Shown piece after piece: positions 1 through 64,000 of a stretch of 64,000 bases of DNA. Position 1 is the stretch's first letter; each line of letters opens with the position of its first letter. The stretch lies in contig JAZJZE010000011.1 of the NCBI GenBank assembly GCA_040390065.1, positions 64,001 to 128,000 on the forward strand. Reading direction: 5' to 3'. The translations under genes and the position numbers were made by a program. The DNA is from a bacterium (GTDB lineage: Archaea > Thermoplasmatota > E2 > JACPAO01 > JAHFTW01). A model generated the notes under the pieces. That model did no database searches. It saw only the letters and a list, made by a program, of their open reading frames with translations, and was not told the DNA's origin.

Positions 1-608
1 GTGCCGCCGGAGACGGCTACCTCCGCCTGACGGGAAACATCCGCTTCCAGGTGGTCGCCGAACGAGGTTTGCCGATTCCCTTGTACCCTGGTCACCCGGA
101 CCAGTGGAACGGCACGCGGCAGATCGAACTCTTTTCCGACGCCGGCGAACTGGAGGATGTCTACGTGCCCCCCGGCGTCGTGCCCGGCTCGCCCGAAGTC
201 TGTTCATCCCTCCCGCCGAGTGGAAACTGCGTGTGGCTGCACCTCCCGTCGGCGGGGGCCATCGTGCCGGTGGATGCCTGGTACGTTGGCGTCGAGGTTG
301 AAGCAGCCGGGACGCCGCAGCCCAGCTTTGACTTGTACTATCACGGCGCAGATGCATGGGATTTGACCAAGGCCGAACCGGCCCAGCACACAGGGTCGAA
401 GACCACGTACGAGATTCCGTTGAAAGGCAACGGCGACGGCCCGTATTCCCGGCTGAGCCTGTGGGAGTTCGCCTTGTACGGCACGACCCGGGCCCTGGAG
501 ACCGGCTCCTTCAAGATCACCGCAATCGCGTATCACGATGCGCCCCTGGGCCCGGCAACTGCCCCGGATCTTGGAACCGCCTCGGGTTCCCCTGGGTGGG
601 TTACCTAG
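1..608 (+). CDS. Partial CDS (5' end outside window), hypothetical probably secreted protein
   Basis: Frame of ORF 51..608 is open back to position 3 (AAGDGYLRLTGNIRFQV...); stop TAG at 606-608; no recognisable motif. Confidence 0.6.
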   Translation, partial: AAGDGYLRLTGNIRFQVVAERGLPIPLYPGHPDQWNGTRQIELFSDAGELEDVYVPPGVVPGSPEVCSSLPPSGNCVWLHLPSAGAIVPVDAWYVGVEVEAAGTPQPSFDLYYHGADAWDLTKAEPAQHTGSKTTYEIPLKGNGDGPYSRLSLWEFALYGTTRALETGSFKITAIAYHDAPLGPATAPDLGTASGSPGWVT

Positions 609-931
609 TGTGCGAGTACTGGATCGACGCTTCTGACTCACGCTCGCAGGCCATCAATGAACCCCAGGAGCAAGAGGTACAGAGCGCCCGTTGCACTGAG
701 GAGGCGGTTGCGTCCAGTTGCCAGAAGCACGATGGGGGGATGGCCACCGCCAGCATGGCGAAGCCCAGAACAATCGCGGTCAGGTCCAGCGGCGTCAGGG
801 AATGTTGAGCCCCCTTCTACTCACAATAGATGGTCCCGTGAATGGTTCCCACCCCTTGGCCATTAGGGTTCAGGAAATACTCGGCCACGAAGATCGGTTC
901 GGTGCTTCCGGTCGGCCTGCCATCGTGGGGG

Positions 932-961
932 GGCGACGCGCCATATCCTCGTGGCTTGTGC
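932..961 (+). repeat. Direct repeat copy 1 (GGCGACGCGCCATATCC-TCGTGGCTTGTGC)
   Basis: Matches 2098-2129 exactly apart from a 2-nt CT insertion in copy 2. Confidence 0.85.
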
Positions 962-1056
962 GCGCCGTAGCCGTTACGTTCGCCGACCATGAGTGGGGAA
1001 GTCGTGGGGCACCTTTCATCCAATACTCCTAAAAGAAAGGGCCTGCTTTCCTCGCA

Positions 1057-1983
1057 ATGCCCGCCGTTGCGTCGAAGGGGCCCGCCGTTCGGGAACCATC
1101 CGGCATCATCGTGGAGGAGCTCGGGCCGACGTATGCGTTCCCCATGGAGGTCAGCCGTCCAATCCTTGACACGCTGGATGCCTTTGGCCCCCACGCTCAC
1201 AACCTTGTCTCGCTCGACACTCTGTACGCCACGGCGGTCGCGCAGGTGCCCGAGCTGGCGCGCGGCGAGTTGACTCGCGCCTACTGCTCCACGACCTCAT
1301 ACCGAAATCGTTTCCAGGACATTGCCAACCGGTTCAAGGACGCCGTCAGCGGCACGAAGGTCAGCAAGACGGAGCCCGAGCAGACGATTTGGATTCCCAT
1401 GACTGAATTGCACTGCCCGGCGGCCATTGGCTGCACGGCCAAATGGACCCGTGCGGCGTCGTCGGAGCGGGATGCCAATGTTGGGATTCGAATTGCTGGC
1501 TTGGGCAGCGAACTGTCCTTTTCCAGGAAATTCGGCTTCAACCGGTCAACCACGACGCCGGTGTGCGCACGAATCGAGTTGGCCGCGAAAGGCGTCCTGG
1601 AGCACTGCACCCGGTCGGATGGATCGCGATTCACACGAATCCGGATAACCGCGATTCAGGACACTGAACGCCGAACTCCATTGGGAGACGAAGCCGACGG
1701 ATGCCAACATCTTCCCGCCGACCGCGAGGCGCCCTGGGCGTCGAGCCGCGAGGAGTTCAACCTCATCGCGGGCATGACCGAAGACCGCGGACTTGATGTC
1801 GAAGCGGGCCACGCAGCTGATTTTGACTTCAAGGTCGACGTCGGGCTGTTCAGTTTCAATCCTAAGGCCTCGGTCAAGCTACTGCGTTCGACGACGTACG
1901 ACTACCACTTTGACGGCGCCCGCACATTTACTGGCTACTTGCCCAAGGGTCGGCTATCCCACCTATGGGCGACCTCGACCTAG
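1057..1983 (+). CDS. Hypothetical beta-rich protein (308 aa), possibly pore-forming-toxin-like
   Basis: ATG ORF with a TAAAAG box ~27 nt upstream; two alternating polar/hydrophobic hairpin-like segments (DANVGIRIAGLGSELSFSRKFGF; AADFDFKVDVGLFSFNPKASVKL). Confidence 0.7.
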   Translation: MPAVASKGPAVREPSGIIVEELGPTYAFPMEVSRPILDTLDAFGPHAHNLVSLDTLYATAVAQVPELARGELTRAYCSTTSYRNRFQDIANRFKDAVSGTKVSKTEPEQTIWIPMTELHCPAAIGCTAKWTRAASSERDANVGIRIAGLGSELSFSRKFGFNRSTTTPVCARIELAAKGVLEHCTRSDGSRFTRIRITAIQDTERRTPLGDEADGCQHLPADREAPWASSREEFNLIAGMTEDRGLDVEAGHAADFDFKVDVGLFSFNPKASVKLLRSTTYDYHFDGARTFTGYLPKGRLSHLWATST

Positions 1984-2097
1984 CCCAAGGGAACCGGGGA
2001 GGCCGGACCTTGGCCTTCGTCCGGACATCCCGGAGTGCTGCACAAGCTGCCCGGCAGCGTGGAGCTATCCCCAACCGGGTTGTGAGTACCGCGGGGA

Positions 2098-2129
2098 GGC
2101 GACGCGCCATATCCCTTCGTGGCTTGTGC
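2098..2129 (+). repeat. Direct repeat copy 2
   Basis: GGCGACGCGCCATATCC-CT-TCGTGGCTTGTGC; see 932-961. Confidence 0.85.
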
Positions 2130-2638
2130 CCGTCGGCTGGGCTCCCATGGTGTAGCCTACAAATCTCCGCCCTGGGAGAATGCCGGTTCGATAAGAAGCG
2201 CCTTGGCGAAAGCGGTGGCATCGCATCCAAAAGGGGGTTGCATGCCGGCATGAGCCACCGTAACCCCTTGGCAGGAAATCACGTGACGGCAGGATCTGGA
2301 CGCTATTCTGAATGAAGCCGCCAAACCGCGCGCGGAAAAGTTCCACCCTCAGGCGGGCGCCTTGGCTTTTGTCGAATGGCCTGTCCCCCAGGGGTTGTCG
2401 CAAGTGAGGGGCCTGCGACGGCAGGCGCCAGGAGGATCTGGCGCGGGTGAAAACCGGCCCTAGCGTCAACGGCATCTGGCGGTAGGATTACGTGGGGACT
2501 TGGGTGGACAAGCCAGGCGCCTTCCGGGCATGGGCCGAGCAAGAGAACCATGACTTCTTCGACGGCCGAGCAGTTCGCATGGCAATCGCATGAATCCGGA
2601 ATCGCCTTATGTGGAGGGCCATCGGCCATGCTTGACGG

Positions 2639-5263
2639 GTGGGCCTTGCTGCGTACTTAGGTACCCGGCCCGCGCACGGGACGCAACCGCGGCTAACATC
2701 TAGCTCGATTACCGCCAGGCTTGGGGATAATCTTGAAGTATTTGTTCAGCCGTCATTGGCATACTTGAACCAGGGAGGTAACTGGGAAGGGCATCTCGAC
2801 CGGTTCGGCGACGCCGCTCGCAAGGCGCTGTTATCCGTAGAGCCCAAACTGGAGTACGTCCACCGCGAACGAGCGGTTCTCCTGCTGCGCCTCCTGGTGG
2901 CCGCCGAATTGGCAAGGGTGCAGCTGACAATCGGCCAGATTCGGAACGCCAAACTGGTTCCTGCGCAAGCGACAACAGAGGGCAAGATCCTCCAGAACGA
3001 GCACCGGCGCTTTCGGGACACATACTCCAAGAGCGACGCGTCCGGCCGCCCGCTGGTAATCGATGACAACACGTTTGGCCGCCTGGTTTCCCGTTTGGAG
3101 AGGGCGGGTCTCGTACGCAAGGATCAACTGGGGCGCGAGGCGTACCTACACATCGGCGCTGCTCTGGACGACGCTTGGATTGCGGCGAAGACGGTGCCTG
3201 CCCCCGAATCAAAGCTGGAGGAGGGCCCATCCATCGCGGAGACCGGCTTGGACGTAACGGCGCTGCCCGAATTCGAGATTGACCGCACGAAGAAGAATGC
3301 CCCCGCGCACTTGACCTTGCGCTGGAACGGCAAGGCCCAGCCCGCCCGCCTATCGACCGACTTGACGGCGCCCGGCATGCCGCGCGATTGCTACGTTCTG
3401 ACTCGCCAACAATTCAGCAGGTTTGGCGGCTTTGAGGATGCCGCGTTCCACGGCGTCGGCGCCGCGCTACAGGCGCTGCGCGACCAGCTAATGGCGGTCG
3501 GTAGCGCCAACGACAGCCGTCTGGACCACGAAAAGCGGCTTGCGCTCAATTGGAAGCGGCGAGACCTGTTGCCGGCCGGCCGCCTCGTTACCATTTTCAC
3601 GTATGGCGAGGTCCCGGCGGTCCAAGTGGGCCGCGTGGTTCAAGATGGAATCCAATACAAAGTAGTCGTCTTCGATAATCTCAAAGACACCGGGATTCCA
3701 GGCCGCTCCTCGGACATCGACCAGATTGTGCGGCGGTTGGCGTGCCGCCGGGCCTGCGGCTTCGACCACGTAATGAAGGACTACTGTACGGAGCTGGCAG
3801 AGACATTGCACGAAATCTGCACATGCTCGGACAAGCCTCGGGCGGCCCGTCTTGCGCGCCGTCTTGAGAAGCGATACAGCGAAAGCATCAACTCCAAGCT
3901 TGGCGAAATCAAACGGGCCAAGAAGGATGTCCGGCGCGCCGCCGAGGGGCGCCTGCGCGTCCGTTTCTCACCGGCTGAGCTTGATTTGGTCGATTCCTTC
4001 CGGCGCGACCACGCGGACCTCGTCGCGGTCTTGGAATCTCTAGGTCCGTTTCTCGCCTTTGTATCGGCCGCCATTCGCGAGCGCCTCCTGGGTTTCGGCA
4101 GCACACGTTATCCGCTGGCTTGGTACAGAAAGGCGGCCGAGGGCGCCATGGAACCGCCTCCAACAGAGGACTCCGATCTCATGGCCCTCCATGAAGCAAT
4201 GCGGTCCTTCCTCGCCTTCGCGTCGCCGACCCGGCAGGCCACTCTTGGAACGTGGGAACACAAGCTGATTCGCAATCTGGACTTCCTTTCCCAAGCCCTG
4301 CGTGACGGACGCGACTTCCAGGCGCTCCGCGTTCACGTGAAGTGCGCCCACTTGCCGGAATCCACCGCGTCGATTCTCTTCCGCCGAACATTGCAATCCT
4401 ATCTCCAAGCTTTGCCGACCGTCGGCGGTGGCCCGAAGGTGGCGCTCCTGCCAGCCCGTCCAGACTCCAAGGAGGACGACCGCATCGACGTCTGGCTTTG
4501 CGACGGCATGCTAATCCACGTTCCGGCCCACGCATGGGACCAGCTTCACCATCGCCAGCTCCCGTTTGGCCCGCTCGTCGAAGCCGCCGTACAGGCCATG
4601 CGGCGCGACAAACCGGTTTTCTTCGTGCTGGAACATGCGGAACAGTCGAAGGACCTGTTCCGTGCTGCCATGGATGACGCGCTGGTGAACGGCCGTCTCA
4701 ATCCCGACGAAGCCACTCGCCTAAACTGGTACCTGAACTCCGCCCATACAAAGTCGGTGCCGTCGCTGGACGAGCTGGACGCCAACTCCGATGCAAACCT
4801 GCTTGGGATCCTACAGCAGATAGCCGAATTGTACGTGAAAGGTCGGCTGCAAGCGGTTCGTCTTTCGTTCCCCCGCTCGCAGTGGCGCGTCGTGCGCGCC
4901 ATCGGCAAGGCAGGCCCTCCCAAAGTAGGGCTAGCGGACGTCCGCCGGGCGTTGGCCGAAGACCCTGTCTTTCTAGAAGATGGCGTGCACGACGACCGAG
5001 GGGAACTCGACGCTAGCAGCACGCTCGACCGAGCTCGCACCATGCTGCTCGGTTTCCGGGTCCTCGGCCGCGGCGGCCAAGTAGAGGACGGTTTGGCAAT
5101 TCTCCAGGAAGACCTGGAGAACGGCTGGTTGCGCCATCTGCTACACGAAGCGGGTGACCAGATGGCTGACAGCACAGGATTCGCCATGGACCTGCGGGAT
5201 TTTGTTCAGAAGCTGGTCCTTGAAGAGGATCTCGACGAGCCAGGCAACCTGGCAAACCACTAA
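2639..5263 (+). CDS. Large hypothetical protein (874 aa) with probable internal winged-helix segment
   Basis: Long ORF; TFGRLVSRLERAGLVRKDQLGREAYLHI resembles a MarR-type wHTH recognition helix and wing; start uncertain. Confidence 0.7.
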   Translation: MGLAAYLGTRPAHGTQPRLTSSSITARLGDNLEVFVQPSLAYLNQGGNWEGHLDRFGDAARKALLSVEPKLEYVHRERAVLLLRLLVAAELARVQLTIGQIRNAKLVPAQATTEGKILQNEHRRFRDTYSKSDASGRPLVIDDNTFGRLVSRLERAGLVRKDQLGREAYLHIGAALDDAWIAAKTVPAPESKLEEGPSIAETGLDVTALPEFEIDRTKKNAPAHLTLRWNGKAQPARLSTDLTAPGMPRDCYVLTRQQFSRFGGFEDAAFHGVGAALQALRDQLMAVGSANDSRLDHEKRLALNWKRRDLLPAGRLVTIFTYGEVPAVQVGRVVQDGIQYKVVVFDNLKDTGIPGRSSDIDQIVRRLACRRACGFDHVMKDYCTELAETLHEICTCSDKPRAARLARRLEKRYSESINSKLGEIKRAKKDVRRAAEGRLRVRFSPAELDLVDSFRRDHADLVAVLESLGPFLAFVSAAIRERLLGFGSTRYPLAWYRKAAEGAMEPPPTEDSDLMALHEAMRSFLAFASPTRQATLGTWEHKLIRNLDFLSQALRDGRDFQALRVHVKCAHLPESTASILFRRTLQSYLQALPTVGGGPKVALLPARPDSKEDDRIDVWLCDGMLIHVPAHAWDQLHHRQLPFGPLVEAAVQAMRRDKPVFFVLEHAEQSKDLFRAAMDDALVNGRLNPDEATRLNWYLNSAHTKSVPSLDELDANSDANLLGILQQIAELYVKGRLQAVRLSFPRSQWRVVRAIGKAGPPKVGLADVRRALAEDPVFLEDGVHDDRGELDASSTLDRARTMLLGFRVLGRGGQVEDGLAILQEDLENGWLRHLLHEAGDQMADSTGFAMDLRDFVQKLVLEEDLDEPGNLANH

Positions 5264-5275
5264 GGAGTAACCACA

Positions 5276-5554
5276 ATGGATAATCCCCACCCTGCAAGAG
5301 CGCCAAAGCCCCGCGACGGGACCACGGGCACCTTCCTCGTGCCGCGCGACCCAGCCAAAATTGAACGACGCGCCGAGTATATCGTAAAGGTCGAGAACTT
5401 CGGGGATGGCTTTACCGGTTACTGCAAGGGGAAGGCGCTCTACGTCGGTGTACCCCCCGGCAAGCTTGTGGTGGAGGTGTCGCGTGAGAAGCATGTGCGT
5501 TTGACTAGCGAGGCCGTTCAACGTGGCTTGGCCCTAGTCTACTTCCGTGGATGA
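5276..5554 (+). CDS. Small protein (92 aa), TRAM-domain-like
   Basis: AAGGAG RBS upstream, 12 nt after previous stop; YIVKVENFGDGFTGYCKGKALYVGVPPGKLVVEV resembles the TRAM pattern. Confidence 0.55.
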   Translation: MDNPHPARAPKPRDGTTGTFLVPRDPAKIERRAEYIVKVENFGDGFTGYCKGKALYVGVPPGKLVVEVSREKHVRLTSEAVQRGLALVYFRG

Positions 5555-5970
5555 ACTCGGGCGATGCTGCGACCTTGGGTCGCGAGGCCTGCGAAATCCG
5601 TCCGTCGAGGTGGGGCGAAGCCGATTCGAAAAACGGTGACGACGTGGGATGAAGTTTCAATGCCCCAGCACCTTGCGGCGGCCGCCGTGTTCCCGTTGTC
5701 GTGGCCGCCGCCACGTCGCCCTGGTGCCGCGCACGTGACGCGCCGACCGCCTGGCATCCGACTCGGGCCGTCTTTCCTGAGATCTCGTCCCCAAATTCCT
5801 CAGGACTTGCGCTCGAGCGTGCCGGGCGTACAGTCCTCGGAAGGGATAGGTTCATGGGTCCCGCTCGTCCGCGGTGACCGCTCCTCTGCCCAACGCACTT
5901 GTCGCTCTAGCGCGAACCGCCTAGGACGGCAAACGTTGCAGTAGAACGGCTCAATGAGGACGGGCCGCTA

Positions 5971-8112
5971 TCAGGCCGAGAAACGCGCGGCCTGATGGAA
6001 CACCGAGTACGATCCGTAGCGATACACGGATGCATCGATCCCAGCGGCATTCTCGATGCCCGTAACGTGGTTTCCACCGTCGGACAGGACCCGGTCAAGG
6101 CGAACCTCAATCGCGTTTGATCCCTCGAACAACACGACCTGGAACGTCGCCGGCGCACTCGCAGACCCGTAGTGGGGAACATCCGTCCACTGCACGACAA
6201 GGGAACGAAGGGGGGCTGTGCCAAGGGTCTGGTACTTGATGGAACCCCCACCAGGGGGATACAGGTCTTCCCAGTATCCGGCCACCAAGTCGTTTGGGGC
6301 AGTGGCGTCTGGCAGCGACTGGCCGCTGCAGCACCCGCTACCAGCTGCCGCATCGAAGGTGAGGTAGCCGTTGCTGCTGACGTAGGCATTCGTGTGGCTC
6401 GTGCCGAACATCTTGAAGGAAAATCCGATGGAGATGGCCACGCTCAACTGATCGTCGCCCAGGTTGAGGGCCGTTCCCGTGGCCGAGATGTCAGTAAACC
6501 GGAACGGGATTCCGGTGCACGTGTACCCGAAGGTACTGGACGTTACTGATTGGCAGGGAAGGCACGACGAGCCCGCGTTGGCCGTCGTGGCCCCGGGGTT
6601 GGCGCCATTGAAGTCCACGATGGCCGACACTTCGCAAGGCAGGCAGTTGAGTCCGAGTAGCCCCTTGAAGAAGACCGATCCGGCCTGCGCGTTTTGGTCA
6701 AGGATATTGGGCGGGCACACGGGCCGGGTGGGGCCTGCTGCGTCGAGGTCGCCGCAGTTCGTGAAGGCCGACGAGATGATGACGTCCAGTGTGTCCCCGT
6801 TGGGCAGGTCCAGGTAGACATGGATGAAGTTGACGCGCAACGACGAACTTCCCCCGCTGGACAACGGCTCCTGCTCGTTTACGATGACGGTGACCCCCGG
6901 GGCTTGGTAAACGGTGTTCGGGGCCGGTACCACGTTGACTGGGGTGCCAAGCACGAGTAGCCCGGCAAGGCTCGTGCCTGCCGAATCCGATTTTGCTGGC
7001 GCAGGACTTGTGACTGTGTGGGACGCGGCCTGCACGACGTTGGCCGTGACGATGGTGCCCAAGTTGCCCAAGCCCGTCTTGAAATTGAGGCCTTCGACTC
7101 TGGCTAACGCGCTTGAGTCGGATGCGGTGCTCTGTGCCTCGCTGTGCAGCAGGCCCGAGTCAAAGATGGTCGGCCCGAGTGTGATGACGGTGAGCGGAAC
7201 GACGGAGTTTTGGTGGTCCAAGGGCGCCGTTTGCTTGTTGTATTTTTGAATCAGGACCGTGGAGGGTGGGGCCGGGTGATGGATTTCGGCGTTGAGGTTG
7301 AATGCCTCGGCGCCCGCGTTGACGACTGCCCCCAGAATCAGATTCGTCACGTCCTGGGCAAAGTCGGCGCCGATGGTGCCATAGGTTCCGCCCGTTTGGG
7401 TCGCCGCGTACTGCAAGGCGGCAATTGTTGCCGCAACGCCCCCACTCACATCAACGGAAACGACCTGGGCGCCCAATCCAGCCACGACGGCTTCAAAGTC
7501 CAAGTCGTCGGCGTCTGCGGCAATTGCATCTGTGCCGGGATCGCCGCCGAAGTTGTTGCCCCCAAAATTAAGGTCGTGGGGAGGGGCATCTGTGAATAGG
7601 ACGATGATGCGGCTGCTCCCTTGCCATCCGACGGCGGCGTTGGCGCCGGAGTCTGACAAGGCCCGCGTCATGGCCTCTGGTGTGTCGCCGCCGCCCGCCG
7701 CCGAAAGAGTGTTGATGATGGTCTGCACACCGGCAGGGGGTGTTCCCATGGGCGCGTCAAGCTTCCACGGATAGTCGCCCGGGCCGCCGTATGCAGCAGA
7801 GTATCCGGGATACGTGTAGCTCGCGGGATAGTCTTTGTAGTCCGCCACTCCGAAACGCGTTGTGGGAAGGGTCGCAAGTACATTGTTCATGATGTTGGTG
7901 GCTGCCGCTTGTACGTCGACGAGGGTGGCCCCCATGCTTCCGGTCGTGTCGAAGAGAAACAGCACGTCAACACTTGCCGTGCAACTGCTTGGCGGTGGGG
8001 TGGAAATGCCGGCGCTGGCGGGCAGGCTGCTTGCCGCGGCCAAGCACAGGGCCAACCATGCGCTCCAGGGCTTTGGCTTGATGGTGGTGTCGGGGGTTAG
8101 AGGATGTCGCAT
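5971..8112 (-). CDS. Secreted VWA-domain protein with choice-of-anchor-P-like and nidogen-like C-terminal regions
   Basis: Signal peptide (WLALCLAAASSLPASA); MIDAS DVLFLFDTTGSM, GGGDTPEA, LFTDAPPH; VIVNEQ..LRVNFIHV; IGFSFKMFG..YVSSNGYLTF..AGYWEDL..TFQVVLFE; start could be 8136. Confidence 0.85.
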   Translation of the reverse strand: MRHPLTPDTTIKPKPWSAWLALCLAAASSLPASAGISTPPPSSCTASVDVLFLFDTTGSMGATLVDVQAAATNIMNNVLATLPTTRFGVADYKDYPASYTYPGYSAAYGGPGDYPWKLDAPMGTPPAGVQTIINTLSAAGGGDTPEAMTRALSDSGANAAVGWQGSSRIIVLFTDAPPHDLNFGGNNFGGDPGTDAIAADADDLDFEAVVAGLGAQVVSVDVSGGVAATIAALQYAATQTGGTYGTIGADFAQDVTNLILGAVVNAGAEAFNLNAEIHHPAPPSTVLIQKYNKQTAPLDHQNSVVPLTVITLGPTIFDSGLLHSEAQSTASDSSALARVEGLNFKTGLGNLGTIVTANVVQAASHTVTSPAPAKSDSAGTSLAGLLVLGTPVNVVPAPNTVYQAPGVTVIVNEQEPLSSGGSSSLRVNFIHVYLDLPNGDTLDVIISSAFTNCGDLDAAGPTRPVCPPNILDQNAQAGSVFFKGLLGLNCLPCEVSAIVDFNGANPGATTANAGSSCLPCQSVTSSTFGYTCTGIPFRFTDISATGTALNLGDDQLSVAISIGFSFKMFGTSHTNAYVSSNGYLTFDAAAGSGCCSGQSLPDATAPNDLVAGYWEDLYPPGGGSIKYQTLGTAPLRSLVVQWTDVPHYGSASAPATFQVVLFEGSNAIEVRLDRVLSDGGNHVTGIENAAGIDASVYRYGSYSVFHQAARFSA

Positions 8113-8304
8113 GTCCGTCACGTCCGAGTGCGGCAATCAACAACGAACGGCATAATGCTTGACGCGACTTCTGAGAAATCGATAAACGCCCATGAATCAG
8201 GAGCCCGGAGCCGCAGCGGCCCCAGTAGAACGCCGCACCTGGCACACGATATCCTGAGTGGTTTATCGCGACGGCCGGCCTGATAGCCTGAGTCAGCTGG
8301 CGCC

Positions 8305-8806
8305 CTACGGGGGTAGGGGCTTCACGTAGACGTGGCCATGCTGGGGCGCGGAGGCGGTGATGAGGAGGTCCGTGTGCGATATGGCGATGGCTGCACCAAA
8401 GTCGTCGCCGTCGTTGGGAAGTAGGAATTGGCCGTCCTGGGTCCAGTTTCCTTGGTTGGGCGTGAATCGGGAAACGCTGGGTTGGCTCGTCGTGACCCAG
8501 AGGGGGTCTTCGTGAAAGAGGACGGGGTTCGTCGTCCGAGTGTCGCTGTCAAGAAGGAGTTGGGTTCCGCCCGAAATGAGTTTTTTTTCCCGCTAGGATA
8601 TAGGATGCAATGCGTAGCGCTCCGGCCCGGTCAGGGAAAGACGCAACCAGAAGCGAGCCGCTTGCCGCCAGAGTCGTGCCGAGGTACTGGGCGGTCTTGG
8701 GCAGGGCCAATGCCTGGCCGCTCCAGCGGCCCGTCCGCACGAAGGCGTACAGGACCCACCGCGCATCCGGGTGCGAGCGCCGCGGAAAACGTTTCTGGGG
8801 AAGCAC
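8305..8806 (-). pseudogene. Frameshifted FG-GAP/beta-propeller gene fragment
   Basis: Removing one A from the A8 run (T8 at 8581-8588) joins ..YLGTTLAASGSLLVAS.. to ..DDFGAAIAISHTDLLITASAPQHGHVYVKPLPP* (TAG at 8305-8307). Confidence 0.6.
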
Positions 8807-8941
8807 TGCGACGTGATGCCAACGGCTGGGGATATGCGAATTTCGGTCAAGTGTATGGAACTAGAGGCGTCTCCAGAGCTTCTTCATCGCGTCACAGCCT
8901 TCAGCCAAGTCCTAAAGTGCGTGCGACACGTGCCAGAACCC

Positions 8942-9463
8942 ATGCAAAGCCTAGGCCGCGTTGTTGGCATTGTTCTTCTGGTGCCATGTCTCTTCCAATT
9001 TGTTCCGGTGGGCGCCGCCCAAGACTACGAGCCCTTAACGGGCGCAACGCCAGCCATTCGCATCAACCTCAGTAACCCCGTGACCCAGACGTTTTACTAC
9101 AACTGGACGACAAGTGCGTCCTCGATTTCCATAGACTACAAGAGCAATGTCACGAAGGGCACGGTAAGCGTTGAGATTCGCTCCCCCGAAGGAACTCTAG
9201 CGTTTGCCCGGGCAATCGACGCGTCCATCTCAGCCAACCAGACTCTGCCCACCAAGAAGCCTGGCACCTGGACGGTTTCCCTTGCCTTGTCGGGCTACCA
9301 GGGCCTGCTACTCATGAAGTTCAAGGCTGGCCCGGCTCCAATTCAACAAAGCAATTCGGCGTCCGGCCCGCCGTCCTCGTCTGGCACCAAGGCGTCGCCT
9401 GCGGATTTGCTGGCCGCCTACGTGATCATTTTCGCCGTGATGGCAAGGCGTCGCAAGGCCTAG
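8942..9463 (+). CDS. Secreted protein with C-terminal TM anchor (archaeal CTERM-like)
   Basis: Signal MQSLGRVVGIVLLVPCLFQFVPVGAA; Ser/Pro linker; KASP + hydrophobic helix + RRRKA tail. Confidence 0.7.
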   Translation: MQSLGRVVGIVLLVPCLFQFVPVGAAQDYEPLTGATPAIRINLSNPVTQTFYYNWTTSASSISIDYKSNVTKGTVSVEIRSPEGTLAFARAIDASISANQTLPTKKPGTWTVSLALSGYQGLLLMKFKAGPAPIQQSNSASGPPSSSGTKASPADLLAAYVIIFAVMARRRKA

Positions 9464-9521
9464 CGACCGTGTTGAAGCCGTCATAGAATGAGGCCATAGG
9501 GAATGTTCTTCTAACAGCCCT

Positions 9522-12500
9522 TTGTCGGCCAAATCCGTGCAGACGGAATCTCTTGGCCAGCCAACGGGCAGTCATGGAACGGTAGCTGCCTCGGCCAGGT
9601 CGATTATTCTTGCCGCATTGCTGCTGATGTGCCTTGCGATTGCCCTTGTTCTGCTTGTTCCGCAAGCAAGCGCCACACCCGTTGCGCCCGTACCCGACTC
9701 GCCGGCCGAGAACTCCGTTCCTCCAATCTACAACGACGGCGACGGTACCTACGTGATTGCCACGTGGGACCACGCCATCCCGTGTCGGAACGGAATCTAC
9801 ATGGCAGCGTCATATGGCCTGGGAGGCGGCTACGCCGGATCCGACATTGGGTCGACCTGCACCGGCCACATCTGGGCCGGATGCGGATCAACATGGAGGG
9901 TGAAATACCAAGACTCCAGCGGGTGGAGTGCGTGGAGTGAACTCCGACACTACGGAGGATCATGTGAAACCCCGCCGCTGCCGCCGCCACCGCCTCCACC
10001 GGCCCCGCCGACGCCGCCCCCCGAATGGGGGCCAACGCCGCCAAGTCCCGACTGCTCGGATGGAATCGACGACGACGGCGATGGAATGACCGATGCCGCG
10101 GATCCTGGCTGCACCGGAGACCCCACGCATACAGAAGCGCCCTGGAATGCCCCCGAGCCAACGCCGGCCGGTCCGAGCCAGTGTAACGATGGCATCGACA
10201 ACGATGGCGACGGGTACGTCGACATGCAGGACCCAAGCTGCGACTACAACCACATGTCCACGGAATCCCCGGTCAACGCGGCGCCGCCGCCCCCGGAATG
10301 CGGGGATGGCATTGACAACGACGGCGACGGATACGCAGACAGCAATGACCCGGAATGCCAACATGAGCCCTACACGGTCGAGTCGCCCTGGAACGCGCCT
10401 CCCCAATGCACCGACGGGACTGACGATGACGGCGATGGCCTGATTGACGCCGCCGACCCCGGCTGCGGCTACTATCCCTTCGACCGTGAAGACACCCCGG
10501 CACCACCGCCGAGTCCAATCCTTTCTATTTCGGGAGAATGCGGGCCCCAGCCCGGTCGGATTGTCCTGACATGGACAGCACAAAACACGAACGACGTAAC
10601 CTTGCACCGCATCACCGGCTCCGGCACGACCCTAGCAACCTCCGCGCCGCCATCCCCAATTACAGATGACAGGACTGTTATCGGGACCGTCTATTACTAC
10701 AGCCTCAGTGCCCCGTGGAACGGCAACACGATTTACAGCAACCAAGTCAGCGTGACGGCCGGCCGCCCCCCCGACACGCCGACGGGCGTCACAGCCACCG
10801 CCCAATCCCCTGGCACATCAATCCATCTCACATGGACGCCCGGAAGCACCGGCGGATGCGAACCAGTAACGTACAATGTTTACGGCTCCAGCTACGCCAG
10901 CGGAACGTTTGAGATCCTTGCCAAGGACCTCACGACTCCCGAGTACACGCAGTCTTCTTTGCCGCCGGGTACCTGGCGCTTCTACCGCGTCTCTGCCCAG
11001 AACCCCACAGGCGGCAGTGCCCAGTCCGACCTAGCATATGCACGGACATGGGATGCAGCCACCCCGCCAACGAAATTCCACGTCCAACCCGGTGACAAAC
11101 AACTGGTATTGACCTGGTCAGGACCATCGTCGAGCGGCGGGGGAACGATTACCGGTTACAGGCTCTCGGGAGCGCACCCCGGCGATTCGATGACCGTCCT
11201 GCACGACGGCGCAAGCTGGTACTCACCCACCGCCAGCGGCTACACCTACCCCCACACCGGTCTGACCTACGACGAGACCTGGGATTACGACATCGAGGCC
11301 ACAACCGGGGTTGGTAATGGCGGCTCGGCCACGGACAGCGCAAAGACATTCGGCGTTCCGGCCATTCCCATGCACATCATTGGCAAGGCCGGCACCGCGG
11401 CCGGCCAGATTGCCCTAACCTGGCAACCTCCTAACATGGACGGGGGGTATCCCGTCACCAAATATTCGGTCTTCCGAGGTCTCAGCGACGCCCTCTGTTC
11501 GACAACCTTCCTCGGGGATGTCACCGACCTGTCGACCTTGCCGTTCGTCGATTCCGGGCTCGCGGCCGGCATAACTTACTCCTTCTGCGTGGACGCCACC
11601 AACGAAGCCGGTCCGGGCAAGACAGGGGTCGTCCGCGTGACGCCACCAGAGCGGCCATCGCCCCCACGGGATTTGCAGGCCGCCCTCGACACGCCAAACA
11701 CGAAGTTGACGTGGCTCGTCCCCCTAACGGACGGAGGTTCACCGCTCACCGGCTACGGCCTGTACACTTCGCCCGACGGTACCACGTACACAGGGCCGAC
11801 GATGCTGCCCGTTGCACCCCTGAGCTATTCTAGCCTTCCGTGCAGTGCGAGTTGTCACTACTATGTCACCGCCTGGAACATCTACGGAGAGAGCCAGCCC
11901 TCCAACATCGTGCCAGCTGTCGCAACGTTTCCGCAAGAATCCATCAGAGGAACGACGCCTGGTACTGGCATGAAGCTCAAGCAGACCCTCAACTGCGGCG
12001 TGGAACAGAACGAAACCATCAACGCCGTGACCGGTCAATTCGTCGCTTCCCTGTGCGTCATGACTGCCCGGTCCGAATACAAGGGCATGAATTTGACGAT
12101 TCTTGCCACCCACCGTTCTGACTCGTTGTCCTCAGACTTCATTGGCAAGAATTGGTTCTTATCCATTGACCGCCGGCTCGATTTCGTCACACAAGGAATC
12201 ATCCTGAACGACGGAACCGGAAGGCTGGACGGATTCCTTGAGACCTCCCCCGGCGTCTACAAGTCCCCCCCGGGCTTCTACGAGACGCTCACACCCACTG
12301 CCAGTGGTTACGACCTTGTGCATGTCGGCGGCATCACGGAGAAGTTTGATTCGCACGGCCTGCGGACCAAGGTAGAGGACGTTTTCGGCAACTCAATCCG
12401 GTTCTCGTACGCAGACGGAAAAATCGTCGAGATTACGGACGCCCACGATCGCATTACCCGGCTCCAGTACGACGGGGACAGGCTTGCAACAATCACTGAC

Positions 12501-15500
12501 TTCGATGGTCGGGTAACTGAATTCGCGTACGGCGGCGACGACCTAGCGGGAATCAAGCTCCCGGCGGCCACTGCCGATGGCCCCGCCACCACGCACGAGT
12601 TCACGTACACGCCCCAGCACAATGTCCGGGCCGTCAAGGATCCCGCAGGGCACGTTTACATCACGAATTCGTACGATGCCCTGGACCGCGTATCGGACCA
12701 AAGCGATGGAACGTCGTCGTTCCGTCTGACCTACACGCCAAGCCAGTCTACCACGACGGTCACGGACAGAAACGGAAACATCGTCGGCTGGGGCTACTCC
12801 GGCGTCTTGCCGATCTTCAAGAAGACATACATGAACCGCGGTGTAGCGCCCGACCAGCTTCTGGAATACGACACCAGCTTCACGACGACCGCGGACCTCG
12901 AAATCAGCCAGATTCTGCAGGCGGATGGCATTCAAACCTCCTTCACGTTCGACAGTGCAGCATCAGCTGCGTTGCCTCATGGAAACCTCAGGAGGCAAGA
13001 GATTGCCGCGCCGTCCGGGGCGGGTCTCGCTCCCCTAGTTGCCACGTACGACTACGAGCCACTCTACCAAAACGTCCGCTCTGTTACAGCGCCCGAAGGA
13101 AACGACGCCACCTACGTGCCCCAAAACGGGGGATCTACTTCTCCGGCACGGTACACGACGACCTACTACTACGGCGACGACGAGGTCACCATGGGCGACT
13201 TGAACGGCGACGGCATTGCCACCGGCGAGCCCCACGGCAGGCCAGTGCGCATCGTTCACCCTCTCCTCAATCCGACAGGCTCACCCTCGCCCCTCACGGA
13301 TGGCTACCAGCCGCAAATTGAATGCATCCAATACAATGCGCACGGCCAGGAAACACAACACATCTACCCAGACGGGCGCCTTGTCGGCACCCTCTACTAC
13401 AAGTCGAACGGAATCCCTGGTGACCCATCCGACCAGGAAGGTTTCGTCTTCGCAGCCCTCGAATACTGGGATGCCGATACATCGTCGTGCGCCCCCCTGA
13501 GTAGCGGCTCGATGGCCGCGATGGCGTCGCCCGCAGCGCCCGAGAGCGACCAGCCCCAGACGCCTGTCGGGGAATTCCTGAACTGGACATACACGTACGA
13601 CAATTCCGGGAACCTCCTGACGCAAACGGACCCCACCGGCAACGTGACCACGTTCGAGTATGACCGCCTGAACCGGATGACTCGAACAGTCCTCCCCGGA
13701 CCCGCAAAGGCCGACATCAAATTCTCATATGACGCAGATGGAAACCTCGTTACTCGCCAGACGAAGAACTCCGTCCAACTGCCAGATGGAAGCATTGCAA
13801 CGGACCCTACCAACCCATACCTGACGGACACATTCGCCTACGACGCACTCGACCGGCGTACCGACGAATGGCTAAGCGCCGCTCGTCCCACTGGTGCAAT
13901 AGACAGCACAACGGCCCTGACCTTGCATGGCAAGTTCGGCTACGACAAGAACGGAAACCTCGTCATGGTGCGACGGGCTCCATCCGCCCAAGGAATTGAC
14001 GGAAACGACGCCACGACCTACATCTACGACGAACGAAACCAAATGCAATACGCCACTACGGGAGGCTTGAACCCGCTGTTCAGCCGCCTCGCCGCAAACA
14101 ATCAAGTCACCACGAGTGGCTTGACGGATCCATTTACGTTGTACTTGCACGATACGGCCGTGGCCAAGACCACGGCCCAGTGCATCTCCGATACGCAAGA
14201 GTGGACTCCGGGCGACATCATCGCGAACCCGGGAAAGGCTCCCCAAATTGTTTGCACCAGTCTCTATGCCTGCACCACGGGGTGTCCTGCGCCTACTTGT
14301 GTCTCAGTCCCCCCCAAGCTCCTGTGCGCGCCAGAACCTGTTTGCGCGGCCGGATCGCTGCTCGGCCTGTCAAATCCCGTCGACGTGACGTTGGCGCCGC
14401 CAACTCTGACGGCCAATCCGCCGCCTTGCGTCGCCGCTAGCCTCGGAGACACCATGGACCCCGCTTGGCCCACCAATCTCCGGCCTCAAACGGATCCCAT
14501 TCTCGTACCCGACGCCACGGGCGGCGCAAGCGCCCGCCTGGTCGTGGGCGAGACGCCGCTCCAGAATGCCAAGGTTTCCTGGACGTACACGCCCTCGCCG
14601 CCCTTGATGGTGCAGGACGCCCGCATCATGCTCGACTTCTGGGCGATGCAGACGGACACGACTACGACACCCAACACTTGGAAGGCTCGCCTCTACAGCG
14701 GAGCAACTCTATTGGCCTCCAACGACCCCGTCGCAGGAACGACGTTTTCCAATCGACCGATTGGAGAAGCCCACGAATACCGCATCGCCCTCGGGACGGC
14801 GTCCTTCACGGTGTCCTCCTTGCGGCTCGAAGTCGAGGCCGTCGGGGCCCAGCCGGGCCGCCTGGTTCTCATGGACTCGCCCCGCGCCCCTTCCCGCCTT
14901 GAGATTGGCACCGCCGCAACGACCAGCAACGACTACGATGCGGGCGGCCGAATATTACAACAAAGCGATTCGGATGCGCGTACGACCCGCAACGAGTATG
15001 ATGGCATGGGTCGTCCAACGACCATGACTGCGCCGGACGGAACACGCACGGTCCAGACGTACGATGCCTCGGGTCGGGTCGTTGACAAGAAGGTCTACGG
15101 CGCCACCAGCGGCATCGGTTTCCAGACAACTCCCGGGCCGTCTGTTCTGCTGGCTAAATCACGCCTCTTCTACGACGAAGCCGGCCGCCTGTTCCGCACT
15201 GACGTTGGCCGCTTCGACCCGACCACTGGCACCAACCTGCCAGATGCGGGCCTCTTCCCCGGCGATGGCTTCGCGTCAACCCTGGTCGATTACGATGCTG
15301 GTGGCCATCCAATCAAGGTGATCTCGGACACTGGAGCCACGCACGAGTACCAGTACAGCGGGCTCGGTCGCCTCACTTGGGAAAAGGATGTAGGCGAAAA
15401 CGAGGCCACCTACAGCTACGGAGCGAATGGGCGCCCAATGAAGATTGACGTGACGATGACAGAACTGGGCCCGGCAGGCACATGGACCCTGCCGGCACAC

Positions 15501-17996
15501 ACCGTCACGACGCTGCTCTCCTATGATTCCGCAGGCCATCTCGTCCGAACCGTGGACATCTTGGGCCAGGCAAGGAGGGCGGGTTACGACTCCAGGGGCA
15601 ACGTGGCCTGGACCACTGACACAGCGGGCCCGCTGTTGCCCGACGCTGCGGAGGCATACGACGGCTTCATCAACGCCGATGGCAACGTGGTAAGCTACAG
15701 CTACGACGGGAACAACCGGCTGATCGAAGTCCGGCGCGATCTCCACCAGGACGGCACGACTAACAGCGTGCTGACGGGCTACGTGTATACATTCCAGGAT
15801 TGGGACGCCGACGGGCGCCTCGCTGCAATCACGGACGACATGGGTCACAAGACGACCTACACTTACGACAGACTCAACAATGTCCTCCGCGAGACGATGG
15901 CCGACGGCACCGCGACCAACTATCTCTACGATGCAACGGGTCATGCCGTGCGCAGGACTGATGCCCTAGGCAACGCGGTGGCCATCGGCTTGACTGCGAC
16001 CGGCCTTCCTGCACGCGCAGCCGTAGCGGGGCCCGCTACCCTGTCGACGCTTCTGACCTACGAGTATGACGGCCTCGGGCGCGTGACGCGGGCAACGGAC
16101 AACAACAATCCTGGCCTTCCTGCGGACGATGCAACGACAGTCCTGCACTACGACTCGACCGGAATGCAGGTCGCCGACGTACAGAATGGGATGGGCGTTT
16201 CGCGGACGTACGACAGCGTTGGCCTCGCCACTGGCCTGACCTACCCCAACGGACGAGCCGTCCTCAAGGCGTACGACGCCGCGGGCCGCCTCACGCAAGT
16301 GGCCGATCCGGGAACGCCTCTGCCGAATCCGATTGTCAACTATGCCTACGGCACCATGCACCTCGGGATGAAGGACTATGGTGGGATGGCCACCTATTTC
16401 GGCTACGACAGTGCTGGCCGACTGGCAGGTATGACTGGGGCTCTGCATTATTCGTTCCAGTACGATCGCCAGGGGAGCGTCACTGGGGAAGTTAACTATG
16501 CATACCCTCACGAGAGCCGTGCAGCTTCCTATGACTCTCTGGGCCGACTCGTGGATGAGGACACGTCCAACTTCGCCAACCTCTACACAGTCTCGCCTCC
16601 GACGGACTACCAGGCGTCCCACATGACGTGGGAGCTTGACACGTCGAACGACTGGGTCCACCTCGCCTCCACACATGTGGCGGGTACGGCGACGGAGGCT
16701 AGGTCGCATGGCCCTGTCGACCAACTCAGGAGCATCACCGTGGACGGCGTCAAGACGACCTACACCACCTCCGCGGCCGGCAACCGGCTAACCGACGGCA
16801 CCCAGGCATACACCTGGGACGCGTTCAACCGCTTGCGCAGCGTGACGACCCTCGCGACCGGAATGGAGGCGGGCCACTACACGTACGACGCCCTCGGGCG
16901 GCGAACCTCAACCGTGACGCCGCTGGCAACGACGGCGTTCTACTACGACGGCCTCAACGTCATCGAAGAACGAAGCGGCACGGGAACGCTGCTCCGCCAG
17001 TTCGTCCACGGTTCGGAGGCAGACGAGCACGTCGTGCTCGACCGGAACCTGGACGGCGACAATTCGGCCACCGGCCCTCTTGACGAGCGTGTCTACTATC
17101 TGCAGGACCGCATGGGCAACGTCGTCGCCTTGGTCAGCTCCGGCACCGTGCGCGAACGCTACGTGTACGACCCGTATGGGCACATGGTCATCATCTCAAA
17201 CCTTGTCTTGCCCGCGGCGGCCATCCCGGTGTCCGCCTTCGACAACCCGTACACGTACACAGGGCAGCGTTTTGACTCCGAGAGCGGACTCTTCTACTAC
17301 AAGGCTCGATACTACGACGCGGAGGCAGGCCGGTTCCTCAGCCGTGATCCGGTTGGTGCATGGGGAACACCAAGCCTTGGGAACGGATACTCCTACGTTT
17401 CGAACATGCCGCTTCAGTTCCGGGACGCCACGGGCAAGATGTTCGGAATTGACGAGCTCGTATCTGGATTTGTTGGTGCGGCGAGTGGCCTTACGGTTCA
17501 CTTGCTTACAGATTGTTTTAGCGGAGATGGGTGCAATGACTCCCTCGGAAGCTATGTCAATGCCGCTGTGGATGGGGCGTGCCTTGGGGTGGCCGTGGAC
17601 GACGCGCCCGTTGGTGTCGGAATCGCGCTTGGGGCCACGTGCGGCGCCATTGGGAACATTGCGGGACAGGCAACCGACATCGCCACAGGGGCACAATGCG
17701 GACCGGACTTCAACAGTTTGGCGGTGGACACGGCGATGGGAGCCGTGAGCGGCGGCGTCGGTGCCAAGATGAAAATCAGGAAGGTTCACTTGAACGTGGG
17801 CGCGGGGAGCATGCGGGCGGTTGCGAAGGGAGCGCTCACCGCTCTGCGAAATGGAGGAATCCACGACCTGTCGTACAAGACCGTCGGGAAAATGTACGTG
17901 GCGACGCTGGTACCGACATTCATCACGGATGCCGGGTCGGATCTTACTGAGCCTGGCCTGGAATACCTTGTGGACCCGGGGCGTGCAGGTTGCTAG
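9522..17996 (+). CDS. RHS/YD-repeat polymorphic toxin (2824 aa): signal peptide, 4 CxDGxDxDGDG repeats, FN3 domains, DUF6531-like region, RHS core, variable C-terminus
   Basis: Hydrophobic signal ending PQASA; FN3 motifs (LTW..P...Y.VY, YRVSAQN); many YD repeats; core YTGQRFDSESGLFYYKARYYDAEAGRFLSRDPVG..NMPLQFRDATG; true start may be up to ~100 nt downstream. Confidence 0.93.
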   Translation: MSAKSVQTESLGQPTGSHGTVAASARSIILAALLLMCLAIALVLLVPQASATPVAPVPDSPAENSVPPIYNDGDGTYVIATWDHAIPCRNGIYMAASYGLGGGYAGSDIGSTCTGHIWAGCGSTWRVKYQDSSGWSAWSELRHYGGSCETPPLPPPPPPPAPPTPPPEWGPTPPSPDCSDGIDDDGDGMTDAADPGCTGDPTHTEAPWNAPEPTPAGPSQCNDGIDNDGDGYVDMQDPSCDYNHMSTESPVNAAPPPPECGDGIDNDGDGYADSNDPECQHEPYTVESPWNAPPQCTDGTDDDGDGLIDAADPGCGYYPFDREDTPAPPPSPILSISGECGPQPGRIVLTWTAQNTNDVTLHRITGSGTTLATSAPPSPITDDRTVIGTVYYYSLSAPWNGNTIYSNQVSVTAGRPPDTPTGVTATAQSPGTSIHLTWTPGSTGGCEPVTYNVYGSSYASGTFEILAKDLTTPEYTQSSLPPGTWRFYRVSAQNPTGGSAQSDLAYARTWDAATPPTKFHVQPGDKQLVLTWSGPSSSGGGTITGYRLSGAHPGDSMTVLHDGASWYSPTASGYTYPHTGLTYDETWDYDIEATTGVGNGGSATDSAKTFGVPAIPMHIIGKAGTAAGQIALTWQPPNMDGGYPVTKYSVFRGLSDALCSTTFLGDVTDLSTLPFVDSGLAAGITYSFCVDATNEAGPGKTGVVRVTPPERPSPPRDLQAALDTPNTKLTWLVPLTDGGSPLTGYGLYTSPDGTTYTGPTMLPVAPLSYSSLPCSASCHYYVTAWNIYGESQPSNIVPAVATFPQESIRGTTPGTGMKLKQTLNCGVEQNETINAVTGQFVASLCVMTARSEYKGMNLTILATHRSDSLSSDFIGKNWFLSIDRRLDFVTQGIILNDGTGRLDGFLETSPGVYKSPPGFYETLTPTASGYDLVHVGGITEKFDSHGLRTKVEDVFGNSIRFSYADGKIVEITDAHDRITRLQYDGDRLATITDFDGRVTEFAYGGDDLAGIKLPAATADGPATTHEFTYTPQHNVRAVKDPAGHVYITNSYDALDRVSDQSDGTSSFRLTYTPSQSTTTVTDRNGNIVGWGYSGVLPIFKKTYMNRGVAPDQLLEYDTSFTTTADLEISQILQADGIQTSFTFDSAASAALPHGNLRRQEIAAPSGAGLAPLVATYDYEPLYQNVRSVTAPEGNDATYVPQNGGSTSPARYTTTYYYGDDEVTMGDLNGDGIATGEPHGRPVRIVHPLLNPTGSPSPLTDGYQPQIECIQYNAHGQETQHIYPDGRLVGTLYYKSNGIPGDPSDQEGFVFAALEYWDADTSSCAPLSSGSMAAMASPAAPESDQPQTPVGEFLNWTYTYDNSGNLLTQTDPTGNVTTFEYDRLNRMTRTVLPGPAKADIKFSYDADGNLVTRQTKNSVQLPDGSIATDPTNPYLTDTFAYDALDRRTDEWLSAARPTGAIDSTTALTLHGKFGYDKNGNLVMVRRAPSAQGIDGNDATTYIYDERNQMQYATTGGLNPLFSRLAANNQVTTSGLTDPFTLYLHDTAVAKTTAQCISDTQEWTPGDIIANPGKAPQIVCTSLYACTTGCPAPTCVSVPPKLLCAPEPVCAAGSLLGLSNPVDVTLAPPTLTANPPPCVAASLGDTMDPAWPTNLRPQTDPILVPDATGGASARLVVGETPLQNAKVSWTYTPSPPLMVQDARIMLDFWAMQTDTTTTPNTWKARLYSGATLLASNDPVAGTTFSNRPIGEAHEYRIALGTASFTVSSLRLEVEAVGAQPGRLVLMDSPRAPSRLEIGTAATTSNDYDAGGRILQQSDSDARTTRNEYDGMGRPTTMTAPDGTRTVQTYDASGRVVDKKVYGATSGIGFQTTPGPSVLLAKSRLFYDEAGRLFRTDVGRFDPTTGTNLPDAGLFPGDGFASTLVDYDAGGHPIKVISDTGATHEYQYSGLGRLTWEKDVGENEATYSYGANGRPMKIDVTMTELGPAGTWTLPAHTVTTLLSYDSAGHLVRTVDILGQARRAGYDSRGNVAWTTDTAGPLLPDAAEAYDGFINADGNVVSYSYDGNNRLIEVRRDLHQDGTTNSVLTGYVYTFQDWDADGRLAAITDDMGHKTTYTYDRLNNVLRETMADGTATNYLYDATGHAVRRTDALGNAVAIGLTATGLPARAAVAGPATLSTLLTYEYDGLGRVTRATDNNNPGLPADDATTVLHYDSTGMQVADVQNGMGVSRTYDSVGLATGLTYPNGRAVLKAYDAAGRLTQVADPGTPLPNPIVNYAYGTMHLGMKDYGGMATYFGYDSAGRLAGMTGALHYSFQYDRQGSVTGEVNYAYPHESRAASYDSLGRLVDEDTSNFANLYTVSPPTDYQASHMTWELDTSNDWVHLASTHVAGTATEARSHGPVDQLRSITVDGVKTTYTTSAAGNRLTDGTQAYTWDAFNRLRSVTTLATGMEAGHYTYDALGRRTSTVTPLATTAFYYDGLNVIEERSGTGTLLRQFVHGSEADEHVVLDRNLDGDNSATGPLDERVYYLQDRMGNVVALVSSGTVRERYVYDPYGHMVIISNLVLPAAAIPVSAFDNPYTYTGQRFDSESGLFYYKARYYDAEAGRFLSRDPVGAWGTPSLGNGYSYVSNMPLQFRDATGKMFGIDELVSGFVGAASGLTVHLLTDCFSGDGCNDSLGSYVNAAVDGACLGVAVDDAPVGVGIALGATCGAIGNIAGQATDIATGAQCGPDFNSLAVDTAMGAVSGGVGAKMKIRKVHLNVGAGSMRAVAKGALTALRNGGIHDLSYKTVGKMYVATLVPTFITDAGSDLTEPGLEYLVDPGRAGC
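10053..10466 (+). repeat. Four intragenic CxDGxD(D/N)DGDGxxDxxDPxC repeats (putative Ca/metal-binding)
   Basis: CSDGIDDDGDGMTDAADPGC, CNDGIDNDGDGYVDMQDPSC, CGDGIDNDGDGYADSNDPEC, CTDGTDDDGDGLIDAADPGC. Confidence 0.85.
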
Positions 17997-18445
17997 CGGA
18001 ACGCCTTGAAGTGCATGGCAGCCGTTCACACTTGGTGGCCCTCTGCATCGTATATTTCCTCCCGATTGGAGCGGCGATGGTCGTGGCGGCCATGCGCAGC
18101 ATGCCTAGTCTGGCCTTGCTGGCTATTCTTCCAGCACCTCTTGTCACGTGGCACATCGTGAAGGTTGCCACGTACTCCGTCCTGCTTGACAGTCATTGGA
18201 TTTCCGTTCGTCATACATTTTTCGCTCGACGAATGGCATGGGATGATATTGAGTCCATGGAAATCTGGGGGTTCGGTTCCACCCGAGGCACTTCGCTATC
18301 GACTGGCTTCATTGTACGAGACTCGAAGGGGCGCAAGCTCGCGGTCTCCACCCGCATTCCCGACGGCAAGGACGCCAAGGCCGTCGTAGACTTCGTCGAA
18401 GCGCGCCTTGGCCGGCGGGGCGTCCGGGCCCGGTCGCGCGCCTAG
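17990..18445 (+). CDS. 2-TM + PH-like domain protein, candidate RHS immunity protein
   Basis: Overlaps the RHS stop; two hydrophobic helices followed by RRMAWDDIESME (bacterial PH-like pattern). Confidence 0.65.
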   Translation: MLAERLEVHGSRSHLVALCIVYFLPIGAAMVVAAMRSMPSLALLAILPAPLVTWHIVKVATYSVLLDSHWISVRHTFFARRMAWDDIESMEIWGFGSTRGTSLSTGFIVRDSKGRKLAVSTRIPDGKDAKAVVDFVEARLGRRGVRARSRA

Positions 18446-18643
18446 GGTCGGAAGCCTTCCCTGCGCCCCAGGCATGACGAATCTGCGGGTCTGGGCGCGA
18501 TAGCGTGGCGGCGCCGTCGACGCATGACCCGGGCGAATCCGGTGCCCAGCACCGTCCGGCGCCGGGCCACTCGTCCAGGCCGGCGGCACGGACCGGACGG
18601 TGGGGCCGCCCCCTGGGGCCACCCGGCCGGACCACTTTTGCGA

Positions 18644-18958
18644 GATGCTTACTGTATATGGTGCACGTGTTTGTGCATCTTCCACGAACGCCCGCATCGC
18701 GCTCACCATGCTCGCAGCCACCCTCCTGGCCCCCCAGGCCCAGGCGGCAAACGTCGTCATCCAATTCCCCGAGGAAGCCACCCTTGGAGAGATCTAGGCG
18801 GTCCCGGGGCTGCACATGGAGTCGCACCGGCCGTGTTCAACCACCCCGCAACCTCGTAGAGGTGCGCGACCCGGGACCTATCCCCGCTCAGGAAAGCACC
18901 GACACCAACGAGTGTGCGCCAATAGGGAAAACGTACTTCACCTCGCCGTGGGGCTCCG
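18644..18958 (+). pseudogene. Possible remnant of a secreted-protein gene
   Basis: Signal-like MLAATLLAPQAQAANVVIQFPEE, then in-frame TAG at 18795-18797; protein-like text resumes in another frame and runs into the tandem repeat. Confidence 0.3.
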
Positions 18959-19035
18959 CCACTCAGGCTTGCGTGAGACGCGTGGAGGTCTCCCACTCAG
19001 GCTTGCGTGAGACGCGTGGAGGTCTCCCACTCAGG
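18959..19035 (+). repeat. Perfect 34-bp tandem repeat, ~2.3 copies
   Basis: Unit ACTCAGGCTTGCGTGAGACGCGTGGAGGTCTCCC at 18961 and 18995, partial third copy at 19029; no spacers. Confidence 0.9.
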
Positions 19036-19054
19036 ATATCGCGCACGTCAGCCC

Positions 19055-19074
19055 GTTTCCGTCCGGACGGAAAC
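19055..19074. repeat. Perfect 20-bp palindrome GTTTCCGTCCGGACGGAAAC
   Basis: Identical to its own reverse complement. Confidence 0.9.
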
Positions 19075-19187
19075 CTAGCCGGCCGGTGACTCGCCCTATC
19101 CGTTCTGAAGAGTTGCGCCAGGTGGTTGGCTATGGCCGAGGCAGGCTATTGCGATTGTGAATGCCGGTGTCATCCGGCGCGGGCCAC

Positions 19188-19727
19188 CTAGTGGACCCGA
19201 ACAAAGCACGTATCGTCGACGAAGTCGCCGTCGGGGCCGTCGAAGACGGCTTCCACCGCAATTAGGCCGGGGGCGACGATGAGTGCCTCGACTTCGTGGT
19301 AGCCTTCCCCTGGCTCTAGCTTGTAGGCCCAAAATGCCTTCTTTAGCCACAGGAACCCCTCCCGATGCGGCGGATCTTGGCGTGTGCGCAGGACTTGCCT
19401 GTGCGCCACGGCTGGGGCCTTGGAGTAGTTGATGAAGGCGTTTTGTGGTGCACCCGCCGGTACGGCGCGCACGGTCACCAGTAAACCCTTGGCGCCGGGG
19501 CGAATGATGACCTTCCCAATATTCTTCAGCTGCACGTGGACGACCAAGAGGCGGAGACTAGCATTGTACGGCAACACGTCGGCCTTGACGCCGACTTGGA
19601 GATTCCACTTCGCGGTGCGCTCGCGCCCAAACTTCAGGTACGCCCACAGGCCACCGATCACGACGGCAAGCATCGTCACGACCTTGCTTGCGGCATCGAG
19701 GATCTTGTTCCACTCGTCCAGGTTCAC
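19188..19727 (-). CDS. Hypothetical membrane-anchored protein (179 aa)
   Basis: GGAGGTGGTGA RBS upstream of GTG; N-terminal TM VVTMLAVVIGGLWAYLKF followed by a beta-rich domain. Confidence 0.8.
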   Translation of the reverse strand: MNLDEWNKILDAASKVVTMLAVVIGGLWAYLKFGRERTAKWNLQVGVKADVLPYNASLRLLVVHVQLKNIGKVIIRPGAKGLLVTVRAVPAGAPQNAFINYSKAPAVAHRQVLRTRQDPPHREGFLWLKKAFWAYKLEPGEGYHEVEALIVAPGLIAVEAVFDGPDGDFVDDTCFVRVH

Positions 19728-19923
19728 AACTATTCACCACCTCCAAGCCTCAAGACACCGTTGGCTACGTCCGGCCCAAATCAGGCTCGGGAGTCGGCTG
19801 GGCAGCAGGGACGAAAGCGTCGTGATATCCCTTCCGAGGATAGGGCAGGCCGCACCGCCGCCCGGCGTGACAGTGCACATGTCTGGGAAGGTTTGGAATG
19901 AAGGGAAAAGGTGCGAGGCACGC

Positions 19924-20598
19924 CTAGTGGGCGTTGCAGCTGTAGGCTGAGCCGACGTGGGCGAGTTTGCCAGTCAGGGTGAGGCCGGAGTCCTGCATTC
20001 CGCTGGGCGCCGCCGTCGTCGTCATGCCGGGGTGGAACGTGGCGCCTTCGCTCATCGGCATCGCGAAGGAGCTGGTGCCTTCCTCAGTTGTCGCCGTGCC
20101 TAGGAACCACAGGACGTCTTGGTCGGTGACCAGGATGCGGCCGTCGTACGTGGTGTCGGTCCAGGATCCGTTCCAGTCGTCAGACGTGACGCGGCAGGTG
20201 ACTTTGACCTTGTCGGCAACGCCGGCAATCTTCTCGGTTCCTACTGGGGGCAGGTCGCAGCCCATGGTGAGGCTGCCGAAGATGTTGGAGGCCGACATCG
20301 AGGCGTGAGATGGCCACAGGCCGGTCTTGGTGGAGCTGGCCGTGGAGTAGACGGCCGCGCCGGGGGCGGGGTAGTCTGCGTGGCCGTCGGTGTGGCTGGC
20401 AACGAGGGCAAGGCCCGTGCTCGCGCTTGTTGCGGCGCCGACGCCGATGGATGACGCGTTGGCCGAGGCGGATGAGCTACTGCAGCTGACGCCGCCGCCG
20501 GTTCCGATAGGTGCGCCGCTGGCGCTTGCGGGCGGCGACAGTACCGCCACGACCAGGAGGATGGCTGCCGAAAATAGGCCAAAGCGTTTGGTGTTCAT
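19924..20598 (-). CDS. Hypothetical secreted protein
   Basis: Signal MNTKRFGLFSAAILLVVAVLSPPASA; S/T/G-rich with several Cys. Confidence 0.8.
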   Translation of the reverse strand: MNTKRFGLFSAAILLVVAVLSPPASASGAPIGTGGGVSCSSSSASANASSIGVGAATSASTGLALVASHTDGHADYPAPGAAVYSTASSTKTGLWPSHASMSASNIFGSLTMGCDLPPVGTEKIAGVADKVKVTCRVTSDDWNGSWTDTTYDGRILVTDQDVLWFLGTATTEEGTSSFAMPMSEGATFHPGMTTTAAPSGMQDSGLTLTGKLAHVGSAYSCNAH

Positions 20599-21185
20599 GG
20601 GTTCACGTCCCGCGGGGCGGGCGGCCATACAATGACGTCGTCTTCTTGCGTCTTCTGGCTACAACGAGCCTCACGCACGGCTACGAGCCTGCCACAGCAC
20701 CAATTCGTTCTGAAGACCCCAAACTGACTCCACCTCGGGCCCTCCGGGGATTTGTCCCAAACAAACCCCCGCAGCGCATCGCGGACTCGCAGGACACGCC
20801 AATCCGTGAGAAGGCGTTGCTCGACGGTGAACCCTGGGGGCCCGTGGTCAATTCGCCTCCCGCCCGTGCAATCCACGCCTGGAGAGGGCGACGGCGGTTC
20901 CAGGCGGCCCTGGGCCGGTGGCCGGAAAGTGTCAGGAACTGGGGGGCCATCGCCGCTGGGTCGCTTCGGGTGCGCGGGGCCTCGAATCCGGGCTGGCGGG
21001 CGACATGTCCTTGGCGTGGGCGGCCATGTCCCTCTCCTCCGCAGCAGGAGGGACGGCCCCGCCGCGATCTTCGCCCGCCACTTCCCGTCACTTCCCGCGA
21101 TCTGGTGTTTTCACTTTCTCTCCTATTGGGTACCTCCCGGGCACGTAACCTCGACGTTTGTCAGAATGTGCCCCACCGTTCTCCA

Positions 21186-22469
21186 TCAAGGGAGCCGGAT
21201 GACGGAGGGGCCGGGGTCGGCGGGTGCGTTCGAGCCAGTGCGCGGCGCCTGCGTGGACGGGAACTGCCGCGTTGCGGAGAGCGGGTTGGCGGCGACGATT
21301 CCCAGCCCCAGGGCCGCGTTCAGGTTGCTGGCCAGCAGGGTCTTGGGCGTGTTCAGGCTGCGGTGGACCCAGTAGCGGAAGGCCGCCAGGTGCCAGGAGT
21401 GGCCTTGGATGGTCGTGCGGACGTACGCCTCGATGGCGGCCTGCGCCGCGGCGCGCACCGCAGGGCTCACGCCGGGCCTCTCGAAGTAGTCCAAAAGCGG
21501 CTCGAACGGCTGGATCTGCTGCACGAAGGAGGTCCCGTTGCCAAGGTCGCCGAGCACGTACGCTCGATGAAACTCGCGCGTGAACGTCGTGGTCCATGCC
21601 TCAACCTCCGAGTTGTCGCCTTGCAGAATGCTGCCGGATCGCACGTGGCGGATGTGGTCCAGCTCGTGGTTGAGGACGATGCGGCCCCAGAGGAAGTTGT
21701 CCGGCTTCAGCGCCTTGGGGCCGAGTATGACGAAGTGGCTGAAACCGGTGGCGATGCTGCCCGTGCTACGTGTCCGGCCCGCCAGGTTGCGCCCCGCCTT
21801 TGCCTCCAGGTTCTCGTCGTAGTTCACGATGGGGTTGGCGAAGCTGTATCCGCTGAGCAAGCTCGTGTTGATGGCGGGGCTGCTGGCGGCCTGGGCGGTG
21901 ACGTCGTTGACGGTCACGTTGGACGCGACGACACCGGAGTTGGACGGGATGGCGGCCGCCTGCTGCAGGAGCGCCGCCATGGCGCCGGGGGTCACGGCAG
22001 CCGTGACTGCGTTCTGCCAGCCCACGGGTGCCGCGCTGGCCCCCGGCCCGTAGAATACCGTGGTTGGCTGCTGCGCGGGCGGAATCGCCTGCGCGGGCTG
22101 CGCCGCTTGCTTGCCCCTGAAGAAGCCAAAGGACCGGACGGGGGAGGTGGGGGCGACCTGCTGGCGGGACGTCCCCGCGTCACTGCCGTCGGAAGTGTCG
22201 GCCAAGCAGCCCGTGGCGCCGTTGCCGCGTATTGGGTTCAGCAGAGCGGCGTCGAGGGCGGTCCACGTCAAAGGGCCCACAATGCCGTCCACGACCAGGG
22301 ACTCGCCGGCCTGGAAGTCCCGCACCGCCTTCAACGTCTTTGGGCCGAAATCGCCGTCGGCAGCAAGCGGCGGTTGTGCTCCAGCAAGGTTGAGGTCATT
22401 CTGCAATTCGATGACGGACTGGCCCTTGGATCCTTGTCGAAGCATCGGCCTTGTGATTGCCTGCGGCAT
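21186..22469 (-). CDS. Peptidoglycan-binding domain (PG_binding_1) + HExxH metallopeptidase-like protein
   Basis: LRQGSKGQSVIELQ..DGDFGPKT..AVRDFQ..VDGIVGPLTW; VLNHELDHIRH..SEVEAW; no signal peptide. Confidence 0.85.
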   Translation of the reverse strand: MPQAITRPMLRQGSKGQSVIELQNDLNLAGAQPPLAADGDFGPKTLKAVRDFQAGESLVVDGIVGPLTWTALDAALLNPIRGNGATGCLADTSDGSDAGTSRQQVAPTSPVRSFGFFRGKQAAQPAQAIPPAQQPTTVFYGPGASAAPVGWQNAVTAAVTPGAMAALLQQAAAIPSNSGVVASNVTVNDVTAQAASSPAINTSLLSGYSFANPIVNYDENLEAKAGRNLAGRTRSTGSIATGFSHFVILGPKALKPDNFLWGRIVLNHELDHIRHVRSGSILQGDNSEVEAWTTTFTREFHRAYVLGDLGNGTSFVQQIQPFEPLLDYFERPGVSPAVRAAAQAAIEAYVRTTIQGHSWHLAAFRYWVHRSLNTPKTLLASNLNAALGLGIVAANPLSATRQFPSTQAPRTGSNAPADPGPSVIRLP

Positions 22470-22670
22470 GCCGCCGTGGACCGGCCCATGCAACATAATG
22501 GAGATTCACGCGACATGGGACCATCGCGTCGGCGGGCGGACGGCCAACGTCGAATCGCAATCGAAACAGGCGCGCGAGTATCCTTAGGACTCGCCGTGGC
22601 TGCCGCGCCTGCGCCACTACGGAAAGTCGCAGTAGGGCCTGTTCCCGTCGTGCGGCCCAGAAAATCATTA

Positions 22671-24452
22671 CTAGAACCTGAACGTGCCGAAGTGCGGTGT
22701 CACGCCCGGCACGAAGAAAAGGGACCACACGCCTCCAACGGCGGCCTGGCGGAAGCAAGTGACGACGCCCGCGCCGGCGTCCGCGTACATCTCGATTGAT
22801 GGGAAGATTGTGGTGAGGGGGCGGAAGTCCACTTGCCGACGGGCCAAGTCGATGATTAGGTTCCCCCGGATTGCGATGTCCGGCGATCCAAACACGCACG
22901 GGTCATTCGCCGTGGCATCGAAGAGAACGTCGTAACGCCGGGAAGATGGCAACGCGGGGCCGACGGTCGTCACGGCCGCGCTTGGCGCCGGCCTAGCGCT
23001 GCACTTGTACGCTCCCGTCCCGCAATCCACCTCGAAGGTTAGGTCGCCGTTTTCAGAGTGGCTTGCCGTGCCGGTGGAGGTGTCGAAGTCGATGAGGAAC
23101 CTCAGACGCGAGCTTGCCCCGATGGCTGGATTGAATGTGCGCTCGTCCGTTTCGAAGCATGAGTTCCAGTGCGGTCCTGGAAGTGGCGGCCCCTCGAAGA
23201 CCTGGCGGCCGGCGAACGGGCCTCCTCGCTGGATGTGGGCACCCGAAAGGGTGTTTGGGATGAAGGCGTGAAACCAGAACCTGATGTGGCGGGGAAGCGG
23301 CCGCGCTGCCGCGGCCGGAGTTGGAAGGGGCGCAGGAGTGTGGGTGGGGCGCGGCCCTTCGAAACTCACGGTTGCCCGCCGGTTCCTGCCCTCTACTCCG
23401 AACTGCGTCGTCTGACCGTGAACGAACCGTTCGATGGAGACGTTGGGAATGCCTTGCAGACCGCCCGCACGAGGTGATTGCAATGCTGCTACGACCGCCA
23501 AAGCCCTGCGGCAGGAGAGACGCCAGTTGTACTCCTGCGCCACGTGTTCATCGCGGCTGCCACGAAACCGTGTACTCGAGTAGGCGTGAACCTGAATCCG
23601 CGGCTGGTTCCCCGCGGCATGCCAGTTCCGAATCACTTGGTCGAGCGCATCGCGCCGAGCGTCATCCAACGAGTCCTCATCGTTGCCGAAAAGGGTTTCC
23701 AGGACGACGTTGGCAGGATCCTGGTTGGCGACCGGGCAACGCAGGTCGGCTGGCGGTCGGCCTGCCTGCTCGGGGAAAACTGGTCCTTGATGCGCCTGCC
23801 GATGAACTATCCATGGATTATCGGCACACGTTGCCGCCGTGCCCTGCTGGATTGTATGCACGAGTTCGTGCGCAAGAAGCCGTCGGCCTTGCGTCGTGGT
23901 CGGGTGATACGTCCCGGCAGCGAACGAGATGTCGTTTCCCACAGTGAAGGCATGCGCGGAGAACGACTCTGCTGCGGAGGCAGCCCTGGAATCCGTGTGG
24001 ATCCGGACGCCGGCGAAATCAGCGCCAAGCCGAGGCTCGAAGAAATCGCGTACGTCCTTCGGCAGCGGCGCCCCTGCGTTCGACGGCGCCACGGCGTAGC
24101 CGTCCGCCTCGAGTCGCGGCTCGCCAGCTGCGAATCGGTAAACGCCTTCCTCCTGGTCAGCACATGGTCCCTCTCCGGCGCAAGACGAGCAGCAGGAACG
24201 CTGAAGTGCGGAATTCGCGCCCGCCTGGTGCAGAACCGGCTGCTCATTGGTGGCCATCCGCATGACGCGGTCCGCCAGCATGTCGGCCTCCACCTCGGCG
24301 GCATCGTGCGGCTGGCTGACCTTCAGTTTGGCTTGCAGTCGCCGCAGGTTGAATTGGTTGCTCGCCCTCGGGTGGCAATGAGGGCGCGCGGCCGGGACTT
24401 CGGCGGGAGAGGTCGTTTGCGTGCGGTGGGACAGGCGTGCGGCCAGAGCCAT
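22671..24452 (-). CDS. DUF4157 (eCIS core) + OmpA-like peptidoglycan-binding + DUF3238-like C-terminal domain protein
   Basis: QAKLKVSQPHDAAEVEAD; FFEPRLGADFAGVRIHTD..AHAFTVGNDISF..GRRLLAHELVHTIQQ; YNWRLSCRRALAV..NRRATV; AFIP..SSR..FPSIEMY. Confidence 0.88.
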   Translation of the reverse strand: MALAARLSHRTQTTSPAEVPAARPHCHPRASNQFNLRRLQAKLKVSQPHDAAEVEADMLADRVMRMATNEQPVLHQAGANSALQRSCCSSCAGEGPCADQEEGVYRFAAGEPRLEADGYAVAPSNAGAPLPKDVRDFFEPRLGADFAGVRIHTDSRAASAAESFSAHAFTVGNDISFAAGTYHPTTTQGRRLLAHELVHTIQQGTAATCADNPWIVHRQAHQGPVFPEQAGRPPADLRCPVANQDPANVVLETLFGNDEDSLDDARRDALDQVIRNWHAAGNQPRIQVHAYSSTRFRGSRDEHVAQEYNWRLSCRRALAVVAALQSPRAGGLQGIPNVSIERFVHGQTTQFGVEGRNRRATVSFEGPRPTHTPAPLPTPAAAARPLPRHIRFWFHAFIPNTLSGAHIQRGGPFAGRQVFEGPPLPGPHWNSCFETDERTFNPAIGASSRLRFLIDFDTSTGTASHSENGDLTFEVDCGTGAYKCSARPAPSAAVTTVGPALPSSRRYDVLFDATANDPCVFGSPDIAIRGNLIIDLARRQVDFRPLTTIFPSIEMYADAGAGVVTCFRQAAVGGVWSLFFVPGVTPHFGTFRF

Positions 24453-24900
24453 GTTGGTCGAAGGAATGCGTCGCAGGGGATGAATAAGCGATTCACGAAA
24501 GAAAGGCACGCCGCAGGCTACAGGCTGGACGGCCTGTGCAAGGCCGCGCAGCCCGGGGGGGTTTCGGGGGGCCTTCTACTTGACCTTGGATGCGGCCGCA
24601 AGGACCCGTGGCCTCGCGATGCCAAGCACAAAACTGGGTGCAAACAGCCAAATCCAGCGCGGGTCGCACAAATGGGAGACCACGGCCACTGTGCCCGTCG
24701 CACCCAGGAGCCCGAAGATGGCGCTTGCGTCCTTTGTAATCTCGATGCGCATGGATGTGCGAATGCGACCGGGCCAAAAATCTTTGCAGGCGGTTCATTC
24801 GCGAGACCCAGGCATCGTGCCGGGCTCTCGCGAATCGGCGGCGATGTGTGAAGGATGTGCAGACCCAGTCGTTATGGTCATCCGGCTTTGTGGCCCCATC

Positions 24901-25455
24901 ATGGACGGGCCCGCTTGGAACCCCTTGAAAAGGAAGCGAGACGGCGCGGCGACCCGGGCCCGCCTTCAGGGTATTGTTCAAGAGCGGCCCGGCCTGAGCC
25001 TGAGTCGACTTGCATGTTTGGGTGGGGTTGCATGGCACACAGCTCGGTATCATCTACAGATTATGCAGGAACAAGGATTGCTGACCATCGAGAAGGGCCG
25101 GTGGGACAGCCGCATCTATCTCAGCTCCATCCCAACGGCGGAACGGCCATGGCGCCGCGCCCTACATGAAGACCGGACACGTCTCATCCTGAGCGCACTC
25201 TCAAGCCAGTCAGCGGCCGGTGTGCGTGATATCAGCGTGGCCGTCGGCTTGAGCAGGAAGATTGTCCGCAACCAGGTCAAACGCCTCGTCCAAGACGGGG
25301 TGGTCGCTACCAGCGGCGGCGCCCGTCCGCGCTTCTGGGCCACCGCCGCGGCCCACCGGGGCGCAGGCGGCGAGTCGCACACCGATGTTGCGCCGCCAAC
25401 CTCCGGGCAGCCCTTGGCGGAAATCACGCCGCTGCAACCCACCCTGCCGGTCTAG
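24901..25455 (+). CDS. Tandem winged helix-turn-helix transcriptional regulator (archaeal type)
   Basis: RARLQGIVQERPGLSLSRL..TARYHLQIMQEQGLL and RTRLILSAL..VRDISVAVGLSRKIVRNQVKRLVQDGVV; start approximate. Confidence 0.8.
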   Translation: MDGPAWNPLKRKRDGAATRARLQGIVQERPGLSLSRLACLGGVAWHTARYHLQIMQEQGLLTIEKGRWDSRIYLSSIPTAERPWRRALHEDRTRLILSALSSQSAAGVRDISVAVGLSRKIVRNQVKRLVQDGVVATSGGARPRFWATAAAHRGAGGESHTDVAPPTSGQPLAEITPLQPTLPV

Positions 25456-28400
25456 GCCTCGTGGAGCAGAATCCAACGGGCTGCATGGCCGCCCTCGCGG
25501 CCGCAAGGGGGGAATGTCTCGCCGCGGCTCAGCGGAATCGTGTTCTCCGGATGGGCGCTGCACTGGTAGACGCCGCTGAGACGGTTTTTCTTCCCAGTGG
25601 TTCCCGGCTCCGCTACGAGCGCGACCTGGCCTTGGTCGCCACCCAAGGGGGATTCTGTCGTGGGCGCATCTGCCCACTCTGTGTCTTGGCGGGCTTCCCC
25701 TTGCGCCGTGTTGATTGCGACTACGGGGGGCCAACCAGGCCGAACCTCGAGGCCAAGAGGGTCGGAACCAGCGGGAGGCGGCCCTCCGACGCCAACCTGG
25801 AAAAACTCGGTGCGGCCAGGCTGGCACCGCACGCGTGTTGCGGTCCTGTGCCGGACGGGCACATTCTTTCCTTCGCCGGCGCCCTGAACCGCCAAGCGCA
25901 CGGTTGGCCAGAAAATGCCATACGCCGGGCCGTCGAAGGCGAACCGGAACGCGCCGTCCGGCCCCGTGACCATGGACCGCCGCCAAGCGCGACTCCATGC
26001 GCACCACCACGGTGCATCAGGCTGAACTTGAACGCCCGCAACCGGCTGGCCGGCAGGGTCCACGACGCGGCCAGCAAGGGTGCACGAACGGGAAGCGACC
26101 GATGCAATTGGCATCCCCTCGACGGCCTCAAGCGCGGGCCCGAGTTCGGCGTCCTGCCTCGTCGTGCCCTGGGCCGCGGCCCATGCGGTCACCAGGGCCT
26201 GTAGTTCCGCCAGCACCGTCGGCTCGGAGGACGCCCAGTCTCCGAGCGGCGTCTGCAGCCCAAGGCCGGAAGCGGCGGCCGCGGACATTGGCATCGCGGC
26301 GCCCGATGCCGCCTTCGCGATGAGGCGGGCGGCCGTGGTTGGAACGGGGCCTTCACTGGCCACCACGTTTGCCGACTCCGACACGATAGACGCCACGGCG
26401 ATGAGTTGCCCTTCCGTGGGGCCTGCACCGGCGACGCGGAACGTGTTACCTTGGACGATGACTGCCGTCGGCGTCACACAGGCCACCGCGCTTGCGCCTC
26501 CGGAGCCGCACACGACGTCGTTACCGCAGAACCGGATGTCACCGGAGGCACCGCCCGTCGCGGGCGCGGCGCCTTCCACGTGAACCGCGAGGTGCGAGGA
26601 AGGCGTGGCCGTCAGGGCGGGCCAGAGCGGATCGGTGCCGGCATTGTGGAGGTAGGCGGCTGCGCCGACGATGGGCGTCGAATGGTCTGGGCCGCGTGCG
26701 TCGAGGGAGTTTCGCTCGACGCGGAGGCGGCCAATCGCTGTGACGACGAGCGCTGGGCCAGCCGGGCACGTGAAGCGGTTTCCTTCGACGAGCGCCGCGT
26801 CCGCGGCGGCTTCGGCCGTTCCCGAGGCGAACGCCCCGAGCACGTGCACGGCCGCTTGCCCGGGCTGCCCGACGTCGGCGGTGCCGTTGCCGGCCACCTC
26901 GTTCGCTAGTAGTTGCAGTCGCGTGCATCCGCGGATGGCTACGCCCTGCATGGGTCCGCCTGCTGGTCCTCCGTTGCCCACGATGCGGTTGCCGCGCAAC
27001 GCAAGGCCGGCCACGCGGGTGGCGCGGATGGCGCAACGTGGTTCGCCGTCCGGCCGCGGCGCGCGTGCGCAGTCCGTGACGACGTTATCAACGAGCTCGA
27101 CTTTCTCGATAGTGGCGAGGTCCTTGTCGGATCCGACCACGATGCCCTCCAGGGCGAAGCCGCGGATTCGGTTGCCATGGAGCCTGACCTCGACCGTTCC
27201 CGCCGAAGCTTGGCCCGGCTGCGGCATGCCGCCGACGGAGATGCCGGGACCGGAACCTCCCGACAACTCGCTGTCGGCGACGGCGACGCTTCGTGAGCCC
27301 CCTGTAATCCAGATGCCTCCGCCGTCCAAGTGGCAAGCGGCGAGGGAGACCCCGGCCGCGCCCTCGCTGCGCACGAGGACCGCTGCCTCGCCGCGGACGG
27401 TCAGGCGCGAAAGGCGTGCACCCGCTCCCCGCAACACGAGGGCCGATTGCCCCGGGTACGCCTGGATGACCGTGCGACCGGCCTGGCCTTCGATGGTGAC
27501 GTTAGGCTGGTCGACGATTACGGGGCCATCGAGGCGGTGGATGCCAGCGAGTACGCGCACCGTGCTGCCTTCGCCGGCGGCGCGCACGGCATCCTCGAGG
27601 CGACCATAGTTACCGAAGGACGACACTCCATCCCCGACCGTCAGGATGCCGGCCTCGCTGCGGGAGACGGCCGGCGAAAAGAAGGACCGGACGTCTTTGA
27701 CGCGCCATGTGACCCCACCTCTTGCTGCCGGGCTCCACTCGAGAGCGGCCAACGGGGCGGTGGCGTGCCGCACGCCCTGCGGCGGGGCCCGCTGCAGGAT
27801 GTCAATGGTGGCAGTTGCCGTACGTGTCGCGAATGTCCAGTAGTCGCCGCTTACGAGGCAGGTCCCTTCGATCTTCGGCTCGATGTCGCCCTCTAGGAAG
27901 CCGTGGCCTCCGGCCGGGAAGCAGGCCGGCCCGGAACTGGCCCACCGGCGAAGGCGCAGCCGTGAGGGTGATTCCGCGCCGGCATCTGGCCGCGTTTTCA
28001 CTGGCGGGTCCAGCACGACCCGCCGGCCGCGAATCTCGATGTCTGCAATGCGGTGGAGTGTGCCTGGCTCGCCAGCCATCTCCTGCGCGACACTTTGCAG
28101 TTCCACCGCGTCGTTGACGCGCAGGGCGAGGGGAGCATCCTGGGCCCACGGGTCGAGCACCACGGCGCCGCCCGCTTCCGCGTCGACGGTCGCGACGCTG
28201 TACGCCACCGAGGCGTTGTCACGCGCCCACTTCCACGTTGCGACGCGCCGGACGCGCCGAGCAGCCCCGACGTCGGGGAGGCTGCGATCAAGTTGCAGAG
28301 TCGTGCCGCGGCCATCAACGCCCACGACCTGCGCTAATGCCCCCGGCTGGCCCGCCGCTTCTGTGTCTGCGCCGTATACCTCGACCCACTGGCCCACTTG

Positions 28401-29150
28401 CCACAGCCGGCCATCGCACAGCCGGTGCGGAACGTGCACTGCCTTGTCCATGTCGTCGTATGCATCCGCCCCGACTTCGACCGCCTCGATTGCATTGGGC
28501 CGGGGCCAACCGTACGCTGCCCCGCCGTCGTGCACCTCGATGCGGTAGAGGCAGTCGTGTGATCCCCGGTAGCGCCCCTTGCCAGGCGCGACCGGCGGGG
28601 CGTCGATGGTCAGCACCGCGTCCGTTCTAATCGCCTCGGTGGCCGCGTCCCGGCCGTCCTCCGCATCGCGCACGACCTGGACCTTCACCTGGGCGACGGT
28701 CTGCACACGAGTTGCCGTATCCAGTCCCCGAAGGCCAGCGTCGAGGAGGCTCGGGTCTTCCAAGGCCGACACATGGCGCTCCCACACGTCGAGGTAGGCA
28801 AGCGCCGAGCCTGCCTTGGATAGGTCGAGGCGGGGCGCGGCCGGCAGCATTGGTTGGGAGAAGTAGCGCACCGGCCCGTCAAGCCGGCAGGCCTTGCCAT
28901 GCACGTAATACAATCCCGCGGAGATGTCGAAGTCGCCGACATCGTTGGGGGTACCGATGGCGAATCCTGCGGCGTGTCGCGGCCCCCCCGCGGGGCCCAC
29001 CGCGTCGCGGACGAACTGCTCACGCAAGTGGTCGTGGATGGCTGCAGCCTCGTTCCAGTCCGCATCCAGGTCGACGCGACCCTGTTGCCGCAGGACGCGG
29101 GAGTAGTTCTTCGTGGGGTCGTGCCTCAGCGTGGTAAAGTCTCCTTTCAT
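25452..29150 (-). CDS. DUF6519 protein with right-handed beta-helix, carboxypeptidase-regulatory-like and YjzC-like C-terminal domains (candidate tail fibre)
   Basis: MKGDFT..YSRVLRQQGRVDLDADWNE; AYLDVWERHVSALEDP; LYRIEVH; KWARDNAS; GDYWTFATRTAT; repeated (V/I)xGNxI turns; GRVVDPAGQPVAGVQV; SGVYQC..LSRGETFPPC. Confidence 0.88.
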   Translation of the reverse strand: MKGDFTTLRHDPTKNYSRVLRQQGRVDLDADWNEAAAIHDHLREQFVRDAVGPAGGPRHAAGFAIGTPNDVGDFDISAGLYYVHGKACRLDGPVRYFSQPMLPAAPRLDLSKAGSALAYLDVWERHVSALEDPSLLDAGLRGLDTATRVQTVAQVKVQVVRDAEDGRDAATEAIRTDAVLTIDAPPVAPGKGRYRGSHDCLYRIEVHDGGAAYGWPRPNAIEAVEVGADAYDDMDKAVHVPHRLCDGRLWQVGQWVEVYGADTEAAGQPGALAQVVGVDGRGTTLQLDRSLPDVGAARRVRRVATWKWARDNASVAYSVATVDAEAGGAVVLDPWAQDAPLALRVNDAVELQSVAQEMAGEPGTLHRIADIEIRGRRVVLDPPVKTRPDAGAESPSRLRLRRWASSGPACFPAGGHGFLEGDIEPKIEGTCLVSGDYWTFATRTATATIDILQRAPPQGVRHATAPLAALEWSPAARGGVTWRVKDVRSFFSPAVSRSEAGILTVGDGVSSFGNYGRLEDAVRAAGEGSTVRVLAGIHRLDGPVIVDQPNVTIEGQAGRTVIQAYPGQSALVLRGAGARLSRLTVRGEAAVLVRSEGAAGVSLAACHLDGGGIWITGGSRSVAVADSELSGGSGPGISVGGMPQPGQASAGTVEVRLHGNRIRGFALEGIVVGSDKDLATIEKVELVDNVVTDCARAPRPDGEPRCAIRATRVAGLALRGNRIVGNGGPAGGPMQGVAIRGCTRLQLLANEVAGNGTADVGQPGQAAVHVLGAFASGTAEAAADAALVEGNRFTCPAGPALVVTAIGRLRVERNSLDARGPDHSTPIVGAAAYLHNAGTDPLWPALTATPSSHLAVHVEGAAPATGGASGDIRFCGNDVVCGSGGASAVACVTPTAVIVQGNTFRVAGAGPTEGQLIAVASIVSESANVVASEGPVPTTAARLIAKAASGAAMPMSAAAASGLGLQTPLGDWASSEPTVLAELQALVTAWAAAQGTTRQDAELGPALEAVEGMPIASVASRSCTLAGRVVDPAGQPVAGVQVQPDAPWWCAWSRAWRRSMVTGPDGAFRFAFDGPAYGIFWPTVRLAVQGAGEGKNVPVRHRTATRVRCQPGRTEFFQVGVGGPPPAGSDPLGLEVRPGWPPVVAINTAQGEARQDTEWADAPTTESPLGGDQGQVALVAEPGTTGKKNRLSGVYQCSAHPENTIPLSRGETFPPCGREGGHAARWILLHEA

Positions 29151-31228
29151 GATGGTTGCCTCGATGCGTCAATGATGCGGATGTCAGTCGATGGGGGAAA
29201 GAATTCCTCGATTCGGGTGCGTAGGTTTCGGCTGCGGAAGCCCTGGCGGAAGGGCCCATAGGCACCCATTTCCTCGCCGTCCTTGCCGCCCTCGAGGATT
29301 GCCTTGTCGCAGTCCGTGAGGAGCTTGGCGTACAATGGGTGGCCCAATATCCTTGATTCGAAGAGTGGCCGCGGCGGCGACGCCTTACTTGCTGGGGCTG
29401 CGCCCGGGAGGCAGCCGGGACCTTGAACCGGACCTCCGGCGGCCTCAACGAATGAGTGGTCCATGGATCCGTAGGGCCGCAGGACGTAGGCACCGTCCGC
29501 GACGATGGATCCAGTGCATGCCTGCAACTCGACGGTGTGCACCTGCCCGAAGACCGTGCATTGCACAAGTTGAAGGGGGGCACCTTTAGAAGGGGGGCCG
29601 TTCGCCTGCGCTGGTCCACAGTACGCCGCCGAGCCGGCCCGGCCGAGACCCGCGTCGATGATGCTGCCCGAGGCCCGGACAGTGGCGCCGACGGCGGGCA
29701 GCTGGATTGGACCCACGACGCTGCGCTCCAGCTCCAGCTCGAGGTCGACCACGTGGATGCCCGTGATGGCGGGCGCCCGAACAGTACGGCCGCCGTGCAG
29801 CGTGCAGTGGTCGATGCGCACGCCAAGGCGGCCGGTCAGCACGAGTCCCGCCGAGATGGCAAGGCCTGCCAACGAAAGATTCGCGTCGCCGTCGTCTACG
29901 GAAATCTTCCATGGCGCGGCCCGACGCAGGGCGGGGCGGTCGCCGGGCGCCGCCTCGATTGTCAGTTCATCGCCCGGACGCAGCAAAATGTCGGGCACGG
30001 GGAAGAGCCCATTTCCCGCAACGCGGATGATGGCCTTGGACCCCCCGTCGGGGACCGCGTTGCGCCATGCGGCCAAGGCCGCGCGCAGGGACGAGACAAC
30101 GGGCCATGGCGGGGGTTCGTTCTCGTCTGGAGTTGCCTGCGAAACCGTGAAGCGGTGCGCGTCATCCATTTCCGGCCTCGCTTGGAAGTAGGACCCGCCC
30201 CCGATGGGTTCAGGCAACCCGACGCTGGCGTCGACGCGCAATCCCCCGGCCTCGCCGTCGGGGACCACGATGCGGCCGGTGCGGACATCGATGCCGAGAC
30301 GACACCGCGTCCGATGGGAGATGCCGTTGGCGTCCCTCCACGTCGCATGAGTGGGCGGTTTCCTCCAGGTTGTGAGGTCCATGGCCACGACGGATTCGGC
30401 CGGAAGCGGCGTGCCTTGCATCCGCACGGCCAGGCTTTGTCCAAGCCCGAAAAGGGTGCTAGCCGGCTTGGCGGCGCAGCGGACCTCGTCGAGGTCGCGT
30501 GCCAACTCCGACGGGTCGATGGCCCTGGGGACCGACATGGCCCCCGTAGCTGCGCCATTGTCCGCCGCGGTTGGCCTGACGAAGAGTGGGCGGTCGGTGC
30601 CATGAGGGTCGACGGTGAAGGCCCGGATGCCTGGTATGCCGGCGGGAGCAGGCTCGATGTCGTCCAGCGGGTAGCTGCGGACCGGCCAGCAGTACACCGT
30701 GACGCTGGCGGCCGTGTGATGCGCAGCTGGCGGTTCACCGGTGCGCAGGTCCGCGCTTTGCGCCCAGGGGCGAAACGGTTCCCCGCCCGCCCAGGGGGCC
30801 TGGCGCAGGTCGACGGTCGACGGCCGGGCTGCGCCCAGTATCGGCATGGCCGCGCGGGCCACGCGAGCGCGGCCTGGCACGACGTGGACCGTCCAACCGG
30901 TCAAAGTCCGCGCCAGTTCCGCAAGCATTGGGTACGTGGCGCGGCGGCGCTGGAACCAAACGGTCTTCGCGACATCACCACGCGGGCTCAGGCCCGCCGG
31001 TGGAAGGGGGCGGTTTCCTACAAGGTCGCCGATATAAGGCAAGGCCCAGTCGCGGCAGGTCTCCACGAAGAGGTCGTCCAGGAGGCGGTCGATGTCGCGC
31101 TTCAGGACCTCGGCCTCCTCGCTCAAGGTGCCAAGGAACGCAGCAAGGGCGCCGCCACCGTACGCGTCGTCGCGCCGGTACATGGCCGGCATCAGCTGGA
31201 ACAGGTCGAGGCCTGGGCTAGACGTCAT
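29147..31228 (-). CDS. eCIS baseplate/tail protein (P2 gpI-like N-terminus)
   Basis: LFQLMPAMYRRDD..LDDLFVETCRDWALPYIGDLVG..RGDVAKTV; IDVRTGRI; GEEMGAY..EEFFP. Confidence 0.82.
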   Translation of the reverse strand: MTSSPGLDLFQLMPAMYRRDDAYGGGALAAFLGTLSEEAEVLKRDIDRLLDDLFVETCRDWALPYIGDLVGNRPLPPAGLSPRGDVAKTVWFQRRRATYPMLAELARTLTGWTVHVVPGRARVARAAMPILGAARPSTVDLRQAPWAGGEPFRPWAQSADLRTGEPPAAHHTAASVTVYCWPVRSYPLDDIEPAPAGIPGIRAFTVDPHGTDRPLFVRPTAADNGAATGAMSVPRAIDPSELARDLDEVRCAAKPASTLFGLGQSLAVRMQGTPLPAESVVAMDLTTWRKPPTHATWRDANGISHRTRCRLGIDVRTGRIVVPDGEAGGLRVDASVGLPEPIGGGSYFQARPEMDDAHRFTVSQATPDENEPPPWPVVSSLRAALAAWRNAVPDGGSKAIIRVAGNGLFPVPDILLRPGDELTIEAAPGDRPALRRAAPWKISVDDGDANLSLAGLAISAGLVLTGRLGVRIDHCTLHGGRTVRAPAITGIHVVDLELELERSVVGPIQLPAVGATVRASGSIIDAGLGRAGSAAYCGPAQANGPPSKGAPLQLVQCTVFGQVHTVELQACTGSIVADGAYVLRPYGSMDHSFVEAAGGPVQGPGCLPGAAPASKASPPRPLFESRILGHPLYAKLLTDCDKAILEGGKDGEEMGAYGPFRQGFRSRNLRTRIEEFFPPSTDIRIIDASRQPS

Positions 31229-33602
31229 GTCGTGCCTCCGCCACATCCACGACGATTTCGCCAGCTGATGCGACTTGGTTGCCTTCGAATGCCAGCGCGC
31301 CCGACAAGGTCGGCTGCGCTGCTTCGTCCTTCCGGAACCGAGTAAGCTCGACGGATGCAACGCCAGTTACCCGTTGCAGGCAGGCCACCAGCCTGCTGGC
31401 GTGCAGGGGCTGCCCGACGTCGCTTCCCATCTCGGCAAACAGGCTCCGGATAGCGGCGACTCCGGCAGCCTGGACGCGCGCGCCTTCGCGGGCGTCTGTG
31501 ATGCGCAGGCGCGCCGTGACGGCGACGCGCACGAACTCGGGCGCGACGACTCGAACGGTGACCGTTGGGTCGCCCAACGCGTCTAGATAGGCGGCAACGG
31601 CCTGCTGAAGCTTCTTGTCCGGCTGAGGAGTGCCCGCGACGACGACCTCCACCACGCGGCGGCCGTCCACGAGGGTCGCGCTGGCGCGGGCGAGGCCGAT
31701 GCCGGCAAGGCGGCACGCCGCGTCCTCATAGTCGCGCAAGGAGACCAGTTGGCCAAGGGCGCGCACCGAACGTCCGGCCCGCCGCCGCACCGAAGACGTG
31801 TCCTCCGCGTCTGCTCCGCCGGCGCCACCGGCGACATTTCGTGCGCGCTGCAGCCGGGCTGGCGAATCAACGAGGGCGCAGACCTCGCCGGCAGCGACGT
31901 TTCCGGCCCTTCCCAACCCAACGCGGTAGCGGGCTTCGATGGTCGTGCCGCCGGGTGGCCGCATACCGTGGCGACCGTCGCCGAAGAGGATGGTGGTTCG
32001 ACCATCCGCGTCAACGCGGGAGGCGTACGCTTGATCCATTGCACCGGCGAGGGCGAGAGAGGCCATGGGGCGCCATGTCCTGCCGTCGACGCGGACCTCC
32101 AAGGTACTGGCCCTGGCTTCGCCGCCCCTGGCGAGGTGGGTGAGGTTTGGATGCCCGAGACGTAATGCCACCGGTCCCTCCACGGGAGCTAGCCACTTTT
32201 CCGGCGCAACGGATTCGCCGTGCGTCGCGGAAACTAGATTCCCGGTCAGGGTCACGCTGGCCGCCTCCAGGTCTTCCGGAGGGCCTTCCGCGAGCCTGAC
32301 GAGCCCAGGCTTGAGTCCAGGCTCCGGTGCCACGACGCGCACGACGCTGCTCCAGGTCTCCCCCGGGCGATCAGCGAATGCACCGGCAAGCAGGACATCG
32401 GTTCCAACAGGTATCATGACCGGCGTCGCCAGGCGCAGCACCGTCAGCCCTTTCTTGACGGGGTCGTACCGCGGCAGCAAGACGAGGTCCCCAGGGTCCA
32501 TGAAAATGCGCGCTACGCCGGCCCTCACCGCGTGCGGCTGCGTGTCCACAGCGCGGGTGAGGTCCAAGACGTGTACGGAAATCGGAGCAAGGTCTGTCGG
32601 GCCGCGGGTCAGCATGTGCTGGCCCACGCAATGCCAGCTTGGGGCCGCAGCATCTTCCTCGCTGACCGCGACCCACGGACACGCGAGCGGGAGGTCGAAG
32701 CGGCCGTCGACAATGAATCTGGACAAGCCAGCGTCAGGGGGCGGCACCCTTGGCGGGGCCGGCGGCGCCACCGGTGTGGCCGACACGGTGTACTTGCGGT
32801 CCGTCCCACCTGACTGGATACGGACTTCGACTGGCGGCGGCGGAGCCGGAGGCGAGTAGGTCGCAACCGTACGGCGGAACCGCAGGACACGAAGGCCATC
32901 TGCGCAGTCTGCAACGAAGTCGTCAGCAAACGGTTCGTCCCATTTAATCGTCGTCGAATTGGCGCCCTCCGTCGCGCTCGAGACCACGCGAAGCTGGCCT
33001 CTGGCCCAGTCGAGATTGATTGGGAGAAACAGGAGCGGCTCCCCGCCCTGCAGCGTCAGGCGGCTGCCCTTAATGACGAGCGACAGCGCCGGGCGGCCCT
33101 CGGGGTCGCGCGCCAGCGGAGGCGTGGGGGCGAGCGCCATGCTGGCGAAGCGGTCGTCGGCGACGGCGTCCTCAGAGGTCTCGAAGACCTTCGCTGGGAT
33201 CCCATCCTTGGCCTTCGACTGCACCCTCGTGCCTGCCCGCACGTTCGATGTCGCGCCCTTCTCGGGCTGCAGGGCCACGATGGTGCGGGCAGCCGTTCCG
33301 GGGGCGGGCTCGTAACCAACCTGTCGGGCCAATCGCAGCACGGACTCGGGCTCCTGGGCGGTTCGAATGTAGGACTCGTTGGCGATGCGCTCCTGATAGA
33401 AGGCCACGAGGTCGGCGACTTCCGCCCAGAGGTCGACGACGGCAACGGCGAAATCGTCGCCGCGGCCGACGGTGAGACCCTGCAGAGGTTGCTCGTCGGG
33501 ACCGGTCTTGAACGAATGTAGCCGCCTCCGCATGGAGCGGCGGATGGAGGCGGCGTCGCCCGGGCGGCGAGCCAGTTCGTCGAGACGGGCACGAAGGTCC
33601 AT
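31218..33602 (-). CDS. Baseplate assembly protein J-like (second copy)
   Basis: FYQERIANESYIRTAQE..LARQVGYEPAPG; GNLVSATHGE; FGDGRHGMRPP..YRVGLGRAGNV; LVSLRDYED. Confidence 0.88.
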   Translation of the reverse strand: MDLRARLDELARRPGDAASIRRSMRRRLHSFKTGPDEQPLQGLTVGRGDDFAVAVVDLWAEVADLVAFYQERIANESYIRTAQEPESVLRLARQVGYEPAPGTAARTIVALQPEKGATSNVRAGTRVQSKAKDGIPAKVFETSEDAVADDRFASMALAPTPPLARDPEGRPALSLVIKGSRLTLQGGEPLLFLPINLDWARGQLRVVSSATEGANSTTIKWDEPFADDFVADCADGLRVLRFRRTVATYSPPAPPPPVEVRIQSGGTDRKYTVSATPVAPPAPPRVPPPDAGLSRFIVDGRFDLPLACPWVAVSEEDAAAPSWHCVGQHMLTRGPTDLAPISVHVLDLTRAVDTQPHAVRAGVARIFMDPGDLVLLPRYDPVKKGLTVLRLATPVMIPVGTDVLLAGAFADRPGETWSSVVRVVAPEPGLKPGLVRLAEGPPEDLEAASVTLTGNLVSATHGESVAPEKWLAPVEGPVALRLGHPNLTHLARGGEARASTLEVRVDGRTWRPMASLALAGAMDQAYASRVDADGRTTILFGDGRHGMRPPGGTTIEARYRVGLGRAGNVAAGEVCALVDSPARLQRARNVAGGAGGADAEDTSSVRRRAGRSVRALGQLVSLRDYEDAACRLAGIGLARASATLVDGRRVVEVVVAGTPQPDKKLQQAVAAYLDALGDPTVTVRVVAPEFVRVAVTARLRITDAREGARVQAAGVAAIRSLFAEMGSDVGQPLHASRLVACLQRVTGVASVELTRFRKDEAAQPTLSGALAFEGNQVASAGEIVVDVAEARHDV

Positions 33603-36004
33603 CACGAGGATTCCCCCTCCGGCCGCACGACCAGTCCGTCGGCCCTTCCTTCCAGGCTTCCCTCCAGGACGAGGATTTCGTCCTCCCCCGCGCTTAGGTG
33701 GTCGCGGATTCCAGATCTGCCGGCGATGTCGAAGCGCGTCGCACGGCACGCAACGACGCCGCCTACGCCATGCGCCGTGACGTAGACCTGGCTGAGGGCG
33801 ATCTCGTTGCGAAACGCCCAAGCTTCCGGCCCCATTGGTGCCTTGGGCGCAAGGAGTGCACGCCGGACGGCATCGCAGACGTCCCGGGCATGATGCCCTG
33901 GCGCCACGACGATTGACACGTGGACCTCGTAGGGCATCCATGCCGGCGGACGGACGTGGACTCTGGTGCCGACGGGGACCACCCCGTCCAGCCACTCGGC
34001 GACGGACTTACACAGTTCGTTGGGCTTGGCGCGCCAGGGATCCTTGCCGAGAACAGCGATCCGCGCCGTCTGGCCGGCGCCGTCGAACACCAGGTCGGCG
34101 GCGGCGGCCTGTACCCGGGGATGGCTCAGGGCCTGCCGTCCAAGGCCGGCTCCATCAATTGCAAACAGGGTCTCCGTACGGAACCACAAGGGCGCAAGGG
34201 CACGCACCTCGTCGAGAGGCTGCGAATCCGTACCGCCGCGAGCTGCTATGGGGTTGCGCACCGCCGGACAGCGGTCTGGCCCCGCCTTGAGTTCCAACCC
34301 ACCCGGTTGTGCCATGATGTGGACGAGGGCATCGGCTCCGAGGTTGCCGGCGGCGCCCATGCCGATGCTGTACCTGCAAATGACACGGTCGCCGGGGGCG
34401 GGCGCGCGGCCGAGCTCGCCGTCGCCGAAGCGCAGGACCGAATGCCCGTCCTCCTCTGACTCGACGGTGAAGTGATTGTCGAACGGGCCGCTGTCGAAGA
34501 GGTGGCGGCGCCACGTCCAGATGCGTTCCCGGCCCGCGTGCTTGGTCGTAAGGTGGACGATGGGCTGAGCCCGATGCGGGGGCGCGTCGAATACGTCCGC
34601 GACGCTGGCCCACGGGTCGAGCGGCACGGCCTGGCTGAGGGGCCCGGTCCCCAACGGCAGTGGCGAGGCGGAATACAGGCCATCGCTCGTCTGGCCGGGA
34701 CGGCCTTGGTCGGCGACGACGAGGTTGCCCGAGGCGACGGCGGTGTGGATGCGCTGGCCGTCCGGCGTGCGCGTCACGACGTCGAGGGCGCGTGGCAGGC
34801 GATCGGCCAAGTCCCAGTGAACGGCCGTCAGCGGGCGTCGGGTCACGGGGTCGTAGGACGGCTCGACGCGCCTTACGCGCACCACCCAACGGAAGAGCGC
34901 CCCCGCCTCCCCCGCGGCCGTATCTTCCGAAGCAATTTCCTCCAGGAGAAGTAGGCTGCCGGGTTGGATGACTGCCAGCCAGTCACCGTCGAGGTCGACG
35001 GACGTGGCTCCGGCCGGCAGGTTACACGTGTCCATGCCCCAGTCGTAGATGTCGAAGTCATTGGCTTGCGGCACGAGCCGGACGGCCTGGGCGGTCCGGA
35101 AAGCGACGAGGTCCCGGCGGTCTTCAAGCAGCTTGAACTGTTCCTCGGTCACAGCGGCACCGCGGATGCCCGCGCGCTCCTCGGCGTTGCCGGCGAGGGC
35201 GTTGAAGGCAATGGTACCCGCGGGAAGTGTTGCCTCCGCGTCCACCCGGACCTGCAGGATCGTCCGTGCGCTGATTCCGTCGTGCATTTGGTAATCGAGG
35301 AGTCGGGCGTGGCGCCGGACCGACGACCGCCGCATCGCGGTTTCCAGGCTCGCCTCCCCAGCCACGGCATCCTGGTAGAAACTGAGCTGGTCCGCCGCAT
35401 GTGCAAGGATCTCGATGATGGCCATGCCGACGTCGGCCTCGCGCCGTTCGGACCAGCCGGGCAAGGTTTGGCGAAGGCGGTCGAGCAGGGCCTTGCGAAA
35501 GCCGGCATAATCGCGTGACGCAGGCACGAGGGTCGGCGCGGGGGGGCGGCGGGCGTCTAGCTCGGCCAGCCGTGGTTCGCCGACCCCTCCGGCCGCGTGG
35601 TCGAAGGCGATGGGCACCACGGAATACGCCGGGTCCGCCTGGGCCCATCGTCCGCTGCTCGTTGGCAAGGTTCCAATGCGTACGCGGTAGCTCGCGCCTG
35701 CGTCGAGTCCGGAAACCCGGGCCATCAGGTCGTCGGCGTCGATGCGGACGGTCTCCACCTTCGGGTGAGGCAACAACGGGTCGGTCGCTTCCACGGTGAC
35801 CCCGCCTGGATGGGAGGCCAGCCATTGGAGGCCGCGTCGCGCCGGCGGCGCCTGCACGTCGCCGAGGAGATGAATGCGCACCAAGTATCGGCCGCCATCC
35901 GTCGGCGAAGCCGTCGCAAAGTCGAGGCCGATTGCCCGCTTTCCGGTTGCGACCTCCGCTCGGCGTTTATCGTCATCACCGGCCAGGTCCTGAAAGGGCG
36001 TCAC
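33602..36004 (-). CDS. Baseplate assembly protein J-like (first copy)
   Basis: RDYAGFRKALLDRL..ADVGMAIIEILAHAADQLSFYQDAVAGEASLETAMRRSSVRRHARLLDY; LRFGDGELG. Confidence 0.9.
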   Translation of the reverse strand: MTPFQDLAGDDDKRRAEVATGKRAIGLDFATASPTDGGRYLVRIHLLGDVQAPPARRGLQWLASHPGGVTVEATDPLLPHPKVETVRIDADDLMARVSGLDAGASYRVRIGTLPTSSGRWAQADPAYSVVPIAFDHAAGGVGEPRLAELDARRPPAPTLVPASRDYAGFRKALLDRLRQTLPGWSERREADVGMAIIEILAHAADQLSFYQDAVAGEASLETAMRRSSVRRHARLLDYQMHDGISARTILQVRVDAEATLPAGTIAFNALAGNAEERAGIRGAAVTEEQFKLLEDRRDLVAFRTAQAVRLVPQANDFDIYDWGMDTCNLPAGATSVDLDGDWLAVIQPGSLLLLEEIASEDTAAGEAGALFRWVVRVRRVEPSYDPVTRRPLTAVHWDLADRLPRALDVVTRTPDGQRIHTAVASGNLVVADQGRPGQTSDGLYSASPLPLGTGPLSQAVPLDPWASVADVFDAPPHRAQPIVHLTTKHAGRERIWTWRRHLFDSGPFDNHFTVESEEDGHSVLRFGDGELGRAPAPGDRVICRYSIGMGAAGNLGADALVHIMAQPGGLELKAGPDRCPAVRNPIAARGGTDSQPLDEVRALAPLWFRTETLFAIDGAGLGRQALSHPRVQAAAADLVFDGAGQTARIAVLGKDPWRAKPNELCKSVAEWLDGVVPVGTRVHVRPPAWMPYEVHVSIVVAPGHHARDVCDAVRRALLAPKAPMGPEAWAFRNEIALSQVYVTAHGVGGVVACRATRFDIAGRSGIRDHLSAGEDEILVLEGSLEGRADGLVVRPEGESS

Positions 36005-36378
36005 TGGCCACCCCCCTCAGGCCGCCCGGCGTCGAAGCGCAGTCGCTCGGCGTCGCCGGTTCGGCGGATTCGGTATGCGACGTCCACCACCAACTTCTCC
36101 CCCGGGTTGGTGATGCGCACGTCATCGACCGTGATGATGTCGCCGAGCCATCGGTCGAGGGCTCCGATGACAAGCACGCGCGTCGCTGCGGCCAGGGCGT
36201 CGCTGTTGGGCGCGAAAACCAAGCGATCCAGGCCGCAGCCGAATTCCGGCAGGTTGACGCGCTCCCCCGGCGCCGTGAAGAGGACCTGCCGGACCATTTG
36301 CGCCACGTGCTGGTCAGGGCCGGCCCTAGCCGTACGCCCGGACGAATCCACGTGGAAGGGGTGGCTCACTTGGGCCAT
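36001..36378 (-). CDS. GPW/gp25 family baseplate protein
   Basis: HVAQMVRQVLFTAPGERVNLPEFGCGLDRLVFAPN. Confidence 0.92.
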   Translation of the reverse strand: MAQVSHPFHVDSSGRTARAGPDQHVAQMVRQVLFTAPGERVNLPEFGCGLDRLVFAPNSDALAAATRVLVIGALDRWLGDIITVDDVRITNPGEKLVVDVAYRIRRTGDAERLRFDAGRPEGGGQ

Positions 36379-36379
36379 A

Positions 36380-36712
36380 CTACGTCGCCTCCACCATCGG
36401 CTGCACGCCCGCTACAAGGGCGGGGACGGGCGGGCCCCCCGCCTCGGAGATGCAGATGCCGATGCTCGTCTGCAGCAGGACGGGTCGGCCGAGAACGTGC
36501 GTTCGAATGGACGGGTTTGTCCACACAATGGTCGTGCAGGGGGCGGGCTTCGGCCCCAGGGTGAAGGTGCATCCCAGCACGTTCCATCGGTCGCCAAAGA
36601 CGAGCGCAGGGCTGCCGGCCACGAGCACGCGCGTGTTTGTGTTGACGGGCATGCCGACGCCGCCGTGCGGGCACTGCACGGTGCAGCCAAGTTGCAGGAT
36701 TGGAGCTGCCAT
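36380..36712 (-). CDS. PAAR-like spike-tip protein (DUF4280-like)
   Basis: GCTVQCPHGG..GCTF..PCTTIVW..GRPVLLQTSIGIC; start overlaps the spike gene stop. Confidence 0.82.
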   Translation of the reverse strand: MAAPILQLGCTVQCPHGGVGMPVNTNTRVLVAGSPALVFGDRWNVLGCTFTLGPKPAPCTTIVWTNPSIRTHVLGRPVLLQTSIGICISEAGGPPVPALVAGVQPMVEAT

Positions 36713-37326
36713 CAGAAGACCTCCAATGCGCCGCCATTGATGCACGTCGATGCGGGACCGACCTCGACCGACTGGGTTCCGGCCCGGATCGCAATCGAGG
36801 ACGCCTGGAGGGTTACCGTCTTGTCGCCCTTGGAGATCTCGACGGAGGCTGCGGACATGGTCACCTTCTGGCCGTGGCTGTCCTCGATTTGGATGCCATC
36901 CGTGTCCAACCGCACCTTCTGCCCGTTTGCATCCGTCACCGTGACGGACTTGCCGTCGTCGTCGAATGCCAGGCTGTGACCTGATTGCGTCTTCAGGATG
37001 CGCAGAGTGGTCGGGGCCGCCTGGGGAACCTGGCCATCCCCCCACCAGCAGCCGGACCAGATGGGGCGGGAGGGGTCGCCCGCTTCGAACTCAATCCAGA
37101 CCCCGGACCCCGGTTCAGGGATGGTGAATAGCCCGACCCCGTCACCGGCGTACGGCATGCAGGGGTAGGCCCAGCCAGATGGGTGGTCGCCGAGCACCTC
37201 CGGGACGCGCGCGCGCAGGCGGCCGCGGCCGGATGGGTCCTGGTTGTCCGTTACGAGCCCTCGGTACTTGCCGAAGTGCCGTACGGCTTCAGGGCCATCC
37301 AGGGACTGTGTCATGATCCTGCTCAT
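36712..37326 (-). CDS. Phage baseplate assembly protein V / gp5-like spike (OB-fold)
   Basis: FGKYRGLVTDNQDPSGRGRLRARVPEV..GWAYPCMPYAG..PEPGSGVWIEFEAGDPSRPIWSGCWW. Confidence 0.92.
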   Translation of the reverse strand: MSRIMTQSLDGPEAVRHFGKYRGLVTDNQDPSGRGRLRARVPEVLGDHPSGWAYPCMPYAGDGVGLFTIPEPGSGVWIEFEAGDPSRPIWSGCWWGDGQVPQAAPTTLRILKTQSGHSLAFDDDGKSVTVTDANGQKVRLDTDGIQIEDSHGQKVTMSAASVEISKGDKTVTLQASSIAIRAGTQSVEVGPASTCINGGALEVF

Positions 37327-38414
37327 GGCGACACCTCGCGGGCGCGAAGCGCGTTGCGTGATAGCGTGAACCAAACGCGGTACCCGGTTTGCTCGAAGAG
37401 GTGCGTGACCGTTTCGACGTAGTACGTGCCGCTGAACCGTTCGCCCACTCCCCGCAAAGCCACCGTGCGGTGGGCGCGCAGGACGGCGCGGTAGACGGCC
37501 GGCTCCAGTTCGCCTTCGGCGGTGAGCGAGACGGCGGACACGTCGACCGTGGCCTGCGCCCAGCGGCGCAGCTCGGCCTGGTCGACCAATCCGGATCTGG
37601 AGAGGAGCATGGTGCGCGCGGCGCCACCGATGAGTGTCGACTCTTCGCCGAGTGCGGGGCGCGAGGTGCGGTCCTGTGCGCCCTCCTGAACTTCGAGGGT
37701 TGCAATGCGAATTGACCGTGCCGTCGCCGCCGCCGGGCGCAGCAGATCATGCCGGATGCGTAGCGACAGAAGGGAGCTCGCTTCTCCGCGAGCCATCTGA
37801 AGAACGCCTTGCGGGCGTGCGTCAAATGCCGGCGCGTGGAAGTGCCCCTTGATGGTGCCCGAGGAGGGGTCTTTCTCGACGTAGCATTCGAAGCCGTTTC
37901 GCGTCGCCAGTTGGCGTAGGAACTGCAAATCGGTGCCATGCTGTGTGGTCACACGCTCGGTCGCGGGCTGCGCGGCTTCGGTCTCGTTGACCACGGGATC
38001 CATTTGGGCTGCCCTGAAGATGGCCGCAGCGATGTCGCCATCCGTCCGGTCGGGCCAAGGCCGGGCCTTGTCCTCGAGCTGCAGGCGCACGGAAGGGTCC
38101 ATGCATGTCACCTCGACCGAGCAGAGCCCGGTTTCGCGCGGGAAGGCGACCTGGACATCGACGACGTGGCCATGGAATATGCTTTCGAAGGTGCGCCCGA
38201 TTTGGGCCTCGACATCGACTTGCGCGAGCCTGCCCATACGCCCGCCTTCCAGGAGAGCCCACACGGGATCCGCTCCGTTCGCGTCGGCGGCAAACGTTAG
38301 GCGAGCCATGGAGGTCAAGCGCGACTGGTCCTCGACCTCGACGCTTGTAAGCGATGATGTGGCCTCATCGTCCAGCGGCTGGCCTTCAAGCAGGACTCGG
38401 TAGCCGACGCGCAA
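37323..38414 (-). CDS. Phage late control D / gp27-like baseplate hub
   Basis: IFHGHV..CMDPSVRL..WPDRTDGDIAAAIF..QHGTDLQFLRQLATRNGFECYV..FSGTYYVETVTH. Confidence 0.88.
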   Translation of the reverse strand: MRVGYRVLLEGQPLDDEATSSLTSVEVEDQSRLTSMARLTFAADANGADPVWALLEGGRMGRLAQVDVEAQIGRTFESIFHGHVVDVQVAFPRETGLCSVEVTCMDPSVRLQLEDKARPWPDRTDGDIAAAIFRAAQMDPVVNETEAAQPATERVTTQHGTDLQFLRQLATRNGFECYVEKDPSSGTIKGHFHAPAFDARPQGVLQMARGEASSLLSLRIRHDLLRPAAATARSIRIATLEVQEGAQDRTSRPALGEESTLIGGAARTMLLSRSGLVDQAELRRWAQATVDVSAVSLTAEGELEPAVYRAVLRAHRTVALRGVGERFSGTYYVETVTHLFEQTGYRVWFTLSRNALRAREVSP

Positions 38415-38416
38415 GG

Positions 38417-38707
38417 CTACCGCCCCCCGCGCGGGATGTGCAGCCGGCGCCCTTCGCCAGCAAGGTCACCAGGCCAGAGCGCAGCGTTCGCGTCGGCGAT
38501 GCGCCACCACTGCGTGGGGTCGGCCATGAACCGTTGAGCTATGTGGTCGAGGCGCTCGCCGGGGGCCACCATGTGCTGTTCCTGGTGGCCGTCGAGTGGG
38601 GGGCGCCGGAACCGGATCCCGGGATACGGGTGCTCTTGGCCGTCCTCATCCATGTATCCAAGCTCCGCAACGCCATGGTAGCGGCTCTCCTTACCAACGC
38701 CCTTCAC
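38417..38707 (-). CDS. LysM-domain baseplate protein
   Basis: HMVAPGERLDHIAQRFMADPTQWWRIADAN. Confidence 0.88.
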   Translation of the reverse strand: MKGVGKESRYHGVAELGYMDEDGQEHPYPGIRFRRPPLDGHQEQHMVAPGERLDHIAQRFMADPTQWWRIADANAALWPGDLAGEGRRLHIPRGGR

Positions 38708-39381
38708 TGGGGAAGCACCCCCGCGACGTACCTGGTGCCATCGGAGGAGTACGGCTGGCCGGCCACAATCTCCCGGTTGCGCACGTGGCCGCGGAAGGCC
38801 AAATGGCCAATCCCTTGGGCGGCAAGCTCGCGACCGCTGAGCATCTCGAGGTTCAAGGAGACCTCCACGAGGAGGGGGTTGAAGCGGGCGTCATGGAGTG
38901 TCTCCTCGGCCGCAACGTCCAAGACCTTCACTGGAACGACGCGGTTCGGCCCCAGGACGAGCAGGACGAGGGGCACGTGGAAGGCAAACGGGTTGACGTG
39001 CCCCTGGGAGGCTTCGGACCTGGCGCGCTCTAGTTCGTCGCTCGACGGAGACACGAGCATCTGTAATCGCGCCAGTGCGGGCAGCATCCCGAAACGCGAG
39101 ACGCCGTCCCCGTTGTTCGATGTCTCTTTCAGCTCCGCGGCGTCGAGGCGGATGCGCAGGCTGATGGTCTCGGACGGAGGGCCGGCCACGCGCAGGGAGT
39201 CCTGCGGCGACTCCTGCGATCCAGCGGAGTCGTTGCGTCGGACCGACCAACTGACGGTGTCCGGATTGTATTGGAACGGCATGACCGTGGGCGGGGTGCC
39301 TGGCTTGTCGACCACGTACGTGACGAGGGCACCCTTGACGAGGGCAAGGTGCTTTGGGGAGTCCACGGACATTGGGGACAT
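38704..39381 (-). CDS. CIS tube-initiator / tube-like protein
   Basis: KGALV..FQYNPDTVS..GPPSETISLRIRLDA..LVLGPNRVVPV..EETLHDARFNP. Confidence 0.8.
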   Translation of the reverse strand: MSPMSVDSPKHLALVKGALVTYVVDKPGTPPTVMPFQYNPDTVSWSVRRNDSAGSQESPQDSLRVAGPPSETISLRIRLDAAELKETSNNGDGVSRFGMLPALARLQMLVSPSSDELERARSEASQGHVNPFAFHVPLVLLVLGPNRVVPVKVLDVAAEETLHDARFNPLLVEVSLNLEMLSGRELAAQGIGHLAFRGHVRNREIVAGQPYSSDGTRYVAGVLPQ

Positions 39382-39563
39382 CACGTCCCTCCACGCTGGC
39401 GGCGGCCGGCGCTCAGTACGGACGTTGTAACGGCGTGCGTGATGGCCGCCCTGGCGTGGGTGGGCCCGCCGTCGCGCAGGGCCGACGCAACCGCCTTTGC
39501 CACCGCGCGCTGCATGTCGCTCTTGCCCGCCCCGTAGGCCACCCGGATTTGGCCGATGCGCAC
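39381..39563 (-). CDS. Small hypothetical eCIS protein (60 aa)
   Basis: Fills the gap between ATPase and tube initiator; its TGA overlaps the next ATG. Confidence 0.55.
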   Translation of the reverse strand: MRIGQIRVAYGAGKSDMQRAVAKAVASALRDGGPTHARAAITHAVTTSVLSAGRRQRGGT

Positions 39564-39568
39564 TCGGG

Positions 39569-41665
39569 TCAGGTCTGCGCCCCCTTGGTTGCTCGCCCGG
39601 CCGGCGGTAGGCGGTCCATCTTCTCGAATTCCTGGTCCGTGGAGCGCAGGACGTGGTCCATGGTGACGGTTCCGCCGTCGGCGGCCGCGAGGAAGGCCGC
39701 ATTGAGGGCCGCGTTTCGGATGCTTCCCCCCGCAAGGTCAAGTCGCGCAAGGCGGGCGAAGTCGAGGCCCCGCGTGGGGACGGCCTTGCCGAAGGACCGC
39801 ATCCAAATGCGGTTGCGCAGCTCGGGGCCCGGGGTGGGGAAGTCGACGACGAATCGAAGGCGCCGCAGGAACGCGCGGTCGATGTCCGCTTTGCGGTTGG
39901 TCGCTAGGATGGCAAGCCCATGGTAGTCTTCCATGCGCTGCAGGAGGTAGTCAATCTCGAGGTTGGCATACCGGTCGTGACTGTCGCGTACCTCGGACCG
40001 CTTTCCGAAGATGGCGTCGGCCTCATCGAAGAAAAGTATGCAACCCGCGCGTTCGGCACCGTCAAAGACGCGCTCCAGGTTCTTTTCCGTCTCGCCGATG
40101 TACTTGCTCACCAAGGCCGCGACGTTGACTTTCTGCATCGTCAGGCCTAGGGTGTGGGCCAGGACTTCGGCTGCGAGGGTCTTGCCAGTCCCGCTTGACC
40201 CCGAGAACAGGGCCGTGATGCCGCGGCCGCGCGGCCCACGGGCCATGCCCCATGCACCGTACACCAGGGCGCGCGAGCGGACCTGGTCCACAATCGCTTG
40301 GAGATTTCGACGGCAGGTTTCGGGGACCTCGAGATCGTCCCATCCATGCACCGGTTCGATGGGCGTGGCCAGGCCCCGCAACGCCGACGCTGCTTGTTCG
40401 TAGCAGGCCCTCCGGAGGGCGTCCGCCTCGACGACGGCGGGACCGGACGGGTTCGCGGCGCGCGCCGAGGCGACAACCGCAGCGATCTCGCTCGGGCTCA
40501 GGCGAAGGCTGTGAGCGAGATCTTTGATTGTATCGGCTTGGGCGTCGGCAGCCTCGCCGAGCACGAGTCGCCATTGTTCCGCTTGGTCGTCGGGGCTTGG
40601 GGGTGCCAGGGATACGAGGACTGCCGCACTCCCCGGACGCCAGACACCAGTTCCGGTGGCGACGGCTAGCCGGGGGCTGGCGTAGGCGAGGTCGGACCAG
40701 GCCAGTCCGGGCCCGCCTTCCTTGGTCTCAATCGCGTAGGCAACCGAATGGAGAAGGGCGTGCCGGCGCAGCGCGGCAAGGGCGGCGCGACGCTGCAGGA
40801 ACTCTGCCGGCACGGCGCCCGTATCGATGAGGCGCAGTGACAGGCCGAGCTGGTCAGCCACGTGGGCTGCCACGTCTAGCACGCCACTTGCCGCCGGGCC
40901 GGTAACCACGAGGGCGCGCATGCCGGAGCGGCGCAGGGCGCCCGCGCCCTCCGCGGCCTTCTGACGCTGCGCGCGGGCGAGGGATTGGCACACGATTGGC
41001 GTCGTGAAGGCTTCAATCTCGGCCGGGGGCATCGTTTCGCCGAGAAGAAAAGCGAATGCCGAGTCGTCGAGGACAAAACCGCACGTCGGCGACGTGGGAT
41101 CCCCCACGACCGAGACTAGACCGTTCCACCGCAGGGGACTGGACGCAGCAAAACCCAGGGGCCTCGCCGCCTCCGGAAACAGCGCTGCCGCGAGGGCGGG
41201 CGTCGGATACGGAAGGGCTGCATCGTCATTTGCGTAGGCAAGCAGGCGCGCGACGGCAGGGTCCAGGCGGCCCGCGAGGCAGAGGGCGAGCACTTTGCGG
41301 TCGAAGGCATCGAGGCCTACGCATGCGCACAGCTGGTCGAGCTCGCGGGACGGTGCAGCCGTCGGCCCAACGGCATCGGCATCAAGGGCGGCAAGTTTGC
41401 GGCCGACGCCGGCGGCTGGCTCGGTGGCGAACAAGGCACGGCGCCGCTCCTCAAGGGGGCCGGCCAGGATTTGGTCGATGCTTGCGTCAGTGAGGACGCC
41501 GCTGCCAGACCGCGCCAAGGGATCTTCGCTCCAAAGGCTGCGCAGCCACAGGATGTGCCGGTGAAGCAACAGCCGCGCGCGTTCTGATTCTACGACGCGC
41601 CAATCCCGGGGCGTGGCCGTCTTTGCCACCGTGATGAGGGACACGCCGTTCGATGACGACCTCAC
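39569..41665 (-). CDS. eCIS AAA+ ATPase (Afp15/Pvc15-like)
   Basis: Walker A GSSGTGKT, VSKYIGETEKNL, Walker B ILFFDEAD, DRYANLE, LATN..DRAFLRR; GTG start overlaps the upstream stop. Confidence 0.93.
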   Translation of the reverse strand: MRSSSNGVSLITVAKTATPRDWRVVESERARLLLHRHILWLRSLWSEDPLARSGSGVLTDASIDQILAGPLEERRRALFATEPAAGVGRKLAALDADAVGPTAAPSRELDQLCACVGLDAFDRKVLALCLAGRLDPAVARLLAYANDDAALPYPTPALAAALFPEAARPLGFAASSPLRWNGLVSVVGDPTSPTCGFVLDDSAFAFLLGETMPPAEIEAFTTPIVCQSLARAQRQKAAEGAGALRRSGMRALVVTGPAASGVLDVAAHVADQLGLSLRLIDTGAVPAEFLQRRAALAALRRHALLHSVAYAIETKEGGPGLAWSDLAYASPRLAVATGTGVWRPGSAAVLVSLAPPSPDDQAEQWRLVLGEAADAQADTIKDLAHSLRLSPSEIAAVVASARAANPSGPAVVEADALRRACYEQAASALRGLATPIEPVHGWDDLEVPETCRRNLQAIVDQVRSRALVYGAWGMARGPRGRGITALFSGSSGTGKTLAAEVLAHTLGLTMQKVNVAALVSKYIGETEKNLERVFDGAERAGCILFFDEADAIFGKRSEVRDSHDRYANLEIDYLLQRMEDYHGLAILATNRKADIDRAFLRRLRFVVDFPTPGPELRNRIWMRSFGKAVPTRGLDFARLARLDLAGGSIRNAALNAAFLAAADGGTVTMDHVLRSTDQEFEKMDRLPPAGRATKGAQT

Positions 41666-42870
41666 GGCAGGTCGACCTCCCTGGGGGTGAGGCATTCGGC
41701 GCCGCCGACGCGCACCCGCACGGTGGTAGGGCCGCTTGTTCCCTTGCCAGGAAGCCGGATGCGCAGGGCGCCTTTGGCTGGGGACGTGACGTTGCCGGCC
41801 GGTACAGCGGTCTCGCCAAGCAGGACCTGCGTTTCCTCCTGGGAGGACGCGAGCATGTCGCCTTCGATTACCAGGGCGCCGTTGTCCAGACGCGCGTCGA
41901 CGATCGTGGGGACCACGACAAGGCCCGCATGGTTCGAGCAAAATTGCAGGGGCTTGCCGCGCTTGCCCCGAGGGAGGTCCGGGGCGAACGGGGCGCTTAC
42001 GTAGACCGTGCGCGGCCCCGGCTCCAGGCCGGCATTGCGGGGAACAGAAACGGTGATGCGGTTTCCAGCGTCCGACACGACGGCGCCCGTAACCCGGACG
42101 TCTCCAAGCCAGACCTCCAAGCCGTTCGCGCCGAAGCCGGAACCCGTGACGACGAGCGTGTCCCCGGCCTGGACCCAAGGGGACGGGGAGGGCGGATCGG
42201 TTGCGGGGCGGTCGCGGCGCCGGACGGCGACGGCTGTAATGCGCGGCCGCACCAGAGGAGCGACGACGACGCGCGGGCCGGCCGTTTGGACGCCCTTCTC
42301 GAAGCGCGGCGCCGCCACGAGCCGAGGGAAACGGCGCGCCAGCTGACTGTTCAGGAGCACTACGGAGATCATGTACGATGCCGAGAGGCGATGCGTCGTG
42401 GCCAAGGCCTGCCAGACGGAAGACGCCTGATCGACACCCAAGGGTTCCAGCGTAATGCGCAACGCTTCCGGCATCTGCTGCAGGTCGTCGTCGAGCACGT
42501 CCTCGACATTGGCGTCGCCAGGATGGAGGATGGCGTTGTCATGCAGGGCACGCATGGCGTCGCCGAGGATGCGGTGCGCCGCCAGGGAATCCTCGTCGCT
42601 GTCGCCGTAGGCCGTGAGGAGGTAGTGAAGGTCGAGCGACAGGGCAGGCCGGCCATAGGACGCGGGGTGCGCCTGCGGCGACACGTCGCGATTTGCAAGG
42701 AAGGCGTTGCGCCCCACATGGTACAGGTAGATGTTGAGGCGCCGACCGGAGACGTCCCCCACGGGCACCGCCGGTGACGTGATGGTGATTGGAACCTTGT
42801 CGTCCATGGCCTTGAGAAGAAGGCGGCGTAGGGTCCCACTCACTGCTGCCAACGCGTTTGATGAGCTCAC
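41662..42870 (-). CDS. DUF4255 / Pvc16-like cap protein with IPT/TIG-like domains
   Basis: ALAAVSGTLRRLL..RLNIYLYHV..LDLHYLLTAY..ILGDAMRALHD..SASYMISVVL; GDTLVVTGSGF. Confidence 0.88.
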   Translation of the reverse strand: MSSSNALAAVSGTLRRLLLKAMDDKVPITITSPAVPVGDVSGRRLNIYLYHVGRNAFLANRDVSPQAHPASYGRPALSLDLHYLLTAYGDSDEDSLAAHRILGDAMRALHDNAILHPGDANVEDVLDDDLQQMPEALRITLEPLGVDQASSVWQALATTHRLSASYMISVVLLNSQLARRFPRLVAAPRFEKGVQTAGPRVVVAPLVRPRITAVAVRRRDRPATDPPSPSPWVQAGDTLVVTGSGFGANGLEVWLGDVRVTGAVVSDAGNRITVSVPRNAGLEPGPRTVYVSAPFAPDLPRGKRGKPLQFCSNHAGLVVVPTIVDARLDNGALVIEGDMLASSQEETQVLLGETAVPAGNVTSPAKGALRIRLPGKGTSGPTTVRVRVGGAECLTPREVDLP

Positions 42871-42872
42871 GG

Positions 42873-44381
42873 CTATCCTCCCTCCATGGGCCAGCGGCCG
42901 TTGTGGCGGGCCTCGGCAAAGGTATCGAATCCCGTGGCGGTGGCGCGGCGGCGGGGCGCTGGGACGGGTGGAGATTCGAGGGTGACGCGGCCAATCTCGA
43001 CGCGAATCTCGGGCTTCGACGGCGGCAACTGGGGTGCCGGCGACGGCCAGATCGCCTGCGACGGTGTGGGCTGCAGCGTCGCGAGGGAATCGGTTGCGAC
43101 GGCCTCATCCCTCCCGGCCGTGCGCGCTTCTCCGATAGACTTGGCAGGTGGCACGGCGGCCGGCGCCGCCCGCCGGAGGACGGAGGCGGGCGTGCGCTCG
43201 CCGTGTGCCTGCCCCTTCCGTGGATGGTGCGCCGGTCCTGCTTCCTGGGTCAACGGCGCCGCGGTCAGGGCTGGGGTGGCGGGCTCTGCGGCCGGCACGG
43301 CCGGCGTGGCGCTTGGCTGGACCATGACGCGGGGCGGCTGCGGAGCAGTATCGGAGCGGCTGGACCTGCCCCGTTCCATCCGCCGGAAGACCATGCCGGC
43401 CTGCCTCGCCGCGGCCGCCGGCGGTGTGCCGCCCCCTCGTGCCAGGCGAGCAGGCAGATCATGTGTCGCGCGCGCCTTCGCGGTTACAGCGGAGCGTTCT
43501 GTCGTTGGGGTCTGCTCCTTCTCGTCTGGGCGGCGGACGGCCGGCCGGTTCTTGCCCGAGACGGCCTTCGGTGTCGCGCGCAACGCCTGGCGCCGGGCAA
43601 CAGAATCCTCCGTCGTGACGTCGGGCGCCGGCGAGGGCGCATCGATGGGACCATGCGGTGGCATCGGGGTCGGCGCTGCCCGCGGCGCCGATTGCTCCGT
43701 CATCCGGGCCGTCGAGCGCTGGTCCTGCGCAATGCTCTGCGGTCCGCGCGCGGAAGGGCGAATGGCCACTTGCTGCGCCCCTGACCGGGATAGCCCGCCC
43801 GTCTTGTGCGTGGGAGAAGGAGATTGGGGCGGGGCGTCCTCCCAAGGTGGGCCCTGGTCCGGCGGCGCGGCGAGGGACGATGGCGAGGCGACGAGTCGCC
43901 TCGTGGCCAGCGGCACCCGGGAGGTCGTCGGCGCCACCCACCCACTCGCGGCCGACGGCGCGTGTGCCTGGGGGGCGGGCGTAACCGGTTCGGACCTTGT
44001 CGCTTGCATGGGCCGGGCAGGCGGGGGAGCATGGCCGGGTGCTGTCCGAAGCCGGGCGGACGAGGGGGCGTGTGCCAAATGCGGCACGGGCGGGTCTTCC
44101 GGATTCTTCCTCCGCGGTTGACCGGCGGTCCGGGGCTGCTTCCCACTCACCTCCACACCGGTGGCATTCGCCGCCGGGCGCCGGGGTTGAACGGGGGCGT
44201 CGATTGGCCCCGGCAGCGCCGCCACACCGGCCGGGAGAGCAGGGTGGTCTGCGTCACCCGGAAAGGCTGGAATCGCAGGGTCGTGCGCCGTCCACGCGGG
44301 GGCCGAAAGCGGTGGCAGGCGCAGCGGGAGGCCGCCACCGTCGACACCGCGTTGCGCAAGCCGCACGAGAAACCCGTTCAC
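42873..44381 (-). CDS. Pro/Ala-rich low-complexity eCIS protein (possible tape measure/linker)
   Basis: GTG overlaps the upstream stop; N-terminal FLVRLAQR and C-terminal IRVEIGRVTLE motifs around a disordered core. Confidence 0.65.
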   Translation of the reverse strand: MNGFLVRLAQRGVDGGGLPLRLPPLSAPAWTAHDPAIPAFPGDADHPALPAGVAALPGPIDAPVQPRRPAANATGVEVSGKQPRTAGQPRRKNPEDPPVPHLAHAPSSARLRTAPGHAPPPARPMQATRSEPVTPAPQAHAPSAASGWVAPTTSRVPLATRRLVASPSSLAAPPDQGPPWEDAPPQSPSPTHKTGGLSRSGAQQVAIRPSARGPQSIAQDQRSTARMTEQSAPRAAPTPMPPHGPIDAPSPAPDVTTEDSVARRQALRATPKAVSGKNRPAVRRPDEKEQTPTTERSAVTAKARATHDLPARLARGGGTPPAAAARQAGMVFRRMERGRSSRSDTAPQPPRVMVQPSATPAVPAAEPATPALTAAPLTQEAGPAHHPRKGQAHGERTPASVLRRAAPAAVPPAKSIGEARTAGRDEAVATDSLATLQPTPSQAIWPSPAPQLPPSKPEIRVEIGRVTLESPPVPAPRRRATATGFDTFAEARHNGRWPMEGG

Positions 44382-45235
44382 GGCCGACCTCCTTCCATCC
44401 CTTGTCCGTGCAACAAGGCCAAGTACGACTCCCGGCGCCCAGGGGGCATTGCCAGGATGTCGCGCTCCGCCCAATGGTAATGCAAGGCAATCTCATGCAC
44501 TTGGGTTTGCAGCAGGCGGGCGCGTTGCCGCATCTCGCCTAGTACGTAGGCGCCCGCGTCCAACAGCGCCAGGCTCTCACCGCCGCAGGCAGGGCAGGAA
44601 ATCCCCACCATAGTCTCGGCCTGCGGATCCTCGGTAGCCATTGCGTCAGCTAGATGCGCAAGTCTGCGCCTCCCCCGAGCGCCCTGGAAGGAAGGAACCC
44701 GCCCCCCTTTGCCCGGGACGATGCATCGTCGCGCGATTTCCAGGGCTGCCCGCTGAGGGTCATGGCGGGCCACGGCGGCAACCGCCTCCTGATCCTCACC
44801 GGTTGGAAGCCGGAATTCCATGACGGGAAGGCTGTTGCGCCGTGTGCGAAGCGGCGGCGCGGCAACGGTCTTTGTCGATAGGAGCTGCATCGCGTCAATC
44901 TCGACGTCGATGGCTTGGCCACACGTCGGCTGCGGACACTCGACCTTGCTCTGAACCAAGGAGCCGCAGGCCAGGATGCGCAGGCGCAGCAGGAGTGCCT
45001 CCCGGTCGCCGACCGTCAGCCGACTTGCTATTGCCGGCGTGACCGGGGCGACATCGCCGATGCGAACGACGCAACGGGCAAGGAATCCCGACACCTGGCG
45101 CGCCATGGGAAGTCCGGCCACGTCCTGCGCGTACACTTCGTCGAGACCGCTGGGGGCGACGATGCTTGCGGTCCGATGGCACGTCTCGTCGACCCACAGG
45201 CCGGCGGGCAGCGTGACCGCCTCGATGCGCGTCAT
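44378..45235 (-). CDS. T4 gp26-like baseplate/tail assembly protein with Cys pairs and DUF6760-like end
   Basis: LTVGDREALLL..CPQPTCG..FRLPTGEDQ..DPQAE..CPACG..VHEIALHYHWAERDILAM. Confidence 0.8.
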   Translation of the reverse strand: MTRIEAVTLPAGLWVDETCHRTASIVAPSGLDEVYAQDVAGLPMARQVSGFLARCVVRIGDVAPVTPAIASRLTVGDREALLLRLRILACGSLVQSKVECPQPTCGQAIDVEIDAMQLLSTKTVAAPPLRTRRNSLPVMEFRLPTGEDQEAVAAVARHDPQRAALEIARRCIVPGKGGRVPSFQGARGRRRLAHLADAMATEDPQAETMVGISCPACGGESLALLDAGAYVLGEMRQRARLLQTQVHEIALHYHWAERDILAMPPGRRESYLALLHGQGMEGGRP

Positions 45236-45237
45236 GG

Positions 45238-45783
45238 TCAGTTGGCGGGCTCGGCGTACGACGTCTCGTCAGGCTGGCCGACGGTGTAGTCGCGCTCCCA
45301 TCCTTCGTTCTCGAGCTTGATGGTCGAGATGAGAACGGCGTTGCCACTCGCATCCAAGTCGGCCGTGGCTTGGTACTCGGACACCCAGCAACGGTAGACC
45401 ACGTATGACACGACTTTCTGGCCGGACTCGTTGAAGATATCGATGATGATGTCCTTTCGGAAGTCCTTCAATGACACTTCCTTGCCGCCGTCCGTGTCGC
45501 CGGCCATCGGTCCGCCGTAGTTCCATACCTTGTTGGCCCACTGCTCGAAGTCGATGTCATGCGTTACGCCCCGCTCCAGCGTGATGGCTTCGTACTTGGT
45601 CTGGCCTGGCGTTCGGCGCGCACTGCTCGGATCCGCGCCCTCACGCCAGTCGATGGCTTCCGTGTGACGCTTGAGTGCACCAACCTTGTGGACACCGGCG
45701 ACGTACTTTCCGTCCCACTTGACGCGGAACTTGAAGTTCTTGTATGGGTCGAAGCGCTTTGATTCCGCGGTGAATTGTGCCAT
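45238..45783 (-). CDS. Phage tail tube protein (T4 gp19-like)
   Basis: RFDPYKNFKFRVKWDG..REGADP..PGQTKYEAITLERGVTHD..YRCWVSEY..LENEGWERD; AAGGAGG RBS. Confidence 0.95.
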   Translation of the reverse strand: MAQFTAESKRFDPYKNFKFRVKWDGKYVAGVHKVGALKRHTEAIDWREGADPSSARRTPGQTKYEAITLERGVTHDIDFEQWANKVWNYGGPMAGDTDGGKEVSLKDFRKDIIIDIFNESGQKVVSYVVYRCWVSEYQATADLDASGNAVLISTIKLENEGWERDYTVGQPDETSYAEPAN

Positions 45784-45794
45784 GCGTTGCCTCC

Positions 45795-47366
45795 TTAGGT
45801 ATTCTCCTGGTGCGTGTATTGGCTGATCTTGATCACGACGAATTCGGCCGGCTTGAGCGGCGCGAAGCCGACGAGAATGTTGACGATGCCGCGGTCGATG
45901 TCCTCTTGCGGGTTCACCTCGGCGTCGCACTTGACGAAGTACGCTTCGTTGGGCGACGCCCCCTGGAATGCTCCCTGCCGGAACAGGCCATGCATGAATG
46001 TGCCGACGTTGAGGCGGATCTGGGACCACAGCGGCTCGTCGTTTGGCTCGAATACGACCCACTGCGTGCCTCGGTAGAGGCTCTCCTCGATGTAGAGGGC
46101 GGTGCGCCGTACGGGGAGGTACTTCCACTGGTCGGCCAGCTGGTCACGGCCGACGGTGGTGCGGGCTCCCCAAAGGACGGTGCCGGTTGCCGGGAAGGTT
46201 CGGAAGCAGTTCAGGCCAAGCTGGTTTAGCTCCCCTTGTTCCATGTCGGTGAGAGTCGTCGCAATGCCGCTGGCTCCGCGCAGGCGGGCGTCCTGACCGG
46301 CCGGAGCCTTCCAAATGCCTCGGCTAGCGTCGGTGCTGGCGATGATGCCCGCGACCGCGCCGCACGGCGGGAACTCGGCCTCGCGGTTGTCCCGGAGGGG
46401 GTCGGGTGCCTTGATTCGTGGGAAGTAGGCTGCAGCGTCCCTGGTGAGCGTAAAGGCGGGCTTCGGAGTGCCGAGCAGGCCGTCCTTGGCGGTCTTCTTG
46501 TCGTTCCACGGGGCGTCGATGAGGAGGATTGCGCGCCGCTTGCCGCAGTACGTCGCTGCATCGTCCCAGTCTTTTGACGCCAGGGCCACTTCTGCGTTTC
46601 CGCGGGGCAAGCAGAGCAGGTTGAAGATGTCGAGTTTGTCGAGGGCATAGACGCCCGTCGGACTTGCTGCGCCTCCAGGCAAGCCAATAAGGGAGACCGT
46701 GATGTCCACATCTTTCCCCTTGGACAGGCGCTTGTAGGTCGGCACGGCCGGCGGGTTGGCGGGTTTCGGCACGGCGAATTTCTTGGCGGTGTTCCATGTT
46801 GGAACGTCCACAAGGTTGGACTCGTCGTGGAGTACGGCCGGTGCAAAGCGAGGATCCGTGGGCTCGCCGGAAAGGTTGGCGAAGACCTCCTCCCGGAGGA
46901 CCGTCGGTGCTTTTGCCGGGTTGCCCCCGGACGCAATTTCCTGCACATGGAGACTGAAGCGCGGTTGGCCTTGTGGCTGGTCGTGTGGCGGACCCGAGGG
47001 TTCCATCGCAATCTGGAGTTGGTTTCCCCAAGTGCCAGGGCTTCGGGCCTCCACGGGGAAGGCGAACAATGTGGCTTCCGCCGCCGCCGCGCCCGTTTTG
47101 CCGTCGTCGCCGCGACGCACGATGGCGGCCTCGGAGCCGCCGTTCTGGAAGAACTGGTAGACAGCGTGGCCCATGGCCGAGTCGAGGGCCAGGCCGCCAA
47201 AGATTCGCTGGTACTCGCCAAAGTTGTTGACGATTGTCGGTTCTTCAATCGGTCCGCGGGGTGCGAAGCCTACGAAGGCGGTGCGGGAGGTCGCGACGCC
47301 CATGATCGTGCGTACCGGGCTTTCCGTTTCCACGACGTAGACGCCGGGATAGGTCAGTTGCTGCAT
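45795..47366 (-). CDS. Phage tail sheath protein
   Basis: TYPGVYVVE..TAFVG..GIWKAPAG..WGART..WKYLPVRR..WVVFEPNDEPLW..GFAPLKPAEFVVIKI. Confidence 0.96.
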   Translation of the reverse strand: MQQLTYPGVYVVETESPVRTIMGVATSRTAFVGFAPRGPIEEPTIVNNFGEYQRIFGGLALDSAMGHAVYQFFQNGGSEAAIVRRGDDGKTGAAAAEATLFAFPVEARSPGTWGNQLQIAMEPSGPPHDQPQGQPRFSLHVQEIASGGNPAKAPTVLREEVFANLSGEPTDPRFAPAVLHDESNLVDVPTWNTAKKFAVPKPANPPAVPTYKRLSKGKDVDITVSLIGLPGGAASPTGVYALDKLDIFNLLCLPRGNAEVALASKDWDDAATYCGKRRAILLIDAPWNDKKTAKDGLLGTPKPAFTLTRDAAAYFPRIKAPDPLRDNREAEFPPCGAVAGIIASTDASRGIWKAPAGQDARLRGASGIATTLTDMEQGELNQLGLNCFRTFPATGTVLWGARTTVGRDQLADQWKYLPVRRTALYIEESLYRGTQWVVFEPNDEPLWSQIRLNVGTFMHGLFRQGAFQGASPNEAYFVKCDAEVNPQEDIDRGIVNILVGFAPLKPAEFVVIKISQYTHQENT

Positions 47367-47594
47367 TGAAACACATCCGCGCCGCCGTGATGGCTGGCGA
47401 CGCGGCGCAGAAAGCCCTGCGGTATTTGGTGGCTTCTCACGAAACGATGGCACAATGCAGCTAGCGGCGGGCGATTGTTCCCACTTCGCGCAAGAAGGAT
47501 TCATTTGCGTCCGTGGCGGGGTCGGGGGACGCAAGCAAGGAAGTTCCCATGTTGCGCGAATTCCGATTATCTTGCCCTGTCGTTTCGTCTGCGC

Positions 47595-48488
47595 ATGCCT
47601 GAGGCTGTGTTGAGGCCGACGCTGCGGCGGGGGTCAAAGGGCCCCTCTGTGACTGAACTCCAAGACGCGCTTAACGGGGCGGGTGCGCAGCCTCCGCTTG
47701 TGCCCGATGGGGACTTCGGTCCCAAGACGTTGGACGCCGTGCTGGCGTTCCAGACGCAGCGGGGACTCGTGGTCGATGGAATCGTTGGCCCCCAGACATG
47801 GGCGGCCCTGGACGGGTCGACTGCGCCGGCGCCACCGACCCCCGTACCGATGCCGCCGAGTCCCATGACCGCTGACTGGACGGTCGTTCCGGCAGACGGC
47901 CGCATGCTCTACGCAATGGAGATTCTCGTGAACGCCTACGGCTATCCGGTCAATGGTGCAGCGGGGCTCGTCGGGAACCTCCACGCAGAATCAGGCGTAA
48001 TCCCGAACCGCCTTGAGGGGAGCCAGGCGGCCTCGCCGATGCGGGCACCCGACTTCGTCGGCCGGCCGGCTGACTTCACGGCCGACCAGGTCATGAACCG
48101 CAACGGCCCAGGGCAACGGGGACCCCGGCTCCCCGGCGTTGGTCTCGCGCAGTGGACGTCAGCCAACCGCCGCGCCGGCCTGTTCGGCCATGCGTTTCGT
48201 GGCATCGTCCTCGGGTCGTCCATTGTCTTCGACATGGATGCGCAGCTGGATTACCTGGTCAATGAACTCGGCGGCTCGTTTGTAGGCGTCAACCAAGTCA
48301 TCCGCAACCCCACCATCGCCGTGGATGCGGCCAGCGACGAAGTCGTGTACCGGTTCGAAGTGCCAGGGGCAGTGCTGGCCAACGGGGCCCTTCTTCCACG
48401 CACGGATCCACGGGTGCAGGCCGTATTCGCGCAGCGCCTGGCGTCGTCCCAGGCTGCGCTCCGGGCGTACCGTGCCGTTCACCCGTGA
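47595..48488 (+). CDS. Peptidoglycan-binding domain + phage tail-tip lysozyme (Phage_lysozyme2-like)
   Basis: LRRGSKGPSVTELQ..DGDFGPKT..VDGIVGPQTW; GAAGLVGNLHAESG..GVGLAQWT..RR..QLDYLVNEL; no signal peptide. Confidence 0.88.
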   Translation: MPEAVLRPTLRRGSKGPSVTELQDALNGAGAQPPLVPDGDFGPKTLDAVLAFQTQRGLVVDGIVGPQTWAALDGSTAPAPPTPVPMPPSPMTADWTVVPADGRMLYAMEILVNAYGYPVNGAAGLVGNLHAESGVIPNRLEGSQAASPMRAPDFVGRPADFTADQVMNRNGPGQRGPRLPGVGLAQWTSANRRAGLFGHAFRGIVLGSSIVFDMDAQLDYLVNELGGSFVGVNQVIRNPTIAVDAASDEVVYRFEVPGAVLANGALLPRTDPRVQAVFAQRLASSQAALRAYRAVHP

Positions 48489-48818
48489 ATGGTCGGTCGA
48501 CGACGAGCCAATCGGGAAACTTGGGGGCCGTGGAGGTTCCTTGCCCGGCGCGGGCGGCGCGCCGCCTCCAAAACGTCACACCACGTAGCGCCGGGCCGGC
48601 CGCGATTCGGCACCAGCGACACACGCGGGCTGGGTGTGGCAGGTTGGCTCTCTTCATTTCATCGTCGGCGCTTGCCCAGGCCCGCAACCCTGACCCCTTC
48701 TTGGTTTCAATCCCGTCTGGAGCGTGGGCGGCCGTGGGTCGGCCCATGTCTCGTGAAAAACGTACTTGCGGCGCCTATGCGTGGCATACTTGTGTCACGT
48801 GCAAAGGGCTCGACCGGT

Positions 48819-49331
48819 GTGTCTGAACAACAGAAAATGCTGACCGATGCAGAGGCTTGGATTGCGTGCTTTTACTTCGAGCAATACGTGGTTGCGGGTT
48901 ACGAGCCCCAGATGTTGCCAGCGGGTTTTGTCCGAGCCAGTGCCCTTCAGCTTCTGGAAGGCGTCGCGGCGATGACGCCAGTGCAGTTCGCCGCACTTCG
49001 CGAGGCGCCCAGTCGCTGGCAAAATTATCTCGCCACGTGGCCAGGATTGTCGATGGAGCAACGCGGGCAGGTGCGGGCGGCCTGGAGCGAACGGTGCGGC
49101 TTGGCGGCCTCCAGCGTCGGCACAGCAACGGCGTTGCCTCCGCCGGCGCCAGTCCAGGATCGCGCGCAACGGATCCTTCAGGAAATTCGGGAAGCCGAGG
49201 CGCGCGGCGACCATGCGCGGGCCCGCGCAATTGGGGAAAAATTCGCCGTGGAGAGCCGCGCCCAGCATGTCGGGCACATGAACCTGATGGCGACAATTGC
49301 CAACCCATTGAACCCAACGCGCTACATCTGA
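48819..49331 (+). CDS. Hypothetical protein (~170 aa)
   Basis: 3' part of ORF 48489..49331 has globular helical composition from the GTG at 48819. Confidence 0.6.
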   Translation: MSEQQKMLTDAEAWIACFYFEQYVVAGYEPQMLPAGFVRASALQLLEGVAAMTPVQFAALREAPSRWQNYLATWPGLSMEQRGQVRAAWSERCGLAASSVGTATALPPPAPVQDRAQRILQEIREAEARGDHARARAIGEKFAVESRAQHVGHMNLMATIANPLNPTRYI

Positions 49332-49469
49332 CGGCGGCCAACTTGGTCTCCAAGAACCCTGCTAGAGAACCTATTCTGGCCGGCAAGGACGTCCGCAGCT
49401 TCGACCTTCGCCTGGGTAGCGACCGGCGCACCCGTCTCTCGTGAGAATCGCCTTTGTACCGGCCGGAGA

Positions 49470-51500
49470 ATGGCCGCAGCCGGCCTCACTATGCCATTCG
49501 AAAGGGCCGCACTCCGACGTGGCTCCGACCCAGCGACGACTGGCAACCACCGTGCTGCGGATGCTCGCCGGCGGCCTGGAATAAGCAACCGGCTCGAGCA
49601 GGACCGGCTTCTCCGGACAGCGGACACGCCTGTCCAAGTCTTGCGTCAATCGTCGCCGCCGACGCCGCAGCCAGGCGAAGAGGAAGCGCAGGCAGAAGTA
49701 CCTCGGACCGTAGCGACGCAAGCGTACGCGACGGACACGGAGGCATCCAATGCCCTGGCCAGGGGCGAAGAAGAGAACGCAGCTCAAGCTCTTCAGAACC
49801 TCCTTGCGGACGCCGACCACCCGGCCGAACTTGAGCGCCTGGCTCGCCACTACCGATACCGGGGCATGATGCTCCGGGGCGCCATAGGCTTGTTGCGCGA
49901 ACTCGCGTTCTGGAGGCAGAACCTACCTGAAAGGCGTCGTCAAGCCTGGAAAATTCTCAACGACCGGGGCCATCAACTTGGTCGACTTCCCATTGCAAAC
50001 CCCGCCGATGAGCTGCTCGACTTGTTGCAGGATCCGGCGGCGCAGGAGCGGGTCCGGCAAGCGACCCAAGTGCGCCGAACCGGGACGGCCGTCCCTCCCG
50101 GCCCCGCCAGGCCGCCCTCCACGTCCGAGCTTGCGCGCATCGCAGCTGCGCGCCGCGACATGCGCGCCGACCTCCTTGGAAGAATGGAGTTCGTGGCCGG
50201 ACGGCGCACTTCCTTGCCGCGGCCCGTCGGCAATCAGCGGCACCACCGAACGCATGACGGCCACGGACCCCGACGCGATGCCCCGGGAGCCGGCTGGACG
50301 ACCCCATGGGTCGATCTCCCGCTCCCGTCGACGGAGGCACAGGGCGCCCGCGACAGGGCTTGGCGTGCGCTCGAGAGGACGGCGGCCGAAAATATTCGAA
50401 CGGACGTCAACGTTTCGATCCTGGAAGCTGACACCGAAGTACGCAGGGTGATGGAAGACCTGCATTGGGACTCTTCCGATTGGCGCTACCGCCTCATCGT
50501 CCAATACTCCGGCGTCCGATACCAATCCGCACACGGAAGTTACCTCTCGCCCAGTCACCTGCTCGATGTGCTCCAGCACACCGAAGCCGGCACCCTTACC
50601 GAGCGGCCGGCACCGAGGCAGCCCCTCGAGGAGGTGGCCCTCGTCAATCCATCTCGGGACGAGGCGGTCGCGGAATTGCGGCGCCTGCGGGCACGCGGCG
50701 CGTTTTCGGATGCCGCCTGGCGAGACATCTTGCTGCGTGGCCATCTGGTTCCTCGCCCCGAGGACCGCCCAGCAATCCAATTGGCGGCTCCTGTGGAGCC
50801 TGCATGGTCCGCGGTCTTCATGCGGTGGGCGCAGGGCCAGACGACGCAGTGGCTGGCCGCGGTCCAGGCAAGCGGGCCCGGTACGATTGTGCTACCGACC
50901 GTCGTTTGCAACCAACTTGCCGAAATCGCACAGAGCTTCAGGGGCAATCAGCTAAGTGGGGGAATCACTGGGGATGCGCGGGACTATGCCGGGCGTGGCC
51001 TGCTCATGCCCGGACGGATGGCACGTCTTGAACCACGCACTTCCGGTCATGGCGTCTTCTTCGTGCACCCGGAATGGCTGGTGGATCGGCCCCCAAGCTA
51101 CTCAGTCGTACTGCTCCCGCCGTCAATATCGTTTGCCAATCTACGTGAGCCGAACGGCGCGGGCGAGCCGGCGGTGCAAAAACCCGGGTGGACGATTGTG
51201 CGCGATGACGGGCCCGTACGCCGGACCAGACTCGGGCCTTCTGGACTAGAAACGGAATGGGCTGCCTGGGCCCACGAAGCAACGGTGCTGGAAGTCATGC
51301 CGACCGGCGTCCTGCTGATGGAGACCACCGATCGGGCCCCGCTGCCCGGCCAGCCGACGCCCAGCGCAGGCGTCACCATGCGAAGCCAAGCCACATTGGC
51401 GGAGTTCAATTCCTATATCGGCTTCGCGGACCCCGCCGTGATCCGACGAGCCAGGAGGCGCCGGCGGTCGCCCGGAGGAGCTCACCGACGAAGTCAGTAA
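49470..51500 (+). CDS. Hypothetical protein (676 aa), candidate eCIS-associated effector
   Basis: Long ORF, disordered Arg/Pro N-terminus, YSGVRYQSAHGSY segment, no signal peptide. Confidence 0.7.
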   Translation: MAAAGLTMPFERAALRRGSDPATTGNHRAADARRRPGISNRLEQDRLLRTADTPVQVLRQSSPPTPQPGEEEAQAEVPRTVATQAYATDTEASNALARGEEENAAQALQNLLADADHPAELERLARHYRYRGMMLRGAIGLLRELAFWRQNLPERRRQAWKILNDRGHQLGRLPIANPADELLDLLQDPAAQERVRQATQVRRTGTAVPPGPARPPSTSELARIAAARRDMRADLLGRMEFVAGRRTSLPRPVGNQRHHRTHDGHGPRRDAPGAGWTTPWVDLPLPSTEAQGARDRAWRALERTAAENIRTDVNVSILEADTEVRRVMEDLHWDSSDWRYRLIVQYSGVRYQSAHGSYLSPSHLLDVLQHTEAGTLTERPAPRQPLEEVALVNPSRDEAVAELRRLRARGAFSDAAWRDILLRGHLVPRPEDRPAIQLAAPVEPAWSAVFMRWAQGQTTQWLAAVQASGPGTIVLPTVVCNQLAEIAQSFRGNQLSGGITGDARDYAGRGLLMPGRMARLEPRTSGHGVFFVHPEWLVDRPPSYSVVLLPPSISFANLREPNGAGEPAVQKPGWTIVRDDGPVRRTRLGPSGLETEWAAWAHEATVLEVMPTGVLLMETTDRAPLPGQPTPSAGVTMRSQATLAEFNSYIGFADPAVIRRARRRRRSPGGAHRRSQ

Positions 51501-51838
51501 GCGGGTCACGACGAGCGGAGATTGCCGCGAAGGGAACGGCCGCCCAGGACCTTGGAACTCTCCCTCGCAGGCTATCGCGAACGCCAAGGCGTTTCCGAGC
51601 ATACCGGAAATCTGCCGCCGTTGAATCCACCCCCCCGACGGCTCCTACCTGGGTAACTCCGATGTGGTGGGGCGAGATTCCTTGTGAGGGGATATCGCCG
51701 CCACCTGTTTGGGTGATTTCCATGGCTTGGTCTGGCCCGGCGTTTTGTACCTTCCATTTCCCACAAATCCGGCCAAGGTCTATTCCTAAGCTCTATGATT
51801 GCCAGGTGCCGCCGGGACGGTGGCGCGGGGATTGGCAC

Positions 51839-53200
51839 GTGGACTCCAACAAGAACCTGAACATTGCACTTGCCGGCCTGTTTGCCAGCCTCGCCTTGGC
51901 GGGCCCGATTGCATCGGCCCTCCCCGGCGACAACCAAGACCTGAGCCGCACGTTCTATGAGAACGCGGCCCGCGTGACCACGCCCGGGATCGGCTGGTTC
52001 CAGAACGTGCCCCATCAGGTCTGTCTGTTCGAGATCTTCGGAGTGCAGGCGCCGCTCGGCTTCTTCTACTACGAGAGCGCCCGCGTCTACACCAACGCCG
52101 GCACGTCGACGACCATCCCGCCGACCGTCCCGCCAGTGCCCCTGGCATGCCCGGCCGCCATCAACCCGGCCTGCAGCAACCCGGGCCCGGTCGACCCGTG
52201 CGCCATCCAAGTCGGCGGCGTCGCGCTCGCCGGTGGCCAGTTCATCAGCCAGGATGCCCTGCACTGCCTCAAGGACGCGGTCAACAACTGCTTCGCCGTC
52301 GCCGGCACGCAGGAGTGGACCCTGACCCGCTGCCCGTACGCGAGCATCGTCTACACGGCACCGATGGCCCAGGGCAAGGGCACCTTCGCGGGCACCCCCC
52401 TCGACGGCGTCCTCATGACGCCGGCCATCCACTGCGCCGCGGCGGCCGCAGCGGCGACATTTGACGCGACGGCCTACATCGACACCTTCGCCGATGGCTC
52501 GTCCGGCACGAGCTTCAACATCGTCCCGGTCTCCGACGTCGTCCCGAACGGCGCTGGCGACTCCTACGTCATCTCGTGCTACAACGTCGACAAACTCATC
52601 CTGTCGGGCGCGCCGATCACCTCGCACACCGATGTCGGTGAGGACTCCGAGTCGCACGACTGGGCGCTCGTTCTCGACGCCGCGGACACGGCGGCCAAAC
52701 ACCAGGCGGCCATCACGGCCCACCTGGGCGGCGGCAACCTGCAGGGCCTGTACGACCTCAGCGGCCAGAACGGCTGCGACGACTCGACGAGCGGATTCTT
52801 CGACGTCGATTCGGCCGGCGCGACCGTCCTCACGCCGTCCGGCAACGTCCCACTAGCCAGGGGCCCGGCTGTTTGTACGGACATGTGGAACCCCAACACT
52901 GGGAGGGTGACGACGCCATGCCCAGCCATGTTCTGCGATGGAGGGATAATTCACGTGGGCGCTTTTGGCGACCCAGCGAACACGGGAAGCGTCATCGGAG
53001 TCCTAGAGTGCGGAGGCCCCGCTCCGACATCCCTTTCGGCAACCGCCACGGTTGGAGCCCCAGCCTACCGTGGTACGGCCCTTAGCCAGGGACCGTTGTT
53101 TGGTGTTTCGCCTCAATGCACTCGCCCTGCGGGTGCGGCAGGCGGAACCCTTCCGAACAGCGCGTCAACTGGCTGGATTGTTCGGTGCGCAATCGTATAA
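51839..53200 (+). CDS. Secreted Cys-rich hypothetical protein
   Basis: GTG start, signal NLNIALAGLFASLALAGPIASA; strong GC3 bias up to ~52850. Confidence 0.8.
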   Translation: MDSNKNLNIALAGLFASLALAGPIASALPGDNQDLSRTFYENAARVTTPGIGWFQNVPHQVCLFEIFGVQAPLGFFYYESARVYTNAGTSTTIPPTVPPVPLACPAAINPACSNPGPVDPCAIQVGGVALAGGQFISQDALHCLKDAVNNCFAVAGTQEWTLTRCPYASIVYTAPMAQGKGTFAGTPLDGVLMTPAIHCAAAAAAATFDATAYIDTFADGSSGTSFNIVPVSDVVPNGAGDSYVISCYNVDKLILSGAPITSHTDVGEDSESHDWALVLDAADTAAKHQAAITAHLGGGNLQGLYDLSGQNGCDDSTSGFFDVDSAGATVLTPSGNVPLARGPAVCTDMWNPNTGRVTTPCPAMFCDGGIIHVGAFGDPANTGSVIGVLECGGPAPTSLSATATVGAPAYRGTALSQGPLFGVSPQCTRPAGAAGGTLPNSASTGWIVRCAIV

Positions 53201-53208
53201 CCATCATT

Positions 53209-53532
53209 TCAGGACGCGCCGCCTTCTTCGTAAGTCCACATCCCGGGTCGGAGTTCACCCCTGGTCCATCCGACTTGTAAGTCGGTGCCACGATCCGTCC
53301 TGGCTAGGTGACGGAGTTGGAGCCGGGGGGATTCGTGTTCGAATCGGTGCGCCTCGATGGCGATTTCGACCGTCGCCAGCGCATGTTCTGCTTCTTCGGG
53401 CGTGGGTGGGCCATCTCCGTGCATGACGCGATTGCGGACGTGCTTTAGTTGCCGTAGATCGGCAAGCATGGCTTCGGATATTCTGCCGGTTCCGGAGGCC
53501 CGTGCTTGGCTTACTGTCCCCGTTGCGACCGT
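53209..53532 (-). pseudogene. HEPN-domain C-terminal remnant (or very short HEPN protein)
   Basis: ISEAMLADLRQLKHVRNRVMHGDGPPTPEEAEHAL contains the Rx4H motif; in-frame TAG at 53533-53535 leaves no N-terminal half. Confidence 0.55.
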
Positions 53533-53573
53533 CTAGCCGGATGGTCCGGCCAGTTGACCGCGGCTGCACCGTA

Positions 53574-54473
53574 CTATATGCCGGCCCTTCGCGACAGCCA
53601 ATGAGTATGCTCACGGCTGAGCGTGCGCTCCACCTCGAGAACATAGGCTCCCAGCTCCTGCGATGTGGCAGGCGCGCCGTACTCAATCTCCAGGCGACCA
53701 AGGTCGTGGGCCACTACGCTATAAGTGGTCGCAAGCCGACGGAAATCCCTGGCCTGGACCCATGCAAGGGCGGCGGTCGATGCTGTGGTGATTGCACCCA
53801 TAGCATCGAGCACAAGGCCCAGCGCCAGAGCCAGGACGGCAAATACCATTGCAATGGCTTCTGAACTGAATCCAATCCAGCCCCACCGCCTTCCATTTCG
53901 CTGATGAATGGTGGCTCGCGTGGCATACCAGTTGCGCTGCTCGTGCGCGCGATGGGCAAGGTAGTATGTGCTTCGCTCCCCGACGGATGCAGCTCGTACG
54001 GACATCATGGCGCTAGTTAGTTGCAGCTTGTCAAAGGATGGCGTCTCGGCTAAGATTCCAAAAACGTCATGGTTGGATTCCACCAGAATGGCCATTCGCC
54101 TTGCAAAGGAACGGACGGCGCCCGCGTCATGGTAGGGTTCGGCCTTCATCATGAACAGCCACGATTCGACCTTGACGGACTCAGCCAGGGCCCGGGACTG
54201 GAACCACCGTTCTTCGAATCGTTCAATAAGTCGCGCCAATCGAAACAACAGAGTGAGAATGAGCAAGACTAGCACGACGGCAGCCACTAAGCGCCGGGAA
54301 TTTCCTTCGCCCAGGAGACCAGCCAACGTGAACGCACTGGTCGCGGCAGCCGCCACTAGAGCGATGAGTTCAGCCCTGACAAAACGAAAATGCCGTGCCT
54401 GTTCTCGACGCGCCGCCGCGTCGGCAGCGTCATAGAGCGACGGGTAGTCTGGAATCTCCGCTAGTAACGCCAC
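53574..54473 (-). CDS. DUF4231/SLATT tandem-domain membrane effector (4 TM)
   Basis: YDAADAAARREQ..2TM..WFQSRALAESVKVESWLFMMKAEPY..EQRNWY..2TM..FRRLATTY..ERTLSREHTHW. Confidence 0.85.
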   Translation of the reverse strand: MALLAEIPDYPSLYDAADAAARREQARHFRFVRAELIALVAAAATSAFTLAGLLGEGNSRRLVAAVVLVLLILTLLFRLARLIERFEERWFQSRALAESVKVESWLFMMKAEPYHDAGAVRSFARRMAILVESNHDVFGILAETPSFDKLQLTSAMMSVRAASVGERSTYYLAHRAHEQRNWYATRATIHQRNGRRWGWIGFSSEAIAMVFAVLALALGLVLDAMGAITTASTAALAWVQARDFRRLATTYSVVAHDLGRLEIEYGAPATSQELGAYVLEVERTLSREHTHWLSRRAGI

Positions 54474-54565
54474 GATTACGGCAATTGGTTCGACGACTTC
54501 GTTCTATCGGATGGCATGCCGGCCGAAAAACGTGACGGGCAACGGCCACTGGTCATGGGCCTGAA

Positions 54566-55723
54566 TCAACGCCAGATTGCGCCATCTTGGATTGGAATCA
54601 GTTGGTTGGCCGTCAGGGGGGAAACGGATAGGTTCTCGCGCGACCCGATGACCCGGAGACTGAGCGAGAAACTGGGGTCATCGCCCAGATGCTGTACTAC
54701 AAGCCTTGCTCGCTCGGCCGAATGCGCGGCGACCCGTGGCCCCCCTGCGCTAAACAGTTGGGCCGCTGCTAGGACTCCCCACGTGTAGGCTCCGCCAATC
54801 ACAATCAGCTTCGCATGAGGCGATCCCGAAAGTCGCCGTTTGGTGAAAAGAAGCGTATCCTCTACTTGTTCACGCCCCGGCTTGTGTATCACCTCGGCCA
54901 TAAGTGGTGCCCCGCGCTCTCGATCAAAGATGGCCACATCGTGGTCGTTCGGGTAGGAATAGGCGAAGGGGGTCTGGCCTTCGAACCATTTGGCCAGCGG
55001 ATTGCGGTCTGGACCCCCAATGAGGACGAGGTGCGAGTCTTGCCAGTCCTGGGGAAGAGCAGATGTGCTGTCTGCCTGGACGGATTCAATTTCCGTCGTG
55101 GGGAACAGCCTCGCGATGGTTTCCCGAATCGTGACCAATGCGTCAAGGTCCCCAAACTTCCGCAGCCGAATGTAGTCTTCGAACCTCACCGAACTACCCG
55201 CTTCGGGCAGCCGCGAGCAGACGAGGTATACCTTGGGGCAGGTCTCCAGGGCCCACAGCCTGCGAAGGTAGAAGTCCCGCGGATGGGACTTTTCCAGGAA
55301 ATCATGGATTGTCCTGACCAGGGCCGCGATGGGCTCTCCGTGATGCGAACCGCGCAGGTTGGTGTACCATACCGACACGACCCCGCCAAGATTGCTCGGT
55401 ATCTCATTTTTGCCAGACGAATTGTGCTTAATGAGGACAATGCGTTTCCGGAGCGCGATGGCGATTCCGCATTCAATGAGTACATTCTGGTTGTTCTCAC
55501 TGATGTCCAAGATGCACAGGTCTGAAGAGGAGATTGCCGCTTCAATCCCGTTCAAGAGCAAATCGCCGGCCGGAAAGTCGCCATATTCGATAGAGACTTT
55601 TGCCATCGGCGCGGCGCGGGCTTGTATCGCGCTTCCGAATGCTATTCTATCAGCGGAATCATGATACTTGGAGTCGTGCTGGAAGCCCATGAAGATCTTT
55701 ACGGCTGGCGTTCCACTAGTCAT
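54566..55723 (-). CDS. Nucleoside 2-deoxyribosyltransferase/TIR-like N-terminal domain + unknown C-terminal domain
   Basis: KIFMGFQH..IEAAISSSDLCILDISENNQNVLIECGIAIALRKRIVLI..PSNLGG; C-terminal FGDLDAL..HLVLIGGPDRNP; start overlaps the upstream stop. Confidence 0.78.
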   Translation of the reverse strand: MTSGTPAVKIFMGFQHDSKYHDSADRIAFGSAIQARAAPMAKVSIEYGDFPAGDLLLNGIEAAISSSDLCILDISENNQNVLIECGIAIALRKRIVLIKHNSSGKNEIPSNLGGVVSVWYTNLRGSHHGEPIAALVRTIHDFLEKSHPRDFYLRRLWALETCPKVYLVCSRLPEAGSSVRFEDYIRLRKFGDLDALVTIRETIARLFPTTEIESVQADSTSALPQDWQDSHLVLIGGPDRNPLAKWFEGQTPFAYSYPNDHDVAIFDRERGAPLMAEVIHKPGREQVEDTLLFTKRRLSGSPHAKLIVIGGAYTWGVLAAAQLFSAGGPRVAAHSAERARLVVQHLGDDPSFSLSLRVIGSRENLSVSPLTANQLIPIQDGAIWR

Positions 55724-56378
55724 CGTCCGCTCCAAAGGCAAGTGTATTGCGGAGGCGCCCGCGCCACGCGTCAATCGGCGTCTGCTCGTTCACGGCCAGT
55801 ACGATGGTACGAGGCGGAACGTCCTTGGTCACGATTGCCCCAGCTGCGACGTAGGAGTGGGATCCGACGCTGACGGGCCCAATTACCATTGCACCCGTTG
55901 CGATGAAGACTTGGTCGCCAATTGTCGGGGCTGGCTCGTCGTAGTCGTCCCAGTTGATGTGAGGCGAGTCATGGCGGTGCAGCAATGAGCCGGAGATTCG
56001 GCTATTGCGACCCACGACGCTGCGCTCGGCGAGGAAGCCTGCAAGGACGCAGCCTGGACCAATCTCGGCGTTGGCCCCGACCCGGGCGCCTTGAACGACG
56101 AAGCTGCCAGCTCCAATGTGGGCTCCGGTTTCTATGGTGGCGTGATCCTCGATTGAGACCCCTGTCCCAAGGGTGCAACCTCTCTCGATTAGCACGTGGG
56201 TTCCGATGTAAACGTAATCTCCAATCGTGGTAACGGGCGCGATGTCGCGCGGTCGCCCCGTGGAGGAGCGCGAAGGCCTAGGGGGCTTTCCTACCACGCT
56301 GAATTCCGAAATTGTGGCGTCCTTTCCTAGGATGGTGCCTGGGTACACTCGGGCCTGCGAGTCTACTGGCCTTAGCAT
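55716..56378 (-). CDS. Hexapeptide-repeat (LbH) acyl/acetyltransferase
   Basis: TTIGDYVYIGTHVLIERGCTLG..PTIGDQVFIATGAMVIGPVSVGSHSYVAAGAIVTKDVP. Confidence 0.9.
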   Translation of the reverse strand: MLRPVDSQARVYPGTILGKDATISEFSVVGKPPRPSRSSTGRPRDIAPVTTIGDYVYIGTHVLIERGCTLGTGVSIEDHATIETGAHIGAGSFVVQGARVGANAEIGPGCVLAGFLAERSVVGRNSRISGSLLHRHDSPHINWDDYDEPAPTIGDQVFIATGAMVIGPVSVGSHSYVAAGAIVTKDVPPRTIVLAVNEQTPIDAWRGRLRNTLAFGADDD

Positions 56379-57418
56379 GCAACTCCTCCTGGGTCATGTG
56401 AGACGGTCATCCAGGCCTTGGTTAGCAACGCGTTCCATCTTGGTCCGCTGTCAATTAGGGACTCGAATTCCTTGGAAAATTCCCATGGATCTTGCTTGTT
56501 GAGGTGCCCGCGCAAGGCTGTCAGGACGCGTTCTCGGACGGCTTGATGCGGCTCAGGCATGGGGAGCCCAGCCAGGACTTCGAGTTGGCGCTTTCGCCCT
56601 TCCAGTACGCCGGCCCAGAACCGCTCGGACCTAATTTTGGCCCTCTGCCTTGGGAGCCTAATGGAGGATAGGCCATTCCACATGACCTCGCCCGGCTCTT
56701 GCGCAAGCGCCTTGGGGATTGCCTCCGCGAATGGGTCGTAGTCCAATTGAGTGACTTTACCGACCGAGACCGGCCTTTGGCCGCCATTTTGCATGTAGAT
56801 CCAAACCCAATCCTCGTTGTAGTAATTCGAGAATGCCTGCTGCGCGTCGCGGGGCCGCAGGGCCAAGCATGAGGCCGACATGAAGGGTGGCGGCGGTTGA
56901 CCGCCTGCCCTGAACAGGTGGCCGACGACCGAGTGGTCCGGCATTCCGGTGATTGCAACGCCAGCCAGGCGACTGCTGGCGAGCGACGCAAGCAGTTCAT
57001 GGAAAAGGGAGGGGCGGCTGGGAAGGATATCGTCGTCCACCATAATGAGTTGGTCGGCGCCCACGCTCGCCGCAAGCAGTAACAGGTAGTTGCGCCCTCG
57101 GCCAAGCGTCCATCCGGCTTGTCCGAGGCACGACACGAAATCCTGCGCGTCTGGAGATACGTTTGCCAAGAGCTCTTGTTGGCTCCGCGCGTCGTGATGC
57201 TTGATTCCCAGCGCTTGGCAGGTCCATTGATTTTTCGCGTGGCTGGACTGTTGTGTCGAATCGTCCACAACGATTGTGGGGACACCGGCCGCTGCGATTT
57301 TCGGGAGCGCTTGCGTGAGGCGATGCGGTCTGTCCTTTGTCATGACAAGGCACAACGCACGCTTGTTGGTGAGCTGCCGGGCCCCGCCCGTCGGCGATTG
57401 GGCCATCGCATCATTCAT
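56372..57418 (-). CDS. GT-A fold (GT2-like) glycosyltransferase
   Basis: VMTKDRP..IVVDDS..GRGRNYLLL..LIMVDDD (DxD)..YYNEDW; start may be 57406. Confidence 0.8.
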   Translation of the reverse strand: MNDAMAQSPTGGARQLTNKRALCLVMTKDRPHRLTQALPKIAAAGVPTIVVDDSTQQSSHAKNQWTCQALGIKHHDARSQQELLANVSPDAQDFVSCLGQAGWTLGRGRNYLLLLAASVGADQLIMVDDDILPSRPSLFHELLASLASSRLAGVAITGMPDHSVVGHLFRAGGQPPPPFMSASCLALRPRDAQQAFSNYYNEDWVWIYMQNGGQRPVSVGKVTQLDYDPFAEAIPKALAQEPGEVMWNGLSSIRLPRQRAKIRSERFWAGVLEGRKRQLEVLAGLPMPEPHQAVRERVLTALRGHLNKQDPWEFSKEFESLIDSGPRWNALLTKAWMTVSHDPGGVAC

Positions 57419-57634
57419 GCGTCGGCAAGGGCGCCTGGGAAAATAGCCTCATCTCTTGGCCGGGGCGGCGCGTAGACGTTCGGCGACTCGGCTACCAATG
57501 CACCCGATAACGGACTGCCTGACGCGTCCGGCGGCCGCTTAGCACTATCCCTCGTCGGGATACTCTCCTGGCGGGAATTTTCTGGTTTGCAAATGATATA
57601 GAAGGACGTCACGTCTCGCAGATCGAGGATTGCC

Positions 57635-58243
57635 ATGGGCCGGTCTACTGAATTCCGACGTGAACTCGATCGCGCGCTCGATGCACGGACTCGCTGGCTT
57701 CGCGCCGTACTGGACAATCCGGACCTCGAGCCGACCGACCGGCTACCGCGTGACAAGGTTCACAAGATTGTGTTTCACATGCAGCGGCTGGCGTCGCAGG
57801 CCCTGTCAAGTCGCCTTACTCACCGCGAATTCCGCGCGCACACAGAGCCTGTCCTCCGATGGCGCGTCACAGCAGGGAAGGGGCGAGGCCCGGATCAAAA
57901 GAAAGCGGCGTTCAAGGCCTGGTACCGACAGACCGTTCGTCGGTCGAATTGCATCTACGTCTTCCGAAGCGGAAATCGTGCCGTCTACGTCGGCAAGACG
58001 ACAATTGGTGCCAGCCGCCCAGCCAGCCATTTCTCACAGCACTGGTTCTCCGGAATCACGCACGTCGATCTTCATCCGGTCAGGGGAACGAGACCATTGC
58101 CGGCACTTGAGTGCCTGGCAATTCACAAGTTTGAACCCAGCCGGAACAAGGTGGCTGCGGAAACAAGAAAGTGGACGAGCAAATGTCCCCTGTGCGAGAT
58201 TCACGAGGAAATCGACGAGCAGTTGCGCGACATCGTGCGATAG
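57635..58243 (+). CDS. GIY-YIG nuclease family protein
   Basis: CIYVF..VYVGKT..R..HF..LECLAI..P..NK; C-terminal CPLC. Confidence 0.8.
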   Translation: MGRSTEFRRELDRALDARTRWLRAVLDNPDLEPTDRLPRDKVHKIVFHMQRLASQALSSRLTHREFRAHTEPVLRWRVTAGKGRGPDQKKAAFKAWYRQTVRRSNCIYVFRSGNRAVYVGKTTIGASRPASHFSQHWFSGITHVDLHPVRGTRPLPALECLAIHKFEPSRNKVAAETRKWTSKCPLCEIHEEIDEQLRDIVR

Positions 58244-58449
58244 GGCACGACGTCTTCCGCCGAGGGGACCAGCGCCCGTCATCCCTTGGGGCCGTCCAAA
58301 CTGCATTAGGGTCCCTGCTACACGAGAAAAGAAAAATCACGCACTACCCAACGTCGAGGCGCCTCGCCGGCAGGTGCCTCATGTCTCGACATGCTCGACC
58401 GTCGGGTTGCGGCGCAATCCTCCATCGGATATTGGGGGTTCTGGTGAGG

Positions 58450-58950
58450 CTATCCATCGAAGGGGCGGACGCCCGGCGGAAGGGTCGAGGAGGCGCCTTC
58501 ATTGCCAGGCGTCATCCTTCTCCCCGTGGCAGGACGCCCGCGGGCGACGGTTTGGCGCCGCTCCGCTGTGGTGCCCGTTACCGGGTTCGTGGACAGGATT
58601 AGGCCGTGAAGTGCATCTGAAAACGTGGCCCCCAGCTCTTCCTGAACCGCACGTACCTCGGGCTCCACTCGGGCTTGGCGGCATTTCGTGCGACCGCTCG
58701 GGTCCAGGCTGCGGCCTTCCCCGGCAAGCCTCTGCACGGCTTCTGGGTCGTCCGCCTGTTTGGAAACGAGCAAGCGTGAGAGCATGCGAAGAGGATTTCG
58801 ATCGGCGGGGACAAGACAGGTCTGGAGCTTTCCCGTTTGGTCCGGCACCAGGCCTGTCAAGGATCCCATCTGTGCTCTCATTAGGTCGAGGGTCACGGCT
58901 GCACGCGGCGTGAGCATGACGGTCACCCGTGGCGAAGGGTTTCGACTCAT
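58450..58950 (-). CDS. Hypothetical protein, possible DNA-binding regulator of the mobile element
   Basis: ATG with GAGG upstream; N-terminal RVTVMLTPRAAVTLDLMR is ribbon-helix-helix-like; divergent from the integrase unit. Confidence 0.5.
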   Translation of the reverse strand: MSRNPSPRVTVMLTPRAAVTLDLMRAQMGSLTGLVPDQTGKLQTCLVPADRNPLRMLSRLLVSKQADDPEAVQRLAGEGRSLDPSGRTKCRQARVEPEVRAVQEELGATFSDALHGLILSTNPVTGTTAERRQTVARGRPATGRRMTPGNEGASSTLPPGVRPFDG

Positions 58951-59074
58951 TTTGCCTCAACATGACAATTCCGTTCGCTGTTTTAGTCGTAAGCCCGGGT
59001 AGAAGCATCATGGGCCCGCGTCGTCCAACCCCTCCGCTCGCCTCTGCAACCGCCAAATTCCTGGAGGAGTCCCC

Positions 59075-59287
59075 ATGATACTCCTGGCCTGGTGGCTCGG
59101 AAAATATGTGGGCGCCCCTGCCCCCAGGAAGAAATTCTCCAAGCGACGCCGAAAGACCGTCCGCGTCCCAGCGGCCGCCAGCCTGCCCGCGGCCGGACCC
59201 GCCGTTCCGGCAATGCCGCCTCCTCCGACGGTGACCCCCGCAGACCCCTCCTCAAGCCAGGCCCCCCGCGGGCAGAAGGAAACCTGA
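59075..59287 (+). CDS. Small basic/Pro-rich hypothetical protein
   Basis: GGAGGAG RBS; its TGA overlaps the integrase ATG. Confidence 0.5.
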   Translation: MILLAWWLGKYVGAPAPRKKFSKRRRKTVRVPAAASLPAAGPAVPAMPPPPTVTPADPSSSQAPRGQKET

Positions 59288-60492
59288 TGCCAACGATGGG
59301 ACTCGGGCTGCAGAAACACCTCATGACGAAGTTCTTGGAACGCCGAGGCATCGACCCCCAAACCGTCGACCTCGATGCCCTCCTTGACGCCTCGTTGTCA
59401 TTCAAAGAGAACCGAGCCAACCTCGCCGCACACCTACAGCTGCCAGGCGATTGGCAGAAATGGGAAGCCGAAGACCGCGCAGACGAAGCGGCCCCTCCGG
59501 CCCAAGTGCAACCGACAGGTTTCGGGGCCTTCGTGCCCCCGCCAAAACCGGTCCACGATCCGTCAGAGCGCGCCGCCTACGCCGGCCTGTCACCCGATGT
59601 AGCGGCCGAGTCCCTAGCCAAGACGATGGCCGAGCGCCGAAGCATTCGCGCCGTCACGCTGCGGCAGAAGACCATCATCCTCCGAGCCATCCTCAAGGAC
59701 CTCGCCCAACGTGGACTCGACCTTGCCACACTAACGCCACCGGACGTCGCGTTGTACCGGGAATACCTGAAGGACCGCGTCACCAGGGGCGACCTTGCAA
59801 CCAGCTCCGCCAGCCACCGCGCGAAGGTCCACAACAGCACGATGCGCCTAGTCTTCGACGACGAAACCCTCACGATGCGCGGATTCGCGGAACACCCGCG
59901 CCTCGTGGACCACCTCACCGAAGCCCAGTTCAGCATGCTGCTAACCGTCATCCACGACTACCCCGCCTTCAACGACCACGACGTCCTGCTGATGATTGCC
60001 TACCTGCATCTCGAATGGAGCATCGGGGCCCGCATCGGCAGCCTCGCCCCAGGACGCCTCGAGGTCGGCGACTTCGACTTCGAAGTCGGCGTCGTGCACC
60101 TGCGCTACATGAAAAACAAGGCCTCCCACACCGCCATCCTCTCCGACACCGCCGTCCGGGAGGCCAAGGAATGGATTGACACCATCAAGGGCGACCCCGC
60201 ATGGAAGGGCGACGCCACCCCATTCTTCATTCATTCCGACGGGAGCCTCGTGCAACCGGCCTGGTTCAACAAACACCTCAAGGCCCTTGGAAAGCTGGCC
60301 GGCATCCAGCAGAAGCTCACCACCCACGTCTTGCGAAAATCGGTCGGCACCATCCTCGCGAAAGTCAATCCGAAGTTCGCCGAGCAGCAACTCGGCACCA
60401 GCAGCCGCGTCTTTCACGAACACTCCAACCAAATGTCCCTTCAAGACCGCCAAGACCTGCGCCACCTCTTGCCCCGGACCGGCCGCGAATGA
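59287..60492 (+). CDS. Tyrosine recombinase/integrase, catalytic Tyr apparently replaced by Ser
   Basis: GARIGSL, MKNK, HVLRKSVGT, QQLG; the expected HY reads HS (TCC at 60424-60426). Confidence 0.82.
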   Translation: MPTMGLGLQKHLMTKFLERRGIDPQTVDLDALLDASLSFKENRANLAAHLQLPGDWQKWEAEDRADEAAPPAQVQPTGFGAFVPPPKPVHDPSERAAYAGLSPDVAAESLAKTMAERRSIRAVTLRQKTIILRAILKDLAQRGLDLATLTPPDVALYREYLKDRVTRGDLATSSASHRAKVHNSTMRLVFDDETLTMRGFAEHPRLVDHLTEAQFSMLLTVIHDYPAFNDHDVLLMIAYLHLEWSIGARIGSLAPGRLEVGDFDFEVGVVHLRYMKNKASHTAILSDTAVREAKEWIDTIKGDPAWKGDATPFFIHSDGSLVQPAWFNKHLKALGKLAGIQQKLTTHVLRKSVGTILAKVNPKFAEQQLGTSSRVFHEHSNQMSLQDRQDLRHLLPRTGRE

Positions 60493-60744
60493 GCTCCCAC
60501 ATGCCGGCCCACTACGACGCCATTACGCTGTGGCGCCACGGCCCCGGCGCGCAAGACGGACACACACACGTGCGGAGGAAGGCCCTTGGGGGTTGATCTT
60601 CGTGCCACGAAGGCAGATGCCAGACGGCTCCTTCCCCCAGGCCACCCGGTGCGCGTCGTCTTGGAGGCCGAACCCGATGTCATCGAAGGTGACGCCACGC
60701 GGCTGGCGATGTTGTTGCGGCTGGTGTTGGCGCACCGCAGCTAG
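60489..60744 (+). pseudogene. Small gene frameshifted at an (AC)5 tract
   Basis: ATG overlaps the integrase stop; one extra AC at 60560-60569 would give an 85-aa product ending at TAG 60742-60744. Confidence 0.45.
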
Positions 60745-62045
60745 GGCATTTCCACGATGACTTGCTTGCCTAGGGTTGCCTTGTACGTCCACCCTTGTTC
60801 GAGCAGGGGAGCCACGTCGCCCAGCGCGACGACTCTTTGGCTGGCCGGGGCACGCGCCTTGGGCTGCCTGACGCCGGTGGCCAGGGCGTCCGTCATGACC
60901 TTCAGGACGGCTTCTTCATTCATGGCGGCCAGGTCCAGGGTGGACAGTTGTTCCGGTGTGGCGCCGCTGGCTCGCAGAAGGCCTTCGGCCAGCTTCCGCA
61001 TGGGATCAGTGGCAGCTTCACGATTGCTCTCCAAGTAGGGAAGTGCTTTGGAGTACCCGGCGCGCATCAATTCGATGCTGTTGGCGGGCAGTCCCTTCTT
61101 GCGGGTACTGTATGTGGCTTGGATTGAGCCGCGGTGTCCCATGAAGAACTTCCTCCATGATTCTAGGAAGCCCTGCGATTCGGCGAGTTGGCAGTGGTGC
61201 GCGTAGTAGGACCGCCACACGTAGGGTCGGCCCTGGACGTTGGCGGTTTGCATGGCGCGCCGGATGGCATCTCCGACATTGTTTCGAAGCATGAAGCGCG
61301 GCTCTCCGCCATAGGGCCGGAACAAGGGGCTGTCGGGGCCGAGGGCCTCGCCCTTCTGAATGCGGGTTCGTAGGTAGGCTCGGATGCGCTCGCAGCCTTC
61401 CAGTCCAAGGAAGAAGAAGAAAGCCTTGCCGCTCTTTGATAGGGAACGTTGTACATCGACTCGAACGGGAACGACGTCGAAGGCTACATCGTCTTCGCTG
61501 AGGACTATGCCTTGAACGTCCCGAAGGCGCAGGCCGTCTTGGCCTTCCTCCTTTCCCAGCACCTGTAGGCGTTGGCCACCTTGCGCGATGATGCAAATCA
61601 TGGCGGCTGTTCGGACCTCGGCTGCGTCCAGCACGCGGCGCAGCGCTGCCTGGTCGGGGATGGTTTCGTTCTCGGCGTTGAGGTAGTCCTCGGCGCCCGG
61701 GATAGCGATGTTGCGATGCAATTCGCGTTGATGCCATTTCAGAAACGAGGTGAGGGTGACGTAGAAGGCTTGCACCGTGGACCCTGCAAGTCCTTTCTTG
61801 AACATGTGGGACACGCAGGCGGCGGCCGTGTCCTCAAGTTGAGATTGCGACATGGACAACAGGTCGATGGGCGTCTTCCCGGTGGCTTGCTCGAGGTTGC
61901 GGCCGAGGCGCCGCAAATAGTCGTCCGCTGTCGCCTGATTCCGCCGGGCGAGGTTCTCGTACCATGTCCGAACCCCCTCATGAGGAAGGAGCTGCATATG
62001 CCAGTGCCGACCCGTCTTGTCGCCGCGGCGAACCACAAACCCCAC
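60741..62045 (-). CDS. Site-specific integrase (tyrosine recombinase, archaeal type)
   Basis: WYENLAR..TADDYLRRL; GGQRLQVLG; LSK; RPYVWRSY; FFMGH..ATY; C-terminal LLEQGWTYKATL; adjacent to tRNA fragment; start may be GTG 62036. Confidence 0.9.
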   Translation of the reverse strand: MGFVVRRGDKTGRHWHMQLLPHEGVRTWYENLARRNQATADDYLRRLGRNLEQATGKTPIDLLSMSQSQLEDTAAACVSHMFKKGLAGSTVQAFYVTLTSFLKWHQRELHRNIAIPGAEDYLNAENETIPDQAALRRVLDAAEVRTAAMICIIAQGGQRLQVLGKEEGQDGLRLRDVQGIVLSEDDVAFDVVPVRVDVQRSLSKSGKAFFFFLGLEGCERIRAYLRTRIQKGEALGPDSPLFRPYGGEPRFMLRNNVGDAIRRAMQTANVQGRPYVWRSYYAHHCQLAESQGFLESWRKFFMGHRGSIQATYSTRKKGLPANSIELMRAGYSKALPYLESNREAATDPMRKLAEGLLRASGATPEQLSTLDLAAMNEEAVLKVMTDALATGVRQPKARAPASQRVVALGDVAPLLEQGWTYKATLGKQVIVEMP

Positions 62046-62083
62046 CAGGCGGGCGGACGGCTTAACAGTTGTGCACTACAAGT

Positions 62084-62105
62084 AGTTCAAATCTGGTCAG
62101 ACCCA
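62084..62105 (+). mobile_element. att site: tRNA 3'-end fragment marking the right island boundary
   Basis: AG-TTCAAAT-CTGGT-CAGACCC-A = T-loop, T-stem 3' strand, acceptor 3' strand and discriminator; the 5' part of the tRNA is absent; ~40 nt from the integrase start. Confidence 0.75.
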
Positions 62106-62107
62106 TT

Positions 62108-62222
62108 CCGAAGCGGGTTTCGTACCGCCCGCTCGCTCGGCCGCTCGCGGGCGGACTGAACCCACTTCGGTCCTCGCGAGGGCACTGGGGGGACGCTGCG
62201 CTCCCCCCATGTCCCTCTCGCG
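62108..62222. repeat. Two adjacent GC-rich stem-loops (REP-like or terminator-like)
   Basis: CCGAAGCGGGTT..CCGCCCGC / GCGGGCGG..AACCCACTTCGG (62108-62170); TGGGGGGA / TCCCCCCA hairpin just downstream. Confidence 0.65.
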
Positions 62223-62350
62223 GACTGGGCCCTCGCGACGCTCGGGCCCAGGCCTCCAAACCTGCGCTCCGCGCCGCCTCCCACGGTTTCTCGTCATGCG
62301 AAGGCGCGTGTCCTCGTGTGCGTGGGCTAGGTGGCCGGATGCGTTGGCAG

Positions 62351-63394
62351 TCAGACCAAGTCTCGCCGGATTCGCCGTGCCGCATCCGCGATTCCTAGGG
62401 CGCATGCGGTGATGCCGGCGGCCGCGATGAGGGCCAGAGTGGCAAGGCTCGTCGCATCGGCGGGGCCTGTTGCCAGGCGCGCGATGAGGTTCAACGGGTC
62501 GCGCGGCAGGAACAGGCTGGCAACGCCGAGTGCGATGGCGACCAGGGCGTACGATGCTTGGACGGGGCCGTCGCGGCGCAAGCGGGCGGCGAGCGAGTAG
62601 CCGATGCCGGTGAGGACGAGCGTGATGGAGGTGCTGAGGGTTGCGAGCAGGGGCAAGTTGGCCACCGGCTGGCCGTTGGCCCAGAGGAGTGCCACCCAGA
62701 GGAGGAACTGCAGCGGCGCCAGCGCTAGCGGGACGAGGAGTTTGCCAAGAAGCAGGCGCGGCACAGAGATGGGCGACGAACGCAGCAGGAGCAAGGTCCG
62801 GCCTTGGATTTCCTGCGTGAAGGCGTCGCCGGCGATGGCGCCGGAGAGGAACACGGGCGTGAGAAGCAGGAGTGGCAGCAGCGTTGCGTACACGAACGGG
62901 TACGGCGCCGGGGAACGGGGCACGTCCTGCGGGAGTTCGACGACGTGCTGCGCCAGCCTGGTCTGGTTGGCCTGCCGCAGGTCGTGCTCGTATTGCTGCA
63001 GCAGGTCACGCATCTGTGTGACGATGAGGGTGGAGCGCAGGTCGCCGTCCGGGACGACGATGGTGATGGTGTGCACGCCGTCGGGGGCGATGCTTTCCTG
63101 CACGACGGCCTCGAAGGCGCCGGCGGCGAAGCCGTGCATCGCGTCGACCGGATTGTTGCGCACGTGAAGGTTGATGGTCGTGTCCATGACCTTGTCGAAG
63201 CCGCCGGGGCCGAGGTAGGCGACGTCGGCGGGGGGGTGGGCCGTGGCCGAGCCGGGGTCGTACAAGGCGAGGAGCCCGACGGTGAGGAAGGCGCTGAAGG
63301 CGGCGATGAAGAACTGCACCAGCACGGCGACGATGATGCTCCGTTCGCGCAGGACGTCGCGCAGTTCCTTGCCGGCGATGGCGCGTAGGCTCAC
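62351..63394 (-). CDS. ABC-2 type transporter permease
   Basis: IAGKELRDVLRER; DAFTQEIQGRTLLLLRSSP..LLLGK; multiple TMs; GTG overlaps the upstream stop. Confidence 0.85.
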   Translation of the reverse strand: MSLRAIAGKELRDVLRERSIIVAVLVQFFIAAFSAFLTVGLLALYDPGSATAHPPADVAYLGPGGFDKVMDTTINLHVRNNPVDAMHGFAAGAFEAVVQESIAPDGVHTITIVVPDGDLRSTLIVTQMRDLLQQYEHDLRQANQTRLAQHVVELPQDVPRSPAPYPFVYATLLPLLLLTPVFLSGAIAGDAFTQEIQGRTLLLLRSSPISVPRLLLGKLLVPLALAPLQFLLWVALLWANGQPVANLPLLATLSTSITLVLTGIGYSLAARLRRDGPVQASYALVAIALGVASLFLPRDPLNLIARLATGPADATSLATLALIAAAGITACALGIADAARRIRRDLV

Positions 63395-64000
63395 AGTCCG
63401 CCTCCTGCTGCCAGGACGGTGACGTTGTAGGCGGTGTGCAGGACGCAGGCCGACAGCCAGGCGAGGGCGGGCCACCCACGGCCCTTCCCGACGCCGAGGC
63501 CGGCGAGGGCGGCCGCGGCGGCGTGCAGCAGGAGAGGGGCGACCAGCAGGGTCAGGCCGCCTTGTGCACCAAGGAGCCGCAACGTAGGTCCCCCGAGGTC
63601 CAAGCCGCCGAATCCAGCCAGGCCGACGAGGAGGGCGAGTTTCTCGCCGACGAAGAAGCCGGCGCCGACCAGGAGTCCTGCCTGCCAGCCCGGTCGCCGT
63701 CGCTGTGACGAGGTGGCGAGGAGCTTGAGGGACTCCTCGAGAAACGCCGCGCCCATGATGAAGGCAGGGAAAGCGGCCTTGAGGCCCAACGGGATGAACA
63801 GGGCGAGGACGAAGAGTTCGAGTGCCAAGGCGAATGGGACGGCGAGTGCTCCTGCGAGAAGCAGGCCGCGGCGCGTTGCGGTCCAGCGACCGACTGCCGC
63901 GCGCAGTTTGGCGCCGAGATGCATTTGCGAGAACAGGGTCTGCTCGTTGTAGAGGCCGAACCCGACGAAGGCGAGTGCCGTCGCCGCCAACGCGAGCGGC
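63391..64000 (-). CDS. Partial PrsW-family intramembrane metalloprotease domain (probably ABC permease-PrsW fusion)
   Basis: AFLEESLK, GAGFFVGEK, LLLH, LHTAYN; frame open to the window end. Confidence 0.8.
   Translation of the reverse strand, partial: PLALAATALAFVGFGLYNEQTLFSQMHLGAKLRAAVGRWTATRRGLLLAGALAVPFALALELFVLALFIPLGLKAAFPAFIMGAAFLEESLKLLATSSQRRRPGWQAGLLVGAGFFVGEKLALLVGLAGFGGLDLGGPTLRLLGAQGGLTLLVAPLLLHAAAAALAGLGVGKGRGWPALAWLSACVLHTAYNVTVLAAGGGL

Follow-up and report, generated by a model that had tools for sequence, protein, structure and literature searches.

An intact eCIS locus with candidate peptidoglycan-directed cargo in a wall-less Thermoplasmata archaeon

An archaeon that makes no peptidoglycan carries an intact extracellular contractile injection system (eCIS), and the genes at the two ends of this system encode proteins with peptidoglycan-type binding modules. 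What would such a cell do with them? The best reading, to which we give slightly better than an even chance, is that of a lineage-II-type eCIS, borne on a tRNA-Val island of a wall-less member of the Thermoplasmata and aimed at bacteria. The locus thereby offers a concrete case, open to test, of what may be a weapon of archaea against bacteria.

The host and its island

The host is archaeal, as an earlier note on this DNA had supposed, and belongs to the class Thermoplasmata: the SSU rRNA of its genome is archaeal (1451 bits), the LSU rRNA is archaeal too, and both flanks of the island on contig C11 keep their gene order in 12 of 12 same-genus genomes. It makes no peptidoglycan. Neither a PBP transpeptidase nor a SEDS gene was found in the genome (89% complete), and the single Mur_ligase_M match (42 bits) has its counterpart in control archaea that are free of peptidoglycan, in keeping with the lack of wall synthesis on which the note had built. 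Could the contig be chimeric, which the note had named as a ground for dropping its proposal? As far as can be tested, it is a product of neither faulty binning nor faulty assembly: beside the synteny, an independent assembly of run X1 gives one contig covering positions ~19006-51940 of the window (the whole stretch of 64,000 nucleotides that was analysed), with a depth of 12.8 against 12.2 for the contig that runs from the island's right end into the adjoining core genome.

The eCIS locus lies inside an island of ~92 kb integrated at tRNA-Val. An exact direct repeat of 22 bp, found by script, bounds it: the right-hand copy (62084-62105, plus strand) marks the right edge and has the same sequence as the 3' end of tRNA-Val(GAC), C11:34047-34068; synteny within the genus ends at this tRNA and picks up again at ~62355. 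A tyrosine integrase belongs to the island (59092-60492, plus strand; Pfam Phage_integrase, E 4e-14), which also encodes an RHS toxin and a subtilase. The GC3 of the eCIS genes is 0.73-0.81, that of five of six sampled core genes 0.88-0.90 and that of the sixth 0.71. This lower GC3, together with a lysozyme domain that only this genome has among 197 of the class, marks the block as foreign, and it could be a recent import that is not in use. No RNA runs holding the eCIS locus were found.

The injection machinery

Positions 21186-48488 of the window hold an intact, headless, lineage-II-type eCIS, which spans ~27 kb and at least 18 ORFs free of stops and frameshifts. Its operon lies on the minus strand, with all the component genes described in this section, and runs from 47366 down to 25452. 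It opens with the contractile sheath (45795-47366; Pfam Phage_sheath_1 and Phage_sheath_1C; start taken at M57 of the longest ORF) and a gp19-type tail tube (45238-45783; Pfam E 1e-42), followed by a conserved eCIS protein with a T4_baseplate match (44378-45235; Pfam E 5e-8) that recurs in 72 of 88 related loci. A Pro/Ala-rich ORF (42873-44380) is a candidate tape measure by its position; it has no family match and no tblastn match in the related loci. Then come an Afp16/Pvc16-like tail terminator, or cap, with a TIG domain (41662-42870; Pfam Pvc16_N, E 4e-38) and an Afp15-like AAA+ ATPase with a winged-helix domain (39569 to ~41660, the start being approximate; Pfam AAA E 8e-26, WHD E 2.5e-13), the latter found in 60 of the 88 loci. 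The product of 38704-39384, to which no role is assigned, matches no family in profile scans and is nevertheless a conserved eCIS protein, with tblastn homologues in 22 of the 88 loci, including that of the same-genus genome G007 (related locus L090 coincides with G007:C1).

The baseplate half of the operon encodes a gpD/VgrG-like hub (37323-38414; Phage_GPD, Pfam E 5e-9), a gpV OB-fold spike (36712-37326; Phage_base_V E 5e-25), a possible DUF4280/PAAR-like tip (36380-36712; DUF4280 E 0.033, below the cut-off), a gp25-like wedge (36001-36378; Pfam GPW_gp25, E 2e-14) and two Baseplate_J proteins of the gp6/Afp11 kind (31218-33602 and 33602-36004; Pfam E 1e-18 and 1.6e-5). The next gene (29147 to ~31246) encodes a baseplate protein that is Afp12-like by position, with weak matches to Mu gp48 and phage tail domains (E 0.0018 in Pfam, E 0.002 for TIGR02242; neither reaches its cut-off) and a homologue in the G007 locus. 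Last is a tail fibre or receptor-binding protein (25452-29150; Pfam), composed of an N-terminal DUF6519, a right-handed beta-helix and a CarboxypepD_reg-like domain; DUF6519 is described as the eBAP5 baseplate-attachment domain of eCIS fibres (PMC12923769). The system is headless as judged on the capsid, portal and terminase families tested: Phage_capsid and Phage_portal match nowhere in the host genome, and its sole Terminase_6N match sits on a different contig (C34). A Kyte-Doolittle scan found no transmembrane-like segment in any protein of the locus. The earlier note was thus right to describe a complete and uninterrupted headless contractile-tail operon. The range that it gave, 21186-51500, may be too wide at its right end; ORFs 48489-49331 and 49470-51500 match nothing in profile scans and so are not assigned to the eCIS.

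Where does the machine come from? Genome contigs yielded 595 confirmed relatives of the sheath, which is 42-52% identical to eCIS sheaths from many bacterial phyla and falls within a bacterial radiation in the sheath tree; the trees require at least two to three separate origins for archaeal sheaths. Even the nearest sheath shares only ~50% identity, so that there is no sign of a recent donor.

Three accessory proteins at the ends of the locus

The three bracketing genes were found where the note had placed them, and it was also correct that none of the products has a signal peptide, since neither inspection nor the Kyte-Doolittle scan revealed an N-terminal hydrophobic stretch. They are accessory and not core genes, with 0 matches in the 88 related loci. 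Accessory protein 1 (21186-22469, minus strand; 427 aa) has an N-terminal PG_binding_1 domain (PGBD; E 1e-14), a low-complexity linker and a C-terminal domain of ~290 aa with an HExxH...E motif (HELDH), whose invariant residues are H268, E269, H272 and E288. The family of this domain has 70 cluster representatives among 1.84e9 proteins. DUF4157 is present in 22 of 34 aligned members, and accessory protein 1 is the only one of the 34 with a PGBD. The AF2 model of the domain (pLDDT >90) has no PDB fold match at E<1. The binding module and the HExxH motif of the note are present, but its peptidase acting on peptidoglycan is putative: that label comes from the PGBD and not from the HExxH domain, whose family is small and has no assigned substrate.

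Accessory protein 2 (22671-24452, minus strand; 593 aa) is itself a DUF4157 protein (eCIS_core/DUF4157, E 2e-30) and probably carries an OmpA-like peptidoglycan-binding domain. The OmpA match lies below the Pfam cut-off (24.5 vs 27.2 bits); there are weak YfiB/Pal matches in NCBIfam, the only PDB sequence matches are to YfiB (E 0.2-0.6), and the motif NWRLSCRRALAVVAAL is present. The protein ends in a C-domain of ~210 aa without assigned function, which has 10 homologues (47-65% identity), most of them with DUF4157, OmpA or PGBD.

Accessory protein 3 (47595-48488, plus strand; 297 aa) consists of an N-terminal PG_binding_1 (E 3e-17) followed by a tail-tip lysozyme (Phage_lysozyme2, E 4e-13), and its gene is divergent from that of the sheath across a spacer of 228 bp. 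The AF2 model (pLDDT 92.4) retrieved with Foldseek the PGBD and muramidase endolysins 5nm7, 3bkh and 7rum as well as the lysozyme domain of phi29 gp13 (TM 0.64 on target). The lysozyme retains 73 of 75 highly conserved columns, E132-S133 among them, and judging from these columns and the predicted endolysin-like fold it has not decayed. It is the only one of the three that is recognisable as a peptidoglycan hydrolase. Its 355 homologues include bacterial proteins with 55-69% identity among the best listed, and 8 of the best 120 have DUF4157. Among 80 metagenome loci of such lysozymes, DUF4157 adjoins or is fused in eight, one of which (L160) also has a sheath and an AAA ATPase; the other 72 have no eCIS link in the available flanks, 59 of the 80 contigs being shorter than 8 kb. 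None of 80 related eCIS loci has a lysozyme homologue within 10 kb of the sheath. The order of N-terminal PGBD and muramidase is that of Gram-negative-phage endolysins, so in a bacterial donor the protein could have been a release lysin.

Only two PG_binding_1 domains occur in the whole host genome, and they stand at opposite ends of the eCIS. Both proteins start with MP(Q/E)A..RP.LR.GSKG, which confirms the start codons that the note had used, and the two domains are identical at 52 of 75 positions, a closer match than either gives with ~190 other proteins compared. Their coding segments share 66% identity in DNA vs 69% in protein, which indicates an old duplication with both copies kept. Across the class, 6 of 197 genomes encode PG_binding_1, and only the host has it together with a sheath; the related eCIS of G007 has no peptidoglycan-related domain.

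A possible attack on bacteria, and other explanations

How could the parts work together? We infer an expressed system, in which the minus-strand operon would build a sheath-tube-baseplate particle in the cytoplasm, assisted by the AAA ATPase and the Pvc16 cap. The PGBD-lysozyme, the PGBD-HExxH protein and the DUF4157-OmpA-like-C-domain protein, all lacking secretion signals, would be the payload, leaving in or with the particle upon lysis of some producer cells. The DUF6519/beta-helix fibre may attach to a bacterial surface glycan, contraction would push the spike across the envelope, and the peptidoglycan-binding modules would retain the enzymes at the wall, where the muramidase would cleave the glycan chains, with the other two domains acting on some wall or periplasmic substrate. 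The catalytic modules of the accessory proteins occur fused to DUF4157 in bacteria, which fits cargo. The note's claim of cargo aimed at bacteria is partly supported: the archaeal host and the eCIS are borne out, the DUF4157 fusions agree with it, and the lysozyme is the one recognisable hydrolase. In favour of this reading stand also the complete core set without capsid or portal, the absence of PBP and SEDS genes, the accessory genes missing from the 88 related loci, the two PGBDs at the eCIS ends, the undecayed lysozyme, the baseplate-attachment domain of the fibre, the lack of transmembrane-like segments and the independent assembly in one contig. Several of the findings above weigh against an antibacterial role: the RNA runs without the locus, the lysozyme in one of 197 genomes, the lower GC3 and the endolysin architecture; the 80 loci without a lysozyme near the sheath and the 72 of 80 lysozyme relatives without an eCIS link; and the unmatched HExxH fold, the sub-cut-off OmpA domain and the G007 eCIS devoid of peptidoglycan-related domains.

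Is the locus instead a passenger? A bacterial eCIS block may have arrived with its accessories, directly or via other archaea, and at least its peptidoglycan-directed genes may lie unused and not yet decayed; in the donor, the PGBD-lysozyme would have been the release endolysin and the others anti-bacterial toxins. We consider this unlikely. It would account for the lone lysozyme domain and its bacterial relatives, the GC3, the place of the sheath among bacterial ones with several archaeal origins, the endolysin-like architecture and the missing RNA runs, but fits poorly with ~27 kb of uninterrupted ORFs, the conserved lysozyme positions, the preserved HExxH...E motif, the old PGBD duplication with both copies retained and the distant nearest sheath. 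A host without a wall would have no use for a release endolysin; the gene is nonetheless kept beside the sheath promoter region. Rather more doubtful is a weapons island in which the PGBD enzymes, freed by lysis of the producer or exported along some unrecognised path, attack bacterial walls from outside, not loaded into particles, while the eCIS injects something else or has other targets. Archaea are known to secrete peptidoglycan hydrolases with which they kill bacteria (PMC12352652, PMC12356512), the RHS toxin and subtilase would suit such an island, and so would the 72 PGBD-lysozyme relatives without an eCIS link. However, the enzymes have neither signal peptide nor transmembrane segment, the genome has no PGBDs but the two at the eCIS ends, catalytic modules of all three proteins recur fused to the eCIS marker DUF4157, and accessory protein 2 carries this marker itself.

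The particle could also bear the PGBD-lysozyme as a structural tail lysin, opening peptidoglycan for the spike as T4 gp5 or phi29 gp13 do, and not as a toxin; the target would still be bacterial. The phage tail lysozyme family, the phi29 gp13 fold match and a gene that adjoins the sheath and not the cargo end agree with this. We think it very unlikely, as no spike or baseplate protein is fused to the lysozyme, the binding modules found in its homologues are variable and free-standing, and the enzyme is missing from the 80 related eCIS loci and G007, so the machine works without it. Hardly any credence goes to a system aimed at archaea or eukaryotes, with PGBD and OmpA-like modules that bind another polymer. 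The characterised archaeal CIS does kill other archaea (PMC11566945) and binding domains can be promiscuous, as with LysM and chitin (PMC12352652), but here three separate peptidoglycan-type binding modules and a muramidase fold share one locus, and the homologues are bacterial proteins named peptidoglycan hydrolases or OmpA-like.

Comparison with known systems

The locus shares with the Afp/PVC-type lineage II eCIS a core of sheath, gp19 tube, gpD/gpV, gp25, Baseplate_J, Pvc16_N, AAA ATPase and DUF4157, as well as accessory genes at the locus edges; its two Baseplate_J copies and no recognisable Afp14 fit some lineage-II subtypes in the surveys of Chen et al. 2019 (PMC6899500) and of Geller et al. 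2021 (PMC8213781). Unlike the surveyed systems, its host belongs to the Thermoplasmata: the same two surveys report 10 and 19 archaeal loci, from one archaeal phylum, and no published link of a CIS to this class was found besides one sheath in a structural survey. Archaeal eCIS, bacterial peptidoglycan-hydrolase eCIS toxins and the idea of signal-less hydrolases delivered by an archaeal CIS are already in print (PMC8213781, PMC12352652), so the novelty that the earlier note saw shrinks to the locus-level case and the lineage, for neither of which a precedent was found in print.

Among the bacterial toxins, the pesticin-like EAT10 of Pseudoalteromonas luteoviolacea is 10^4-fold more toxic in the periplasm of E. 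coli than in its cytoplasm (PMC8213781). As described there, it is, like the window lysozyme, a muralytic enzyme without signal peptide in an eCIS locus. The families differ (Phage_lysozyme2 here, pesticin in EAT10), though DUF4157 fusions of the former occur in bacteria, and the N-terminal module is a PGBD in place of the DUF4157 of the bacterial eCIS peptidoglycan-hydrolase toxins. A producer without peptidoglycan would need no immunity protein and could not use the enzyme on itself. In its domain order, accessory protein 3 resembles phiKZ gp144, the AP3 endolysin and LysT84 (N-terminal PG_binding_1, C-terminal lysozyme-like domain), and its best PDB sequence and fold matches are such endolysins of Gram-negative phages; unlike these, its catalytic domain is of the tail-lysozyme family (phi29 gp13 type) and its setting is without phage, holin or producer wall.

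Thermoplasmatota are among the phyla richer in archaeal peptidoglycan hydrolases (PMC12352652). Woldo and Danwoldo (Strock et al. 2025, PMC12352652) likewise join peptidoglycan-binding and catalytic domains, are of bacterial origin and patchy in distribution, but have Tat signals and are secreted free, whereas the window proteins lack signals and sit at the eCIS ends. The same paper describes a weak genome-level enrichment of signal-less hydrolases in sheath-encoding archaeal genomes (P = 0.059) and states that bacterial targeting by archaeal CIS remains to be tested. The T6SS-like CIS of Halogeometricum borinquense (clade IIa; PMC11566945) is also archaeal, derived from bacteria and used for antagonism; a conserved membrane protein anchors it in the cell envelope, and it kills other archaea on contact. 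The window locus, in contrast, has no transmembrane-like segment, and it combines a DUF6519 fibre with accessory proteins that point to bacterial walls.

The operon and the particle it encodes

What kind of particle does the locus encode? Pfam scans of the long ORFs revealed a continuous, minus-strand tail operon, and every reading frame of the locus is uninterrupted. It opens with the sheath (45795-47366; Phage_sheath_1 and Phage_sheath_1C, with the start at M57 of the ORF), followed by the gp19 tube (45238-45783; Phage_T4_gp19, E 1e-42), a T4_baseplate-like protein (44378-45235), a Pro/Ala-rich ORF (42873-~44380), a Pvc16_N/DUF4255 cap protein (41662-42870; E 4e-38) and an Afp15-like AAA+WHD ATPase (39569-~41660; AAA E 8e-26). 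Next come a conserved protein with no assigned function (38704-39384), the Phage_GPD hub (gpD/VgrG-like, Afp8; 37323-38414), the Phage_base_V spike (gpV OB; 36712-37326), a weakly matched DUF4280-like (PAAR-like) tip (36380-36712; E 0.033), gp25 (36001-36378), two Baseplate_J (Afp11) genes (33602-36004 and 31218-33602), a weakly matched gp48-like protein (29147-~31246) and a fibre of 1232 aa built from DUF6519, a beta-helix and CarboxypepD_reg (25452-29150). Downstream of the fibre lies a DUF4157 protein (22671-24452; eCIS_core E 2e-30) and, at the downstream end, a protein joining a PG_binding_1 domain (PGBD, above cut-off) to an HExxH domain (21186-22469). On the upstream side, a PGBD-lysozyme (47595-48488; PG_binding_1, again above cut-off, and Phage_lysozyme2) is divergent from the sheath gene across 228 bp. 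The earlier note had drawn the tail operon and its three bracketing genes from the sequence alone, and its coordinates hold in the scans and the ORF reading down to the start codons.

The component genes expected of an Afp/PVC-like extracellular contractile injection system (eCIS) are present: sheath and gp19 tube, the baseplate and spike set, the Pvc16_N cap, the Afp15-like AAA ATPase and DUF4157. DUF6519 is described in PMC12923769 as eBAP5, the domain that attaches eCIS fibres to the baseplate, and the two Baseplate_J copies agree with some of the lineage-II subtypes described in PMC6899500. A crude hydropathy scan found no transmembrane-like segment in the locus proteins. Together with the fibre this is at most an indirect hint that the particle may be set free rather than being membrane-anchored (T6SS-like) or cytoplasmic. 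Could this be the tail of a prophage instead? The check covered three families: Phage_capsid (PF05065) and Phage_portal (PF04860) have no match anywhere in the genome (89% complete), and the only match to Terminase_6N (PF03237) is on another contig (C34:40281-40910, minus strand). With no match to these three families in the locus, a prophage tail was rejected. The C34 terminase probably marks a provirus of its own, with no connection to the eCIS.

Host and contig integrity

The source genome (2.68 Mb in 50 contigs, 67% GC, 0.3% contaminated) carries on contig C1 an archaeal SSU rRNA (1451 bits over the whole model), a tRNA and an archaeal LSU. The contig bearing the eCIS, C11, encodes archaeal-type LonB, SucCD and UvrA. 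On the right, the 20 kb beyond the window is collinear with 12 of 12 same-genus genomes at 65-85% nucleotide identity, and so is C11:20001-34070. Judging from these sequences, C11 is archaeal DNA of the same lineage as its genus. The genus belongs to the Thermoplasmata, in line with the Thermoplasmatota-like host proposed earlier. The LonB-type ORF (1164 aa, C11:21959-25453, minus strand; positions 1959-5453 of the extracted stretch L011) matches AAA in two pieces, 547-598 and ~746-833, and the split could reflect an inserted element such as an intein.

Is the contig nevertheless chimeric? Sequencing run X1, assembled separately (Logan), contains a contig of 32,935 nt, at depth 12.8, that spans window ~19006-51940 with zero differences, covering the whole eCIS together with 2 kb to its left. 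Since X1 may itself derive from the source sample, the second assembly is independent at the level of the assembler only. A second X1 contig (34,019 nt, depth 12.2) covers 53504-64000 and beyond, and so takes in the island's right end and core genome. The interval between them, 51.9-53.5 kb, is covered by short pieces, the assembly breaking there because of a repeat. The ORF at 51257-53200 (plus strand) is cysteine-rich (20 Cys) with one hydrophobic segment, and its DNA has paralogous copies at C1:359737-360715 (86% identity) and C1:152563-153408 (68%); this is the repeat that breaks the X1 assembly. Two-sided synteny with the genus, the single X1 contig and the matching depths (12.8 vs 12.2) speak against a chimeric or mis-binned contig, and this reading was rejected.

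Does the producer have a wall of its own? Family searches of the genome found no PBP transpeptidase and no SEDS (FtsW/RodA) protein, families that each matched 10 of 14 control genomes, all 10 of them bacterial. Mur_ligase_M has one weak match (42 bits), and two of the control archaea, Methanocaldococcus and Haloferax, match this family as well. Given the absence of PBP and SEDS matches in the 89%-complete genome, a role of the accessory proteins in self-lysis or wall remodelling was rejected; self-lysis had been argued against before on the grounds of lineage.

The integrated island

Synteny with the genus ends exactly at a tRNA-Val(GAC) gene (C11:33996-34069) and returns at an ABC-2 transporter gene (window ~62355) in 11 of the 12 genomes. 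The last 22 bases of the tRNA recur as an exact direct repeat at window 62084-62105, and a tyrosine integrase lies at 59092-60492. Together these place the eCIS within an integrated island of ~92 kb (C11:34047-126105, up to window 62105), absent from the 12 same-genus genomes. In one of them, G006, a single contig carries the ABC-2 gene ~630 bp from the left-flank gene. The twelfth, G004, matches instead the gene at 60741-62045 and part of the integrase, beside the same core neighbourhood, so that the site looks like an integration hot spot. Within the genus, C11:40001-60000 has no match in any genome and window 1-20000 has one short match only, in G004.

Without the eCIS the island has a GC content of 0.633; the eCIS itself has 0.675, and the remaining contig 0.675-0.678. 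GC3 is 0.73-0.81 in most eCIS genes and 0.88-0.90 in five of six sampled core genes (0.71 in the sixth). On these figures the eCIS block is foreign and incompletely ameliorated.

The eCIS shares the island with an RHS-repeat protein (2824 aa, window 9522-17996, plus strand) that contains fn3, DUF6531 and DUF6443-like regions and whose C-terminal ~330 aa matches no family; the protein resembles a polymorphic toxin, here in an archaeon. Beside it are small ORFs at 17990-19089, and a stretch of DNA with 65% identity is present at C2:11356-12251. Also on the island are a subtilase, a haloarchaeal-type HTH regulator, a SLATT protein and a weak TIR-like protein. The SLATT gene (a SLATT_3+SLATT_1 two-transmembrane effector) adjoins an ORF that weakly matches CAP12/Pycsar TIR (E 0.0016) at window 53574-55774 (minus strand), possibly a defence pair. 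The left part of the island contains short repeats, 79-92% identical and oriented both ways (C11:48419-48651, 55761-56061 and 60760-61116).

Origin and spread of the machine

Searching genome contigs with a sheath profile gave at least 600 pattern matches, at least 595 of them confirmed; the best 80 of these come from bacteria of many phyla and two archaea, with best-segment identities of 39-62%. In a quick maximum-likelihood tree of 82 rows (one 206-aa fragment excluded), the window sheath pairs with a Bathyarchaeota row (SH-aLRT 92, rising to 99 when the long branch of genome G029 is removed and the partial sheath of G022 added). The sheaths of G022 and of the same-genus genome G007 fall elsewhere among bacteria, and the four archaeal rows imply three changes on the tree, at least two of them forced by well-supported branches. 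Of the 197 genomes of the class, 8 have sheath domains. Tree and distribution thus describe an ordinary, horizontally mobile eCIS of lineage-II type. G007 carries a complete eCIS of its own with a DUF4157 protein of 1285 aa in mid-operon (L103:14006-17863 and L104:9935-14968, two stretches of its contig C1, cover this protein and the fibre), and no peptidoglycan-related domain was found in it. The G007 fibre has 1677 aa (DUF6519/beta-helix/NosD-like), and the locus sits at a different genomic site, beside Mrr and Eco57I-type restriction genes.

Three accessory proteins

The PGBD-lysozyme is the clearest of the three. Phage_lysozyme2 scores 50 bits against a cut-off of 28.2, and this protein alone of the three has what PMC12352652 defines as a modular hydrolase, a binding domain joined to a muralytic catalytic domain with its catalytic residue present. 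The AF2 model (pLDDT 92.4) matches the PGBD-muramidase endolysins 5nm7, 3bkh and 7rum and the lysozyme domain of phi29 gp13. A search with the lysozyme part gave 355 homologues at E<=1e-3, the best 120 at 54-69% identity; those with a named source are called 'phage tail tip lysozyme' and come from Actinomycetota, Chloroflexota, Bacteroidota and a cyanobacterium. Across 32 homologues, 75 columns reach 90% conservation or more, and the protein keeps 73 of them, including the invariant E132-S133. Partner domains vary among the best 120 of the 355 (PGBD in ~43, DUF4157 in 8, also hemopexin, LGFP and LysM). In 80 metagenome loci with lysozyme relatives (21 of at least 8 kb), DUF4157 is fused or adjacent in 8 and an AAA ATPase occurs in 2; L160 is the sole locus among the 80 with sheath, ATPase and DUF4157. 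A single genome of the 197 in the class has Phage_lysozyme2.

The PGBD-HExxH protein consists of PG_binding_1, a linker and a domain of ~290 aa. A word-based search with this domain found 2 homologues, both with N-terminal DUF4157, and an exhaustive search of 1.84e9 proteins found 70 cluster representatives at E<=1e-3. DUF4157 is carried by 22 of 34 aligned family members, PGBD by the window's protein only, and H268, E269, H272 and E288 are invariant in the alignment. The domain model is confident (pLDDT >90), and Foldseek found no PDB match to it at E<1. Neither Pfam, NCBIfam nor the fold search gave a muralytic family for the catalytic domain. Membership of Peptidase M91 (PF14891, NleD-like effector zinc proteases) was rejected: the window protein has no match and two homologues only reach 17.6 and 20 bits, below the cut-off of 25. 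What the domain shares with M91 is HExxH with a downstream invariant Glu, and nothing more.

In the third protein DUF4157 comes first, followed by a probable OmpA-like domain and a C-domain at the end. The OmpA family PF00691 scores 24.5 bits against a cut-off of 27.2; a precomputed table lists it for this protein. NCBIfam YfiB/Pal matches are weak, and the PDB matches, all YfiB, are non-significant. The segment NWRLSCRRALAVVAAL agrees with NX2LSX2RAX2VX3L, a signature of the OmpA/MotB family. Ten homologues of the C-domain share 47-65% identity with it, most having DUF4157, OmpA or PG_binding_1 as well. Atlas searches with the C-domain and with the ORF at 49470-51500 gave no usable match, and an NCBIfam scan added nothing beyond the PGBD matches. 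Lying at the locus edge, downstream of the fibre, the protein has the eCIS-associated toxin architecture of PMC8213781, in which DUF4157 stands at the N-terminus and an effector domain at the C-terminus.

How do these genes relate to the machine? The genome has exactly two PG_binding_1 domains, both in the eCIS-flanking proteins, identical at 52 of 75 positions in protein and 159 of 240 in DNA; no PGBD from ~190 other proteins fetched, a set biased to lysozyme homologues, comes as close to either. Both PGBD proteins lack DUF4157, which their catalytic modules carry in other organisms. In the class, PG_binding_1 occurs in 6 of 197 genomes, and together with a sheath in this genome only. A PG_binding_1 fragment is also seen in a same-genus genome (G010:C287:1-96, on a contig of 663 nt). 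The three accessory genes and the ORFs at 48489-53200 have no tblastn match in 88 related loci (the best 80 sheath-bearing loci and eight stretches of G007, G029 and G022), whose 10-kb flanks miss the far end of most operons. No RNA run is listed as containing the locus.

What is the system for?

On the most economical reading, the locus is an eCIS directed against bacteria, with the three accessory proteins as its payload. The proteins have no use on the producer's own envelope, carry no export signal and sit at the operon ends, and all three are built from modules that bacteria join to the eCIS cargo marker. The cargo would be loaded, released by lysis of the producer's cell with the particle, brought to the target by fibre binding and set to attack the wall. 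The main rival holds that the peptidoglycan-directed genes came as passengers with a foreign block and go unused, and it draws on a lysozyme unique within the class, on the lower GC3 of the eCIS compared with core genes and on the endolysin-like architecture. Against it speak the 27 kb kept intact, the conserved catalytic positions and an old PGBD duplication retained on two different enzymes. Alternatively, the proteins could be bacteriolysins that act free, their release unconnected to the particle; the lysozyme could be a structural tail lysin; or the target could be something other than peptidoglycan. What the earlier note observed stands, and its interpretation is supported in part.

The payload reading can be pushed further. 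This would be the first concrete cross-domain injection weapon, with a wall-less archaeon firing a phage-tail-like particle at bacteria; PGBD would replace the N-terminal DUF4157 of bacterial toxin modules, duplicated onto two enzymes to hold injected cargo on the target wall, and the HExxH domain would be a new fold, a metalloenzyme directed at wall or periplasm. We put this forward tentatively, as less likely than not.

Relation to known systems

Do archaea actively attack bacteria, and with what? To our knowledge, the sole characterised archaeal contractile injection system (CIS) kills archaea, and the sole characterised archaeal anti-bacterial proteins are secreted enzymes. The former is a haloarchaeal T6SS-like CIS (PMC11566945). 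Archaeal eCIS are reported as 10 loci in PMC6899500 and from 19 archaea of one phylum in PMC8213781, which also describes EAT10, a validated eCIS peptidoglycan-hydrolase toxin, from a bacterium. According to PMC12352652, peptidoglycan hydrolases (PGHs) occur in ~5% of archaeal genomes, Thermoplasmatota prominent among them; signal-less hydrolases are 'somewhat enriched (P = 0.059)' where the genome has a sheath domain, and a CIS 'can in principle deliver PGHs', while the targeting of bacteria by archaeal CIS 'remains to be tested'. Such a locus was not found in the papers searched that mention both contractile injection and Thermoplasmat*; this genome or comparable loci may appear in S2 Table of PMC12352652 or in the eCIStem data of PMC8213781. 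The present locus turns the P = 0.059 hint into a defined, clonable test case, in which an entire machine and a fibre come with three candidate cargo proteins and the producer lacks the target polymer, so that self-directed roles are excluded. It adds a small new HExxH family whose fold is predicted with confidence and has no solved relative, and shows that an eCIS can travel on an archaeal tRNA-integrated island alongside an RHS toxin. Compared with known systems the chassis is ordinary and the host unusual; what appears to be new is a locus-level case for a cross-domain, wall-directed payload, previously a matter of conjecture.
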